From IMG/VR virus record IMGVR_UViG_3300043412_000080, positions 1 to 47,386 of that record: a stretch of 47,386 nucleotides of DNA. One strand, written 5' to 3'. Position 1 is the first letter of the stretch. Each line of letters opens with the position of its first letter. Both the position numbers and the translations under genes were made by a program. Below are positions 1 to 47,386 of the stretch, piece after piece. This DNA comes from a virus (taxonomy: Duplodnaviria > Caudoviricetes). The notes under the pieces were generated by a model. The model was not told the DNA's origin and ran no database searches. It saw nothing but the letters and a program-made list of their open reading frames with translations.

Positions 1-12
1 GGTATCATTGCC
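1..12. other. cosN, left copy of the 12-nt cohesive end GGTATCATTGCC
   Basis: Identical to 47375-47386. The joined junction CGAG|GGTATCATTGCC|CCCG has partial dyad symmetry and lies just upstream of lambda-like terS/terL; lambda-type 5' overhangs are 12 nt. Confidence 0.8.
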
Positions 13-47
13 CCCGATTTTTCGCTAGTTTCAATTTTTCAATCAAA

Positions 48-185
48 GTGGACAGGTTAATTTGTTGATTTTAAACGCCTTTATGCTCCCCCATTTTGGC
101 TGGGTTACGGCTGGTTCACCATTTATAAATAAGTACACCGCCCCAGTGAACTTTGCTTGACGCTGTGAACTTTTTTTTGTAAAAT
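48..185. promoter_or_regulatory. cosB-like region (TerS-binding repeats and IHF site) overlapping the terS promoter
   Basis: GTGAAC-like motifs at 48, 114 (reverse), 133, 146 and 165; IHF consensus AATCAAcaaaTTA on the minus strand at 58-70; TTGACG(157)-17bp-TAAAAT(180). Confidence 0.6.
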
Positions 186-191
186 AGGTTT

Positions 192-1019
192 ATGAAAAAA
201 ACATTTTTTATTACAGACGTTTTAAAGCTATCTAAAGGCAATGTTCCAAAGTGGGACGACCTTGGGGTTTTTAAGTATATAGATGGCATCAGTGGTGATA
301 TTGATGTTGCTGAAACAATAAAGATGATGATTTGTACAAAGCCTTTAGATTTATGTCATCGGGCTTGCAATTATTTTAATGGTCAATATGATTATCTTTT
401 AAAGGATAATGGATTGATAAATGAAGCCTTTGAAAAAATAGCAGAAAAAAAATCTATGTCTGAGGTAAATGTTGAAATAAAAAAAATAGACAAAATTCAA
501 AGCACGATTAAGGATATTGAGGTTGCCGAAGTTGCCGAAGTCGTTACCAATGTGGAGTCGGTCACTGATAATGTTACTGAGGCAAAATGTGTTTTAATCA
601 CTGATAATATTCAAGAAAATGTGTTTGATGATAAAATTGAATATGATGATATTGATGATGATATTGATGATGTCCAGCCTGTTAAGAAAAAAACGACTTC
701 AAAAAAAACAGTTCAAGAATACCATGTTCCAAAGTTTGAGCAGGAAAAACTAACTTACGTCGAGGCTTTAACAAAAAAAGTTACAGTCGATGGGTTGGTT
801 AAGGAACTGGATTATTATGAACGCATTAAATATCTTGCACCAAAGGCAGATATGGAGAAAATTTACGCAAAAGTTTTTTCTGAATTACAAACAAAATTAT
901 TCTCCATACCTGTAAAAATTGAAAGCCGTGTTCACAAGGAGGCATCTAAGGCTGTTAGAATTGAAATAATTAGAAAGGCTATACATTCTGCATTAAATAG
1001 CGTGGCTGAAAATGTTTGA
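192..1019 (+). CDS. terS: terminase small subunit (Nu1-like, extended)
   Basis: Lies between cos and terL and overlaps the terL start; helical C-terminus LFSIPVKIE resembles Nu1-family proteins. Confidence 0.7.
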   Translation: MKKTFFITDVLKLSKGNVPKWDDLGVFKYIDGISGDIDVAETIKMMICTKPLDLCHRACNYFNGQYDYLLKDNGLINEAFEKIAEKKSMSEVNVEIKKIDKIQSTIKDIEVAEVAEVVTNVESVTDNVTEAKCVLITDNIQENVFDDKIEYDDIDDDIDDVQPVKKKTTSKKTVQEYHVPKFEQEKLTYVEALTKKVTVDGLVKELDYYERIKYLAPKADMEKIYAKVFSELQTKLFSIPVKIESRVHKEASKAVRIEIIRKAIHSALNSVAENV

Positions 1020-2850
1020 TTTATCTGATTTTGAAATAAACATAAGAAACGCATTAAGACCGCCTCCTGATTATACTATATCACAGTGGGCGGATAAATA
1101 TAGAATTATAGCAAGCTCCACATCTGCACAGGGCGGACAATGGTGTACAGATACAGCACCATATAGCCGTATGATTATGGATTGCATCAAAGACACTAAG
1201 GTTGAACAAGTAACCATGATGATGGCTTCACAAGTGGTTAAGACCGAGGTCTTGCTTAATGCTTGTTTTTATTATGTTGTTTGCGAGCCGTCGCCTATTT
1301 TGTGGGTTTTACCTACTGAGGGTGATGCACAGGACTTTTCAAAGACACGGCTATCACCAAACATTCAAGAAACACCTGTTATAAATTCTGTTATTGAAAC
1401 AAGAAAAAAAACAAGTGATAATAATATTTTATTAAAAAACTTTACAGGTGGTTATATAAACTTTGTAGGATCACATAAAGCAAGTGCTTTAGCGTCAAAG
1501 CCTATTCGCATAATTATTGCCGACGAAATAGACCGTTTTTCACGAGATGCGGACGGCGAGGGTAATCCATTAAAATTAGCACAAAAAAGAACGGCGAATT
1601 TTTGGAATCGCAAATCACTTCTTGCATCAACGCCAACCATTGAAAATAATTCTCCGATTGAAAAAGAATACAACCAATCATCAAAGCATAGGTATTATGT
1701 GCCATGCCCACATTGCGGTCACAAGGAATATTTAAAATGGGAAAATGTGAAGTGGTCAAATAATGATTCACGCACAGCACGGTATATGTGTTCTGAGTGT
1801 GGTGTTTTGTGGGACGATGATGACAGACATGATGCCATAGATAAAGGCGAATGGATAGCTGAAAATCCGCATATAGTTAATAATATTGGATTTCACCTGC
1901 CACGCTTTGCAAGTAAATTTTGTTATCTGCATGAGGTGGTTTCTCAGTTTATTAATGCAAAAGATAATAAAAAAGATTTAAAAGTTTTTGTGAATACTGT
2001 GCTTGCTGAAACATGGAAGGAAGCAGTCGAGGAAACTTCGCCTGATTTTCTTATGGCACGGGCGGAGGATTACGATATTGATGATTTGCCTGATGAAGTT
2101 ATATATTTAACTGCAAGTTGCGATGTACAAAAAGACCGCTTGGAATGCATGATTATGGGCTGGGGTGATGGTTGCGATGGTTGGGTTTTAGATTATCAAG
2201 TTATTTATGGATTGCCACAAGAACCTGATGTTTGGCGAAAACTAGATAATTTACTTGCAAGTAAATATTATTCAAAGGAATTAAAACAAGATTTAAAAAT
2301 TTCAATTGCTGCGGTGGATTCAGGGTATTTAAAGGATATTGTTTATGATTTTTGTTATCGCAAAGAAAAATCATGTGGGGCTTTATTTTTTGCCACAAAA
2401 GGAATGTCTGATACTACCAAAGCTTCTGATTTTGTGAACACTAAGCAAAGGGAAACGCATCAATTATTGCGTCGTGGGAATAGACCATTTTCCGTTGGAA
2501 CGCATCAAGGTAAAACATTGTTACATGGGATATTGAATAATGTATCCGTAGGGCATGGTTTGTGGCATTTTCCCAATAAATTTGATTTGAATTTTTATGA
2601 ACAATTAACATCTGAGAAAATGTATCTTGAATATAGAAATGGCATTGAATTTTATAAATGGGTAAAAGAAAATTCTGTCCGAAACGAGGTCTTGGATACT
2701 GCTGTTTTAAATCTTTGGTTAATAAAAATGTCCAATATTGACTTTGTAAAATATCGCCAAAGTCTAATATCGAATATACATGAAATGGTAAGTGAAACAC
2801 CAAAAATTGTAAAGAAATTAATTAAACCAAAGCAATCATTTAAGCATTAA
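1012..2850 (+). CDS. terL: terminase large subunit, lambda GpA family
   Basis: PPPDYTISQWADKYR, Walker B IIADEIDR, ASTPT, VPCPHCG zinc motif, VFVNTVLAETW, CDVQKDRLE, RNEVLD. Confidence 0.97.
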   Translation: MFDLSDFEINIRNALRPPPDYTISQWADKYRIIASSTSAQGGQWCTDTAPYSRMIMDCIKDTKVEQVTMMMASQVVKTEVLLNACFYYVVCEPSPILWVLPTEGDAQDFSKTRLSPNIQETPVINSVIETRKKTSDNNILLKNFTGGYINFVGSHKASALASKPIRIIIADEIDRFSRDADGEGNPLKLAQKRTANFWNRKSLLASTPTIENNSPIEKEYNQSSKHRYYVPCPHCGHKEYLKWENVKWSNNDSRTARYMCSECGVLWDDDDRHDAIDKGEWIAENPHIVNNIGFHLPRFASKFCYLHEVVSQFINAKDNKKDLKVFVNTVLAETWKEAVEETSPDFLMARAEDYDIDDLPDEVIYLTASCDVQKDRLECMIMGWGDGCDGWVLDYQVIYGLPQEPDVWRKLDNLLASKYYSKELKQDLKISIAAVDSGYLKDIVYDFCYRKEKSCGALFFATKGMSDTTKASDFVNTKQRETHQLLRRGNRPFSVGTHQGKTLLHGILNNVSVGHGLWHFPNKFDLNFYEQLTSEKMYLEYRNGIEFYKWVKENSVRNEVLDTAVLNLWLIKMSNIDFVKYRQSLISNIHEMVSETPKIVKKLIKPKQSFKH

Positions 2851-3104
2851 TTATTGGCGGCGTCCGTGCCAATAGAGATGTCTCCGTCATAATCAGCATT
2901 GATGCCAGTGGCGGAGCGTGTAAGTGTGACATTGATGTGTGAAGATATCTCATATGCACCGACGGGCAAATCCGCTAATTTAATTGTGGCAGGTGTGATA
3001 TTATTAATAACACGAGCTACTACTTGGTCTTTTAGGCATAGATTGCCCTTGCCGTCTAATCCTAAGGCGTTACCGTGTAGGCTAGTTAAAATCTGTGCCG
3101 TCAT
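2847..3104 (-). CDS. hypothetical protein, possibly a truncated structural-protein fragment
   Basis: 85 aa, AGGT RBS, higher GC than flanks, convergent with terL. Confidence 0.5.
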   Translation of the reverse strand: MTAQILTSLHGNALGLDGKGNLCLKDQVVARVINNITPATIKLADLPVGAYEISSHINVTLTRSATGINADYDGDISIGTDAANN

Positions 3105-3262
3105 ATTTTACCTATTTTAAAAAAATGATTAATGATTTTTAAGATTATTTTTTAAATCAATCAAGGCATTTTATGGTAAAATAAAAAAAATGTCAAATCT
3201 GTAATAAAATCAATGGGTTATAAAAAAAGTTAAAAATAATTGATATTTATGTGTTTTAGTGC

Positions 3263-3291
3263 TTGACATTAACTGTCATGCTAGCTACAAT
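3263..3291 (+). promoter_or_regulatory. sigma70-like promoter
   Basis: TTGACA(3263)-17bp-TACAAT(3286); the ORF-track TTG start coincides with this -35. Confidence 0.75.
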
Positions 3292-3337
3292 GATATTACA
3301 AGGACGCAATCAAGCGGACAAAGTAAGGGAACGGGCC

Positions 3338-3862
3338 GTGAGAAACGCAGTAAAAACAGGAAAAACACAAAAAAAACAAATCCAATTTTGTTTTAATGGC
3401 ATCGAATTTTGGGTTAAAAAATCGGAATCTGAAAATCAGGATTTTATTTTTGCACGCTATAAAGAGGTGTGTAAAAAGATAAAAGCGTTTGCTGGGGCGG
3501 CGGGCGAAGAAGAATCAGATCCAGTGGTGGCATGTGAGGAGGAGGAGGAGGAGGAGGAGGAGGAGGAGGAGGAGAATTTTTACGATGTTATTTTGCGTTG
3601 GACGGAAATATTGCGTGAAAATTTTGGTGATATTTGTGAGAATTCATCGAGAATAAGTTTATCAACATACCTATCTATCCCTTGCGACAAAGAGGGAGAG
3701 TCTGTAAATATTCGCATATCAGACCACAGGGCTGGGTCAAGATGTGGCGTGTCTGATGTATATCTTGGCACATATGCGGAGGCATACAGCCTTGACAATG
3801 AAAATGAATTACAAATTGTATTAAACCAAATAAAAATATTAAAAATAAATAAAGGATTTTAA
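3338..3862 (+). CDS. hypothetical protein with poly-Glu linker and C-terminal SLSTY...IRISDH domain
   Basis: In-frame GTG after AAGGGA RBS, downstream of the promoter; 174 aa. Confidence 0.7.
   Translation: MRNAVKTGKTQKKQIQFCFNGIEFWVKKSESENQDFIFARYKEVCKKIKAFAGAAGEEESDPVVACEEEEEEEEEEEEENFYDVILRWTEILRENFGDICENSSRISLSTYLSIPCDKEGESVNIRISDHRAGSRCGVSDVYLGTYAEAYSLDNENELQIVLNQIKILKINKGF
3536..3574 (+). repeat. perfect (GAG)13 trinucleotide repeat
   Basis: Read directly; encodes E13. Confidence 0.95.
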
Positions 3863-3863
3863 A

Positions 3864-4040
3864 ATGACCCCACAAGAAACAATCACCGCCCTTGAGGCTT
3901 TAGGTGTGACTCGGTATCGCATAGCTTGTGATACTGGGATTGACAGCGGTATATTATGCCGTGTGGCTAGTGGAAAGCGAGGCATGGCAGAAAGGAACCA
4001 TAATATTTTGCTAAAATATTATGAAAAAACTTTGAAATAA
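3864..4040 (+). CDS. small Cro/XRE-like HTH protein (58 aa, not in ORF track)
   Basis: MTPQETITALEALGVTRYRIACDTGIDSGILCRVASGKRG...; AAGGA RBS. Confidence 0.8.
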   Translation: MTPQETITALEALGVTRYRIACDTGIDSGILCRVASGKRGMAERNHNILLKYYEKTLK

Positions 4041-4084
4041 ATGAAAAAATAAAGGCGGGCGATTATTTTTTTCATAAATCCTGC

Positions 4085-4288
4085 TTAAAATCTTTTTAAA
4101 TAATTTTGATTATTGTCATGTATTTTTCTTTTCTTTTTTTCTACTTCTTGTTCTTTTTTTATAATTTCTATAAAATCTTGATGACATTTTACCAATTCAT
4201 TGCATGTAATTAAATTAATAAGTTGTCCATCTTCCTGAAGTTTTTTAAGGGTTTTTTGGATTTTATCACCCAATAATATTGATGTCAT
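4085..4288 (-). CDS. hypothetical protein
   Basis: 67 aa, ATGA-coupled to the upstream Arc-like gene. Confidence 0.6.
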   Translation of the reverse strand: MTSILLGDKIQKTLKKLQEDGQLINLITCNELVKCHQDFIEIIKKEQEVEKKKRKIHDNNQNYLKRF

Positions 4289-4428
4289 TTTACATCACCT
4301 TTAAAATGTTTTTGAATGATTTGATTGATTAATTCATTTTTTGTAATATTTTTCTGCACGGCTTCGATTTTAAGCTGTGAGTTTAAATCTTTTGGTATTT
4401 TTAAAATAGAGGTTGAATAATCTGTCAT
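4285..4428 (-). CDS. Arc/ribbon-helix-helix DNA-binding protein (47 aa, not in ORF track)
   Basis: MTDYSTSILKIPKDLNSQLKIEAVQKNITKNELINQIIQKHF fits the Arc-like RHH pattern; AAAGGA RBS. Confidence 0.8.
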   Translation of the reverse strand: MTDYSTSILKIPKDLNSQLKIEAVQKNITKNELINQIIQKHFKGDVK

Positions 4429-4446
4429 GCGATTCCTTTATTAAAT

Positions 4447-4639
4447 TGGTGGGGGCAGTAAATTTTAGGTAGCATTTACAACCTTGTTACTCCGTCAGCG
4501 TGCCATTATGTAACTTAACCACGCTTCCCTCTAGGGAGTACCCCCATAAATTAGAAAGCAAGGAATCGGGGTAATTAATCCCTACCCTTGCTCTTAATGC
4601 AGTATCTTTGTCTAGAATCACGCAATACCGCCAACCACA
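4447..4639 (-). ncRNA. structured leader/ncRNA ending in a 99-nt tRNA-like domain (4545-4447) with 3' ACCA
   Basis: GGGGG...CCCCC-A-CCA closing stem; UACUCC/GGAGUA, AGCGUG/CACGCU and AGGU/ACCU helices; upstream GCGGUAU/AUACUGC and AGCAAGG/CCUUGCU hairpins; promoter TTGACA(4672-4667)-16bp-TATATT(4650-4645). Confidence 0.6.
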
Positions 4640-4668
4640 CCCGAAATATAACACGCATTACAGATATG

Positions 4669-5403
4669 TCAAGCGTTATTTACCTGTCTTGCGTAATAAA
4701 TTGCCCTGTGATGTTGGCAATATGTCTGTGACGGGTCAATCTGTGTAAGACAAAATGTGTCTTTATCGTCGTTTGTGTTGATGCCCCTGCAGGTTGTGGC
4801 GGTTAATTGCGTTATATCTAGGGCTGATAAATCAGATTCCAGCAGGTGACGCACTTTTTTTCTGTCTGCAGCCATCACCTGAAAAAACTCAATTTTTGAT
4901 TTTATCGGCTGGGCTTTAACTTTATTGACCACCCTAAAATCACGTGCGAATTGCCGAGGTTTTTCTATGTCCGTGATAATTGATGTTAAATCCTTGATTC
5001 GTTCTTTGGGTGTGTAGGTTCGCACTTTTTGATTGTTCAACCCATATAACCTAATTTTATGCTTAACAGTGGATAGCTTTAAACCTAATTTAACCCCTAT
5101 TACAGCAGCTGTAAGTCCTTTCTCTATGTACCAGTGCCGAATTGCCTCTTTGCCAGTGCGGGGGCATTCTGGGTTGTCTGTGGACTTGTTTATTTGAGAT
5201 ATCATGTATTGTGTTTTACAAGTTCCAAATTTTTCTTTAAATTTTGTGGATAATGCAAAAAAAGCGATTGCATAATTCAGGATGGCACGGGTGAACCCCA
5301 TGATTCTGCCTATTTCAGGATTTTTGTGCGTCCCGCTTAAATACAATTCGGTGATTTGTTTTTCTTGTTCGGGAGTAAATTTATGTTTTTTTGGGTTTGC
5401 CAC
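4669..5403 (-). CDS. gcrA: GcrA-like transcription activator with tandem HTH domains
   Basis: C-terminal ITQLTATTCRGI...TFCLTQIDPSQTYCQHHRAIYY matches the GcrA LxELxxxxCRWP...FCG...YCxxHxxxAY motif; GLTAAVIGVKLG...KIRLYGL resembles the GcrA HTH. Confidence 0.75.
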   Translation of the reverse strand: MANPKKHKFTPEQEKQITELYLSGTHKNPEIGRIMGFTRAILNYAIAFFALSTKFKEKFGTCKTQYMISQINKSTDNPECPRTGKEAIRHWYIEKGLTAAVIGVKLGLKLSTVKHKIRLYGLNNQKVRTYTPKERIKDLTSIITDIEKPRQFARDFRVVNKVKAQPIKSKIEFFQVMAADRKKVRHLLESDLSALDITQLTATTCRGINTNDDKDTFCLTQIDPSQTYCQHHRAIYYARQVNNA

Positions 5404-5425
5404 GATGTTTTCCTTTTCTGTTTTT

Positions 5426-5944
5426 TTATTTTATCTGATTCGGGGGTAAATCGTAAATATCTATTTTGATTAAATTTTTACAATCCCCACCGCCAAATTC
5501 AACGAGTAATTTTTTAATCTGCGAATCATCTGCGATTATGCCCGATTCTTGCAATGCGTCCATGATGCCTTTGTTTCGGTTGTCGATGTCTTGGCGTGCT
5601 TTGGTTTTTGGGTAAATGATGATGTGCAAAAAAACATCTTGAGTGATTGTGACCTGTGATTTTTGGCGTAAAAGCGTTTGGATTGCTTCGGATAGCCATT
5701 GACGGGCAATTTTGGATTTAATGATTCGCCCTCGATGCACGCTTCGATATGCCCCATTGACGGACGGGGGAACGGTGCAGGTATATGATGCGATGGGTTT
5801 ATTCATGATGCACCCCGTCCAATGCTTCCGCCGCCGCCTCAATGCGTGCGTTATATTCACGGCGGAATCTTTCTTTGGACATTCCTTAGAAAATAAGGCT
5901 TCGATTAGCGTTTTAAATGGGGCGTGTGGTGTTTCGTTTGTCAT
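5426..5944 (-). CDS. rusA: RusA-family Holliday junction resolvase
   Basis: PPSVNGAYR, QDIDNRNKGIMDALQESGIIADDSQI; the true start may be the internal MNKPI. Confidence 0.93.
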   Translation of the reverse strand: MTNETPHAPFKTLIEALFSKECPKKDSAVNITHALRRRRKHWTGCIMNKPIASYTCTVPPSVNGAYRSVHRGRIIKSKIARQWLSEAIQTLLRQKSQVTITQDVFLHIIIYPKTKARQDIDNRNKGIMDALQESGIIADDSQIKKLLVEFGGGDCKNLIKIDIYDLPPNQIK

Positions 5945-6843
5945 GCTGATTCCTTTTTTGAGTTACGCCAGTTTATTTTGCCGTCATCTTTGTATTTTTG
6001 CAACATTCCATTTTTTTCAATCAAATCATCAATCTGATTATTAAAATAATTCCACGAATGGATTCGCTTATCCGTTCCCTCGTTCTTTTCGCCATATTCT
6101 GCAATAACGCCGATAATGTCGTCAGGGTCTGCCCCATCATATAACCAATTTTTAAAAGTGATGTATGAAACAATATCAGGCTTCGCCACATTAACCAGTT
6201 TTAGGTTTTTGAGAAAAAGAAAACAGCGTCGGTGAGTAATTTCTGCAACCTGCCCTATGCTTGCATTATCAGACTCTGTGATTCTGCTATAAACCTCTCG
6301 TTGTATTGTTATGTCTGTGGGTGTGTTTAAATCTCCAAGTGATTTTATCAAACTTTGAAAATTCAAAAAATCATCACAAACAATATCCCCGTCACCCGAA
6401 GGGGGTAGGGGGTGTTCAATAGGTTTTCTCGGTTCTCTAGGTTTTATAGGTTTGTAGTCAGATTCTGACGTATGGATTGACGTGTCACTTGACGCGTCAA
6501 ATGATGTGTCACTTGACGCGTCAATATTTGACGCATCAGATTTTGACGCGTCAAAATCTGATGCGTCAATCTTTGGTAACGCTTTGTTTTCAGTCATAAA
6601 AATATAACTATTTATGTTTGATGTAAATTTTCTAATCCTTTCAATTTTTAAAATTTTTGCGTCACAAAGTTCTTTTAATCCGCCTTGAATCGCATTTTGC
6701 GATAAATCAAGGTTTTCAGACAATAATTGCAATGATGGACAACATAATCCAGTCTTTCGATTCCTGTATCTGCATATTGCAATCGCAATTATTTTAGCCT
6801 TTGCCGAAACTGACGAATCAAGTATGTCTTCTATAAAACTCAT
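5941..6843 (-). CDS. phage replication initiator (N-terminal winged HTH)
   Basis: TGLCCPSLQLLSENLDLSQNAIQGGLKEL...NSY HTH; internal DAS repeats encoded by iterons; next to dnaB. Confidence 0.85.
   Translation of the reverse strand: MSFIEDILDSSVSAKAKIIAIAICRYRNRKTGLCCPSLQLLSENLDLSQNAIQGGLKELCDAKILKIERIRKFTSNINSYIFMTENKALPKIDASDFDASKSDASNIDASSDTSFDASSDTSIHTSESDYKPIKPREPRKPIEHPLPPSGDGDIVCDDFLNFQSLIKSLGDLNTPTDITIQREVYSRITESDNASIGQVAEITHRRCFLFLKNLKLVNVAKPDIVSYITFKNWLYDGADPDDIIGVIAEYGEKNEGTDKRIHSWNYFNNQIDDLIEKNGMLQKYKDDGKINWRNSKKESA
6465..6570. repeat. probable replication origin: palindromic iterons TTGACGCGTCAA
   Basis: Copies at 6489, 6513 and 6543, variants at 6528 and 6558; 19-bp direct repeat at 6482 and 6506; perfect 42-bp palindrome at 6528-6569; inside the initiator gene as in lambda O. 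Confidence 0.8.
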
Positions 6844-7091
6844 TTCAACTCCATTTTTAAGGCGTAATTCTTAATATCTATATCAATTTCAGGTTTTATC
6901 ATTTGCCAAGAATCATTTATAAAATTTAAATACCTTTGGGATACCTTAGAAAAATCAGGCTCTTTATCATTTAAAACATACTCAGATATTGTACGCATAA
7001 AAATTAAAGCATCATCATCATTTGATATTGTGTTAAAAACATCAAAATAGAAACGCTTAAAAATAAAACTATTTTGCATTTTTAGCCTCAT
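6840..7091 (-). CDS. DUF6291-like replication-region protein
   Basis: NSFIFKRFYFD...FMRTISEYVLNDKEP...WQMIKPEID pattern. Confidence 0.6.
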   Translation of the reverse strand: MRLKMQNSFIFKRFYFDVFNTISNDDDALIFMRTISEYVLNDKEPDFSKVSQRYLNFINDSWQMIKPEIDIDIKNYALKMELK

Positions 7092-7221
7092 TTTTAGATT
7101 GGATATAATCTATTAAAACACGACGCATAAACTCCGACATATTTAACCGCTCATCATGTGCTGCATTACTCACCATCTCTTTAAATTCAAAAGATGCTTT
7201 TATTAAGATTTGTGTTTCCAA
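7069..7221 (-). CDS. ribbon-helix-helix regulator (50 aa, TTG start, not in ORF track)
   Basis: METQILIKASFEFKEMVSNAAHDERLNMSEFMRRVLIDYI; GGAGG RBS; upstream TTGAAA..TATACT promoter. Confidence 0.75.
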   Translation of the reverse strand: METQILIKASFEFKEMVSNAAHDERLNMSEFMRRVLIDYIQSKNEAKNAK

Positions 7222-7304
7222 TTATGCCTCCAAGGTTAATTATATATAGTATATACAATATTTATGTAATTTCAAATAAAAAAACCCCGATTAAGTGGCT
7301 TTCA

Positions 7305-8759
7305 TTAAATATTTGGATTGTCATTTTTTTTGTTTTTTTGTTTCTTTTTATTTTTGATATTTTCGCCGTAAGGTGTAACGCCTGAATCCCGTGTATAGTC
7401 TTTGATTGTGTTTTTACCCATATTGCAGGCACATTTTGCAATTCCAATCTCTCCCTGCCTGTTTTTGGCAACAATCAATTCCATGTAGTCAGAATAATAC
7501 TCACGTTCCGAATCAGGCTCATCACGTTCATATTGCGATGGACGAAATGGGAATATAATAATGTCAGCATCTTGCTCAATCGCTCCCGACTGTCTTAAAT
7601 GTGCCATATTAGGACGCTTTGCCTCAATGCTTTCATTCTTTTCTAAGTCACGATTAAGCTGTGATAATAAAATAACGGTTGCGTTTAAACGCTTTGCAAG
7701 GTTTTTAAGTTTTTGTGTGATTTCAGCAATCGAATCATTTTCACTTTTAAACGCCACCCGTTCCCGTGGGATTATCTGTAAATAATCAATCGCAATACAA
7801 TCAAGTCTTTTGCCAATCCGTAAAAGCTCTTTTGCTTTGCGTTCGGATATTGCACATATTTGATTTATATCAGGCTGTGAAAAATCATGCGTTATATTAT
7901 TATGATTTTTAGCACGCTCAACAAGTTCACGCACTGATTCGCCGTCCACTTGGTGGCGGGTCAAATCTGTATAATTTATCTCTTTTGTTTCAAGTGCTAT
8001 GAATCTTGATATGGTTTGTTGATTGGACATCTCAAGAGAAAAATTAATAACGTTATGCCCTTGTGATGCTATGCTATCAATAAACGCAAGTAATACAGCC
8101 GTTTTACCCATTGACGGACGACCACCAATGACAATCATTTCAGCTGGTCTAAAGCCACCAATTAAATCATCAAGTGAAGTTATAAGGCTTGGAATGTTTG
8201 TATTTTTATCACTTAGATAATCATCTAAAAATAAATCCATCGCATCGGTATGTGATAATTGATTTTGATTTATTATCGGTGATAAAAGTAAATTATCAAC
8301 CTTTGACTTCAAGCTATCCATAAACTTTAAAACATCGTTAAAGCATAATTTATCCATACCATTTAAGGCATTAGATAGTGCCTCTTTTATTTTTCTTTTT
8401 CTGTGCTGGTCATCTAAATCAAAAGCGTATGATTGAGCCGTTAAAAAGCCATTAGGCTGGTGACGCATTAAATTCATGACGTAATCATATTTATCATCAT
8501 CAAATTTATTCTTTAAATTCAAAACCGAAAATCTAAAATCGCCATCGAAAGATTCCAATAATAGGCTATAAAATTCTGCTAAAAACGAATCATCAAAATG
8601 TTCAGGTGTTATAAATGGGAATGGGTTTTGCTTGCCTTGGCACGCCTCGAATAATGCAAAGCCTAAAAATTCATTGCATAATTCAAAATTTAATTTGTCA
8701 TCATTGCTAATATTTGCATCATCAAGATTAGTTTTGTCTAAAAGCGATTGAATGTCCAT
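7305..8759 (-). CDS. dnaB: replicative DNA helicase DnaB
   Basis: GGRPSMGKT, FSLEMS, IDYLQ, LLSQLNR, LRQSGAIEQDAD, VAKNRQG. Confidence 0.97.
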   Translation of the reverse strand: MDIQSLLDKTNLDDANISNDDKLNFELCNEFLGFALFEACQGKQNPFPFITPEHFDDSFLAEFYSLLLESFDGDFRFSVLNLKNKFDDDKYDYVMNLMRHQPNGFLTAQSYAFDLDDQHRKRKIKEALSNALNGMDKLCFNDVLKFMDSLKSKVDNLLLSPIINQNQLSHTDAMDLFLDDYLSDKNTNIPSLITSLDDLIGGFRPAEMIVIGGRPSMGKTAVLLAFIDSIASQGHNVINFSLEMSNQQTISRFIALETKEINYTDLTRHQVDGESVRELVERAKNHNNITHDFSQPDINQICAISERKAKELLRIGKRLDCIAIDYLQIIPRERVAFKSENDSIAEITQKLKNLAKRLNATVILLSQLNRDLEKNESIEAKRPNMAHLRQSGAIEQDADIIIFPFRPSQYERDEPDSEREYYSDYMELIVAKNRQGEIGIAKCACNMGKNTIKDYTRDSGVTPYGENIKNKKKQKNKKNDNPNI

Positions 8760-8761
8760 AA

Positions 8762-8977
8762 TTATTTACCCCGTATGATTTTTTTATTGTCTTCAAATTC
8801 TTTTATTAAAAAATCAGACAATCTCTCTATGGTTTCGTAGCTATATGCACGCTCCACGCCACGGGTTAATTTATAAATGACATCAAATGATACGTTCGAC
8901 TCACGGGCGATATGCTTTAAATTCCGCCCCTTTTCAAGCAACCCTTTGATTGTGCTTATTGATAATATTTTTTTCAT
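8762..8977 (-). CDS. Cro-like HTH regulator
   Basis: NLKHIARESNVSFDVIYKL...SYETIERLSDFL; first gene of the replication operon. Confidence 0.8.
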   Translation of the reverse strand: MKKILSISTIKGLLEKGRNLKHIARESNVSFDVIYKLTRGVERAYSYETIERLSDFLIKEFEDNKKIIRGK

Positions 8978-9009
8978 TTTTTACCCTCTGAATTAATTTA
9001 ACAAATCAA

Positions 9010-9080
9010 ATGTATTCTATTTTTATATTTTTTGCAATAAAAAAATACTTGCACAGAATTTATTTTTATGCTATATATCA
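9010..9080. promoter_or_regulatory. divergent promoters for the replication and recombination operons
   Basis: Plus strand TTGCAC-17bp-TATATA with extended TG; minus strand TTGCAA-17bp-TACATT. Confidence 0.6.
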
Positions 9081-9112
9081 GTTGTTAAAACAAAGAAAAG
9101 GAATCAGTATGA

Positions 9113-9466
9113 ATGATATTATTGAACATGAATTTAATGACGTTGCGGAAATCGTTGATTATTGGTGCTGAACATCAGGCGGTGATTGCTGAAGAATTAT
9201 TTAAATCGATTGATTTTCAGGAATTTAAAGCAAGGGCGGAGCGTGTAAAACGTGAAGCTGATGCAAAGGCTTTAAAAGAAAAACAAGAAGCTGAACGCAT
9301 AGAGACTAAACGCTTGGCAAGGGAGGCAGATTTAAATCACCGCAAAACAATTAATAATCAAGTTATCAGTGATTTATTGGTACATGGTATCACAGAGGCA
9401 CAGGCAAAGGCGATTATTACCGCCATTGCAAAAGGCGAAATTTTAAACGTCAAAATTACATATTAA
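9113..9466 (+). CDS. lambdoid coiled-coil early protein (C-terminal portion)
   Basis: READLNHRKTINN...AQAKAIITAIAKGEILNVKITY C-terminus is common in lambdoid recombination regions; start uncertain. Confidence 0.65.
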   Translation: MILLNMNLMTLRKSLIIGAEHQAVIAEELFKSIDFQEFKARAERVKREADAKALKEKQEAERIETKRLAREADLNHRKTINNQVISDLLVHGITEAQAKAIITAIAKGEILNVKITY

Positions 9467-9476
9467 AGGAAACAAA

Positions 9477-10412
9477 ATGACGGAAACAAAAGTAATTTAT
9501 AATATGCCTGATGCTGATTATCGGGCAGTGGAGGCTTTGTCGTATAGTGCGATAAAAGAGATAAATATATCAATCACTGATTATTTAACGCCAAGAGAAG
9601 ACACCAAGGCGTTAAATATCGGACGTGCATATCATGTGGCGATATTGGAGGGCATGGATAAATTCGATGCTTTGTATTGTGGTAAATTTGTTGAACCTGA
9701 AAACTGTTTAAATACAGTTGATGACATGAAAGTTTATTGCGACGATAACGCATTGTCACGAAAAGGCTTTAAGTGCAAACAAGATTATATTGATGGGATT
9801 AAATCAAGTGGTTTAAATGCTATTCTTGCAGACAAAGCAAAAGAAGTGTTTTACGATGGGCGGACGGTTTTACCTGATGCGGTGATTGAAAAAATCAAGG
9901 CGTATGCTGAAATTATTGACAATACAAATCTTTTAAACGCCCCTAAAGAAGTGTCTGTTTTTTGGCATGAAGACGGAACTCCACTTAAGGCACGTTTCGA
10001 TGCGTTATTGCCAAACGGCGTTTTTGATTTAAAAACATACAGTAACGCCAAAAATGGAGTTATTGACAAGGTTGTCAATAGTTCTATTTTTTCTTATGAT
10101 TATGATGTGCAAGCGGTTGTTTATTTAAAAGCATACAAGGCTTGCCGTGATGCAGAAATAGCAAAATTTGAATGTGATAATCCTGCGTTCTTTTATCTTT
10201 TTGTGCAAACGGATAAAGGTTTAAATGTACGTGGACGGGCAGTTAATCCTGATTATGATGATTGCGAATTTTTCAAAGCAAACGCAATCGCAAAGATTGA
10301 AAACGCCAAGGAATTATACAAAAAATACATTATGGATAAAAAACAATTTGTTCATAAAATAGATTTTGTAGAGATTACAGATAATGACTTACCTATGTAC
10401 TTGAGAGGCTAA
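9477..10412 (+). CDS. RecE/exonuclease VIII-like PD-(D/E)XK nuclease (DUF3799-like)
   Basis: ALSYS, GRAYH, EVSVFW, LKARFD, DLKT, YDVQAVVY. Confidence 0.85.
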   Translation: MTETKVIYNMPDADYRAVEALSYSAIKEINISITDYLTPREDTKALNIGRAYHVAILEGMDKFDALYCGKFVEPENCLNTVDDMKVYCDDNALSRKGFKCKQDYIDGIKSSGLNAILADKAKEVFYDGRTVLPDAVIEKIKAYAEIIDNTNLLNAPKEVSVFWHEDGTPLKARFDALLPNGVFDLKTYSNAKNGVIDKVVNSSIFSYDYDVQAVVYLKAYKACRDAEIAKFECDNPAFFYLFVQTDKGLNVRGRAVNPDYDDCEFFKANAIAKIENAKELYKKYIMDKKQFVHKIDFVEITDNDLPMYLRG

Positions 10413-10413
10413 T

Positions 10414-11286
10414 ATGGATTTTGAAATTAAACATGCGGAATTTAAAATTATTCCTAATATTGCGTTTGTGGGAAAATCAAGCAGTGGTAAAACTTACTCC
10501 GCCTTACTTTTTGCCCGTGGATATGTTGGCAAGCAAGGAAAAATTATTGTGATTGACACAGAAAATGAACGATCACTATGTTATGCAGGAGATGGTGAAA
10601 TAGGGCATTTTGACGTATTGTCATTGCAAGCCCCATATACAAGTGAACGATATATACAAGCATATATACAGGCTTGTATGCACGTTGGCAAAGATGGGGC
10701 GGTGATTATCGACTCAATGTCACACGAATGGGAGGGAATAGGAGGAATCCTAGAAGAAGTCGAAAAATTTACTGGCAAAAATAAGGTTATGGCGTGGAAC
10801 TTGCCAAAACGTAGACATAATAAACTTGTCCATCAATTAGCTAATCCGCAAGCAATGACAATATTGACGTTTCGCATTAAGGATAAAATGATTGATGCTA
10901 CAGACACTAGCAAGGGATATGTAGAAGAAATTGTCACGGAAAAAAACTTTAAATTCGACCTAACAACAGTCATTAAATTTGAACCAAACACGCATAAGGC
11001 ATTTATTGAAAAGATGCCGAAACCTTTACACGGAGCTATAAAAAATGGTGACATTATCACATTGCGGACGGGTGAAATTTTTAACGCAGAATTATCAAAA
11101 GGCAAAATAATTGATTTTGATGATATTGATGTTGTGCAGGTAAAAATTGCAGGGTGTGAAACAGACGAGGATTTAAAAAATCTTTACCGTTTTTATCAAC
11201 ACCAAAATCACCCTAAAATTAATGAAATTGCGGATTTTTGCAAAAAGCAAAAAGCAGTTATGCAATATGAAACGCAGGAGGCTTAA
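10414..11286 (+). CDS. Sak4-like AAA ATPase / single-strand annealing protein
   Basis: [31 protein letters not shown]; between exonuclease and ssb. Confidence 0.85.
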
Positions 11287-11288
11287 AA

Positions 11289-11741
11289 ATGGCTAGTTTA
11301 AATAAAGTAATGTTAATCGGCAATCTTGGCAAAGACCCCGAGATACGCAAAACGCAATCGGGAAAACCGATTGCAAAATTTTCTATTGCCACGTCTGAAT
11401 CATGTAAAGATAAGCAGACAGGCGAGAAAAAAGAAAAAACCGAATGGCACAACATCGTAGTGTTTAACGAAGGCTTGGCTGGCGTCGTTGAGCGATACGT
11501 TAAAAAAGGGTCGAAAATTTACATTGAAGGGCAGTTACAAACCCGTAAATGGCAGGATAAAGACGGCAATGACCGCTACAGCACTGAAATTGTTTTGCAA
11601 TCATATAACGGGCAGTTAATCATGCTGGACGGACGCAACGCATCAGCAGATACACACAATGACACAGGGACGAATTATAACGCCCTCGTGAGTAAGAAAC
11701 AGGATTATGCACAAGAAATTGATGATGATGTGCCATTTTAG
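11289..11741 (+). CDS. ssb: single-stranded DNA-binding protein
   Basis: [36 protein letters not shown] tail; alphaproteobacterial-like. Confidence 0.97.
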
Positions 11742-11749
11742 GGGAAATT

Positions 11750-11959
11750 ATAAACATACAGGAAATTAAAAAACACCAAGAACGAATCAAAGTTATGTTT
11801 GATATGGCTTGCGAAGCTGTGGATAAAATTATTGCAAAACATAATTTGTCAGATGATGACGAATCATTTGTAAATGACCCAAACAGAGCAACCGCCGACG
11901 CAATGTTTAAAGAAATTGCAAAAGAAAGCGTTAAATTGAGAAAGTCAATTCAAACGTAA
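11750..11959 (+). CDS. hypothetical protein (ATA start after AGGGG RBS, or ATG at 11795)
   Basis: Open frame filling the gap between ssb and the next gene. Confidence 0.5.
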   Translation: MNIQEIKKHQERIKVMFDMACEAVDKIIAKHNLSDDDESFVNDPNRATADAMFKEIAKESVKLRKSIQT

Positions 11960-12006
11960 GCAGACAGCGTACAGAAAAACAAGAAATTAATAAAAGGATT
12001 AACAAA

Positions 12007-12444
12007 ATGAAAGCTGAGCAAAATTTAACAGAACCCACCGACACGCAAGATGCTTTTTGGTTGGTGTGGTGTCCGCAAGGCACGACGCCAAAGTATAGGC
12101 ATAGCACAAGGGAATCCGCTGAAACCGAAGCTGAACGATTAGCACAGCAAGACCAGAGCAGGGATTTTTATGTGGTTAAAGCACAAAGTTTGTATAAAGC
12201 AGAAGTTTTGATAAAAACAACAAATTTTGAAAATGACACAGTATCTAAAAATAGTTTCAAAATCGGCGATATTGTTTATGTAACTTGTATTTATACTGGT
12301 GATAAAATAAAAGCAAAAATTAAAGAAATACTCAAGAAAAAATATTGTTATATTAAGGTTTTAACGCAAAACACGCATGATAAACCTTATAGCAGTAATC
12401 AAATTTATCAGTTTAATTTAAAAAAATTAATACCTTTTGAATAA
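12007..12444 (+). CDS. hypothetical protein
   Basis: FWLVWCPQG..P.YRH....AETEAERLA phage motif; AAGGA RBS. Confidence 0.7.
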   Translation: MKAEQNLTEPTDTQDAFWLVWCPQGTTPKYRHSTRESAETEAERLAQQDQSRDFYVVKAQSLYKAEVLIKTTNFENDTVSKNSFKIGDIVYVTCIYTGDKIKAKIKEILKKKYCYIKVLTQNTHDKPYSSNQIYQFNLKKLIPFE

Positions 12445-12448
12445 AAAT

Positions 12449-12472
12449 TAAGGGGCGTAAAGCTCCTTTTTT
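12449..12472 (+). terminator. intrinsic terminator between convergent genes
   Basis: AAGGGGC-GTAAA-GCTCCTT followed by a T run. Confidence 0.7.
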
Positions 12473-12686
12473 ATATCTTTAACAATACAGCATCAAATGC
12501 AATATCAGTGTCTTTTTTAGGCACATCAAGGGTGCCTTTATATCTTGACCGATAATTGCTTTGCGTAACTTTTAATCCCATGACAGATGCAATTTCATTA
12601 TACCCAGCGTCTTCTGCATAAATAATAACCCTTGCATCGGGATTGCATCTTTTTAACTCTTGAATTAATCCTGAAACACTAATCAT
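12471..12686 (-). CDS. hypothetical protein
   Basis: VSGLIQELKRCNPDARV small phage family pattern. Confidence 0.7.
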   Translation of the reverse strand: MISVSGLIQELKRCNPDARVIIYAEDAGYNEIASVMGLKVTQSNYRSRYKGTLDVPKKDTDIAFDAVLLKI

Positions 12687-13132
12687 TTATCTAATCCTTT
12701 TTTAAAATCGTTTAATTCTTTTAGGTGTTCTTTTGTTTTTTCAATCATACGATTAATATTTTTAATCACCTGCGATTTTATAAGATATGCCCGCCGCCAT
12801 GTACCATCACATATATCAATATAATTATTTTGAAAAATTATATCAATTTTATGTGTGTAAGCATCAGACGACAAAGAAATCCTATCTTTTTTATACTCTA
12901 CCTTATAATGCTTAATATTTAAAACACAATATTCAGTAAATTTATCATGATAAACAACCAATGGCTTAACACCATTAATGAAATCAGTTATAACTTGATA
13001 ATCTGATTCGTTCATTTGAATTGATGTTCTACCCAGCGTTTCATAGGTGTAAAATGGGTTTATGCCATTGTGACGATATTGGTGAATCATTTTGTATCCT
13101 TTTCTTGTTTTAGATTCTCTAACATTTCCCAA
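12683..13132 (-). CDS. hypothetical protein
   Basis: ORF coupled to neighbours; likely start at 13090. Confidence 0.6.
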   Translation of the reverse strand: MGNVRESKTRKGYKMIHQYRHNGINPFYTYETLGRTSIQMNESDYQVITDFINGVKPLVVYHDKFTEYCVLNIKHYKVEYKKDRISLSSDAYTHKIDIIFQNNYIDICDGTWRRAYLIKSQVIKNINRMIEKTKEHLKELNDFKKGLDK

Positions 13133-13299
13133 GTGATTCGTCCGTGGGATATATCAATTATCTTTTGCCATTGATGGTTAGGGATTCTATTGGTAAAAAT
13201 CCATTTTGTCACAGCCTCACTGGTAACAGAACAATTTTTTGCAATACTTTTTCTGTCAATCCCAGTAAGCATTAAAATCTCTTTTGCATATATTTTCAT
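13087..13299 (-). CDS. Cro/YdaS-like HTH regulator
   Basis: SIAKNCSVTSEAVTKW..NRIP...IIDISHGRITWEML. Confidence 0.8.
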   Translation of the reverse strand: MKIYAKEILMLTGIDRKSIAKNCSVTSEAVTKWIFTNRIPNHQWQKIIDISHGRITWEMLENLKQEKDTK

Positions 13300-13324
13300 T
13301 GTTATTTTCCTTTCATTTAAGTAT

Positions 13325-13420
13325 CACAGCATTACAAGACATTGTTAAAAAAGTCAATAAAAATTATCCATAAATTACATAAAAAGTATTGACATTGATT
13401 TGGTTGCGTGGTATTGTTTA
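13325..13420. promoter_or_regulatory. second divergent promoter pair
   Basis: Plus strand TTGACA-17bp-TATTGT; minus strand TTGACT-17bp-TAATGC. Confidence 0.65.
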
Positions 13421-13786
13421 GGGGTGATAAAAAAAGGAATGACTATGACGGAATTTTTAGAATTACAAACCATGATACAAAACGCATTTGAGGATATTGA
13501 ATGCACGGATTACAAAACGGGACTCGAACGCCAAAACGAAAGTGCAAACCTTATTTTCATTAAAGCAATGTTGTCTTATGGTGGGGCAATAGCAAAGACG
13601 CCACAGTGTAAACGAACGCTTGAGAATATGATTCAGGTGGGACTTAAACAGGTTAATCATGTAGATAACCTATGTGGTCCTGATGTTGTTGATATGATTG
13701 ATGATGTTGTTGATGATGAATCACAGGATTCAGAGCCTGCATTCGACAAAGAAAATTATTACTCAGAAAGATACGGAGATTTATAA
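13400..13786 (+). CDS. hypothetical acidic early protein (true start probably about 13446)
   Basis: AAAGGA RBS before MTEF; acidic C-terminus. Confidence 0.65.
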   Translation: MVAWYCLGVIKKGMTMTEFLELQTMIQNAFEDIECTDYKTGLERQNESANLIFIKAMLSYGGAIAKTPQCKRTLENMIQVGLKQVNHVDNLCGPDVVDMIDDVVDDESQDSEPAFDKENYYSERYGDL

Positions 13787-14067
13787 TGAAATGGAATTTT
13801 AACTTAGACGAGTGTCCAGAGTGGGAACAAGTTGTATTATTTCAAGAAGTAAATGTCAATGGTACAGATACAGGTGAAAACTTACTGGGATTTAAAGTAG
13901 ATGATAAATTTTATCAAACAAGTGTTTTAAATTCATTTTATACAATGAATGACGGCGGAGTCGTATATTCAGACGCAAGTTTTGAAGATATTGATGATTT
14001 TCAGGAATACGAAGCAGATAACATTAAGGCATTTTGCATAATTCCACAAATTAAAAAAAAGGATTGA
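13786..14067 (+). CDS. hypothetical acidic protein
   Basis: GGAG RBS, coupled start. Confidence 0.65.
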   Translation: MKWNFNLDECPEWEQVVLFQEVNVNGTDTGENLLGFKVDDKFYQTSVLNSFYTMNDGGVVYSDASFEDIDDFQEYEADNIKAFCIIPQIKKKD

Positions 14068-14432
14068 ATTATGAATACACAACAACCAACACCCACCACG
14101 CAAGATAAAAATGAACCAGAACATTTTGATTTCGGTGTTGCAATACGCCATTTAAAAGATAAAAAGGAAGTTGCACGAACTGGTTGGAATGGTAAGCGTA
14201 TGTTTTTATTTATCATACAAGGCAGTAACGACATTGCTAAATTAAATGGATATGGCTTTGGTGAGTATGAAAACGAACCCACATTTCAAGACGCTATTTT
14301 CATGCGTACAGCAGATAATAAATTAGTCCCTTGGCTTGCGTCACAAACCGATGTCTTGGCAGATGATTGGGTCATTTATAGTGCAACGCATTGATTTGTA
14401 AATATTTTTTAAAAAAAGGATTGAATTATGAA
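14054..14432 (+). repeat. 22-bp direct repeat AAAAAAAGGATTGAATTATGAA flanking tad2
   Basis: Copies at 14054-14075 and 14411-14432, each containing an RBS and ATG. Confidence 0.9.
14071..14394 (+). CDS. tad2: DUF2829 / Tad2-family anti-Thoeris nucleotide sponge
   Basis: FGVAIRHLKDKKEVARTGWNGKRMFLF ... VPWLASQTDVLADDW signature. Confidence 0.88.
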   Translation: MNTQQPTPTTQDKNEPEHFDFGVAIRHLKDKKEVARTGWNGKRMFLFIIQGSNDIAKLNGYGFGEYENEPTFQDAIFMRTADNKLVPWLASQTDVLADDWVIYSATH

Positions 14433-14565
14433 GTATTACAAACCTGAACCGCAGACGCAGACAAAGGTTGAGAAGCCCGAAGAACCTAAGTTCGGAAATT
14501 GCATTTTACTTTTTGGTATTGCGTGCTTTTTGGTTTTCTGTTTTATGCTTATCGTTCCAAGATGA
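14428..14565 (+). CDS. small membrane protein (45 aa, not in ORF track)
   Basis: MKYYKPEPQTQTKVEKPEEPKFGNCILLFGIACFLVFCFMLIVPR; starts in the second repeat copy. Confidence 0.6.
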   Translation: MKYYKPEPQTQTKVEKPEEPKFGNCILLFGIACFLVFCFMLIVPR

Positions 14566-14801
14566 TTAATCACCGCCTAAAAATAACTTACACTAAGGAC
14601 AATCAAGAAGAATCCTTAGTTACTGAAATTAAAGCCACACCGCCCAAACACAGCATAAATGATGCGGTTAAAATCCTGCATGATGCGTGCGTAAATAAAG
14701 GCGGTGTGGTTAAGTCAATAAAGGGACTTCGTGGTGCGTCCGATGAATTGCACCATACAGAATGGATCTTTGAAAAGGAAATAAAATGGCAGCAACAATA
14801 A
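14562..14801 (+). CDS. hypothetical protein
   Basis: ATGA-coupled start inside the ORF-track frame 14499..14801. Confidence 0.55.
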   Translation: MINHRLKITYTKDNQEESLVTEIKATPPKHSINDAVKILHDACVNKGGVVKSIKGLRGASDELHHTEWIFEKEIKWQQQ

Positions 14802-15415
14802 TTGACGCTGATGTATTAAGAGCTTGGGCAATAAAACAATTAGAAATATCAACAAAAGCTATGGATAACTGCAATACAAATTTTAAATTAAGGGGTAAGC
14901 ATAGCGGTTCTATAGTTGTTTTAGAATCAATTATTGATAAAATCAATGAACTATCCACGCATACCCCCATGGCAAAAAATGCAACTATTGCCTATATAGT
15001 AGGCGATAGATGTATCATCAACATTATCGGCGACACCTTAGTGACATATGCAGGTTTTGCAGATGGCAAGCATAAATTTATTGCAAGCAAAACAACAACA
15101 TATACCACAGTTGATTTAATCGACGTCGAGAATATTGATATGACATATCGCTCTTTATCTGCTGCTGTGGTGCAAGAGGGTGACGGGTGGTGTTATGATT
15201 TAACGCCGTTAGAAGAAGATGAAGTATATCATGTTCTAATAGAAAGCCCTAGAGAAAAACTGGGCAGTAAAGCAACCAGTGGCAAAAAATACTATTACCA
15301 AGATATTGATACTTTATATGTTATAAAATCAAACTTAGAAGAAAATGAAAATCACGGTGATAGGATTATTGCATGGCAACCACTGCCACCAATTCCAACG
15401 AGGGGTGATTTATGA
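14786..15415 (+). CDS. hypothetical protein with DUF551-like C-terminus
   Basis: IIAWQPLPPIP end motif; AAGGA RBS. Confidence 0.7.
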   Translation: MAATIIDADVLRAWAIKQLEISTKAMDNCNTNFKLRGKHSGSIVVLESIIDKINELSTHTPMAKNATIAYIVGDRCIINIIGDTLVTYAGFADGKHKFIASKTTTYTTVDLIDVENIDMTYRSLSAAVVQEGDGWCYDLTPLEEDEVYHVLIESPREKLGSKATSGKKYYYQDIDTLYVIKSNLEENENHGDRIIAWQPLPPIPTRGDL

Positions 15416-15571
15416 CTTTAAGCTATAAGCGTGAATTATTACGTTTTTAAAACTACGAAGATGTATTTTTTAATTTTTCAAATGAACGGGCTACATATTT
15501 TTTGGAACAAGAAAACAAATATCATTGGCGGACACAACAAGTGCCTCAAGATATTCAATGACGGAGGAGTT

Positions 15572-15793
15572 ATGAAGCTGTTAATCATTTTCTTTTTGTT
15601 ATGCTGCACAGCTTTTGCAAGTGACGAATGGTTTTATCCCAAGGTTTATAAAGGCATAATTTTTGCCTGTATAAGCCAAAAGACCAGTAACGATACAATG
15701 GATAGAATGAACCTTGATTTATCCGACCCTGGAATCCAGTTTATTAACTGCCCCATACAAGAAAAGGAAACAGACGAATATGACAACCGATAA
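15572..15793 (+). CDS. small secreted protein
   Basis: GGAGGAG RBS; MKLLIIFFLLCCTAFA signal peptide. Confidence 0.65.
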   Translation: MKLLIIFFLLCCTAFASDEWFYPKVYKGIIFACISQKTSNDTMDRMNLDLSDPGIQFINCPIQEKETDEYDNR

Positions 15794-16103
15794 GATCCCA
15801 TTTATTAACAGCAATAAACAATATGAATTAGCAGATGCTGAACAATTGGAGTCATTGCCAAGGATTCCTGATTTATTACATTCATTCCAGTTTCTAAATG
15901 AAGCACATGAAATCCAACGCAAGCACGGATTGAGGCTAGAGGAAACCGTGAATAATGAATTAGTGCCTATGCAAGGCGAAAACGCAAGACTCAATGAATA
16001 TATTGATGACCTTACGTGGGAATTAAAAGTGGCAAAGCACTATGCGGTTATTGTGTCAATATTATCGCTTGGAATAATCGCATTTTATACGCTTAGGGGG
16101 TAA
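15780..16103 (+). CDS. coiled-coil protein with C-terminal TM helix
   Basis: AAGGA RBS before MTTDK; YAVIVSILSLGIIAFY. Confidence 0.65.
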   Translation: MTTDKIPFINSNKQYELADAEQLESLPRIPDLLHSFQFLNEAHEIQRKHGLRLEETVNNELVPMQGENARLNEYIDDLTWELKVAKHYAVIVSILSLGIIAFYTLRG

Positions 16104-16106
16104 ACT

Positions 16107-16583
16107 ATGCAAGCCATAGGCAAGATGATTGCGATTTTATTCATTGCCACGCAGGCTTACAGTGCGGAACGTATAATGCCCCCGCTGGGTTACTTGAACG
16201 GTGTTATTAATAAGAATATAACACCGTCCAGTGAAAACTGCAACCCTTTAACGCATAACCAGTTAATGACTTATACCGAGTCGGTTTGGTGGGCTTTGGA
16301 TTTTAAAGCTGATGATACTGAAAACTGGACTGAAACGCCAAGCGGAATGGGTGATTGCGAGGATTATGCTTTAAAACTTAGAAAGATATTAATTGATGCG
16401 AATATATCGAATCAGTATTTTTCTTTGGCGGTGGTTGATGGTGATGTTGAGGGAATAAACCACGCCGTCTTGATTGTCACCACGAGCGACAGAGGGCGGT
16501 TTATGTTTGACAACAAAGGATTACACAGTATGAATAAGTATAAATTATTGAAAATTGAGCAAAATGGGTGGTGGTATAAATGA
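16107..16583 (+). CDS. transglutaminase-like cysteine peptidase (BTLCP/C93, LapG-like), exported
   Basis: GDCEDYALK, NHAVLIVTT and FMFDN give the Cys-His-Asp triad; N-terminal signal peptide ending AYSA. Confidence 0.88.
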   Translation: MQAIGKMIAILFIATQAYSAERIMPPLGYLNGVINKNITPSSENCNPLTHNQLMTYTESVWWALDFKADDTENWTETPSGMGDCEDYALKLRKILIDANISNQYFSLAVVDGDVEGINHAVLIVTTSDRGRFMFDNKGLHSMNKYKLLKIEQNGWWYK

Positions 16584-16810
16584 AGTTTTATTGTTTTCAC
16601 ACAGACGAAATAAAATTAGACAGTAAATTTATTGCTTTTTATATCAATGGAAGCGGTGGTGATTTATTTTCAATGGATAAAGACGGTGCAATAAGATGTG
16701 CAGATGGTGATTATGTATCTACAGACTGGCTTTTAGATGCAAGTTTTTGTCTTTTTGCATATCTACCTAAGAAATTCTTATTACATTACGAAATTAAGGA
16801 GCTAAAATGA
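16580..16810 (+). CDS. hypothetical protein
   Basis: Coupled ORF, 76 aa. Confidence 0.6.
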   Translation: MKFYCFHTDEIKLDSKFIAFYINGSGGDLFSMDKDGAIRCADGDYVSTDWLLDASFCLFAYLPKKFLLHYEIKELK

Positions 16811-16959
16811 ATCTAGACCGTACATTCTGTGCTTCACCGAATTGTAAAAACGATTGCGGACGCAAAATAACAGAAGCAGAAAAAGAGTTTTTGCGTAAAG
16901 AACGAGAGGCAGGTATTAACCGACCTACTTCAAACGGTTATTTCTGTGGGGAATCATGA
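16807..16959 (+). CDS. small Cys-rich protein (50 aa, not in ORF track)
   Basis: MNLDRTFCASPNCKNDCGRK...YFCGES; AAGGAG RBS; ATGA-coupled on both sides. Confidence 0.7.
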   Translation: MNLDRTFCASPNCKNDCGRKITEAEKEFLRKEREAGINRPTSNGYFCGES

Positions 16960-17327
16960 TAATATACGAAAGAACAATCCGCAAGAATGGGGAGGATATA
17001 GGTAATGTGTGCCTTATTAAATATCCAAATTTAAGCGTACCATTTTTGCAATATGCTGTTATGCCACCATATCAGAATCAGGGTATAGCGAGCCGTGAAG
17101 TTGCATCATTCTTGAAAGATTGTCACAAAAATGGACACAATAGAATATCCGCTATGGTACAGCACTGCAACGTTGCAAGCATGAAAATTATTGAGAAAAA
17201 CAATTTTGTAAAGATTAAAAACTTTGAGAATGTTTTTACATATTTAATTGATTTGCGAATCAGTAAAGAAAAACTACAGGCGGTGATGGATAATTTTAAA
17301 ACAACCAGCCAGCATTTCAGAGTTTAA
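16956..17327 (+). CDS. GNAT (RimJ/RimL-like) acetyltransferase
   Basis: YAVMPPYQNQGIAS acetyl-CoA motif; NVASMKIIEKNNF. Confidence 0.85.
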   Translation: MIIYERTIRKNGEDIGNVCLIKYPNLSVPFLQYAVMPPYQNQGIASREVASFLKDCHKNGHNRISAMVQHCNVASMKIIEKNNFVKIKNFENVFTYLIDLRISKEKLQAVMDNFKTTSQHFRV

Positions 17328-17383
17328 AGGTGTTGGATTCTACACCTTTAGAATTAACAATTAATATTAAAGGGTGAATTATT

Positions 17384-17602
17384 ATGGGAAAGTTTTTTTT
17401 AGGAATATGTATTACTTCTGCTTTATTTCTTGCTTTTTTTGGTTGGCATTTTGAGACGCAAAGATTTAATCTGTGTGGAAAATTATATCCGATTAAAAAA
17501 GATTTTGATTATTGCTATGCTGAATCTAAATCTATAGATTTGGAATTTAAATTTACTGACAAGTTTGTAAAAAATATCAATAAGAAGATTAATAAACACT
17601 AG
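17384..17602 (+). CDS. small membrane-anchored protein
   Basis: N-terminal TM helix; AAGGGTG RBS. Confidence 0.6.
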   Translation: MGKFFLGICITSALFLAFFGWHFETQRFNLCGKLYPIKKDFDYCYAESKSIDLEFKFTDKFVKNINKKINKH

Positions 17603-17626
17603 TGTTTATTGCAATACATACCAGAT

Positions 17627-17663
17627 AAAAAGCTACTACAAGTTAATGTGGTGGCTTTTTTTT
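17627..17663 (+). terminator. intrinsic terminator
   Basis: AGCTACTACA-AGTTAA-TGTGGTGGCT followed by a T run; G-U pairs favour the plus strand. Confidence 0.8.
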
Positions 17664-17673
17664 ATATTTTTTA

Positions 17674-17794
17674 TCAAACCGAGGGGAATCGAACCCCTAT
17701 GTCATGCTATGTGTTAGCCTAACACAATAATCGCAAAGATGAAACCCTCAAGGAGCGACATATCCATTAGCACATTACTCATCATACGGTTTGA
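17674..17794 (-). ncRNA. tRNA-like ncRNA (~120 nt) with its own promoter
   Basis: Acceptor CAAACCG/CGGTTTG-A; canonical T-arm AGGGG-TTCGATT-CCCCT; non-canonical interior; promoter TTGCAT(17830-17825)-16bp-TATAAT(17808-17803) with extended TG. Confidence 0.7.
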
Positions 17795-17905
17795 GTAAAA
17801 TCATTATAACACAATTTTATTAAAATGCAATCCATCATTAACTTTTTGGTAACATCTTTTTGTTATTATCATTTCATAGGGGAATTAACCCCATGGAGTT
17901 TGAAA

Positions 17906-18016
17906 ATGAAAAAACTACATAAAATAACATGGTCAATATGCCAGCACTTAATGTGCGGAGCGTTTTTAATGGGCGTTGCGTTTTGCGTAACACAGACAAT
18001 CGGAGGTATAGCATGA
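17906..18016 (+). CDS. small membrane peptide
   Basis: GGAG RBS; MKKLHKITW...hydrophobic segment. Confidence 0.5.
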   Translation: MKKLHKITWSICQHLMCGAFLMGVAFCVTQTIGGIA

Positions 18017-18171
18017 AATATATTTTAATCATTATGGTTATTTTGTCCGTTACCGCCTGTGCAAGACGTGAACATGAACAAATCCAGTATCGCCAAGCCG
18101 TCGGACGCGAACACATTTACAAAATAATCAAAACAGACGAATTGCGGAGGGATTATTATGAAGCTAGTTAA
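18013..18171 (+). CDS. small lipoprotein
   Basis: GGAGGT RBS; MKYILIIMVILSVTA-C lipobox. Confidence 0.7.
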   Translation: MKYILIIMVILSVTACARREHEQIQYRQAVGREHIYKIIKTDELRRDYYEAS

Positions 18172-18931
18172 AAAAGGGGTCATTGCCGCAGCCGTTCTTG
18201 CATCTGCCTTTGCTGCGTATCAATACGGGCGAATCAGTCAAACACCCATCATTAAGGAGGTCACTGTAAAAGAAAACGTGTATATCCAAGACACGCAGGG
18301 GAAAATTGATGCAGAGAATAAATTAAATTCTGTATTGGAATTTTTAACTGGAGGGCAAAAGATTTTTGCTAAAATGGTTATGGATATGAACATATACACA
18401 AAAAACCCGTTGCAATCATACGAGGACGCTTATTGGTTGGCGGTGGCAATGTATAGGGAATGTGGGATATGTAATGACTCCGAAGCGGTATTCTTGGCAT
18501 ATTCACTTCGTGGATTTTTGCATAACAAGTTAGAACCAAGTATGAAAGCCCTTGTACATCGCAGGGAGGCAAGCGGTGCATACTTCTTATCGTTTGCCAG
18601 CAATAAATCTTTAATGTCCCTACCGAATGTAAAAGATGATGCCATATTCAGACGTTACATTGGTTATGCTTTGTCCGTTTTATACAATGTGCATAACGAA
18701 TCAATTAATACCCAAAATGTGCAAAACATTTACCATCAAATTACAGGAGGCAAAGAAACGGGGATATATTGGTGTAATACCGAATCATCAAAATGTGATT
18801 GGCACAAAGGATATGCAAGGCGTAACGGTACAATCCCGTTTCGTTTAAATTATTCACAGGAATTATCACCAGTGATTAGCGAGAATATCGAATCACTTCA
18901 TAAATTTTATGCAAAGGAACGCAAGATATGA
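18158..18931 (+). CDS. SleB/Hydrolase_2-like cell wall hydrolase, membrane-anchored, divergent
   Basis: WLAVAMYRECG resembles the CLAxAIYFEARG catalytic Glu motif; YFLSF and LHKFY resemble QFSW and HxFY; N-terminal TM. Confidence 0.6.
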   Translation: MKLVKKGVIAAAVLASAFAAYQYGRISQTPIIKEVTVKENVYIQDTQGKIDAENKLNSVLEFLTGGQKIFAKMVMDMNIYTKNPLQSYEDAYWLAVAMYRECGICNDSEAVFLAYSLRGFLHNKLEPSMKALVHRREASGAYFLSFASNKSLMSLPNVKDDAIFRRYIGYALSVLYNVHNESINTQNVQNIYHQITGGKETGIYWCNTESSKCDWHKGYARRNGTIPFRLNYSQELSPVISENIESLHKFYAKERKI

Positions 18932-19111
18932 ATTTTATCAAAGACACAATCACATTATCAGTTTTATCCGCAATCTGTGGGTACGTTGCATCATATCCAT
19001 TTATTCAGGATATGGCGTTTAAATTAGTACAGGGGGTTATATGAGTAATATCCTAAACGCAATCATAGGGCTTGCGATTGTTGCCCTGTACATCATCATT
19101 AAGGGGCATAT

Positions 19112-19339
19112 ATGACAATAACAAAAGAAAAATTAAAATTAATGTTAGATTTATACACAGAGAAGGAATGCCAAAAAATAGATGGTAAAACATATATATC
19201 ATTAAACGGTGCTACAGTTGATGATTTTTTGAGTCATATCTATAGCATATTATGGCAATTACAAGATGCAAAAGATATGCGATACGTTAAATCTTTTGCG
19301 TATGATACGAGTAAAAATAAAATACAGGTGGATATATGA
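19112..19339 (+). CDS. hypothetical protein
   Basis: AGGGG RBS. Confidence 0.6.
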   Translation: MTITKEKLKLMLDLYTEKECQKIDGKTYISLNGATVDDFLSHIYSILWQLQDAKDMRYVKSFAYDTSKNKIQVDI

Positions 19340-19462
19340 CGGAATTATTTAAGCGACTAACCGAGATATTCGCAATCGTGAACGCTGAATATCGTTCGTT
19401 GGATAAGACTGATAAAGAGGCTTTGAAACGTGGTTTACCAAACAACAACAAAGGAGAATAAC

Positions 19463-19714
19463 ATGATTAAATTTTTAAAAAGACTTTTTGTAAAAGAAAA
19501 AAATAGTTCTAATGAAGAAGGTCAAGAAATTGAAAAAGATTTTGATATACTTTATGCTCTTTTTGATGATGATTATTTTAATGAACGAATTAAGGCAAAA
19601 AACGCATTCATAGAGGCGATAGAAAATCCCAATGAAAATCCTAATAATGTTTCAGCAGAAACCAAACAAAAATTTGCTGAATTAATGAAAGGTGATAAAA
19701 ATGCCCGTGATTAA
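19463..19714 (+). CDS. hypothetical protein
   Basis: AAGGAG RBS before MIKF. Confidence 0.6.
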   Translation: MIKFLKRLFVKEKNSSNEEGQEIEKDFDILYALFDDDYFNERIKAKNAFIEAIENPNENPNNVSAETKQKFAELMKGDKNARD

Positions 19715-20008
19715 CACAATCTTAACTACCATGTGGCATAATAAAATGAATAGATGGTTGCGAGGCAATGCACGCAATCAGAATACACCGAAGGACGATT
19801 TATGGATTATCGTAGATGATTCGGAATGGTCAAAATTAAACAACAACTTATCGAAGGATACGACAAAATGGACAGATTAAATCAAGCAATATACGACGCA
19901 CGCAATGCCTGTGAAGTCATGGAGCGTTACGAGAAAAAACGAATCATAGAGGAACGTAAACTATCCGAAGCGGATTACTTGCGCATAAAAAACGCCCCAC
20001 AGAATTAA
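19692..20008 (+). CDS. two small overlapping hypothetical genes (19692-19880 and 19826/19868-20008)
   Basis: Consecutive coupled ORFs with RBSs. Confidence 0.5.
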
Positions 20009-20120
20009 CCGTGGGACTATTTTTGAGCCTGACGAACTCATGTTTTAGTCAAATATTAAAACATACTAAAATCATAATATTGCACTAAAAATGTGTGACG
20101 ACACCACGCCGTCACATCTT
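19987..20120 (-). ncRNA. candidate sRNA (~135 nt)
   Basis: Promoter TTGCAT(20154-20149)-17bp-TATAAT(20131-20126); hairpins UGUGACGGC/GUCGUCACA and AUGUUUUA/UAAAACAU; terminator GUCCCACGG-UUAAUU-CUGUGGGGC-GUUUUUU that pairs fully only on the minus strand. Confidence 0.7.
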
Positions 20121-20333
20121 TTATTATTATATGGTGATTCGTTAGGAAATGCAACATACACAATTAATTTTATATACAAGGTTAATTATGTATGTTATAA
20201 AATAAACAGTGGTTCGCATAAGGCGAATCAGAAAAAATAAAAAAGGGATAAATATGAACATTGAACAAAAAATTTCCGACATTAATATTATTATCTGCAA
20301 GAACGCCATTTTTAAACTGGATTAGAGGCTAGA

Positions 20334-20609
20334 ATGAAAAATCTATACACAGATGCACAGAAACAAATACGCCTTGCATTAATGATACGAATGCAGGGTG
20401 AATTACAGGTAATTAAACGCCGTCAAATCGGCAAATTTTTACCGCCAGCCCAAAAGATTGATTGGGATTATCTGTCTGAATTTCTAGATAATACGCCCAT
20501 CAATACCATTAAATCTTGGTTGCGGACAAATACGAATACCAAACAAATACAGGGCGTTCCGCTGTCAAAAGTGAAATGGATTGAAAATAAATTAAAGGAG
20601 GTTTTATGA
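20334..20609 (+). CDS. possible HTH DNA-binding protein
   Basis: DYLSEFLDNTPINTIKSWLR; GAGG RBS. Confidence 0.55.
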   Translation: MKNLYTDAQKQIRLALMIRMQGELQVIKRRQIGKFLPPAQKIDWDYLSEFLDNTPINTIKSWLRTNTNTKQIQGVPLSKVKWIENKLKEVL

Positions 20610-20986
20610 CGTATAAAATGCAATTAGATTGTATTTCACAGGGCTTTGAAACTGCTACATCAAAGGCAATAAAGTCTATCGAACGAGAAAAAAAAGAATT
20701 TTCACAATATTTAAAAATTGTGGAATTTATTTTTAGGGAAATATTGGTGCCTGAAAAATTACATGAAAATGTAAAAATCACGAATAACGGCGTTTTTAGA
20801 ATTGAAATCACTTTAGACGATGCGTTTAAAATAAATAAGATTCTTTTACATATTCAGGGTGATATAGTTACTATGATAAATGATGATTTTTATGATAAAA
20901 AATTTTCAATTTCACATGGGCTGTATCCGTTAAAAGTGAACATATTAGAACACATCAATCATTTTAAAGTGGTGGGTGTGGAGTGA
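20606..20986 (+). CDS. hypothetical protein
   Basis: GGAGG RBS, coupled. Confidence 0.65.
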   Translation: MTYKMQLDCISQGFETATSKAIKSIEREKKEFSQYLKIVEFIFREILVPEKLHENVKITNNGVFRIEITLDDAFKINKILLHIQGDIVTMINDDFYDKKFSISHGLYPLKVNILEHINHFKVVGVE

Positions 20987-21126
20987 CAAAGTCCGAGCAA
21001 AAACCGCCTAAAACGCCCGAAGAAAAAATAACCCGCTTAGAGAAAGAGGTTTACATTTTGCAAACGCACGTCAAACATATCTTTGATGTGCTTAAATTAA
21101 ACAACATAAAATGGTAAGGATAAATT

Positions 21127-21474
21127 ATGACAGATAGAATAATCAAGGTTGATGCGTTGTTGAGAGCTTTGGCGGATAGAAAACCAAGGGCTATACACAA
21201 TCCGCCTGTTGCTATTGGCTATGGACAGGCAATGTGTGATTTAGAAGAGATTATATCAGAGATTGCAACAACTGCCCCCGAAACACAGGAAAGCGTAAGT
21301 ATTGATAAAATAATGGAGGTTTATAACCATATCAAAAGTAAGCAACAAGAAGCAGCATTACTTCCTAGTAATAAATTTGATAAAAAAGTTGTTGAACAAG
21401 TATATTCCACACTTGATGTAGTGATTAAGGCAATTACAAAAACACCAACGAAAGGAACAAATCATGGAATTTGA
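21127..21474 (+). CDS. hypothetical protein
   Basis: AAGGA RBS; RIIKVDALL N-terminus. Confidence 0.7.
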   Translation: MTDRIIKVDALLRALADRKPRAIHNPPVAIGYGQAMCDLEEIISEIATTAPETQESVSIDKIMEVYNHIKSKQQEAALLPSNKFDKKVVEQVYSTLDVVIKAITKTPTKGTNHGI

Positions 21475-21913
21475 CAAAGAAAAATGGGGTGCCTATGTCC
21501 AAGAGCAGGGCGGTCATAAAAACCTAGCATCAACCGCTATGGAAAATAGAGTCATTCAATATTGCTATCTTTATGATGATGCACTGGAGGCATTTGAAGA
21601 TGATTTTAACCCTATTATTCATAGTGGCGACACGGCTTTATTTATGGCTTTAAAGCTAGATATAGAAGAGTTTATTCTGCCCGAACCAGTGCAAACAGTC
21701 ACAGGCATTGAGGCTTTACAGGCTTTGTGTGATGGTAAAGTGTTGAGGCTCAACTCAAATTCAGACCAGCGTGTTGATTATGAAATTCATGGGAGACATA
21801 TTATGCGACGCTACGTAGGAAATAAAGATTTTGAATATTGTTACCAACCAAGAGAGGATTCTGGTGCAGATTTCTTTTTAAATCATATTTTCGAGGTGAT
21901 ACCATGCCAATAA
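21464..21913 (+). CDS. hypothetical protein
   Basis: AAGGA RBS; internal TGIEALQALCDGKVLR motif. Confidence 0.7.
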   Translation: MEFDKEKWGAYVQEQGGHKNLASTAMENRVIQYCYLYDDALEAFEDDFNPIIHSGDTALFMALKLDIEEFILPEPVQTVTGIEALQALCDGKVLRLNSNSDQRVDYEIHGRHIMRRYVGNKDFEYCYQPREDSGADFFLNHIFEVIPCQ

Positions 21914-22083
21914 TTATATTGATTTTAATCGGAGTTGCGATTTACGCAATCGTGACGATTGGTTTTCAGTCGTGGCTTGGGATATGCCTTGCCGCACTGT
22001 GTGTAATGCTTTTAATCGCTTTAAACGAAAGCAAACCAAAGCAGAAAAAAGATGATGACGATAACGATTTTATGGGTATGTGA
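21904..22083 (+). CDS. small two-TM membrane protein
   Basis: GAGGTG RBS; two hydrophobic helices and an acidic tail. Confidence 0.65.
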   Translation: MPIIILILIGVAIYAIVTIGFQSWLGICLAALCVMLLIALNESKPKQKKDDDDNDFMGM

Positions 22084-22094
22084 TGATTAAATAA

Positions 22095-22134
22095 CAAAAA
22101 AGCCCGTACATTTTACCGTACGGGCTTAATTTTT
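22095..22134. terminator. terminator between the convergent early and late operons
   Basis: AAGCCCGTAC-8nt-GTACGGGCTT; the U tract is best on the minus strand. Confidence 0.88.
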
Positions 22135-22213
22135 GTTACAAGAAAAGGAACTAACTTATGACAGACAGAATGAAAAAAAATAAATAAGAATTACAAATCA
22201 AGACAATTTGTAA
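22095..22213 (-). ncRNA. candidate trans-acting anti-RBS sRNA (~120 nt)
   Basis: Promoter TTGCAA(22246-22241)-17bp-TACAAT(22223-22218); 5' hairpin; AUUCUGUCUGUCAUAAGUUAGUUCCUUUUCU is complementary to the start of gene 21127; strong terminator. Confidence 0.65.
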
Positions 22214-22250
22214 GATAATTGTAACTTATATTTAAGGACATTGCAAGCGT

Positions 22251-22661
22251 TTATTTTGCCTGAACTAGCAGGAAACGCCCTTGCGACACGTGCCTATGCG
22301 AATGGTTGGGAGATTTAAATTCATTTAATATTTTATCCCGTATTGCGTCACATTTAATCAAACTCGAACGCTTGCATATTGAATTATTTGTGTAAAAAGA
22401 TGATAAAGGCAAACAAACGTGCATTATACCCCAGCCTAAGGCTTGCCACGTTGGTATTTTCATATAATCACTATTAATTATCCAATTAGTACCACACACG
22501 ACCATCACCACCGATGCCGCAAGAAAAAATATAAGTGCACTTCTTTTATCAGAATCAATAATCGCATGATTAAACCATAAATTTAATCCACAATATGCCG
22601 ACGACGCGACGTAACATGACACCATGCCAATGCTTAGCATTCCTAAAATAAGTTCTTTCAT
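22251..22661 (-). CDS. multi-TM membrane protein in the lysis region
   Basis: Three hydrophobic segments; downstream of the endolysin. Confidence 0.6.
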   Translation of the reverse strand: MKELILGMLSIGMVSCYVASSAYCGLNLWFNHAIIDSDKRSALIFFLAASVVMVVCGTNWIINSDYMKIPTWQALGWGIMHVCLPLSSFYTNNSICKRSSLIKCDAIRDKILNEFKSPNHSHRHVSQGRFLLVQAK

Positions 22662-22879
22662 TGTGTAACCACAGCTCCAAATGATTTTATAAATATTTCA
22701 ACAATTTTTATCACCAATTCAGGCTTTAGGATTGCCATGATAAGAAAAAACAAAAACAAAAAAACAGTTTTTACCAAAATAGGCAAGTTTTTATTCGCAA
22801 GGATATTGCTTTTTTCTAATTCAGTATTCATTGCGTCAATCCGCTTTTCAAGTTCTTGTATTTTATCGGTATCATTCAT
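22658..22879 (-). CDS. holin-like membrane protein
   Basis: Coiled coil plus TM helix, coupled to the endolysin. Confidence 0.5.
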   Translation of the reverse strand: MNDTDKIQELEKRIDAMNTELEKSNILANKNLPILVKTVFLFLFFLIMAILKPELVIKIVEIFIKSFGAVVTQ

Positions 22880-23298
22880 GCCGCCACTCTGTAACTAATC
22901 ACGTTTGTTTTTTTTAACCATAAATAACAAACTTTGTTTTTTTGATTACCGCCATAAACTAAGATATGGTTATCACGTTCTTTGCCTGCGTAAAAACCAA
23001 CGTGTCCTTGCACGGGAGAACTGCCACGCTTTAAAACCACGATACAGCCCGTAAATGGTGTTTTTACCGCCTGCCCCCAGTTTAACCATGAACGAGCCAA
23101 AGCCGAGCCTGTGCCTTTAATCCCTGCTTTTTGGCAGCACCAATTAACGAATGATGAACACCATGCTGTTTCGTCGTTGTTTGCCTTAAGTGTCGTTGCA
23201 CTATGATATTCTACGATGCGTGGATTATCGACACCGCCAACGATTTCAGCGGTTTTATATTCTTTTAATGCTATATCGTATATCGCTTGTTGTGTCAT
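22876..23298 (-). CDS. endolysin, TIGR02594 family (CHAP/NlpC-like peptidase)
   Basis: NPRIVEYH, DETAWCSSFVNW, SALARSWLNWG, GHVGF, GGNQ. Confidence 0.92.
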   Translation of the reverse strand: MTQQAIYDIALKEYKTAEIVGGVDNPRIVEYHSATTLKANNDETAWCSSFVNWCCQKAGIKGTGSALARSWLNWGQAVKTPFTGCIVVLKRGSSPVQGHVGFYAGKERDNHILVYGGNQKNKVCYLWLKKTNVISYRVAA

Positions 23299-23462
23299 AA
23301 AATCCCCAGTCTTAATAATTTAAACGCAATCCAGTCAATACGCTTTTTTTGCGGTTCGGTTAAGAATTGCACATTATCACGTAAACCATTATGCAATTCA
23401 ATATACTTGTCTTTATCTTTATTATTACGTAAAGAATGAACGCCGATGTAATAAACTTGCAT
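23295..23462 (-). CDS. hypothetical protein (55 aa, not in ORF track)
   Basis: AAGGAG RBS; MQVYYIGVHSLR...; stop overlaps the endolysin start. Confidence 0.6.
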   Translation of the reverse strand: MQVYYIGVHSLRNNKDKDKYIELHNGLRDNVQFLTEPQKKRIDWIAFKLLRLGIL

Positions 23463-23465
23463 AAA

Positions 23466-23717
23466 TTAAGCTCCTTCATAAATTTCAGTCAGCGTAACCT
23501 GCTTATTGCAATAACTGCAAAAACACATAAAATTACTGCCTATTTGCCAATCCCTGCCACCACACGAACCACATAAAAAAACATTTATAACTTTATTATC
23601 ATTAGCATTAATTTTCAAGGCACGTTTTGATTTTTTTACCCAAACTACAGATTCATTGAAAACTCCATAATTTATAAATGATTTTATAAACACCTTACAA
23701 TCAATCCTTTTTCGCAA
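23466..23717 (-). CDS. small zinc-ribbon protein
   Basis: CGSC...CSYC. Confidence 0.55.
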   Translation of the reverse strand: MRKRIDCKVFIKSFINYGVFNESVVWVKKSKRALKINANDNKVINVFLCGSCGGRDWQIGSNFMCFCSYCNKQVTLTEIYEGA

Positions 23718-23795
23718 AATTTTTTAACGCACAAGCTAGAAAAATTAACCATACAACAGCGAATATGATTAATAATATACATTCGCCATCAATCA

Positions 23796-23963
23796 TTATT
23801 TATCCTTTGCACGCCCAAAATTAAAGGCAATTATTTCAATCACTTTATATGCCTTGCCCAGTGCTGTATCAGGTGACGGAGTCGGCGTGGCAAAACACAC
23901 CACACTGCATATTGATATAAAAATAGGCATTGTGTCAAGAATTTTGTAAAGTAAGTCAATCAT
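23796..23963 (-). CDS. holin-like small membrane protein (55 aa, not in ORF track)
   Basis: MIDLLYKILDTMPIFISICSVVCFATPTPSPDTALGKAYKVIEIIAFNFGRAKDK; TPTP motif typical of small lysis-cassette proteins. Confidence 0.7.
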   Translation of the reverse strand: MIDLLYKILDTMPIFISICSVVCFATPTPSPDTALGKAYKVIEIIAFNFGRAKDK

Positions 23964-24601
23964 ATTAGCTTTGCCTCAAATTTATCAATATGTATCCCCG
24001 CTGTATCAGTTGTCATAACTGTGGTACGCACGCCAGCCGAACCTGCACCTGTAATACCCGTATCTGTCACATTAATTCTAGCAACACCGTCAATGATTCC
24101 CTGAATATTTGAACCATTCATGTATAATAAAATTTCACGAGAACCAGAATTAAAAGTTTCTACATAAGTTCCGAGATTTGTCGTCGCACCATTGATACTT
24201 TTAAATAATAACCAATTCCCAGATGTTTTATCGTATCGCAACGCATAAAATGTATTCTGCCCGTCCGCCGTGGCACGTCCAACAATACCACAACCCACTA
24301 AAGCAAAGTCTGCAATAAAATCAAACTTCGCATAGACAGAATAATTAGGCGTTGGCATAACATAAGATGTGCGATACACATTAGATGATGCCCTGCCAGA
24401 TAGGCGATTATTTACAATCACGGCTTGCGTTATAGTCGTGGTTTGTGCCTGCCATACAGCGTTTTTATCACCTGTATGTGATGTGATGCTTGTGTTATTT
24501 GTATCTGTAAAGTTATCAATAACTGACAACGAATCACGGCTAGAAAAAATAGAACTTATTAATCCTGATGATAAATTACTACCTAAGTTTGCACTAAGCA
24601 T
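23960..24601 (-). CDS. beta-sandwich (lectin-like) virion accessory protein
   Basis: DNFTDTNNT...YALRYD...GITGAGSAGV...IDKFEA. Confidence 0.6.
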   Translation of the reverse strand: MLSANLGSNLSSGLISSIFSSRDSLSVIDNFTDTNNTSITSHTGDKNAVWQAQTTTITQAVIVNNRLSGRASSNVYRTSYVMPTPNYSVYAKFDFIADFALVGCGIVGRATADGQNTFYALRYDKTSGNWLLFKSINGATTNLGTYVETFNSGSREILLYMNGSNIQGIIDGVARINVTDTGITGAGSAGVRTTVMTTDTAGIHIDKFEAKLI

Positions 24602-24851
24602 AAGCGTGGTACTCCGCCGTTCCGCCAGTTACTTTTACCGCCTGCCCCTGTAATACATCTTTAAGAATCATATATGTGCCAGTGGCGATTGTTACAGGAT
24701 TGTTTCGGTATTCAGTGTTAATTATTTCTTGCACCGTAAGAGTTCCAGTAATGCACGCAATTTTTATATCACAATTAACCTTTGGCGTGTAAATACCACC
24801 GTCTGCCAGTGTGCCTTTTTCACTGTATCTTTGTGCTTTGTATAGTGACAT
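24594..24851 (-). CDS. small virion accessory protein
   Basis: Beta-rich ORF in the late operon. Confidence 0.55.
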   Translation of the reverse strand: MSLYKAQRYSEKGTLADGGIYTPKVNCDIKIACITGTLTVQEIINTEYRNNPVTIATGTYMILKDVLQGQAVKVTGGTAEYHAYA

Positions 24852-25436
24852 TTATAACCCCTTTGACAATCTTTGAATAAAAATTGATGCACCCCAAAGT
24901 GTGCAAGCCATGTCCGCCTTTGCGTGTATTTCTATGCCATTTGCAAGTGATGCAGTCGAAGCTGTGATAGGGATAACCCATGTATAAATATGTGCTGTGG
25001 ACTTAGGAATAATCATTGATGTACTTTCAATAATTGTTCCGCTTACTTTTAAATCAAGTGTTATATTGTTATTTGATGCTGTCGCCGTAGGGTCAAGCGT
25101 GAAAACTATCTTTAAACAATAAACATCTTTTGCTTTTTCAGGCATTAATTTTGAATTTGTACCGTCCCATATCGTGCTTGGCAAGCCTTTAATTTGTGTA
25201 ATATCCGATGCACTACCTAAGCCGGTTATCAATATTTTTGATGCCACGTCCGCAGTTAATGCTTGTCCAGTTCCAGCATCAATTCTAACGCTGTCACTTT
25301 TATGCACCCATTCCATAGCAAGATTAGATGTTAATTCGGTTAATAGTGCTTTTAATGTGTTTCCCGTGACGGATTTTACACCGCCAAGCAAAGAAAATGA
25401 ACGTAATAATTTAAGCATAGCTAAAAGCCCTCCCAA
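24852..25436 (-). CDS. putative virion accessory protein (likely start 25418)
   Basis: GGGAGG RBS before MLKLL; beta-rich. Confidence 0.6.
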   Translation of the reverse strand: MGGLLAMLKLLRSFSLLGGVKSVTGNTLKALLTELTSNLAMEWVHKSDSVRIDAGTGQALTADVASKILITGLGSASDITQIKGLPSTIWDGTNSKLMPEKAKDVYCLKIVFTLDPTATASNNNITLDLKVSGTIIESTSMIIPKSTAHIYTWVIPITASTASLANGIEIHAKADMACTLWGASIFIQRLSKGL

Positions 25437-26202
25437 ATTTTAGCAAGTCTTTTTCTGCCCGTGCAAATAATTCAGTATGAAATGCGTCTGACTGTGAACC
25501 CTCAAAAATTGCACCATGTAAAACATTGCCAATCATTCCAAGCGTTGCAACGCTTGCCACTTCGTCTTGATTGCCAAACTGTAAATCTCTCGTTCCTAAA
25601 ACATAAGTGGTAAAGTTACTATCTGTAGATGTTAAAGAAATTCCAGTATTTGTTTTTAATTTAATTGTTCCACCCCTTGAAATATCAAGAATTACAGTTA
25701 TCCACTTATTTAAAGGTGATACAGGCAATGCAACATCTATAACGCTTGATGCTACACCCGCAAGTGTCTTACAAAAAAATGTCAATTTGTCTGTGGATAA
25801 ACCAACCCTAAACCCCGTAGTTGTTCCCGATGCGTCTTCGGTGTAATCACCCATAATAGATTTTCTTGCACTTGTTGTATTTGTGGCACTTACAAGATTT
25901 GAACATCTTACTGTGGTTATCATACAAAAACTGTTTGATGCCAATCCTGATGTTTTAATTTGTGACCCTGCCCCACCTTGTTCGGTAATTACATTTAAGT
26001 ATCTGTTGGCAATATCAAAGGTTGCATCTGAAATCGTACGACTAATCTGCAATGGTTTATTGTTTCCCGAGGAATCAAGGTTGTTAAGCATATTATATGC
26101 CCCCTTTAACCCTGCAAGCCCTGAAAACACACTTGGCATTGTGGCATAACCCAGTGGGGCAGTTGGCAGTGTAACGCTTGATAATGATTCTATGTAACCC
26201 AT
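25411..26202 (-). CDS. ConA/LamG-like virion accessory protein
   Basis: LNKWITVIL, LQFGN, beta-sandwich pattern; follows the esterase tail protein. Confidence 0.55.
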   Translation of the reverse strand: MGYIESLSSVTLPTAPLGYATMPSVFSGLAGLKGAYNMLNNLDSSGNNKPLQISRTISDATFDIANRYLNVITEQGGAGSQIKTSGLASNSFCMITTVRCSNLVSATNTTSARKSIMGDYTEDASGTTTGFRVGLSTDKLTFFCKTLAGVASSVIDVALPVSPLNKWITVILDISRGGTIKLKTNTGISLTSTDSNFTTYVLGTRDLQFGNQDEVASVATLGMIGNVLHGAIFEGSQSDAFHTELFARAEKDLLKFGRAFSYA

Positions 26203-26203
26203 T

Positions 26204-28060
26204 TTATACCTCTACTTGTTTTTTAAACATTACGCAATAGTTATGCCCGTCATACGGTGTGCCATTATCTAAAATTTTTATTTCAGGAATAAATGTTGCA
26301 CCATCACGCAAACACCCTCTAGTTCCTTTTTTACCATCGGATATTCTACCACGTCCACAAATATAATTTGTGTAACTTTTGCCATCTGTCGATGTTGTCA
26401 ATGTCGGATAATCAGTACTATCAATGCTGTACGCGTATGCAGCTTCAATTACTGTGCCTGTTAAGTCAGAAGCAGAAACGATTTTTATTTGATTCTCTGA
26501 AAACTTTGTTACACTGGATAATGTTTTACGCACACCATCAACCCAAAGCTCAAATCCATAAAATCCATCGGCTGTATTTGGCACAGTTTCAGTGCTTAAT
26601 TCAATCTCCCCGAACGGCACATAAAAATCAACAATGACAGTTCTTGCACCATATTTTTTACATAACGTAGGTTGTAATGGTTTGAAAAATTCTTTTGTGC
26701 GAATCATTTGTTCAATGGCACGCCCCATAAATAAACCCACATGAAAACGCCCCCATTCATCAATATGCACCGCACCATCATCAATACCCACAGTTCCAAC
26801 AACATCATCAGTGCCACGCATGAGATACGCAGGGCAGGCACAAGAATAAAAAGGCGTTAAATCATTCATTTCATATTGCATCATTGGTATCAAGTGCCTA
26901 TTTGCTTGCGTATAATTAGCATATCCTGCCATTTGATGCGATATAAAAGGTAATGTATAATTAGAGCCTAAAAAATCAAAAGAAGTATCATCTCTTAATT
27001 TTTCGACTGATAGACGATATGAAGTCGGATTCATTGATTCCATAGTATCGGTTTCGCCGTGTGAAAAACATATCACATTCGGTGTTAATCCTTTGTTCGC
27101 AACGCCTGCAATCACTTTAACTTGATTTAATTTTGATATTTCTGCATTATATGGAATTGTGCCTTTTGATATATTGAATATAGAAGCACCGCCTAGTCCG
27201 CTATTTTGTGCAAAAATATTTTGATTGGAATTAAAAACACCGCATTTTTCAAGATAATAACAAACACCAGTTAAAATATTTTCAAGTGCTGTGTCGCCTG
27301 TATCTGTCCCCTCAAATGCCTCTATAGCCGTTGTGTCAGGTGATTGTGATACTGTACCTCCAGTTATTGTTATAACTTTTAATCCATTATCATGCGTAAA
27401 TGATTTTGTCAGAGTCGCACCGATAGGGTCGCCACCAACAGCAAAAGCATTAGACTGCCCTTTACCCATGATAGAAAAATAATCAGGAATTGTCAAAAAT
27501 AATGTTTTTTCTGTTGCAGATGATGGCGTAAAATGCAATCCGCCCTCCATATCCACATACATTAATATCGTACCCACTGCATCGGTTAAAGCCCATGCAA
27601 TATTGGTGTCAATCGCTTGTAATTCCTGCGTGTATGGCGTGGATATACCGCCAAAAGCTGAAATAATAAAAAACTTTTTAAAATCCATATCCACAAGCGT
27701 ATATAAATCATCATTTTCATAATTTATACCTTGTAAGTCAACGATTTTTTTAAGTGGCGTTACATCACTTTCTAAGTTGGTTACATCAGTTTGCAATAAT
27801 GTAACATTGCTTGCGTTTGCAAGTATTAATGTTTTTAAATTGTTTGCAATAAGCTGTAATGCGTTTGTAGGTGTCGCACTGCCCAAAAGCCCCAATTCAT
27901 TAAGTCCATTAATAAATGTACTTATCAAGTCATTTAAAAACGTATAGCTTAATGGTGTATTGCAAGCCACATCAAAGAACCCTTGCGTAGCAGGTACTGC
28001 CACGGGGTCACTTGGACGGGTTGCGACTTGGTCTGTTCTTGGCGTAATAGTTGTAGCCAT
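26204..28060 (-). CDS. tail fibre/spike with SGNH (sialate O-acetylesterase-like) domain
   Basis: GQSNA, GLGGASI, HGETD and AVH motifs; N-terminal fibre anchor. Confidence 0.75.
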   Translation of the reverse strand: MATTITPRTDQVATRPSDPVAVPATQGFFDVACNTPLSYTFLNDLISTFINGLNELGLLGSATPTNALQLIANNLKTLILANASNVTLLQTDVTNLESDVTPLKKIVDLQGINYENDDLYTLVDMDFKKFFIISAFGGISTPYTQELQAIDTNIAWALTDAVGTILMYVDMEGGLHFTPSSATEKTLFLTIPDYFSIMGKGQSNAFAVGGDPIGATLTKSFTHDNGLKVITITGGTVSQSPDTTAIEAFEGTDTGDTALENILTGVCYYLEKCGVFNSNQNIFAQNSGLGGASIFNISKGTIPYNAEISKLNQVKVIAGVANKGLTPNVICFSHGETDTMESMNPTSYRLSVEKLRDDTSFDFLGSNYTLPFISHQMAGYANYTQANRHLIPMMQYEMNDLTPFYSCACPAYLMRGTDDVVGTVGIDDGAVHIDEWGRFHVGLFMGRAIEQMIRTKEFFKPLQPTLCKKYGARTVIVDFYVPFGEIELSTETVPNTADGFYGFELWVDGVRKTLSSVTKFSENQIKIVSASDLTGTVIEAAYAYSIDSTDYPTLTTSTDGKSYTNYICGRGRISDGKKGTRGCLRDGATFIPEIKILDNGTPYDGHNYCVMFKKQVEV

Positions 28061-28069
28061 TTATAACCT

Positions 28070-29524
28070 CTAAAATAAAAATAATTGACCTGATATACGA
28101 ATACGTTTAATGCCTGTCCAGTTTGCAAGTTGTGATATTGTCATCGGCGTTCTATCAAATTCATTATAATAAATAAAGTTTAAAACATCATTTGACGCAT
28201 CAACAAGAGCGTGCAATGCGCCAATATTATTTTCAAAAGCATAAAAACCGCTTTCAATGGATAAGTTCAAAATCGATGCCTTTTGCGTAATTACACTACT
28301 TAAATATGGCACATTGCCAATACGAATTAACGTTGCTCCTGTGCCTGTGCGATTCGCATCATTCAATTCAAAATAAATAGACAAATTAATCACGTTTTGG
28401 ATTTTTTGATAACGCCCCTCCGCCACAACCGCAGACGAAAAACAATTTATATTCGGGGTAAAAGCCCCCTCTTTAAAGTCTGTAATTGTACCATTTGGTG
28501 TTACAAGTTTTGAAGCCGTTGCCGCATTGCCTGTGGTGTTGCTTGGTATAGTGTCAGCAAGCCGTGCGTTAGGTAAAATGCCTGCATTTTGATTGCTTGA
28601 ATTTGTAAAATAAGCAGCATTAGCTCCACCAAGCAAAGCAGCGTCTGAAGCCGTTGCCGCATTGCCTGTGGTGTTGCTTGGTATAGTGTTAGCAAGCCGT
28701 GCGTTAGGTAAAATGCCTGCATTTTGATTGCTTGAATTTGTAAAATAAGCAGCATTAGCTCCATCAAGCAAAGCAGCGTCAAGTCCACTACCTGCACCAT
28801 CATTCCCGCCGTCCCATATTTTACGCCAGTTATACCAAGTGCCAAGATAGTAAGACCTGTAATAAATACCAGTAGAATCGTAAGTTTGATAGGTTTGATA
28901 TATAATATCATCACCATCACTCTTAACTGTTAATGTTCCTGCTTTATTTACAGGATAGTTATCACTAACACTAGTGTCTTTGTTAAGATTTTGATTATAG
29001 TAGCCATCAATTTTTATATCATTTAAATTTGCATCAACCTCAATATCTTGGCGTTTTAAAAATGGGTCAAGACCTTGAATTTTTATAGCATCGCTGAAAT
29101 GTACCCTGTCATCATACATATCTATATACGATGTCGTACCCGAACTATCACGTTTTGCAATTCTAAAATAATCATCAGTTTCATTGTAAAGCAAATACCC
29201 CCTTGAACCGCCCGAGACATTTAAAAAAGATAACACCGAAGATGTGTCAGTGGTAGGGTTTTTTAAATCTATATTGCCTGTCCTAAAATCTTTTTCACCG
29301 CCTATAGTTTTCACAAACATTTTTTTTAAAGCATTAGGGTCATTAGATAAATTTGTTAAACCTAAATAATTTTGTGCATTTAAAAAGATTGATATAATTT
29401 CATTCAAAAAATCATACGTGACTCTTGTTGTGCAATTATCTGAAAAAAATCTTTGCGTCGCAGGTGACGGGTCTGTACTATTTGGTTGTGTTGTTACACC
29501 GCCCTGCTTTGGTGAGCCTGTCAT
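28070..29524 (-). CDS. tail fibre protein with knob domain
   Basis: NLNDIKIDGYYNQ..NYPVNKAGTLTV..YQTY..YYRS..W knob; NDGAGSGLDA; follows the baseplate genes. Confidence 0.9.
   Translation of the reverse strand: MTGSPKQGGVTTQPNSTDPSPATQRFFSDNCTTRVTYDFLNEIISIFLNAQNYLGLTNLSNDPNALKKMFVKTIGGEKDFRTGNIDLKNPTTDTSSVLSFLNVSGGSRGYLLYNETDDYFRIAKRDSSGTTSYIDMYDDRVHFSDAIKIQGLDPFLKRQDIEVDANLNDIKIDGYYNQNLNKDTSVSDNYPVNKAGTLTVKSDGDDIIYQTYQTYDSTGIYYRSYYLGTWYNWRKIWDGGNDGAGSGLDAALLDGANAAYFTNSSNQNAGILPNARLANTIPSNTTGNAATASDAALLGGANAAYFTNSSNQNAGILPNARLADTIPSNTTGNAATASKLVTPNGTITDFKEGAFTPNINCFSSAVVAEGRYQKIQNVINLSIYFELNDANRTGTGATLIRIGNVPYLSSVITQKASILNLSIESGFYAFENNIGALHALVDASNDVLNFIYYNEFDRTPMTISQLANWTGIKRIRISGQLFLF
28511..28780. 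repeat. 135-bp tandem duplication (2 copies, 2 mismatches) in the tail fibre
   Basis: 28511-28645 and 28646-28780; 45-aa repeat. Confidence 0.92.
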
Positions 29525-29527
29525 TTT

Positions 29528-30277
29528 TTATACTCCAAAAATAGGGTTAGATTTATTGCCGTCATAAAAATTTATTTTAAATCCCAACGGTATAATTTGT
29601 TCAAATACACAAGATAAATTCGGGATTAATTGTGTTATTGCCTTGCTTGCAAAAAGCTGATCTGCAACGCTACTACCAATATTACCTGCAAAGAATCCGC
29701 ATTGTTCATCTATCATCGTTGTTTCGTCTTGTGCATAAGTTGTTTTTGCATTTAATAAATTAGACTCGTCCGAAGCATACCAACTCGCAGGCACAGGCTC
29801 ACCACATATTCTTTTGCCTGCATGATAAGAGCCTGCATAATATCGGCAATCCTGCAAAACAGGACTATTTTCATCTATAATTATTGAATATGTCAATAAA
29901 ACACCATTAACACTTTCATCTATAAAATCCGCCTGCAATCCAAGACGCAATAATGCGTCTTCGCATATATCCTTTAATTTTAAATCAGGATTAACGCCAT
30001 TCGCAAGTAAACACAATGTTTCTGCCCGTGCATCGCACGCATTAGGCAATCCGTATTCTGCAAGCCATCTATCATTTGTTAATGATTGGGTACTACAAAA
30101 CATTTCAGGCAATAATCCACATAACCATGCTTTAGCATCATTTTTTGACGCACAAAAAGCCTTAATTAATTTATGAATATTTGTATTAACATCACGCACG
30201 CCGTGCCATATTTTACCGTTTGGGAACAACATATATGTTGATTGCATTAATTTATTTAAATCAAAACTGCAAACCAT
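29528..30277 (-). CDS. baseplate wedge protein (Mu gp48/DUF2313-like)
   Basis: LFPNGKIW, RWLAEYGLP..C; position after baseplate J. Confidence 0.75.
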   Translation of the reverse strand: MVCSFDLNKLMQSTYMLFPNGKIWHGVRDVNTNIHKLIKAFCASKNDAKAWLCGLLPEMFCSTQSLTNDRWLAEYGLPNACDARAETLCLLANGVNPDLKLKDICEDALLRLGLQADFIDESVNGVLLTYSIIIDENSPVLQDCRYYAGSYHAGKRICGEPVPASWYASDESNLLNAKTTYAQDETTMIDEQCGFFAGNIGSSVADQLFASKAITQLIPNLSCVFEQIIPLGFKINFYDGNKSNPIFGV

Positions 30278-30278
30278 A

Positions 30279-31370
30279 TTATGTCACCGTATTTATAGTT
30301 ACAGTTCCATAAGCAGGTATTCTACCTGAGGCAATACTTATATTAGTATTTGGGGATATAACATTAAAATTATTCCCAACCAATACACGCCCCACAGCAC
30401 TATCTATGCTTTCTTTGTAAAAAACCTTAGGGTCATCAATGCTTGAAAACTGCCCCTCACTTTCAATCGCATCTTTAATTTCAACTTCTATCTGTGCTTG
30501 TGTTTTATTGGTTATAATTCCGCTTATATTCACGACAACATTAATAACTTGGAGCTGTGGGGCTTTTGCCACTGGATTTGTTCCCTCTAGTTTTATTGTA
30601 TGTAAATATGCTTGGATTGCTAAAATATCCGAACCACTAGGAATGCCATCATCATATTTATCGTCCATTAAAAAATATAAATTAAAAGTTCCAATCCCAT
30701 TTTCTCTAAAAATTCTTGTTACATCAGAAAATTCTTGCTGTACCTTAATGTTGTAATATCCAAGTGTTCCAGTGTATGCAAGGTTTTGTTTCGCATAAGA
30801 CACCCTTAAACGCAAAGACTCATCTGTTTCAATATCACTGCCACCTGACAACCCATCGGTGACTGTTATGCTTGTTATATTCGGATTAACTGTATTTAAT
30901 TCAAGTTTTGTGCCTGAATTTGTATTTTTATTCGCACCTGCACTGAGTGAATCAACAAGCAATAAATTATTCCCCGTGGTTAATAAGGCTGTTTTTGCAA
31001 TAAATTGCACGCCGTCACTGCGATTTAACAGGGCATTTAACGCTATGGTCTGCCCCGAAGCACCAATTACACGCACATATCCGCTTGCTTTTGTCGCACT
31101 ACGGCGTGACAATCCACGTTCGCTTGCGTGTAATTCAAGATATTGAGTATCCGCTGTTACCGCAAACATTTGATTTAATATATAATTGCCATACCCATAA
31201 ACAGGGTAAATCATCATTGACCATACTTTACCAAAAACGCCTAAAATGTTTGGGGTTAAAAATGAATCCGTATTAGGTAAATATGTATTAATGTAACCTC
31301 TAGTTTTTTCAGTCAATTCTTTTAATGTGGGGATATTATAAGTCATAAATCTGCCCCCATACAAGCTCAA
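30279..31370 (-). CDS. baseplate J-like protein (Mu gp47); likely start 31346
   Basis: TADTQYLELHA, GGSDIETDESLRLR. Confidence 0.92.
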   Translation of the reverse strand: MSLYGGRFMTYNIPTLKELTEKTRGYINTYLPNTDSFLTPNILGVFGKVWSMMIYPVYGYGNYILNQMFAVTADTQYLELHASERGLSRRSATKASGYVRVIGASGQTIALNALLNRSDGVQFIAKTALLTTGNNLLLVDSLSAGANKNTNSGTKLELNTVNPNITSITVTDGLSGGSDIETDESLRLRVSYAKQNLAYTGTLGYYNIKVQQEFSDVTRIFRENGIGTFNLYFLMDDKYDDGIPSGSDILAIQAYLHTIKLEGTNPVAKAPQLQVINVVVNISGIITNKTQAQIEVEIKDAIESEGQFSSIDDPKVFYKESIDSAVGRVLVGNNFNVISPNTNISIASGRIPAYGTVTINTVT

Positions 31371-31836
31371 ATTTTTGATTGTAACGCTCTAAGGAATAAT
31401 TAGCAATTAATGTTATGTCCATATTCACTTTATTTGTATTAACTTGTGTTACATTTACAATATAGCTATTTATTGCCTCTTGTGCAACAAGAACATTCAA
31501 TGCTTCGCTTGCATATTTTTGAATTTGATTGATTGTATTAGCTTTTATATATGACCGTTCCAATGTCCAAAGCTGTGAACCCAGTGAAACATCACCATCA
31601 ACAGCATCGCCAACCCAGCCTTTGGGGTCTTCTTTGCTTAATGGCGTGGATTCGTCCGCCCGTGCATCGGTAAATAATAATATAGTTACTGCCGTCCATA
31701 AACAATTCTCAGATTGTAAATCTTTATTCTTAACAACAAAATCAGCATAATTTTTGGCATTATCATACATAAAGTCAGGCAAGAATAATTTTTCTGCCTG
31801 TAAATGCTCCGACTGCCTTATGTTTAATTGCACCAT
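31336..31836 (-). CDS. baseplate protein (Mu gp46-like)
   Basis: LWTAVTILLFTDARA, GWVGD, GSQLWTLER. Confidence 0.9.
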   Translation of the reverse strand: MVQLNIRQSEHLQAEKLFLPDFMYDNAKNYADFVVKNKDLQSENCLWTAVTILLFTDARADESTPLSKEDPKGWVGDAVDGDVSLGSQLWTLERSYIKANTINQIQKYASEALNVLVAQEAINSYIVNVTQVNTNKVNMDITLIANYSLERYNQKFELVWGQIYDL

Positions 31837-31838
31837 TA

Positions 31839-32423
31839 TTAATTTGACCTTGAAATATTTGAACCGCTTATAATTACTCCGATTGTATCACCCACTTGCA
31901 CATTGTCACCAATCCGTGCGATAGGCTGCCCGCCACTACCGCCAATATCAAAAGCCCCGTTTGACGAACCAACATTCCCATTAAATGAGCTATTGCCATT
32001 TACATTTAAGTTACCGTCTATCGTAACATTATTTGCGTCAATATTCAAGTTTGATGATGATAAATTCACGTTGCCAGTTACATTTAAATTTAAAACACCT
32101 TTTACGGTTATTTCAACAATCCCATTTTTTAAATGAAACTTATTCCCGTTCTTGTCATATAACGCAGACTCCCCAACCTCTAGGTTTGGTTTGTATTGTG
32201 GGGCATCAAGTCCAATAATTACTGCATTTTCAGTTACACAGTTTGGCATTATTGCCAAGCCCTGCGACCCTACGGGGGGATTAGAAGTAAAACCGAATTG
32301 TTCAATAAATAATCTTTCGCTTAATTCCTCGTCACTGCGTCCATCGACTGTAACTTTATTTTTACCCTTTGTGATTTTTGATGATTTATGCGTAACAAGG
32401 CATGATGTATTATTTTTTAGCAT
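31839..32423 (-). CDS. baseplate spike (Mu gp45-like)
   Basis: QFGFTSNPPVG, GESALYD, IARIGD. Confidence 0.9.
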   Translation of the reverse strand: MLKNNTSCLVTHKSSKITKGKNKVTVDGRSDEELSERLFIEQFGFTSNPPVGSQGLAIMPNCVTENAVIIGLDAPQYKPNLEVGESALYDKNGNKFHLKNGIVEITVKGVLNLNVTGNVNLSSSNLNIDANNVTIDGNLNVNGNSSFNGNVGSSNGAFDIGGSGGQPIARIGDNVQVGDTIGVIISGSNISRSN

Positions 32424-33456
32424 CAGGCAAACCCTTTATTTCTGATTTTGATTTATTTATAGGATTGCGGTTTTCATAAAATGCCCTCGGGTCTGCAAGT
32501 TCAAGGACGCATGATGTCGATTGTGCATCACAAGAATATGAAGCACTTTTTATAAGCATCATTTGGTCAATGCCATCATTCGGAAAATTGCAATATATCT
32601 GTTTATTTGGTAAATATATTTTACCCTCTGCATCAGTAAAATTCTTTATTGTCAATGTTCCGCTTATTCCATCACCGATTGAACGCATTGCATGATTAGT
32701 CGCACGCTCTTTAATATTTACTTCGTCTGTTTCCGATATAATCACAAGCGGTCTATATCTTTTTACTGTATCATCTTTAAATGATGATGTTATGTTTTTT
32801 CCGTCTGTCTGCCCTTTTATTGTATATTCTGAATATCTGCCTGCGTAATTTTCATCAAAACCCCATTCAGTGATAAAAGACATATTTTCTTTAAATGATG
32901 TGTTATATTTTTCATTCCCAGCCTTTGTGATTACAATATCACCTTTTTCATTTGTCGTGAGCGTCACACCGTTTAAATCCGCAAGACGCTTTAAATAATC
33001 TATACACTTCTCGCCTTGATTGTATGCTGTGTATTTAAACTTAGGTAAATCCAAGTCACAAACAACATTTACATTAAATTTTGATGCAATAATTCCTGCA
33101 ATTTCTTTAATATTTCTATTTTTAAAATTAGCACCAATCGCATCAACTGTGCAATCTATAATGTCGCTTGTTTTTGAACGACCTTCAAAGTTGATACTTT
33201 TTTCTATCGCACTGGTACGACTTGCCACCCTGTCAATGTATCCAGTAAGAAACAATATATTATCAATGTAAACTTTGCACTCCGACTGTGGTTTTATATC
33301 AAATACTTTACCACGAAACGCACCATTACTAATGCCTCTCTTTGTGGTAAAGCTGAATGTTCTCGCTAGTTCCTCTATCGACGCTGTACAGGTTACCTGT
33401 GTCCAGTTTTCAAATTCCGTGCCATCGACTAATAATTTTATTTTACCCACTGACAA
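32410..33456 (-). CDS. baseplate hub (Mu gp44/gpP-like)
   Basis: GRSKTSDIIDC, RYSEYTIKGQ, RYRPLVII. Confidence 0.9.
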   Translation of the reverse strand: MSVGKIKLLVDGTEFENWTQVTCTASIEELARTFSFTTKRGISNGAFRGKVFDIKPQSECKVYIDNILFLTGYIDRVASRTSAIEKSINFEGRSKTSDIIDCTVDAIGANFKNRNIKEIAGIIASKFNVNVVCDLDLPKFKYTAYNQGEKCIDYLKRLADLNGVTLTTNEKGDIVITKAGNEKYNTSFKENMSFITEWGFDENYAGRYSEYTIKGQTDGKNITSSFKDDTVKRYRPLVIISETDEVNIKERATNHAMRSIGDGISGTLTIKNFTDAEGKIYLPNKQIYCNFPNDGIDQMMLIKSASYSCDAQSTSCVLELADPRAFYENRNPINKSKSEIKGLPDAKK

Positions 33457-34669
33457 CCGCCTTAAATTCTAATGGCATAAAATCAGGGTCAATAATATCG
33501 TTCCGATTAATTAAGTCATCATAATAATCAATATTGCCATAAATTCTATACGACCACCAAAGGGCAGGAAACTCGCCATTGTGTCCACTAATTGTAATGA
33601 CTGGCAATAAGGTTGCTAAAGCGTTTGTCAAATATGTTGTGCTTGTATTAACCAATTCAGTTAAGGCATCATGCACTTCAAATGTCATGTAATCCAATTC
33701 ACTATCAAGTAAATCTGATATTTTACTGCGATAATAAATCGCTTCTTTGCGTGTCTTTAAGTTTTCTTGCATTACAGTCAAGCATAATGACGCAATATAC
33801 ATTTGACGCACTGTGTGTGAAAATTCAGTTAAATTTACACCGCTTTGTTGCTTTGTAAAGCTAAAATCATTCCCATAAATAATAGTATCAGCTTCTTGTT
33901 CACAGGCATCAACAAAAGAATCTGAAACGCTTTTTGTTGTGTTTAATGTGCTTTTTTCTAAACTTGCTACATCATAAATAACATCAACATACCCCTGATA
34001 ATGTTCATCATCAAGATTATTAATTTTTGTTTCAGTCTCTTGCTTATCTGAATCTAATTCAAATATTACAGCCGAAAAAATGCTTCTTATGCGTTCCCTT
34101 ACTGCCCGTGTGGTAAATTTAAAATCATCAATAACGTATAAAGCATTTACTGCATATTTAACACGCCCCTCAATAGTATCCACAGCACTATAGACATCAT
34201 CAACCCACCCCATAACTTTATCAAGGTGTGATTGCATTGTATCTTTTGTTTTTGCAAATAGTGACAAAGCCCTTAATTGTTGCTCTGTTATTGTTATTGG
34301 TATATTTTCTTGCTTATCAATAATAAATGTCGCCGTAAAGCTGTACATATTAATATTTACACCACGGGTAAAAGATACTAATTCACTAAAAACAGTAAAT
34401 CTTTGATTTTTATGTGGCAACTCAAGAATACCCGAGCCTTTTTTATTAAAAGCTGTGTGCAATTTTAATAATTTATTTTCTGTATCTTGTGCATCAATGC
34501 CTATAATAATTCCATTAATTGTAAAACTTTCATTCTTTCCGCCCATATCTTCTATATGAACGTAATCCTGAAAAGGAATATCAGACATGGATAAACGCCT
34601 GCCCGATTCTTGCGAAAAGTCACCATCTAAATAAAACTCTGCACCACGAAATTTTGCAATATTTGTCAT
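33443..34669 (-). CDS. DNA circularization / tail initiator protein (Mu gpN-like)
   Basis: AKFRGAEF, GRRL, EDMG, LINRNDIIDPDFMP. Confidence 0.88.
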   Translation of the reverse strand: MTNIAKFRGAEFYLDGDFSQESGRRLSMSDIPFQDYVHIEDMGGKNESFTINGIIIGIDAQDTENKLLKLHTAFNKKGSGILELPHKNQRFTVFSELVSFTRGVNINMYSFTATFIIDKQENIPITITEQQLRALSLFAKTKDTMQSHLDKVMGWVDDVYSAVDTIEGRVKYAVNALYVIDDFKFTTRAVRERIRSIFSAVIFELDSDKQETETKINNLDDEHYQGYVDVIYDVASLEKSTLNTTKSVSDSFVDACEQEADTIIYGNDFSFTKQQSGVNLTEFSHTVRQMYIASLCLTVMQENLKTRKEAIYYRSKISDLLDSELDYMTFEVHDALTELVNTSTTYLTNALATLLPVITISGHNGEFPALWWSYRIYGNIDYYDDLINRNDIIDPDFMPLEFKAVVSG

Positions 34670-36835
34670 TTAAAGACCAAACCCTTGACGTAAAATTGAT
34701 TTGCTTTGTGTTGGACTGTTACTGCCTGAGTCTAATTTTGCTTTATTATGCACGACGGATTGCGTCGTACCATCAGGGTTTTGCAACCTTATTGTTGAAT
34801 TAAAATCAAATTTTTGATTTTTATCTTGATAAGAATTTTGGTTCGCCGACTTATATGCTACTGACGAATATCTTTCAGCATCTGCCTTGGCTTGTTTTTG
34901 TGCTTGCATTGCATTGTATTTATCCATAGGGGCATTAAAAGCATTCCCAATACTTGAAAATTCTTTACTACCAAGCAAGTAACTGAATGCATTTTTTATA
35001 CCTGCAATATTAAGAACTAAAGCCTTTATACCATCAATTACCAGTAATACGGCATCACCAATATATTTAGATATAAAATCCCCAACCATCATACACGTAT
35101 CTCCAATCGCACTACCATCAATACCAAAAGAATCGGCAAGTATTGAAAAAGCCTCACCTACTTGCACAAGTGAAGCCTTTACCTCGTCCCACCGTTTATA
35201 TACCGCATAACCAATACCAATTAAAGCTGTAAACCCTGCAATAATTGGCAATAAAGGGGCAGACAAAGCAATAAGACTGCCACCTAAGGCATAAAATCCC
35301 GTTGTTAATCTTGCGATAGTGTTTCCTATAATACCAAAGTCACGTTTCAATGGATTTAAGCCTATCTGTTTTCCCTTTGGCAACATAAACATATCAGTAA
35401 AAAACCCCTTTTCAATAACCTTACTTCGTCTGTTTATTGTTTTTTTAGCTCCAATTACTGAGTTTAATTTACCAGCCTTAGATGTTTTTTTGCCACCAAA
35501 CATAGACATAATACCACCGCCTAGCAAACCGCTGAATTTTGACATTGCACTTAATCCACCAAGTAATCCACCCATCGCATAACTTACACCACCTATTGCA
35601 ACGCCAAAAGCAAGCATTCCAGTTGTGGCAATTGCTACAGTGCCTATTGCGTTTTTCGTGCTATCATCAAGATTGTCAAATTTTTCTGCAAAACTGCTTA
35701 TTGCCTCCATAACCTTAATGACGCTTGGTAAAAGCATTGTTCCTATTTGAATTTGTAAATCATTAATTTTTGACATCATCGCCTGATAACGCCTTAACGT
35801 TGTATTCATTTTCTTTTCATATTCACGCTGATTTGAACCCAAAACATTTACGCTATCAGTTTTATTGAACGCCTCCATTAATAACGGTATGTTTTTTGAC
35901 AACCCTTTAATGTTCCCCAAACCCTCAAGCCCAAAAATCTTAGCAAAAACACCGCCTCTTTGTGCTTCGGGTAATTTTTGGATTCTTTCAAAAATTTCAA
36001 ATATTGTTTTTTTAGGGTCTATTAAAAACTTTTTTGTCATTTGCTCCGATGTTGTACCAAGTTTTTTAAAAGACGCAATTTGACTTTTAGTAGCAGTATC
36101 ATTTTTACTTAAGGCATTTGTTAAATGTTGGAATGATGTATAGGCACGCTCAGGAGTCGCACCAATAGCAAGCATAGACGCACCCATTGCTAATGTTTGA
36201 CCTGTGGATATGCCAAGGGATTCCCCTTGTGCAAGACCACCCATTCTTGAAAATTCCAGTATCTTATTGTTTGAAATAGCAAAGGAGTTGCCAAGTTCGT
36301 TTACTTGGTCTATTGCTTTTTGTGTTCTGCCAACATCACGTCCTAATGTATTAAAAAAAGTCTTAATAGCATCTCCTGCATCAGACGCTGACATTTCAGC
36401 TGTAACCATAGACTGACGTGTCATAGTTGCTAGTGTATCTAAAGCCTGTATATCGCCTTTTACAGATTGAACTGGCATATTTTGGTAGATGCTAGCCATA
36501 TCAATGGCACTTAAACCTAACTCTTTTGAAATATCTCGAACGTGCTTTGAAAAATCAGCTGTATTTGTATTAAATGCCTTTAAGTCCATAACCTTAAAAA
36601 CATCAGACATAGCCTCTTCGAATCTAATAGCAGGCTGAACTATCCCCGTAAACATTCCAATAAGTCCAGCACCGCTTTTTATCATGGTTAAACCGCCCCA
36701 GTCTTGCATAGACTTTGAAACACTTTCTATGCGTCTTTGTAATGGGGTTATTCCGTTCGCAATATTTTTTACCGTTCCACTGACACGGTCAATAGCACTA
36801 AAAACAATCTTACTGTCTATTTGACGCTCTGCCAT
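34670..36835 (-). CDS. tape measure protein (TP901-like core)
   Basis: AIDRVS, FEEAMSDV.KV, IFGLE; hydrophobic C-terminal half. Confidence 0.93.
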   Translation of the reverse strand: MAERQIDSKIVFSAIDRVSGTVKNIANGITPLQRRIESVSKSMQDWGGLTMIKSGAGLIGMFTGIVQPAIRFEEAMSDVFKVMDLKAFNTNTADFSKHVRDISKELGLSAIDMASIYQNMPVQSVKGDIQALDTLATMTRQSMVTAEMSASDAGDAIKTFFNTLGRDVGRTQKAIDQVNELGNSFAISNNKILEFSRMGGLAQGESLGISTGQTLAMGASMLAIGATPERAYTSFQHLTNALSKNDTATKSQIASFKKLGTTSEQMTKKFLIDPKKTIFEIFERIQKLPEAQRGGVFAKIFGLEGLGNIKGLSKNIPLLMEAFNKTDSVNVLGSNQREYEKKMNTTLRRYQAMMSKINDLQIQIGTMLLPSVIKVMEAISSFAEKFDNLDDSTKNAIGTVAIATTGMLAFGVAIGGVSYAMGGLLGGLSAMSKFSGLLGGGIMSMFGGKKTSKAGKLNSVIGAKKTINRRSKVIEKGFFTDMFMLPKGKQIGLNPLKRDFGIIGNTIARLTTGFYALGGSLIALSAPLLPIIAGFTALIGIGYAVYKRWDEVKASLVQVGEAFSILADSFGIDGSAIGDTCMMVGDFISKYIGDAVLLVIDGIKALVLNIAGIKNAFSYLLGSKEFSSIGNAFNAPMDKYNAMQAQKQAKADAERYSSVAYKSANQNSYQDKNQKFDFNSTIRLQNPDGTTQSVVHNKAKLDSGSNSPTQSKSILRQGFGL

Positions 36836-36838
36836 GGG

Positions 36839-37359
36839 TTAATCCTTTGGTGTTGTCTGTCTTATATATTCACTGTACATTTCATTGTAATCAAGCAAAA
36901 CAGATAATGGCATTTTTTGTATTTCAGACGGCTGTATTTTGGCATCAAAAACTAAACGCATTGTTATGCTTTTAACAATTATTGAATATTGATAAAACAA
37001 TTCACATAACAACGCCATGTTATAATTATATTGATAAATACAGCCTGTTAGTTTCCCAGTTTTTCGTCTTTAGGAAAAAATAAATCAAATGATTGCTGTA
37101 ACTTAACAACATCGCCAACGCCGATAATATCAAATGGGTGTTGCTTAAATGGAATTAACACACCATCAAACCGCACAAAAGAATTTTGTTGTACAGCTTT
37201 TATAATGGCATCATAACGCAATTTGTCTGTGGATAAGTCTTGTTTAAAGAACTTTCCCGATGGCTCGCATAAAACAATAGTGTCAAAGTTACCAACACTA
37301 TCATCAAATACATAAGAGCGATTTAATTTTACCTCAATTTCTGAAACATAATCAGACAT
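36839..37359 (-). CDS. tail assembly chaperone (37359-37048) with -1 frameshift extension to 36839
   Basis: Slippery G GGA AAC at 37057-37051 right before TAA; the -1 frame is open for about 70 codons and includes PSEIQKMPLSVL; between tube and tape measure. Confidence 0.82.
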
Positions 37360-37362
37360 ATT

Positions 37363-37773
37363 TTATCCTTTTTTTAATTCTCTATAAACGCCACCAGTAA
37401 TGGTAAATTCTGAAATCTCCCCACTGCCTGAATTAATCTCTAATCCATCAGTAGCAATAAATCCACCAGTAACAGAATAAGTCACGCCACCGAATGAAAC
37501 CTGTGCGTTAATTGTTCCGCTTGTCAATTTAAGGCTGGCAATTTCACTTTCTTTACCTTGGCGTGGTATCATTATTTCAGGCGTAAAAGCCTTGCGAAGC
37601 GGAACAGCACTTGAACTACCTCCGCCATCAATTAATTGTTTTTTCTCAGTGACATACCATTGACCATTGTTTGCATCAAGGTAATCACCGAATTTCACTT
37701 TAACATCGCCATAAATTGGCACGCCTTTACCGTCAATAATAACTCGTGCTGAACCAAAATTTTCATTAGACAT
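37363..37773 (-). CDS. tail tube protein
   Basis: Position after the sheath; size; beta-rich. Confidence 0.75.
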   Translation of the reverse strand: MSNENFGSARVIIDGKGVPIYGDVKVKFGDYLDANNGQWYVTEKKQLIDGGGSSSAVPLRKAFTPEIMIPRQGKESEIASLKLTSGTINAQVSFGGVTYSVTGGFIATDGLEINSGSGEISEFTITGGVYRELKKG

Positions 37774-37784
37774 TTTTATACTCC

Positions 37785-39209
37785 TTAAATTCTTGATTCA
37801 ATTACAGTGCTTGTTTGCAACCATGGTGCAATATGCGATGGTGCGAAACGAACATCAATGCGATTAGGATTTAATGCGTTAATTTCAATAATTGCATTTT
37901 CAATCGTTGATTCCACATTTTTAAAGACATCTAAAGCCTCTAACTCACGCATAATACTTGCAAAAACAGCACCAACTTCATCTAGCGTGCTTGCCTTAAT
38001 ATAACCCCGTGGGAATGATGCAATCATGCGATTGCGATAATAACGGGACGCAAACATTAATTGTGCAAGAATATTAATATCACGAAACGTAGAATCCGCC
38101 ACGCTCTGTGCATTTGTCAAATAAGAAGTTACAACACGGTCAAAAACAATCTGTCCGCTTGAATTTTTCTTAAGTGGTGACCACCCGTAAGCATATAATG
38201 CGTTTCTATCGTCAATCGGCGAAACATCATCGGCATAAAACCCCTCAATAACAAGTGTATTTAATGGTCTTGACAACTCAGGCGGTACAGATAAATGCAA
38301 AAGACTCTGTCCAACTGCCCCACCGATTAATTCGTATAAAGGATTAATCGCACTATTCGCCGAAGCAAGACTCAATGGCGTAAAGTGTTTATCATTTTGC
38401 AATGCTTTACTGATTGTGTTTGATAGTGTGTCTTGATAGGCAGAAATTATATGACCGTAAGCATCTTTTAATGCACTCCAACGACCAGTTGTTTCATTCA
38501 TTAATGTTTTACACCATGTGATACTTGTTGTATCAATGTATGGAACACCAATATAATTGAAATATGCGCTTTCCCACGCATTAAATGCTGATTCTTTGCC
38601 AGTCAAATCAATAGTTCCAGTTCCACTTGATAGGTTGGCAACGGTGTAAACCAAAGAATCAACTGATAGCTTTTTAACCCTCAAACCATTAAACAATGTT
38701 CCGTTGTGACGTGCTGTAACCGCTAATGTGCTTCCTGAAACGTAAACAGCTGTGACGGGTATATCTAAACTTGCATTAATTGCTGTAGCGATATTTGATG
38801 CAATCGCTGCATTTGTTTGTCCTGCAATAACTGTTACATTAACAACTGTACCACAAACATTTAATTGCAATGTTTCAGAAACTGTCGCAGTTGCGGTTGT
38901 TACTGAAATTGTGCCAGTTGCTTTTGTACCTGCAGGGTCTGCCAAAACAAGGACATACGGCGTTGCAAGTGGATTATTACGCTTAAATGCCTTAACCATT
39001 CCTGCAAGCATAGAACCACGCCCAAATAATGCGTCTTCTTGATTTGACGGAACAACAACAATAGTATCTGCTGTAGCACTGCCTGCTGATAGTTTTTGCC
39101 CAACTAAAAGGGCGTTACCCTGAGCAGGATTATTGCCACCGCTTGATGTAAATTCAACACTAAAAAATGGTGCTAAAAACGAACTTGAAACCAATGAACC
39201 TGTAGCCAT
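37785..39209 (-). CDS. contractile tail sheath (Mu gpL-like)
   Basis: ALLVGQK, LFGRGSMLAGM, TARHNG, ELSRPLNTL, NPNRIDV. Confidence 0.95.
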   Translation of the reverse strand: MATGSLVSSSFLAPFFSVEFTSSGGNNPAQGNALLVGQKLSAGSATADTIVVVPSNQEDALFGRGSMLAGMVKAFKRNNPLATPYVLVLADPAGTKATGTISVTTATATVSETLQLNVCGTVVNVTVIAGQTNAAIASNIATAINASLDIPVTAVYVSGSTLAVTARHNGTLFNGLRVKKLSVDSLVYTVANLSSGTGTIDLTGKESAFNAWESAYFNYIGVPYIDTTSITWCKTLMNETTGRWSALKDAYGHIISAYQDTLSNTISKALQNDKHFTPLSLASANSAINPLYELIGGAVGQSLLHLSVPPELSRPLNTLVIEGFYADDVSPIDDRNALYAYGWSPLKKNSSGQIVFDRVVTSYLTNAQSVADSTFRDINILAQLMFASRYYRNRMIASFPRGYIKASTLDEVGAVFASIMRELEALDVFKNVESTIENAIIEINALNPNRIDVRFAPSHIAPWLQTSTVIESRI

Positions 39210-39410
39210 TTAAGCCGCCTTTTTCTTTGTTTGTTCTTTTTCTGAAATCTCAATAACTTCACAATCTAAAATGACAACACCGCCCTCTTTTTCACGGTCT
39301 AACCAATATGTTGTCGGGATTAATTGCATACCATCAATAGGCAATGGCGTATAATTCATTTCAGGCATCGGTATAATCATGCCGTCTTTTGGTTTGATTA
39401 ATTTTATCAT
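39210..39410 (-). CDS. DUF2635 / Mu gp38-like protein
   Basis: IKPKDG..IPMP....LP..G......YWLDR..EGGV. Confidence 0.85.
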   Translation of the reverse strand: MIKLIKPKDGMIIPMPEMNYTPLPIDGMQLIPTTYWLDREKEGGVVILDCEVIEISEKEQTKKKAA

Positions 39411-40099
39411 GCTAACTCGCTTGTGATTTTAATTTCTGTGTTATTATTATATTGTAAATCCCCATTAATGACATCAAGAATTACACCATCATTAATAACG
39501 CCTATTTGTGATAACTGTGCAAGAATGGCAGGGCATGATATTAAATTCTTAAACTCAGGGTAATTATCAAGAATATTCAATCTATCCTGTGGGTATAATT
39601 CTGAATTATACATCTTTCCTACCATTAATGGAATCTTTATTTTTCTAACATAAGTAATAACTTCGCCGTCTAATTCTCCGTCGTCGTATGTAATATCACC
39701 TAAAAGACTTACATTATCAGAAAATCTTTTTGATTTAACATTGTTACTTTTTATCAAAGCATCTAAAATTTGTTGCGAACAAATAGACAACATTAAACCT
39801 ATAAAGCTACCAATATTTACAACGCTTTGACTTATACCGCTATTATTGCCGACCCAAACAAAAGATACAACCAATGTACACCGAAAATTCGATGTAAAAT
39901 CAATAAAAGACTTTGACCTTGTATCAATAATTAAATCTTGTGTTTCAATAAAAATATAAGACTTTGATTGCTTATTATTGGACATCACAACATCAAGAAA
40001 ATCATAAACCCTATCTTGTGCTAAAGTAGCATGCTTCACGCCGTCATTAACAAGTAACGCCTCTTTAACCATTAATCGCAAAAAAGAGTCATACATCAT
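39407..40099 (-). CDS. putative tail terminator / neck protein
   Basis: ATLAQDRVYD; position upstream of gp38 and sheath. Confidence 0.6.
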   Translation of the reverse strand: MMYDSFLRLMVKEALLVNDGVKHATLAQDRVYDFLDVVMSNNKQSKSYIFIETQDLIIDTRSKSFIDFTSNFRCTLVVSFVWVGNNSGISQSVVNIGSFIGLMLSICSQQILDALIKSNNVKSKRFSDNVSLLGDITYDDGELDGEVITYVRKIKIPLMVGKMYNSELYPQDRLNILDNYPEFKNLISCPAILAQLSQIGVINDGVILDVINGDLQYNNNTEIKITSELA

Positions 40100-40455
40100 G
40101 GGGTTTCAATTCCAATATAATTTAATTCTACTTTTGTAGTTTGCCTTGTCGTTTGAACGATTTTTGCCACAGTATAAAGTGCATTATCTATACAGCTTTT
40201 AACCACATCATTAACACGAACATCGACGCAAGAATGAAATTCTAAAGCAGCACAATTTGAAGTATATTCAACCATACTAAAATTATTTGTTTCAGGCGGA
40301 CTCCAAAATACACCCTTAAAATCACTTGCCAATCTTGACAAATCATCACTGGATACACAATTAAATCCGCCTGTTTTTGGGTAATGATGCCAAAAACTAC
40401 CAAAATGGCTTAAATTCGATTCATTTAATAATTTTACGGCATCATTCCAAGACAT
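40096..40455 (-). CDS. putative head-tail joining protein (FII-like)
   Basis: Position and size. Confidence 0.55.
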   Translation of the reverse strand: MSWNDAVKLLNESNLSHFGSFWHHYPKTGGFNCVSSDDLSRLASDFKGVFWSPPETNNFSMVEYTSNCAALEFHSCVDVRVNDVVKSCIDNALYTVAKIVQTTRQTTKVELNYIGIETP

Positions 40456-40686
40456 TTAATAACCCTTAATAATTTCACGTTCAATTAAATCATCAAAGAC
40501 TTCTTTTGGTAAATCTTTTTCATTAATTTTTTCGTCCGCCTTAAAAACAACGATGGCATTATTTTTAAAAAATGAAAAATCATCAATCGCAATATAAACA
40601 ATATCTTGATTGTTTGATTTTTCTGTTTTTTTAGAAGCGGACTTATCTGCTTCTGTTTTTGCGTCGTAAGATACAATATCTGTCAT
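40456..40686 (-). CDS. small head accessory protein (FI position)
   Basis: Directly after the major capsid gene. Confidence 0.5.
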   Translation of the reverse strand: MTDIVSYDAKTEADKSASKKTEKSNNQDIVYIAIDDFSFFKNNAIVVFKADEKINEKDLPKEVFDDLIEREIIKGY

Positions 40687-41741
40687 GATGCTACCGTCAT
40701 TGTTAATGTTGAATTAATCCGTGATGGAATAATCAATGGGGCAGACTCAAGGATAACCTCCAACCCCTTGCCACGCTCCAATGGATATGCGTTTGCAAAA
40801 ATAGGCAATGATTGCAATGAATCCATATTTTGAATTAAACCATAAACAGACATACCGCCAAGAGTGCCAGCATCAATAAACACAACCTTGTTAGGGTCAA
40901 AGAAATCCTGAACAGTGTCAGTTTCATCTTCGTATGTGTTTTTATAAGACCAAACCTTGATTTCATCAGCAAAATAACCCAAGAATTTCAATCCTGCGTA
41001 ATTCTTAGGTTCAATATTAAATGATGCGTTAGAATTGCGATAGTTATTATCCATTAATTCCTTAACTTTTGGACTTGCCAAAAATCCTTTGCGTGCGTTT
41101 GCACCCAAAACAATATCTGTAGTCGTAGCATAACTTGTACTGTATTGCAAATCAATGCCAGCCCCAATCACTGTTACAGGGTCAGCGGTTGAACCAACAA
41201 GATTAGTTCCATTTACCCACCAACGGTCGGTACCAGTCAATGCAGAAACAGTTAATGCACCGCTACGTCCAAAGTTCATAGTTTCTAATGGGCAATCCTC
41301 GTAAACAAGGTTATAGCTGCCATTAAGTAACGTTGAACAAGCTAATTGCTCCATGCGGTTATCAAACATACTCATCAATTTAGCTGTTTGCTCATTAAGC
41401 AATCTTGCCAAACGTGAATCAGCGGTTAAATCACCACCCAAAGCCTCACCTTGAAGTCTGTCATTTAATTCTTGTGGCGTAATAATTGTACGCTCTTGAA
41501 AATAACCAGTAGTATACTTTCTCATTTTTCCGATTGTACGCTTGCGTGGAACTGGCGTAAGTTGTGGTTTTACTGCCCGTGCCAAACGCCGTGAATTTGG
41601 TGCTAATTCTTCAATAAGAACCTCCACCTTGTCAGTCACTTTTTCAGTATTAAAAAAAGTATTCCACATAGCCAAAGGCGGACGTGGCAGTTCCGCAATC
41701 AATGCGGTTAATTCATAGTTTGAATTTTCGTCTAAAGCCAT
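40683..41741 (-). CDS. major capsid protein E (lambda-like)
   Basis: RLQGEALGG, NRMEQLA, ESAPL. Confidence 0.93.
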   Translation of the reverse strand: MALDENSNYELTALIAELPRPPLAMWNTFFNTEKVTDKVEVLIEELAPNSRRLARAVKPQLTPVPRKRTIGKMRKYTTGYFQERTIITPQELNDRLQGEALGGDLTADSRLARLLNEQTAKLMSMFDNRMEQLACSTLLNGSYNLVYEDCPLETMNFGRSGALTVSALTGTDRWWVNGTNLVGSTADPVTVIGAGIDLQYSTSYATTTDIVLGANARKGFLASPKVKELMDNNYRNSNASFNIEPKNYAGLKFLGYFADEIKVWSYKNTYEDETDTVQDFFDPNKVVFIDAGTLGGMSVYGLIQNMDSLQSLPIFANAYPLERGKGLEVILESAPLIIPSRINSTLTMTVAS

Positions 41742-41750
41742 TTATAACTC

Positions 41751-42149
41751 CTAAATTTTCAATGTGGATTTAACGTTAATATTGCGTGTTTCAAATGCAG
41801 TACGCAACGTTGCTAAAGTCCATTTTTGAGCTCCTGTACCAGTCGTCGCACTTACAATAGCAGGTAACAAAGAAAAGTCCAACAAACCAGCACGCACAAT
41901 ATAGCTATATTCATAATCACTATTTGTTCCTGTAGCAGACGTATCAATCGCAAATGCAGTCACACCGATAGGAACTTGTGAACCGTCTGATGCGTCTGAA
42001 ATTGATGGGGTTAGCTTGCCTGATGCTGTAATCCGCCCGACTGGAACACCAGCTTGGATAACTTGTCCAGTAAGAAATAAACCCTTATTGGTTTCAGTGC
42101 TTGATGCAAAATTTAGCTTTAAAGCTAACGATACTTCTGAATATGGCAT
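41751..42149 (-). CDS. head decoration protein D-like
   Basis: GRITASGKL...ASDGSQVPIGV. Confidence 0.88.
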   Translation of the reverse strand: MPYSEVSLALKLNFASSTETNKGLFLTGQVIQAGVPVGRITASGKLTPSISDASDGSQVPIGVTAFAIDTSATGTNSDYEYSYIVRAGLLDFSLLPAIVSATTGTGAQKWTLATLRTAFETRNINVKSTLKI

Positions 42150-42150
42150 A

Positions 42151-43398
42151 TTACGCTCCCAATCTTACTGTTTTAGGTTGGTTTAACGCCTTAGCAAGCT
42201 CGGGCGTAAATTTTTTATTTGATGTTTGTGCTTTTGGTGTTTCAGGTGAACCTGCGTTTAACGCTAAAGCGTCAAGGTTAGCTTGTAATTCCTGTAGTTT
42301 TTCAGACATATTCGGCTCTGTTGCTGTGGCAGGTGCTAAAGCGACTGGAGCTTGTGCCTGTGCCGAAGTCTTTGGAATAGAACCTAAAATAGCCTTAACT
42401 GAATCAACATCAAGACCCTGTGCAATTAACGTATTTGTTAATGCCATATTTTCTTTTGCATTATCAAGTGCAAGGATGCAGTTAATGCGTGTCCGCTCGG
42501 CTTGCACTCCCTCAGCGATACTGTCGGCTTTGATTTTATCAACATCAACCACATCACTAGGCTTTGTTTCTGTTTTAGACATAACTACCTCGTTTTTTAT
42601 ATTTGTTAAACTTACACTATCCTGCAAAATTTGCAATGATATTTTTTTTAAAGTTGTGATTCCGTCAATCATACCTATTTCAAGGGCTTTTTCTGCCATT
42701 ACAATATCGCCTTGACCGTAATTTTCAATCACATTCTCTATTGTTGTATCACGTCCGCTTGCAACGTATTTCAAAAAAACTGCTTCGCACGCATCAACCC
42801 TTGACTGCATACTGTCTTTAAAACCCTTACTATCTATATCAAGGGCTTTTTTAGGTGCATTTTTTGATGTAATTTTTTTAATATTACTATCTTTTTCGGT
42901 GCTGTACGAGATTATAGTACCGATCGAACCAACTGCTCCTGCCTCCACACAAAATATGCTTGTACATTGTGATGCAAGAAAATAGCCTGCACTATAACAA
43001 ACATCAGAAACATAAGCATAAATAGGCTTTTTTTCTTTTATAGTATTAATTGTTTCGGACAATTCAGTTAATCCACTTGCAAGACCGCCGCCTGTGTTCA
43101 TTTCTAGGATTATTGCCTTGATGTTCGTGTCACCCTCTAAAGCCGTCAATGCTCTATTTATGCTGTCATAAGTTGGTATGCCAAAATATTCAGTAAAAAC
43201 ATCCGAATCCTTAAGCATTGCGCCTGTGATTTTAATAATTGCTAAACCATTTTCAGATATAGATAATATTGGCGTTATATTTGTTTGGTTAATATCTGAT
43301 AAAGCCTTAATATCTATATTTTTATAAGCATCAAAAGCATTTAATGCGCTTTCATGGATTAAAAACTGCTTATTATTGTGTAGGGTTATCAAGTCCAT
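42151..43398 (-). CDS. S49 prohead protease fused to scaffold
   Basis: NTGGG, CYSAGYFLAS, VGSIG, ALEIGMIDGI; scaffold AERTRINCIL, with a possible nested start at MSKTE (GAGGT RBS). Confidence 0.92.
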   Translation of the reverse strand: MDLITLHNNKQFLIHESALNAFDAYKNIDIKALSDINQTNITPILSISENGLAIIKITGAMLKDSDVFTEYFGIPTYDSINRALTALEGDTNIKAIILEMNTGGGLASGLTELSETINTIKEKKPIYAYVSDVCYSAGYFLASQCTSIFCVEAGAVGSIGTIISYSTEKDSNIKKITSKNAPKKALDIDSKGFKDSMQSRVDACEAVFLKYVASGRDTTIENVIENYGQGDIVMAEKALEIGMIDGITTLKKISLQILQDSVSLTNIKNEVVMSKTETKPSDVVDVDKIKADSIAEGVQAERTRINCILALDNAKENMALTNTLIAQGLDVDSVKAILGSIPKTSAQAQAPVALAPATATEPNMSEKLQELQANLDALALNAGSPETPKAQTSNKKFTPELAKALNQPKTVRLGA

Positions 43399-45025
43399 TG
43401 CCTACTCCGTTTTGATTATTATTTATTAAATTATGTGTTATGCCTAATTCTCTTTCTTTATCTTTTTCAATCGCTTGTTGTTGTAAAACATCGTCATACT
43501 TTTCACCCTTTTTAGCACAAATATCCTCTCGTGTCGTTGTGCCATTATTAAGGGCTTCGGTGTTTGCTTTTTCCTCTTTTAACGGGTCAATCGTTGGCTT
43601 GCCTGATGATATAAACCCACCAAACAATAAAAAATCCTTGGCAAAATTAAAATTAGTGATTCCTCTTGGCAGTGAAACAAGCCCTTTGTCAAGAAGCTCT
43701 TCCACAAAGCAATACAACAATGGCATTGCAAATTTGCGTTCAATAAGGCTTTTCTGTGCTTCAAAATGTGCCTGTATCTGTGCCAATGCAAATCTTGCAG
43801 CACTGTATGATGTGTCGCTAAAATCACTAAAAGTCGTTGCATAATCAGCACCAATGCCCGAAGCAATCATTTTATGATTAACCTTGGTAAACGCCTCAAA
43901 ACTATTGATATTATCACCCTTTGTAAGCATCTCAAGGCTTTCGTTTGGCAATAAATGCACAGCTTTTGAACCAAAATCTGCCCCAAGGTCATTAAGCACT
44001 TCTTGAATGTGGTCAATGCCTTGATTGTTCCCGTATTCAATCATTTTATGATACTCTTCTAATAGTGCCTCAGAGTCTGTTTCTAAGCTCCGCCCCATTA
44101 CAGTACCCATAATGGTTTTATAATCCTCAGAAGACTTAACAACCATAGCAATGCTTGCCTGTAATGCCATACGGACATTTTCATTTGTCATGTAAGTTGC
44201 ACTTAATTTTAATGTCGCAATCGCACTGTGTAAATCTGATGTGCCTGTGGTTTGCTCGGGGAACTTAGGGTCAAAAACGTGTAGCATTAACGCACGCCCC
44301 CAACTTGTGCGTGAATCAATCGCCACATATTCATTTATTTTATTACCTAGATAACCATTGATTAATGATTTTTTATATTCAGGGTTAAGGGCATAAAATC
44401 TTTTTGGCATTCCGTCAGCGTCAATTTCAACGCCGTTTTTAATGGACGCATCGCTTTTTCTTGTCTCAGGGGTTTCAATGCGTGCAGGGTCAAGTAAATT
44501 AACGCAAGTACTTAACCCGTTTGTGGACTTTTTCCAACATACAACGCCAAACGCATCACCGCTCACAACCATGCTGTCGTAAACCGCACCAATCATCATA
44601 TTGAAAGTCATTTGTCTTGAAGCATCAAAATGGCAATCGGGGCTGTTTGCTATAACGTCCCATAATTCTTCTATTTGATTCGCCCAGTCCATAGCTTCTT
44701 TAAACGTCAATCCAAGAACTTTATATTTTGGCTTTAACGATAAACGCCAACCACCGCCGACTACGGCATTTTTATTTGAACGCAGGGCATTAACCACAGC
44801 AGGACTGTTTGTCGCCATCTCCCGTGCAATCGCCATGACGTATTGTTTATAGTCACGCTGGTCTGAGTTTGGGGTTTGTAATGATGTTGTTAAGTTGGGA
44901 TAAAGAGTTTTTAAATCTTTTTTTGCCTTAGCATAATTTGATGTTGTAATAGAATTAGCGTCACGCTCAATAACTTTAGTCGTGTTTGCATCTTTTTTAT
45001 ATATTTTACCAGTTTGCTTTGCCAT
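43373..45025 (-). CDS. portal protein, lambda family
   Basis: VVGGGWRL, GVEIDADGMP, DFSDTSYSAAR, IDPLKE. Confidence 0.95.
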   Translation of the reverse strand: MAKQTGKIYKKDANTTKVIERDANSITTSNYAKAKKDLKTLYPNLTTSLQTPNSDQRDYKQYVMAIAREMATNSPAVVNALRSNKNAVVGGGWRLSLKPKYKVLGLTFKEAMDWANQIEELWDVIANSPDCHFDASRQMTFNMMIGAVYDSMVVSGDAFGVVCWKKSTNGLSTCVNLLDPARIETPETRKSDASIKNGVEIDADGMPKRFYALNPEYKKSLINGYLGNKINEYVAIDSRTSWGRALMLHVFDPKFPEQTTGTSDLHSAIATLKLSATYMTNENVRMALQASIAMVVKSSEDYKTIMGTVMGRSLETDSEALLEEYHKMIEYGNNQGIDHIQEVLNDLGADFGSKAVHLLPNESLEMLTKGDNINSFEAFTKVNHKMIASGIGADYATTFSDFSDTSYSAARFALAQIQAHFEAQKSLIERKFAMPLLYCFVEELLDKGLVSLPRGITNFNFAKDFLLFGGFISSGKPTIDPLKEEKANTEALNNGTTTREDICAKKGEKYDDVLQQQAIEKDKERELGITHNLINNNQNGVGNGLDNPTQ

Positions 45026-45333
45026 TAACGGAATCTCGCTCTTGACGGATTGCCACGGGCAGTAACAGAATATGTTTCAGGTGTGATTATTAATTTTGAT
45101 GGGTATCCTGCCCCCAAAGATGCACCGCATGATGCGTATAATTGATTATACATTGATGCTATGCGTGGCAAGTCAGGTTTAAAAAACTCCATAGACGCAA
45201 CCCGTCCACCGTCAGAATGCTCCACCTTGACGTGCTTTGACCCCATACTTAACTTTGAATAAGCGTCCAACAATAACTTTAATTGGTTTACGCAATCAAA
45301 AACTGGGGCAGTTTCAGTTTCATTACAAGCCAT
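45025..45333 (-). CDS. gpW-like head-to-tail joining protein
   Basis: AYSKLSMG..HVKV; directly upstream of the portal. Confidence 0.65.
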   Translation of the reverse strand: MACNETETAPVFDCVNQLKLLLDAYSKLSMGSKHVKVEHSDGGRVASMEFFKPDLPRIASMYNQLYASCGASLGAGYPSKLIITPETYSVTARGNPSRARFR

Positions 45334-45378
45334 GTTTTAATAATATATTAATTTATGGACTTGTAAAGAAAATTATTT

Positions 45379-45636
45379 TTACAATCCAACCATTGCCATT
45401 TCATTATCTAAAGCAATTCTATCATCATTCGCTATTTGAACGATAGCATTAATCCGTGCAACCTCTAGTTTGCAGGCAATGGCATAAGCATCATTTATGC
45501 GGTTAATGGTCGCCTTTAACAATGGCACAGTGCCTTTAACCTGCGAATAAAGATTGTTGGTATTGAAGCCCACAGCCTTATATCCAGCGGACTTTATCCG
45601 CTCTAGTTTTATTTTTGCCTTTTCATTTTCGTTCAT
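45379..45636 (-). CDS. hypothetical protein
   Basis: AAAGGA RBS. Confidence 0.6.
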   Translation of the reverse strand: MNENEKAKIKLERIKSAGYKAVGFNTNNLYSQVKGTVPLLKATINRINDAYAIACKLEVARINAIVQIANDDRIALDNEMAMVGL

Positions 45637-45742
45637 TCTTATTTCCTTTTAATTTAAAAACAATAAACAATAATTAACTTGTTTTAACTGTTTTGTCAAT
45701 ATGTTTTTCTATGTTATAATCACATTTTTAATGGTGCATAAA

Positions 45743-45907
45743 ATGACAAATTGCAATTCATGTGCAAACACAAGAAAATCAATAGTTAAGTCTATAAAAT
45801 CTGCCGTGGTAAATGATGATGGTGATTTAAAAATGCCCACCACAGACGAATTATCCACGGTTATAAAAAAAACAATCGTAGGCGTTCGCCGAATCATAAG
45901 GGGGTAA
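45743..45907 (+). CDS. small hypothetical protein with CxxC
   Basis: MTNCNSCANTRK after promoter TTGTCA-16bp-TATAAT. Confidence 0.5.
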   Translation: MTNCNSCANTRKSIVKSIKSAVVNDDGDLKMPTTDELSTVIKKTIVGVRRIIRG

Positions 45908-45908
45908 T

Positions 45909-46568
45909 ATGTCACAATCACAAATATTATTTTCAGTCAAAAGCGATGTTGATTCGGTGCGTTCAATATTTTTTAGCTTATCAAATGAAATTAAAGACAA
46001 AATGTTGCCGTTTGCCGTTAATCAAGTAGGCAATAAAGCTTTTACATTTTCTGTACGCAAGATGTCAGCAGTGACGGGGATACCGCAGAAAAACCTTAGG
46101 CATGGCTCGGCAGGATTAAAAGAGGGTTCAAAGCCTATCATGACAAAACGGGCAGGGTCTGTCAGTATTCCTAAATTTGAGGTAAAAGTCCGCTCCCGTT
46201 GGCTTCACATATCCGAATCATATTTTAACCCAGTGCAAAATAAAACGGGGGTGTCCACGAAGTATTACAACGCACGACGCACTTTTGAACACGCTTTTCT
46301 TGCAAAAGGCAAAAACTCGCAAAAAAAACTTGCATTTTTACGCACATCACAATTAACAGGCGAAGTTGGTAAGCGTGGCAAGAAATTAAAAAAATATAAA
46401 TTAAAAGCGGTATGGGCGTTCAATCCTGCCCGTGAATTTATGAAAGACAGAGTCGCCGATGATATTATCAATACATACGCCCCGATGATACCGATACTGT
46501 ATGAAAAAAAACTCTTACAATCCATATCAAGACGCAAAATGAAACTATCTAGCTATAAGCAAAAATAA
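45909..46568 (+). CDS. gpZ-like minor tail / neck protein
   Basis: AVNQVGNKA, RRTFEHAFLA, strongly basic; such genes often precede cos-terS. Confidence 0.6.
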   Translation: MSQSQILFSVKSDVDSVRSIFFSLSNEIKDKMLPFAVNQVGNKAFTFSVRKMSAVTGIPQKNLRHGSAGLKEGSKPIMTKRAGSVSIPKFEVKVRSRWLHISESYFNPVQNKTGVSTKYYNARRTFEHAFLAKGKNSQKKLAFLRTSQLTGEVGKRGKKLKKYKLKAVWAFNPAREFMKDRVADDIINTYAPMIPILYEKKLLQSISRRKMKLSSYKQK

Positions 46569-46865
46569 AAAGGGGGGGGTGTTTTGAAAAATAAAGGGGG
46601 TATGTTTTTCAGATTTGCACTATAAACTATTTGACATCATGTTCTAATTATCATAACCTATAAATACATATACATTTCCCTGTATATCTTTTATTTTTTT
46701 CACACCAAAGCACCCTATATGTAATAACTGTTTTATCCTATTTTTCAGTGTTTATGCGTAAGGTGTTTTTGTATGTTATGGCATTTCAATAATATACAAG
46801 GTTACAATAGCTTTAAATATATTATATGGATATATAATGATGTCATAGAATTGACGCTATATTAA

Positions 46866-47024
46866 TCATATTGGTATGCTTATATATATAGGGAAGAATC
46901 CAAAATCGTCGTGTCTAAATACTCGATATTCTTTTAAAAGTTCTTTGTAAAGGTTTAGTTTACGAATCGTTTCAGTGTCACCCCGTTTTTTTGCACATCG
47001 CAAGGCATTTTTCAAAATAATCAT
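46866..47024 (-). CDS. small hypothetical protein (52 aa, not in ORF track)
   Basis: AAAGGA RBS; MIILKNALRCAKKRGDTETIRKL...; upstream TTGACG-17bp-TATACA. Confidence 0.55.
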   Translation of the reverse strand: MIILKNALRCAKKRGDTETIRKLNLYKELLKEYRVFRHDDFGFFPIYISIPI

Positions 47025-47041
47025 TTTCTGTCCTTTTCTTA

Positions 47042-47057
47042 TCCGCTTGATTGCGTC
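47042..47057 (-). repeat. leader motif GACGCAATCAAGCGGA, inverted copy of 3303-3318
   Basis: Exact 16-bp match; both copies lie between a promoter and an RBS. Confidence 0.85.
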
Positions 47058-47374
47058 TATTTATTCACTTTAACACCTATTTATTAATTAAGCGTTAATT
47101 ATGTATAAGACAATTATTTAAATTCGTCAATAGTTATTTTTCATAAAACATACATAATAATACAACATACACCCAATAACGAACACACCCACCCACACGC
47201 TCGCACGTTCTTATATAGCAAAATATAATCAATTAAATGTCAATAAAAACAATGTGTTACAATGTAAATAACTTTTTACCGTTGTAAATGGTTGCAAAAT
47301 ACATCGTCATAATTAATCATTTTGTCATACAGTTGTCATAAAAAGGTACTTTTGAGACTAAAGGCACAACCGAG

Positions 47375-47386
47375 GGTATCATTGCC
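47375..47386. other. cosN, right copy of the 12-nt cohesive end
   Basis: Identical to bases 1-12. Confidence 0.8.

Follow-up and report, generated by a model that had tools for sequence, protein, structure and literature searches.

Four unrelated leftward small RNA candidates in a probably lytic phage with a GcrA-like gene

Introduction

The phage DNA analysed here (the window, 47,386 nucleotides) contains four gene-free stretches, E1 to E4, each preceded by a promoter-like site facing leftward. An initial sequence-only reading had suggested that they, together with a GcrA homologue and several tiny HTH/RHH regulators, may be a regulatory RNA layer acting as one switch in place of a CI/Q circuit. 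The locus raises the question of whether the four belong to a single circuit, and of what kinds of RNA they might encode. Several independent small RNAs in a phage of 40-50 kb are normal, as the available portions of PMC12197685 and bioRxiv 2024.10.31.621285 describe. The best explanation of our results, to which we assign a probability of about 0.5, is that the window encodes four leftward small RNAs that are unrelated to one another, in what is probably a lytic phage, with E4 as the clearest putative regulator. All four are probably genuine RNAs that belong to known kinds and have not been catalogued.

Results

The gaps, their hexamers, the 16-17 bp spacers and the leftward orientation were all found as first described (Table 1). 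Scored as matches out of 12 to the consensus hexamers, the E1 site is near-consensus, but those of E2, E3 and E4 are not: the whole genome holds 52 TTG...TAnnnT sites of at least 9/12, 12 of them in 3,089 non-coding bases. Six such sites have a perfect TATAAT, including those of E2 and E3, whose -35 agreement is only 3/6; neither is among the matches listed by the promoter tool (60 of 61), which reported 61 sites in 12-24 kb versus 54.3 +/- 7.8 in shuffles, i.e. no excess. GANTC is present in the E3 promoter, but its genome-wide count (141 sites versus 156 expected) is neither depleted nor enriched, and at least one among four 45-nt promoter windows would occur by chance about 44% of the time (arithmetic from the genome count). 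Its position in that spacer and the proposed link to GcrA are chance.

A single layer is not supported, and the four stretches are likely unrelated: they have no common sequence (all six pairs lie inside the shuffle range, none at P<0.05) and no common operator, and any promoter motif that they share is 9 nt or shorter. Their folding z-scores are -2.3, -2.2, -6.1 and -5.5 for E1 to E4, respectively. Since z<-2.2 is found in 79 of 788 tiled 120-nt windows (12 shuffles per window) and z<-5 in 11 of them, only E3 and E4 stand out by energy; E1 and E2 fold no better than 10% of tiled windows do. The Infernal/Rfam search proposed earlier was run and returned no family for E1 domain C, no RF00005 match for E2 and no match for E4. 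Sequence searches found a homologue of E1 in one relative, L167, and none of E2, E3 or E4; the proposed covariation check was made on E1.

Table 1. Coordinates of the four stretches and associated features in the window
Feature	Position	Strand	Description
E1	4640-4447	-	gene-free stretch, sense into Arc-like gene
E1 promoter-like site	4645..4672	-	TTGACA-16-TATATT, TG extension, over stop codon of GcrA-like gene; 11/12
E1 helix A	4599..4631	-	2 compensatory and 2 one-sided consistent changes, 1 deleted partner (L167)
E1 hairpin B	4553..4595	-	2 one-sided consistent changes, 1 loop change, 0 broken (L167)
Insertion junction	4549..4550	-	site of tRNA-Gln(UUG) gene and short spacer in L167
E1 domain C	4447..4545	-	multi-arm RNA, CCACCA end, 18 nt ahead of Arc-like start codon
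Arc-like ribbon-helix-helix gene	4285..4428	-	phrog_582, E 9e-07; immediately downstream of E1
GcrA-like gene	4669..5403	-	PF07750, E 4.3e-06, 27.6 bits (cut-off 26.9); upstream of E1
E2	17674..17796	-	candidate RNA of ~120 nt with acceptor/T half of tRNA
E2 promoter-like site	17803..17830	-	TTGCAT-16-TATAAT, TG extension; 9/12
E2 closing stem	17793-17787 with 17681-17675	-	7-bp core, 8 bp in all, stacked on T-arm
E2 T-arm	17698-17682	-	canonical T-loop; sole canonical T-arm of the genome
Hydrophobic 23-codon ORF	17714..17785	-	inside E2, without clear RBS
Terminator	17627..17660	+	ends rightward transcript just before 3' end of E2
E3	19987..20120	-	four-hairpin candidate RNA
E3 promoter-like site	20126..20154	-	TTGCAT-17-TATAAT, GANTC at 20136 in spacer; 9/12
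E3 intrinsic terminator	20017-19987	-	covers last 22 nt of rightward ORF 19826-20008
E4	22095..22212	-	5' hairpin, open U-rich middle, intrinsic terminator
E4 promoter-like site	22218..22246	-	TTGCAA-17-TACAAT, 5 nt past stop of last late gene; 9/12
E4 seed	22135..22172	-	reverse complement of AAGGA-N7-ATGACA start region
E4 intrinsic terminator	22127-22095	-	U-tract; common to E4 and converging early arm
9-codon ORF	22158..22187	+	good RBS; downstream of early-arm terminator; rival reading of seed letters

As stated earlier, no CI-type or integrase gene was found: PF00717 (S24 repressor), PF00589 (integrase), PF00239 (resolvase) and PF13614 (ParA) gave 0 matches each in the window, with positive controls matching, and neither gene appeared in a Pfam/PHROG scan of 80 ORFs, which also revealed no protelomerase. 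With these domains lacking, there is no sign of a lysogenic state that a switch could maintain. In IMG/VR the record is listed as linear with 73% completeness, so lysogeny genes may be missing from it. The genome appears complete; a 12-nt terminal repeat adjoins the small terminase, and the divergent gap of L167 is also without an ORF of at least 40 aa. Given the absent domains and an apparently complete genome, we see no indication of a lysogeny switch, neither maintenance genes nor a CI-type repressor having been found, and the phage is probably lytic. The GcrA-like gene (six relatives of its protein at 62-70%) and the tiny HTH/RHH regulators are present as claimed (Pfam, PHROG).

Judged from its position, E1 is a sense leader of the tRNA-region type and not an antisense RNA. 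The order in L167 is the same promoter (-35 identical, -10 TATATA), hairpin B, tRNA-Gln, domain C and the Arc-like gene (95% identity between window and L167); the tRNA is canonical by ARAGORN and scores 62.1 bits with Rfam tRNA (E 3e-13), and about 56 additional nt after helix A close a larger domain absent from the window. Domain C is 92% identical, which indicates no extra conservation because the adjoining genes are at 91-94%. When the fold predicted from the window sequence alone was scored on this single relative, the 54 aligned pairs comprised 42 unchanged, 5 consistent, 3 compensatory and 4 broken. At least three compensatory changes are improbable by chance (P=0.003, 20,000 permutations); by permutation, P is 0.055 for consistent and compensatory pairs taken jointly and 0.24 for broken pairs, and the plus-strand fold shows 1 compensatory change and 5 broken pairs. 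Within domain C, the inner arms carry one compensatory and one consistent change around invariant loops, and the closing ('acceptor') stem has two pairs broken and one gapped. Domain C was rejected as a tRNA: it has no T-loop or T-arm, its closing stem is broken in L167, and ARAGORN at -ps80 was blank.

By its position, E1 would form the structured front of a transcript into the Arc-like gene. Because L167 holds a tRNA-Gln mid-transcript, E1 is likely a tRNA-region precursor, which host tRNA-processing nucleases may cut to stable RNAs like T4 RNAC and RNAD; the window phage would have lost the tRNA-Gln or never gained it. RNAC and RNAD are small non-tRNA RNAs from a phage tRNA region, with no known role in the accessible parts of PMC3014915 and PMC9697503. 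E1 resembles them in that its transcript is shared with a tRNA gene, in L167 only and not in the window, but here a unit of 200-330 nt contains one tRNA at most and continues into the Arc-like gene, and the likeness is claimed without a sequence relation. The role of the non-tRNA RNAs of phage tRNA regions has been open since RNAC and RNAD, and E1 with its L167 copy, as a minimal tRNA-region transcript with and without the tRNA, isolates such unexplained RNA domains.

Two of the RNAs had been called tRNA-like, a description that survives for the acceptor/T half of E2 and not for E1. E2 has a 7-bp acceptor stem stacked on a 5-bp T-stem with a UUCRANY loop, preceded by a 10-bp hairpin and a weakly folded middle of ~60 nt; it encodes no CCA and has no terminator of its own, the adjacent terminator being plus-strand-specific (-17.0 versus -9.5 kcal/mol on minus). 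A T-arm scan gave ten T-loop-like hairpins, and that of E2 is among two with 5/5 pairs and the sole one in a gap. ARAGORN at default found 0 tRNA genes in the window; at -ps95, E2 is the single hit, its 5' half borrowed from the promoter region. E2 is not a full tRNA, having a 120-nt body, against 72-95 nt for a tRNA, without RF00005 match, D-arm or anticodon arm: a D-loop GG in register is missing, and no 5-bp stem carries a 7-nt anticodon loop. A tmRNA has G3.U70 alanine identity, a 5' GGGGC and a one-piece tag domain or permuted two-piece gene; in E2 the position-3 pair is A-U, no GGGGC piece lies downstream, and the best Rfam match (cyano_tmRNA, 11.5 bits versus 70) covers the T-arm only. 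In Y RNA/YrlA the order is permuted, the T-arm being followed by a loop-closed acceptor and then the D-arm, and a Ro60/Rsr gene lies nearby; the T-arm of E2 comes last, before the closing strand, and no Ro60/Rsr protein occurs among the 80 scanned. Irregular tRNAs are present in phages, and allo-tRNAs have a 12-bp acceptor branch of 8/4 or 9/3, in the text available from PMC5389517; the 8/5 or 7/5 layout of E2 differs from both. E2 is likely matured like a tRNA, presenting its acceptor/T half, and might serve the phage as a tRNA mimic that codes for nothing, perhaps by luring away host factors that target tRNAs, the weakest step of this proposal.

Of the three RNAs said to oppose the rightward early region, E2 and E3 do lie inside that arm; E4 is found beyond the last terminator of the arm and runs in the direction of the late operon, with which it is colinear. 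E3 folds better on the minus than on the plus strand (-45.6 with 7 G.U pairs versus -25.5 with 1), and its terminator is minus-specific (-16.0 versus -7.6). Like OOP, it combines an opposite-strand promoter-like site and a terminator with overlap of an mRNA 3' end. E3 probably represents a free-standing sRNA that ends at its own terminator and would pair in cis with the rightward 3' end it overlaps. Comparison with OOP, aQ, P22 Sar, lambda PreS/LPR1 and VP882 VpdS shows two differences: the phages of these lambdoid-type sRNAs are temperate and retain CI, whereas no lysogeny genes were found in the window, and none of E1-E4 is antisense in cis to the start of a known regulator.

The predicted pairing makes E4 likely the clearest regulatory candidate of the four, and the anti-RBS segment claimed for one RNA is borne out here: the seed ranks first of 482 non-coding 38-nt windows in anti-start pairing, at just 32% GC, and opening it would cost 1.6 kcal/mol. 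This accessible middle is the reverse complement of the phage's typical start region; AAGGA-N4-9-ATG occurs only five times in 52.7 kb of non-coding strand. Among 82 start regions scored, the five best predicted partners (ORFs 15780, 21127, 13439, 9109 and 16807) all fall within the 33 rightward early genes, with up to 16 contiguous pairs for ORF 21127. When the 82 real start regions are reverse-complemented, one of them reaches the third-best duplex (-24.7 kcal/mol), and none of 100 shuffles does; the single best is matched or beaten by 7 of 82 real start regions. E4, which would derive either from the late operon's 3' end or from its own weak promoter, is predicted to cover the RBS and AUG in several early mRNAs by pairing and thereby to stop the translation of early genes at a late stage of infection. 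To our knowledge, few phage-made sRNAs act in trans on the phage's own genes; with one seed and five named start regions, E4 would be a cheap and sharp test case. In Alphaproteobacteria, AbcR1/2 and NfeR1 block many RBSs with a single-stranded aSD seed between hairpins, according to the available sections of PMC8844928. E4 has the same layout and a terminator with a U-tract, but its seed also spans the spacer, the AUG and the next codons, the RNA is encoded by a phage, and the partners predicted for it are early genes of that phage itself. No E4 homologue was found in eight endolysin-linked loci or in INPHARED; a three-gene lysis cassette is common to two unrelated phages, with no E4 after it in either.

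Discussion

An unlikely but serious alternative to four independent RNAs is ordinary punctuation, in which E4 is the 3' UTR and bidirectional terminator between two converging operons, together with the remnant of a gene start, E1 a leader after tRNA loss, E2 a decayed tRNA gene, and E3 alone free-standing. E4 directly follows the last late gene, its terminator is near-symmetric between strands (-24.5 versus -22.2), an RBS and ORF stand on the plus strand at 22158, E1 lacks both the tRNA and the ~56 nt of domain A found in L167, and promoter scores of 9/12 are common. However, that ORF has only 9 codons, lies after the early terminator and has no promoter-like site before it; the first rank of the E4 seed and the covariation in the E1 helices also argue against mere punctuation, and E2 retains a perfect 8-bp stem, T-arm and TG-TATAAT, though in a 120-nt body without recognisable D or anticodon arm. 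Quite unlikely is an RNA-timed lytic phage with GcrA in which E4, from the tail of the late operon, near-perfectly mirrors the consensus start and silences many early, perhaps also host, genes, and in which the E1 domains and E2 would be two or three uncatalogued tRNA-processed mimics directed against host tRNA-targeting defences.

Non-coding transcripts remain plausible (the E1 covariation, the E3 terminator, the E4 anti-start seed), but a shared regulatory layer is not supported, and the analysis does not show a new lysis-lysogeny circuit. A single CI/Q-replacing switch, built from the four RNAs together with GcrA and the small HTH/RHH proteins and quieting a non-integrating prophage, is very improbable, even though all four face left, TTGCAT...TATAAT is common to E2 and E3, the best partners of E4 are early genes, no CI-type or integrase gene was found, and the GcrA-like gene follows RusA, where Q sits in lambdoid phages. 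The lack of common sequence or operator and the unremarkable GANTC count speak against it, as do the zero matches for the ParA or resolvase of a plasmid prophage; furthermore, E1 is sense and reads into two small genes rather than late genes, and neither E2 nor E3 has a specific partner among the 82 start regions.

We give little credence to E1 as an immunity-type leader, in which an excised domain C would pair back on its own transcript and control the Arc-like gene. The loops of P4 CI and P1 C4 RNA are complementary to sites up- and downstream in their own transcripts; three E1 loops of the MFE fold, searched for Watson-Crick 7-9-mers, have no such own-strand complement nearby except one self-complementary A/T 7-mer, no antirepressor or kil gene was recognised downstream of E1, no Rfam C4 match was obtained, and a tRNA gene lies inside the L167 version of the transcript. 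The parallel rests on a structured RNA inside a leader, the layout of promoter, structured RNA with CCA end and small repressor gene, the invariant domain C loops, and the fact that CI and C4 RNAs lack a T-loop and serve as substrates of RNase P (PMC5499578, as far as the available text extends).

There is likewise only a slim chance that a peptide-coding unit, or one like a type I toxin-antitoxin pair, includes E2 or E3, with E3 serving as antitoxin of the ORF that it converges on and overlaps at the 3' end. That ORF encodes a charged 60-aa sequence and not a membrane peptide, and no family match was found. The frame in E2 is hydrophobic, but it is without a clear RBS; such frames are common in U-rich strands, and this one is probably incidental.

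Genome organization and the four candidate RNAs

The phage genome (47,386 nt, the entire IMG/VR record) encodes a lambda-type terminase, portal and capsid and a contractile tail, and carries on its minus strand four gene-free, structured stretches, E1 to E4, each a candidate small RNA behind a promoter-like site. An exact 12-nt direct repeat lies at the termini (1-12 and 47375-47386), 190 nt ahead of the small terminase; by comparison with lambda cos, it probably represents filled-in cohesive ends of a complete genome, although the IMG/VR entry is given as linear and 73% complete. The phage also encodes GcrA and a BTLCP peptidase, families associated with Alphaproteobacteria, which therefore point to an alphaproteobacterial host.

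Arrangement of the transcription units and candidate RNAs
Feature	Coordinates	Direction or strand
HTH-DnaB-Rep-RusA-GcrA arm		leftward
Arm of recombination and small genes	9.1-22.1 kb	rightward
Late operon	end at 22251	leftward
E1	4640-4447	minus
E2	17796-17674	minus
E3	20120-19987	minus
E4	22212-22095	minus

The promoter hexamers and spacers of E1 to E4 are those that a sequence-only reading of this DNA had described; the near-consensus quality assigned to all four holds for E1 (11/12), while E2, E3 and E4 each score 9/12. At E2 and E3 the -35 element agrees with the consensus only in TTG, and the -10 element is a perfect TATAAT. The GANTC in the E3 promoter is present at 20136, but is one of 141 in the window against 156 expected; GANTC is not avoided there, whereas GATC (7), GGCC (1) and CCGG (1) strongly are.

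ARAGORN at default settings returned no gene, and an Rfam search gave no match near the gathering score. Suppressor-anticodon readings of the element loops were rejected, the loops being of the wrong size or without U33/R37. Searches of viral contigs with single GcrA-like and terminase proteins gave nothing for the RNAs, and none of the 43 loci brought in by a terminase alignment (31-38%) matched domain C of E1. Two metagenome scans and two genome scans produced no confirmed match, and blastn of E1 to E4 against 50,697 phages found only fragments covering at most 20% of the query.

E1 is retained in one relative beside a tRNA gene

An IMG/VR search with an alignment of seven GcrA-like proteins yielded one relative, locus L167, which is also the only genuine hit (as L212) among 53 loci matching the domain C pattern. 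L167 is 91-94% identical to the window over DnaB, Rep-RusA and the Arc-like gene downstream of E1, and has a different terminase. The mosaic boundaries are sharp on both sides (L167 8277-9255 versus window 192-2850), and the recombination gene of L167 likewise differs, beside the different terminase module. In L167 the E1 promoter still overlies the GcrA stop codon; helix A, hairpin B and domain C, again ending in CCACCA, are present, as is the Arc-like gene. Domain A is larger there by about 56 nt, and a canonical tRNA-Gln(UUG) (Rfam, 62.1 bits) lies between B and C.

Covariation was scored on an E1 fold predicted before L167 was seen. Of 54 aligned pairs, 42 were unchanged, 5 consistent, 3 compensatory and 4 broken, a further 5 being set aside because of gaps. 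Three compensatory pairs were reached in 0.34% of 20,000 permutations, and the consistent and compensatory pairs together in 5.5%; the plus-strand fold gave 1 compensatory and 5 broken pairs. Two of the four broken pairs lie in the would-be acceptor stem, as does one gap, and no T-loop was found in E1; its reading as a tRNA cloverleaf therefore fails, while the local helices stand. The covariation and the tRNA-Gln context in L167 make E1 a putative sense leader of the tRNA-region type, resembling the two RNAs of unknown role that T4 produces from its tRNA region (PMC3014915; PMC9697503). In three E1 loops, no back-pairing on their own transcript of the P4 CI/P1 C4 type was found.

E2 resembles part of a tRNA

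E2 consists of an 8-bp stem closing about 120 nt and stacked on a T-arm (5-bp stem, UUCGAUU loop), and folds weakly in its middle. It was the sole match of ARAGORN at 95% of threshold, and two of ten T-arm-like hairpins were perfect, that of E2 and one inside the terminase gene. A D or anticodon arm in register, G3.U70 and an encoded CCA are all absent from E2, which does not qualify as a tRNA, tmRNA, allo-tRNA (as defined in PMC5389517) or Y RNA. E2 would nevertheless be handled as a tRNA precursor. In the rightward direction E2 lies just past a plus-specific terminator (17627-17660; -17.0 versus -9.5 kcal/mol), and it overlaps no gene, so that the early transcript would encounter it solely by read-through. 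The gap showed no promoter-like site on the plus strand. A GNAT acetyltransferase gene (16956-17327) lies 350 nt from E2.

No E2 homologue was obtained by blastn, by T-arm or acceptor patterns, or by a covariance model. The T-arm pattern, scanned over 45 of 64 parts, gave 122 matches in 119 loci, none E2-like (40 ordinary tRNAs by ARAGORN; 82 tmRNA ends, att-type remnants or other by eye), and the six loci with the acceptor pattern were not homologous. A model match on L079 (E 0.003) was not counted, that locus having been picked for the same T-arm. Kinship with domain A of L167 was likewise rejected: its score was reached by 1 of 1000 shuffles, but real genome windows equal or exceed it, and that domain escapes the E2 covariance model.

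Strand bias of E3 and complementarity of E4 to early start regions

For E3 the fold energy is -45.6 kcal/mol on the minus strand (7 G.U pairs) and -25.5 on the plus strand (1 G.U pair), and its terminator acts leftward only (-16.0 versus -7.6), the U-tract being on the minus strand. A leftward terminator within the rightward arm would imply a leftward transcript. The 3' end of E3 overlaps the final 22 nt of ORF 19826-20008, and no start region stood out as its partner (rank 26 of 482).

The promoter-like site of E4 starts 5 nt past the stop codon that closes the final late gene. E4 thus runs in line with the late operon, and it ends at a terminator common to it and the converging early arm. 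Its open middle (22135-22172, minus strand) is reverse-complementary to the start pattern AAGGA-N7-ATGACA at 22158, which has five occurrences across 52.7 kb of non-coding strand. Among 82 start regions, the best duplexes with this seed were those of ORFs 15780 (-28.6) and 21127 (-28.0; 16 contiguous pairs across the AUG), then 13439, 9109 and 16807, all five within the 33 rightward early genes. Neither the best nor the third-best energy was reached by any of 100 shuffles; reverse-complemented real start regions matched the third-best in 1 of 82 cases and the best in 7. Without choosing the seed, E4 ranked first of 482 non-coding 38-nt windows for start-region pairing, and opening the seed costs 1.6 kcal/mol. 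This layout is that of aSD sRNAs such as AbcR1/2 (PMC8844928). The rival explanation is a 9-codon gene, functional or dead, on the plus strand opposite the seed; its reverse complement would pair likewise.

The E4 partner proteins matched no known family, and ESM Atlas placed the two best targets only in unnamed clusters (<0.9). A likeness of E4 to tRNA-Gln, reached by 0 of 1000 shuffles, was discarded, as other genome windows score 84-85 versus 87. The E4 5' hairpin coincides with a 9-bp DNA inverted repeat (22190-22212), which lies right at the predicted start and may be an operator. A three-gene lysis cassette (22251-23298) is common to L226 and L227 (56-77% amino acid identity), whose structural genes are unrelated, which suggests a shared host. 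Two unrelated phages with this cassette lack E4. An endolysin search returned eight loci, all unrelated phages.

Four RNAs or one switch

The observations of the sequence-only reading were confirmed in part, and its interpretation was supported in part; GANTC was not enriched. The analysis directly shows the positions and folds of the elements, the covariation and tRNA context of E1, the strand bias of E3 and the complementarity of E4, whereas transcription, processing and every regulatory effect of E1 to E4 are inferred. The same reading had joined the four RNAs with a GcrA homologue and small HTH/RHH regulators in one switch replacing CI/Q, a proposal we now consider very improbable. Integrase, S24, resolvase and ParA families gave no match, with controls positive in 9-14 of 14 genomes, and the divergent gap of L167 leaves no space for a CI gene. 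None of the six pairs of elements shares sequence clearly above shuffles (the best, E3-E4, was equalled by 50 of 1000), the longest stretch common to the promoter regions is 9 letters at most, and whole-element duplex scans of E1 to E3 against the 82 start regions gave no outlier. The gene ahead of the E1 promoter occupies the Q position, yet the promoter leads to two small genes and not to the late operon.

That E1 to E4 are mostly ordinary punctuation and remnants is a rather unlikely but more serious alternative. Sites scoring at least 9/12 number 52 genome-wide, 12 of them in the non-coding 6.5%, and among 788 tiled windows a fold z-score of -2.2 was reached by 79 and -5 by 11, the elements themselves scoring -2.3 (E1), -2.2 (E2), -6.1 (E3) and -5.5 (E4). 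The best reading, with a probability of about 0.5, is that of four unrelated RNAs; several independent sRNAs per genome are ordinary in lambdoid phages (PMC12197685; bioRxiv 10.1101/2024.10.31.621285). In the largely open-access literature covered, neither these RNAs nor an sRNA switch in a GcrA phage had been described; any of the four could already be catalogued among the 10,006 candidate viral RNAs in the PMC10690425 supplements.

Additional observations

In L241, at about 1945-2070 within an array of 11 tRNAs, a T-arm is followed by an acceptor-like stem with a small loop and then a D-arm; this element is a circularly permuted tRNA-like RNA of YrlA-type order, missed by ARAGORN. In 27 of the 119 T-arm loci (including L052, L057, L058, L062, L069 and L070) a short piece ends in T-arm plus CTCCA, often in tRNA arrays; in the six named, a GGRGCYG motif follows 12-167 nt downstream. 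These loci likely represent permuted two-piece tmRNA genes carried by phages, their intervening segments varying widely in length.

At 6457-6572 of the window, inside the Rep gene, lie 15-nt TTGACGCGTCAA-type repeats along with a 25-nt palindrome, likely origin iterons, and a gene at 14071-14394 carries a Tad2-like anti-Thoeris domain. The first rightward-arm gene (9109-9466) looks truncated or frameshifted: its RBS leads to a 20-codon frame, and the match to phrog_1376 lies in a different frame and is confined to the final third of that family. A GC-rich non-coding stretch (47161-47214, minus strand) is second only to E4 in start-region pairing, and the 362-nt gap that holds it folds better on the minus strand (-70.3 versus -44.4 on the plus).

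Follow-up and report, generated by a model that had tools for sequence, protein, structure and literature searches.

A candidate minus-strand small RNA at the early/late junction of an uncultured freshwater phage, predicted to pair with three early gene starts

Organization of the early/late junction

The window analysed here comprises an entire IMG/VR virus record (47,386 bases, G+C content 36%) of an uncultured freshwater phage; the record was found in one freshwater run, which may be its source. It encodes a contractile-tailed phage with genes for terminase, portal, capsid, sheath, baseplate, DnaB, an O-like initiator, an exonuclease and an SSB; neither an integrase nor a CI-type repressor was found among the ORFs scanned (82 against PHROGs and 56 against Pfam). 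The same 12 bases occur at 1-12 and 47375-47386, immediately upstream of terS, so the record may be circular and complete, though it is classed as linear and 73% complete. A GcrA-like regulator encoded at 4669-5403 on the minus strand matches PF07750 barely over the cut-off (27.6 bits against 26.9); it is a candidate activator of middle or late promoters, and the match suggests an alphaproteobacterial host. The CHAP/TIGR02594 gene and its neighbours (22251-24601) share 56-79% identity with AT-rich phages of very different gene order (L002:9352-10387 and L166:9184-10432), and such lysis-cassette genes common to differently ordered phages point to a common host group. Elsewhere in the window, the plus-strand ORF 3263-3862 contains ~11 glutamates in a row, belongs to no family and is preceded by a strong promoter, the -35 of which overlaps the TTG listed as its start. 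A 240-nt structured leader with several hairpins and no Rfam match lies ahead of the Arc-like gene (4429-4668, minus strand).

The late genes lie on the minus strand (45636 to 22251) and the accessory early genes on the plus strand (13445 to 22083). They converge on a gap of 167 nt (22084-22250), which holds the candidate sRNA unit. The features of the gap and its flanks, including those of the Shine-Dalgarno (SD) type, are as follows:

21904..22083, plus strand: last early gene, encoding a 59-aa hydrophobic peptide with a charged tail and no Pfam or NCBIfam match
22094..22127 (stem 22100-22127), both strands: intrinsic terminator with an 11-bp stem, its U tail perfect on the minus and weaker on the plus strand
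22137..22150, minus strand: anti-SD element, complementary at 14/14 positions to the SD region of gene 15780 and at 12/12 to that of the minus-strand gene 13090
22156..22171, minus strand: 16-nt anti-AUG seed, at the DNA level a direct repeat of 21125-21140
22158..22187, plus strand: SD and 9-codon mini-ORF behind the terminator; no promoter found
22172..22190, minus strand: unpaired U-rich linker, possibly a chaperone or RNase E site
22191..22213, minus strand: weak AU-rich 5' hairpin (-5.6 kcal/mol), beginning at the predicted +1
22218..22223, minus strand: predicted -10 hexamer TACAAT after a 17-nt spacer, identical to that of the promoter at 3263; start site predicted near 22211
22241..22246, minus strand: predicted -35 hexamer TTGCAA, 5 nt past the stop codon of the last late gene, identical to that of the leftward early promoter at 9037
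22251..22661, minus strand: last gene of the late operon, third in the cassette headed by the CHAP/TIGR02594 gene

The terminator at 22100-22127 was scored on both strands and is common to the late operon and the last early operon, with its stem 16 nt past the last early stop codon compared to 123 nt past the last late one. The extra stretch on the late side comprises, in minus-strand order, the promoter, the start, the hairpin, the U-rich linker, the anti-AUG seed, the anti-SD element and the terminator. The predicted minus-strand RNA of ~118 nt (22211-22094) is framed by the promoter, the 5' hairpin and the terminator. All parts of the sRNA layout put forward in the original prediction (promoter, 5' hairpin, seed and terminator) have a counterpart here, but the hairpin is weak and the promoter is a predicted site whose strength depends on the model used. 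What can be read directly in the sequence is the repeat of the 21127 start, the anti-SD element, both hairpins, the convergent arrangement and the shared terminator.

The fold z-score of the unit, -4.4, is due to the terminator and drops to -0.6 without it. Rfam gave no match in the window at the gathering threshold, and the sub-threshold matches (MicC, 27 vs 90 bits) rest mainly on the terminator. One contig at a depth of 26, possibly the window's own source, has no variant at the unit. Four TTACAA/TTGTAA hexamers, which could be operator half-sites, lie within 90 nt (22135-22225), and two of them make the 5' hairpin. A YUNR motif picked out by eye in the plus-strand terminator loop was discounted as a likely chance occurrence in a U-rich loop.

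Predicted pairing with early gene starts

On the plus strand, 22156-22171 differs from 21125-21140 at a single one of its 16 bases; this C/T difference, at a silent third codon position, becomes a G-U pair for the minus-strand RNA. The contiguous 16-nt pairing with a single G-U over the AUG of gene 21127, on which the original prediction was built, is thus borne out, as is the adjacent pairing with the Shine-Dalgarno sequence of that gene: RNAduplex predicts 16 + 3 + 5 + 2 pairs between the unit RNA and 21127, a duplex of 26 bp and -28.0 kcal/mol that extends over the SD. The 16-mer is also the best contiguous match of the 152-nt segment in the whole window on both strands. As plain DNA, it reaches a blastn E of 0.39 within the genome, and six of 300 dinucleotide shuffles of the 63-nt core can form a single helix with 15 Watson-Crick pairs at one or another start; taken alone, the 16-nt match is modest evidence.

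The similarity to 21127 ends at the seed, with 5/27 identical positions upstream and 8/30 downstream in the ungapped register, and the SD-to-ATG spacing is 8 in the segment compared to 6 in 21127. The SD part of the segment best matches 15780 and its spacer best matches 13445. Judged by these alignments, the segment appears to be a mosaic of start-like parts, unlike the decayed duplicate at locus L059 (see below).

Once opening costs are counted, three predicted targets stand out among the 79 phage starts:

21113..21140, plus strand: target 1 (-22.8 kcal/mol), the SD and first codons of 21127-21474, whose 115-aa product yielded no homolog
15756..15792, plus strand: target 2 (-22.5 kcal/mol), the SD and start of 15780-16103, whose 107-aa product has a hydrophobic C-terminus and reaches no family cut-off
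13427..13452, plus strand: target 3 (-20.8 kcal/mol), the SD and start of 13445-13786, a gene for 113 aa that comes first after the promoter at 13389

The next start reaches -15.8 kcal/mol and the median is -6.9 kcal/mol. All three duplexes use the same 35 accessible nucleotides (22137-22171), with a seed opening cost of ~2 kcal/mol. The three standout targets are all plus-strand accessory early genes, whose products have no significant match in Pfam, PHROG, NCBIfam or Atlas that would point to a function; taken as a whole, early starts do not pair significantly better than late ones (p 0.10). In these models, the triple start pairing is a stronger signal than the 16-nt match alone. Gene 21127, the target originally proposed, does come out on top of the 79 starts, but the target set differs and consists of 21127, 15780 and 13445. 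Among the weaker matches named before, the one at 13445 stands out, whereas arc 4428 (-12.4 kcal/mol) and 9477 (-12.5 kcal/mol) are ordinary and were rejected as targets. Gene 15780 had been missed; it pairs at 14/14 bases over its SD.

Several controls place these energies in context. None of 300 shuffles matches the sum of the best four targets and two reach the best energy. Compared to 37-nt intergenic windows, the unit ranks 1 of 514, and 0/505 windows outside it are as good; the unit is less GC-rich than most of the runner-up windows. When real gene starts are read backwards, two of the 79 equal the best-three sum and five equal the best single duplex; on the measures of the shuffle test, the corresponding numbers are 4, 10 and 3 of 79. 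The shuffle and intergenic controls, set against the backward real starts, indicate that the segment is certainly start-like and that it belongs to the top few per cent among start-like sequences. A G-U direction test was neutral (31/77 and 11/77). The opening-cost scan and the intergenic and backward-start controls used 79 valid starts; the start lists included three misplaced starts in the shuffle test, one in the RNAduplex target scan and one in the G-U direction and start-pattern counts.

Promoter, sister units and relatives

The promoter-like site TTGCAA-17-TACAAT (22246..22218, minus strand) is of the host sigma-70 type, as are the phage's early promoters, and its -35, together with the C before it, is similar to the RpoD consensus of alphaproteobacteria given in the available text of PMC8844928. 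A stock promoter scan scores it 9/12, as one of 37 sites compared to 27 expected. A loose phage-type pattern has 20 matches, nine of them intergenic, in a genome with ~7% intergenic DNA. When 94,712 positions are scored with a weight matrix trained on eight other sites, 22246 comes out first, a result equalled by 2/2000 shuffles; a matrix from six promoters at coding-operon starts ranks it 11th (0/1000 shuffles). Without its two most similar members, the six-promoter matrix ranks the site 151st (168/1000 shuffles), and the plain sigma-70 consensus ranks it 166th, with 173/1000 shuffles as good. The strength of the promoter depends on the model (shuffle p from 0.001 to 0.17), and the truth lies between the extremes, because the training sites of the phage-trained models were picked after site 22246 had been seen. 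On the plus strand, the best promoter site ahead of the mini-ORF's SD ranks beyond 2,300 under each of the latter three models.

A terminator scan from 22251 to 22128 found no other good terminator, and the late RNA is therefore predicted to carry the seed regardless of the promoter. The RNA may thus come from its own host-type promoter, from the 3' end of the late message, or from both. The earlier suggestion that late transcription could silence early genes holds in so far as the late RNA is predicted to end here; this is, however, one of two possible sources, given the sigma-70-type promoter of the unit itself.

A strict promoter pattern, TTG[AC][AC][ACT]-16/18-TA[CT]AAT, which was written after the sites had been seen, has four matches in the window, all intergenic; the leftward three lie at 22246, 20154 and 17830. 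The latter two head further units:

19985-20154, minus strand: second sRNA-like unit, with TTGCAT-17-TATAAT, a hairpin at +1, a long AU stem and a fold z-score of -6.4
17630-17830, minus strand: third unit, with TTGCAT-16-TATAAT, a tRNA-like RNA and a two-way terminator

The terminator of the 20154 unit overlaps the last codons of gene 19868-20008, an OOP-like layout. None of the 79 starts stands out as a target of this unit; its best match is an 11-nt pairing between its 5' hairpin and the AUG of 21904 (-9.2 kcal/mol net), which may be due to chance. The 17830 RNA has an acceptor-like stem of 7-8 bp, a T-arm-like hairpin and a long middle, and no encoded CCA; ARAGORN and Rfam make no call on it, and no look-alike was found in GenBank phages. 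These sister units make minus-strand RNA genes in this phage more credible, without proving the function of the 22246 unit.

Searches for relatives covered GenBank phages, viral contigs and metagenomes. Neither 20300-23300 nor the unit has a meaningful blastn match among GenBank phages, protein queries with 21127, 21464, baseplate J and 18158 against viral contigs brought up no relative, and both metagenome scans were empty. A homolog of the unit with conservation or compensatory change was accordingly absent from the GenBank phages, viral contigs and metagenomes searched. Searches with the last late gene and with the CHAP alignment led only to phages of other gene order; these have between one and three lysis-cassette genes in common with the window and lack the segment. 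A search with the Sak4-like alignment found one phage with a common replication module and other structural genes. A CHAP match at E 1e-25 occurred in 0/350 scored genomes in one order and in 0/14 in another. Proteins 89-97% identical to other genes of the phage exist, and 20334, 21127, 21464 and 22251 are single-member protein clusters; this region may be strain-specific or simply unassembled elsewhere.

Interpretation and comparison with known systems

In our judgement, the balance tips towards the minus strand of 22211-22094 encoding an anti-RBS sRNA of ~118 nt with a par-like geometry, directed against 21127, 15780 and 13445. The promoter, the open seed and the three duplexes of -21 to -23 kcal/mol are predicted. 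On the three messages, the sRNA would cover the ribosome-binding site and the start codon by base pairing; the duplexes would stop 30S loading and block translation. It would arise both by initiation at its own host-type promoter and as the 3' end of late transcripts, would accumulate as genomes replicate and late transcription begins, and could serve as a timer that shuts off accessory early genes. The ends of 21127, 21464 and 21904 overlap, so that a block of 21127 might also weaken expression of the two downstream genes. We would go further only tentatively and propose that the sRNA mirrors the start signal shared by several accessory early genes and thereby silences them jointly; it and the two sister units would then be three minus-strand RNA genes, each closing one in a series of early operons, and the sRNA would act as a toxin-free, par-like timer.

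The main competing explanation, which we hold to be rather unlikely, regards the plus strand as the idle remnant of an early gene start, left by recombination at the edge of the lysis cassette behind the terminator; the three matches would reflect a common start style and nothing would be regulated. The start style is indeed common, as 20 of the 26 AAAGGA-N-ATG sites that the genome contains coincide with annotated starts, 15 of 77 phage starts begin with ATGAC, and an SD followed by ATGACAGAYAGAAT in viral contigs is a plain gene start with a frame of at least 54 aa in 15 of 16 matches. A remnant would also suit the silent position of the single differing base, the neutral G-U direction test and the last late gene, whose likeness to its relative stops at residue 116 of 136. 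Yet only two of the 79 real starts pair as well with three others, no frame is open past 9 codons, the frames after the A run close within five, and outside the seed there is no likeness to 21127. A remnant also leaves unexplained the minus-strand promoter with a hairpin at +1, it has no plus-strand promoter, and the late operon would transcribe even a remnant backwards. The decayed duplicate start with a mini-ORF, named at the outset as the finding that would speak against an sRNA, is thus partly recovered: the 9-codon frame exists and two backward starts are as good, but the plus-strand promoter is missing and the likeness stops at the seed. Start copies are known elsewhere, which again favours a remnant. 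The phage itself has sense duplicates of starts (14071/14428, 22/22), and a truncated start copy occurs at L059. A rough background set, made up of the window and 237 fetched loci (238 sequences, 3.7 Mb, 8,206 called starts), contained just three orphan start copies at 15/16 identity, namely the phage unit, a tandem repeat and L059. The last is a truncated paralog with 20/30 identity downstream. A copied-start origin and an antisense-RNA function are compatible.

The L059 copy (12150-12450 vs 7150-7400) comprises 19 codons of a gene start 5 kb off with a similar upstream element, and is a plain decayed duplicate. In the phage, 14051-14075 and 14408-14432 are the near-identical 25-nt starts of a Tad2-like gene (PF11195) and the next gene, which suggests gene shuffling at start sites. 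The idea of a cassette inserted between the two 16-nt repeats was rated low, because its excision would also take away the only good terminator between the convergent operons.

Three further explanations appear less probable. An sRNA with mainly host targets, whose anti-SD/anti-AUG stretch acts broadly like AbcR1/2 and whose phage matches are side effects, is improbable in our view. The anti-SD element is accessible, alphaproteobacteria, the likely host group by the GcrA match, have anti-SD sRNAs with large target sets according to the available text of PMC8844928, and PreS and VpdS are described, in the portions of the literature at hand, as working on host mRNAs; the longest helix, however, is formed with a phage gene 1 kb off. 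Still more improbable is that plus-strand read-through leads to translation of the 9-codon frame, which would then encode a micro-peptide or form the ribosome-protected leading part of an RNA antisense to the lysis genes. Read-through is possible because the plus-strand U tail of the terminator is imperfect, and the SD is strong and at a usable distance, but this explanation lacks a plus-strand promoter ahead of the SD and leaves the match to the 21127 start to chance. We consider it very improbable that the RNA is a type I antitoxin acting through the shared terminator on the 59-aa membrane peptide of 21904-22083: the convergent, par-like layout with a small hydrophobic, charged-tail peptide would fit, but the direct repeat covers the 21127 start instead of that of the peptide, 21904 is outside the 16 best targets, and the peptide, at 59 aa, is without a PxxxG motif.

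Early-gene shut-off in small dsDNA phages is usually credited to protein repressors. The literature searched, which included few subscription journals, yielded no example of a phage that represses several of its early genes by means of an sRNA carrying a copied start. If true, the anti-RBS sRNA would indicate a route by which such RNAs originate, namely a gene-start copy placed backwards in a 3' UTR; its weight is limited by the single genome and by targets without family assignment. The phage sRNAs treated in the available parts of 10.1101/2024.10.31.621285 and PMC12197685 target host mRNAs or a single gene.

In its layout, the candidate unit resembles par of the Enterococcus faecalis plasmid pAD1, with its RNA I, RNA II and Fst (PMC7472228, as far as its available text describes them). 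Both have convergent RNAs, here predicted, that share a bidirectional intrinsic terminator, and in both, direct repeats of the DNA read in opposite directions cover the SD and start of the target, here with 16 nt over the AUG and 5 nt over the SD of 21127. They differ in the target, which is a 115-aa protein encoded in a multi-gene operon 1 kb off in the phage, compared to the 33-aa Fst toxin on a 230-nt message described for par. In addition, the phage unit has two more predicted targets, 6 and 9 kb off, its RNA is ~118 nt long, and it is set at a phage early/late junction. No toxin of the Fst/Ldr type with PxxxG was identified, as the 115-aa target is without a family and the 59-aa peptide has neither PxxxG nor a Pfam match. 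A stem that hides the SD, as in the par toxin message, was likewise not found at 21090-21170, which folds worse than shuffles (z +0.95). An Fst-type toxin pair was rejected.

Among phage RNAs, VpdS of VP882 is said to affect both phage and host mRNAs in the accessible portions of 10.1101/2024.10.31.621285 and PMC12197685. As far as they are described there, VpdS and PreS of lambda are phage-encoded sRNAs with their own promoter and terminator and an unpaired seed, a make-up that the candidate unit would share, with a predicted promoter whose strength varies with the model; a sequence comparison made through Rfam gave no match. The targets described for VpdS and PreS are mostly host mRNAs and Hfq is needed, whereas the unit is predicted to form long duplexes with the phage's own early starts. 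In the available text of PMC12197685, P22 Sar blocks initiation of ant translation and lambda OOP is listed as cis-acting on cII. Like these two small RNAs, the candidate would lower the expression of phage genes through base pairing, but each of the two is described with a single target linked to the lysis-lysogeny choice, whereas here a separate copy of the start would do the pairing. Finally, the rhizobial AbcR1/2 and NfeR1, in so far as PMC8844928 presents them in its available text, share with the unit as predicted here a length of ~115-120 nt, a single-stranded anti-SD motif, several targets blocked at the RBS and a sigma-70-type promoter. They are chromosomal and use short C-rich seeds against transport targets, whereas the phage unit would combine a U-rich anti-SD element with a 16-nt anti-AUG seed.
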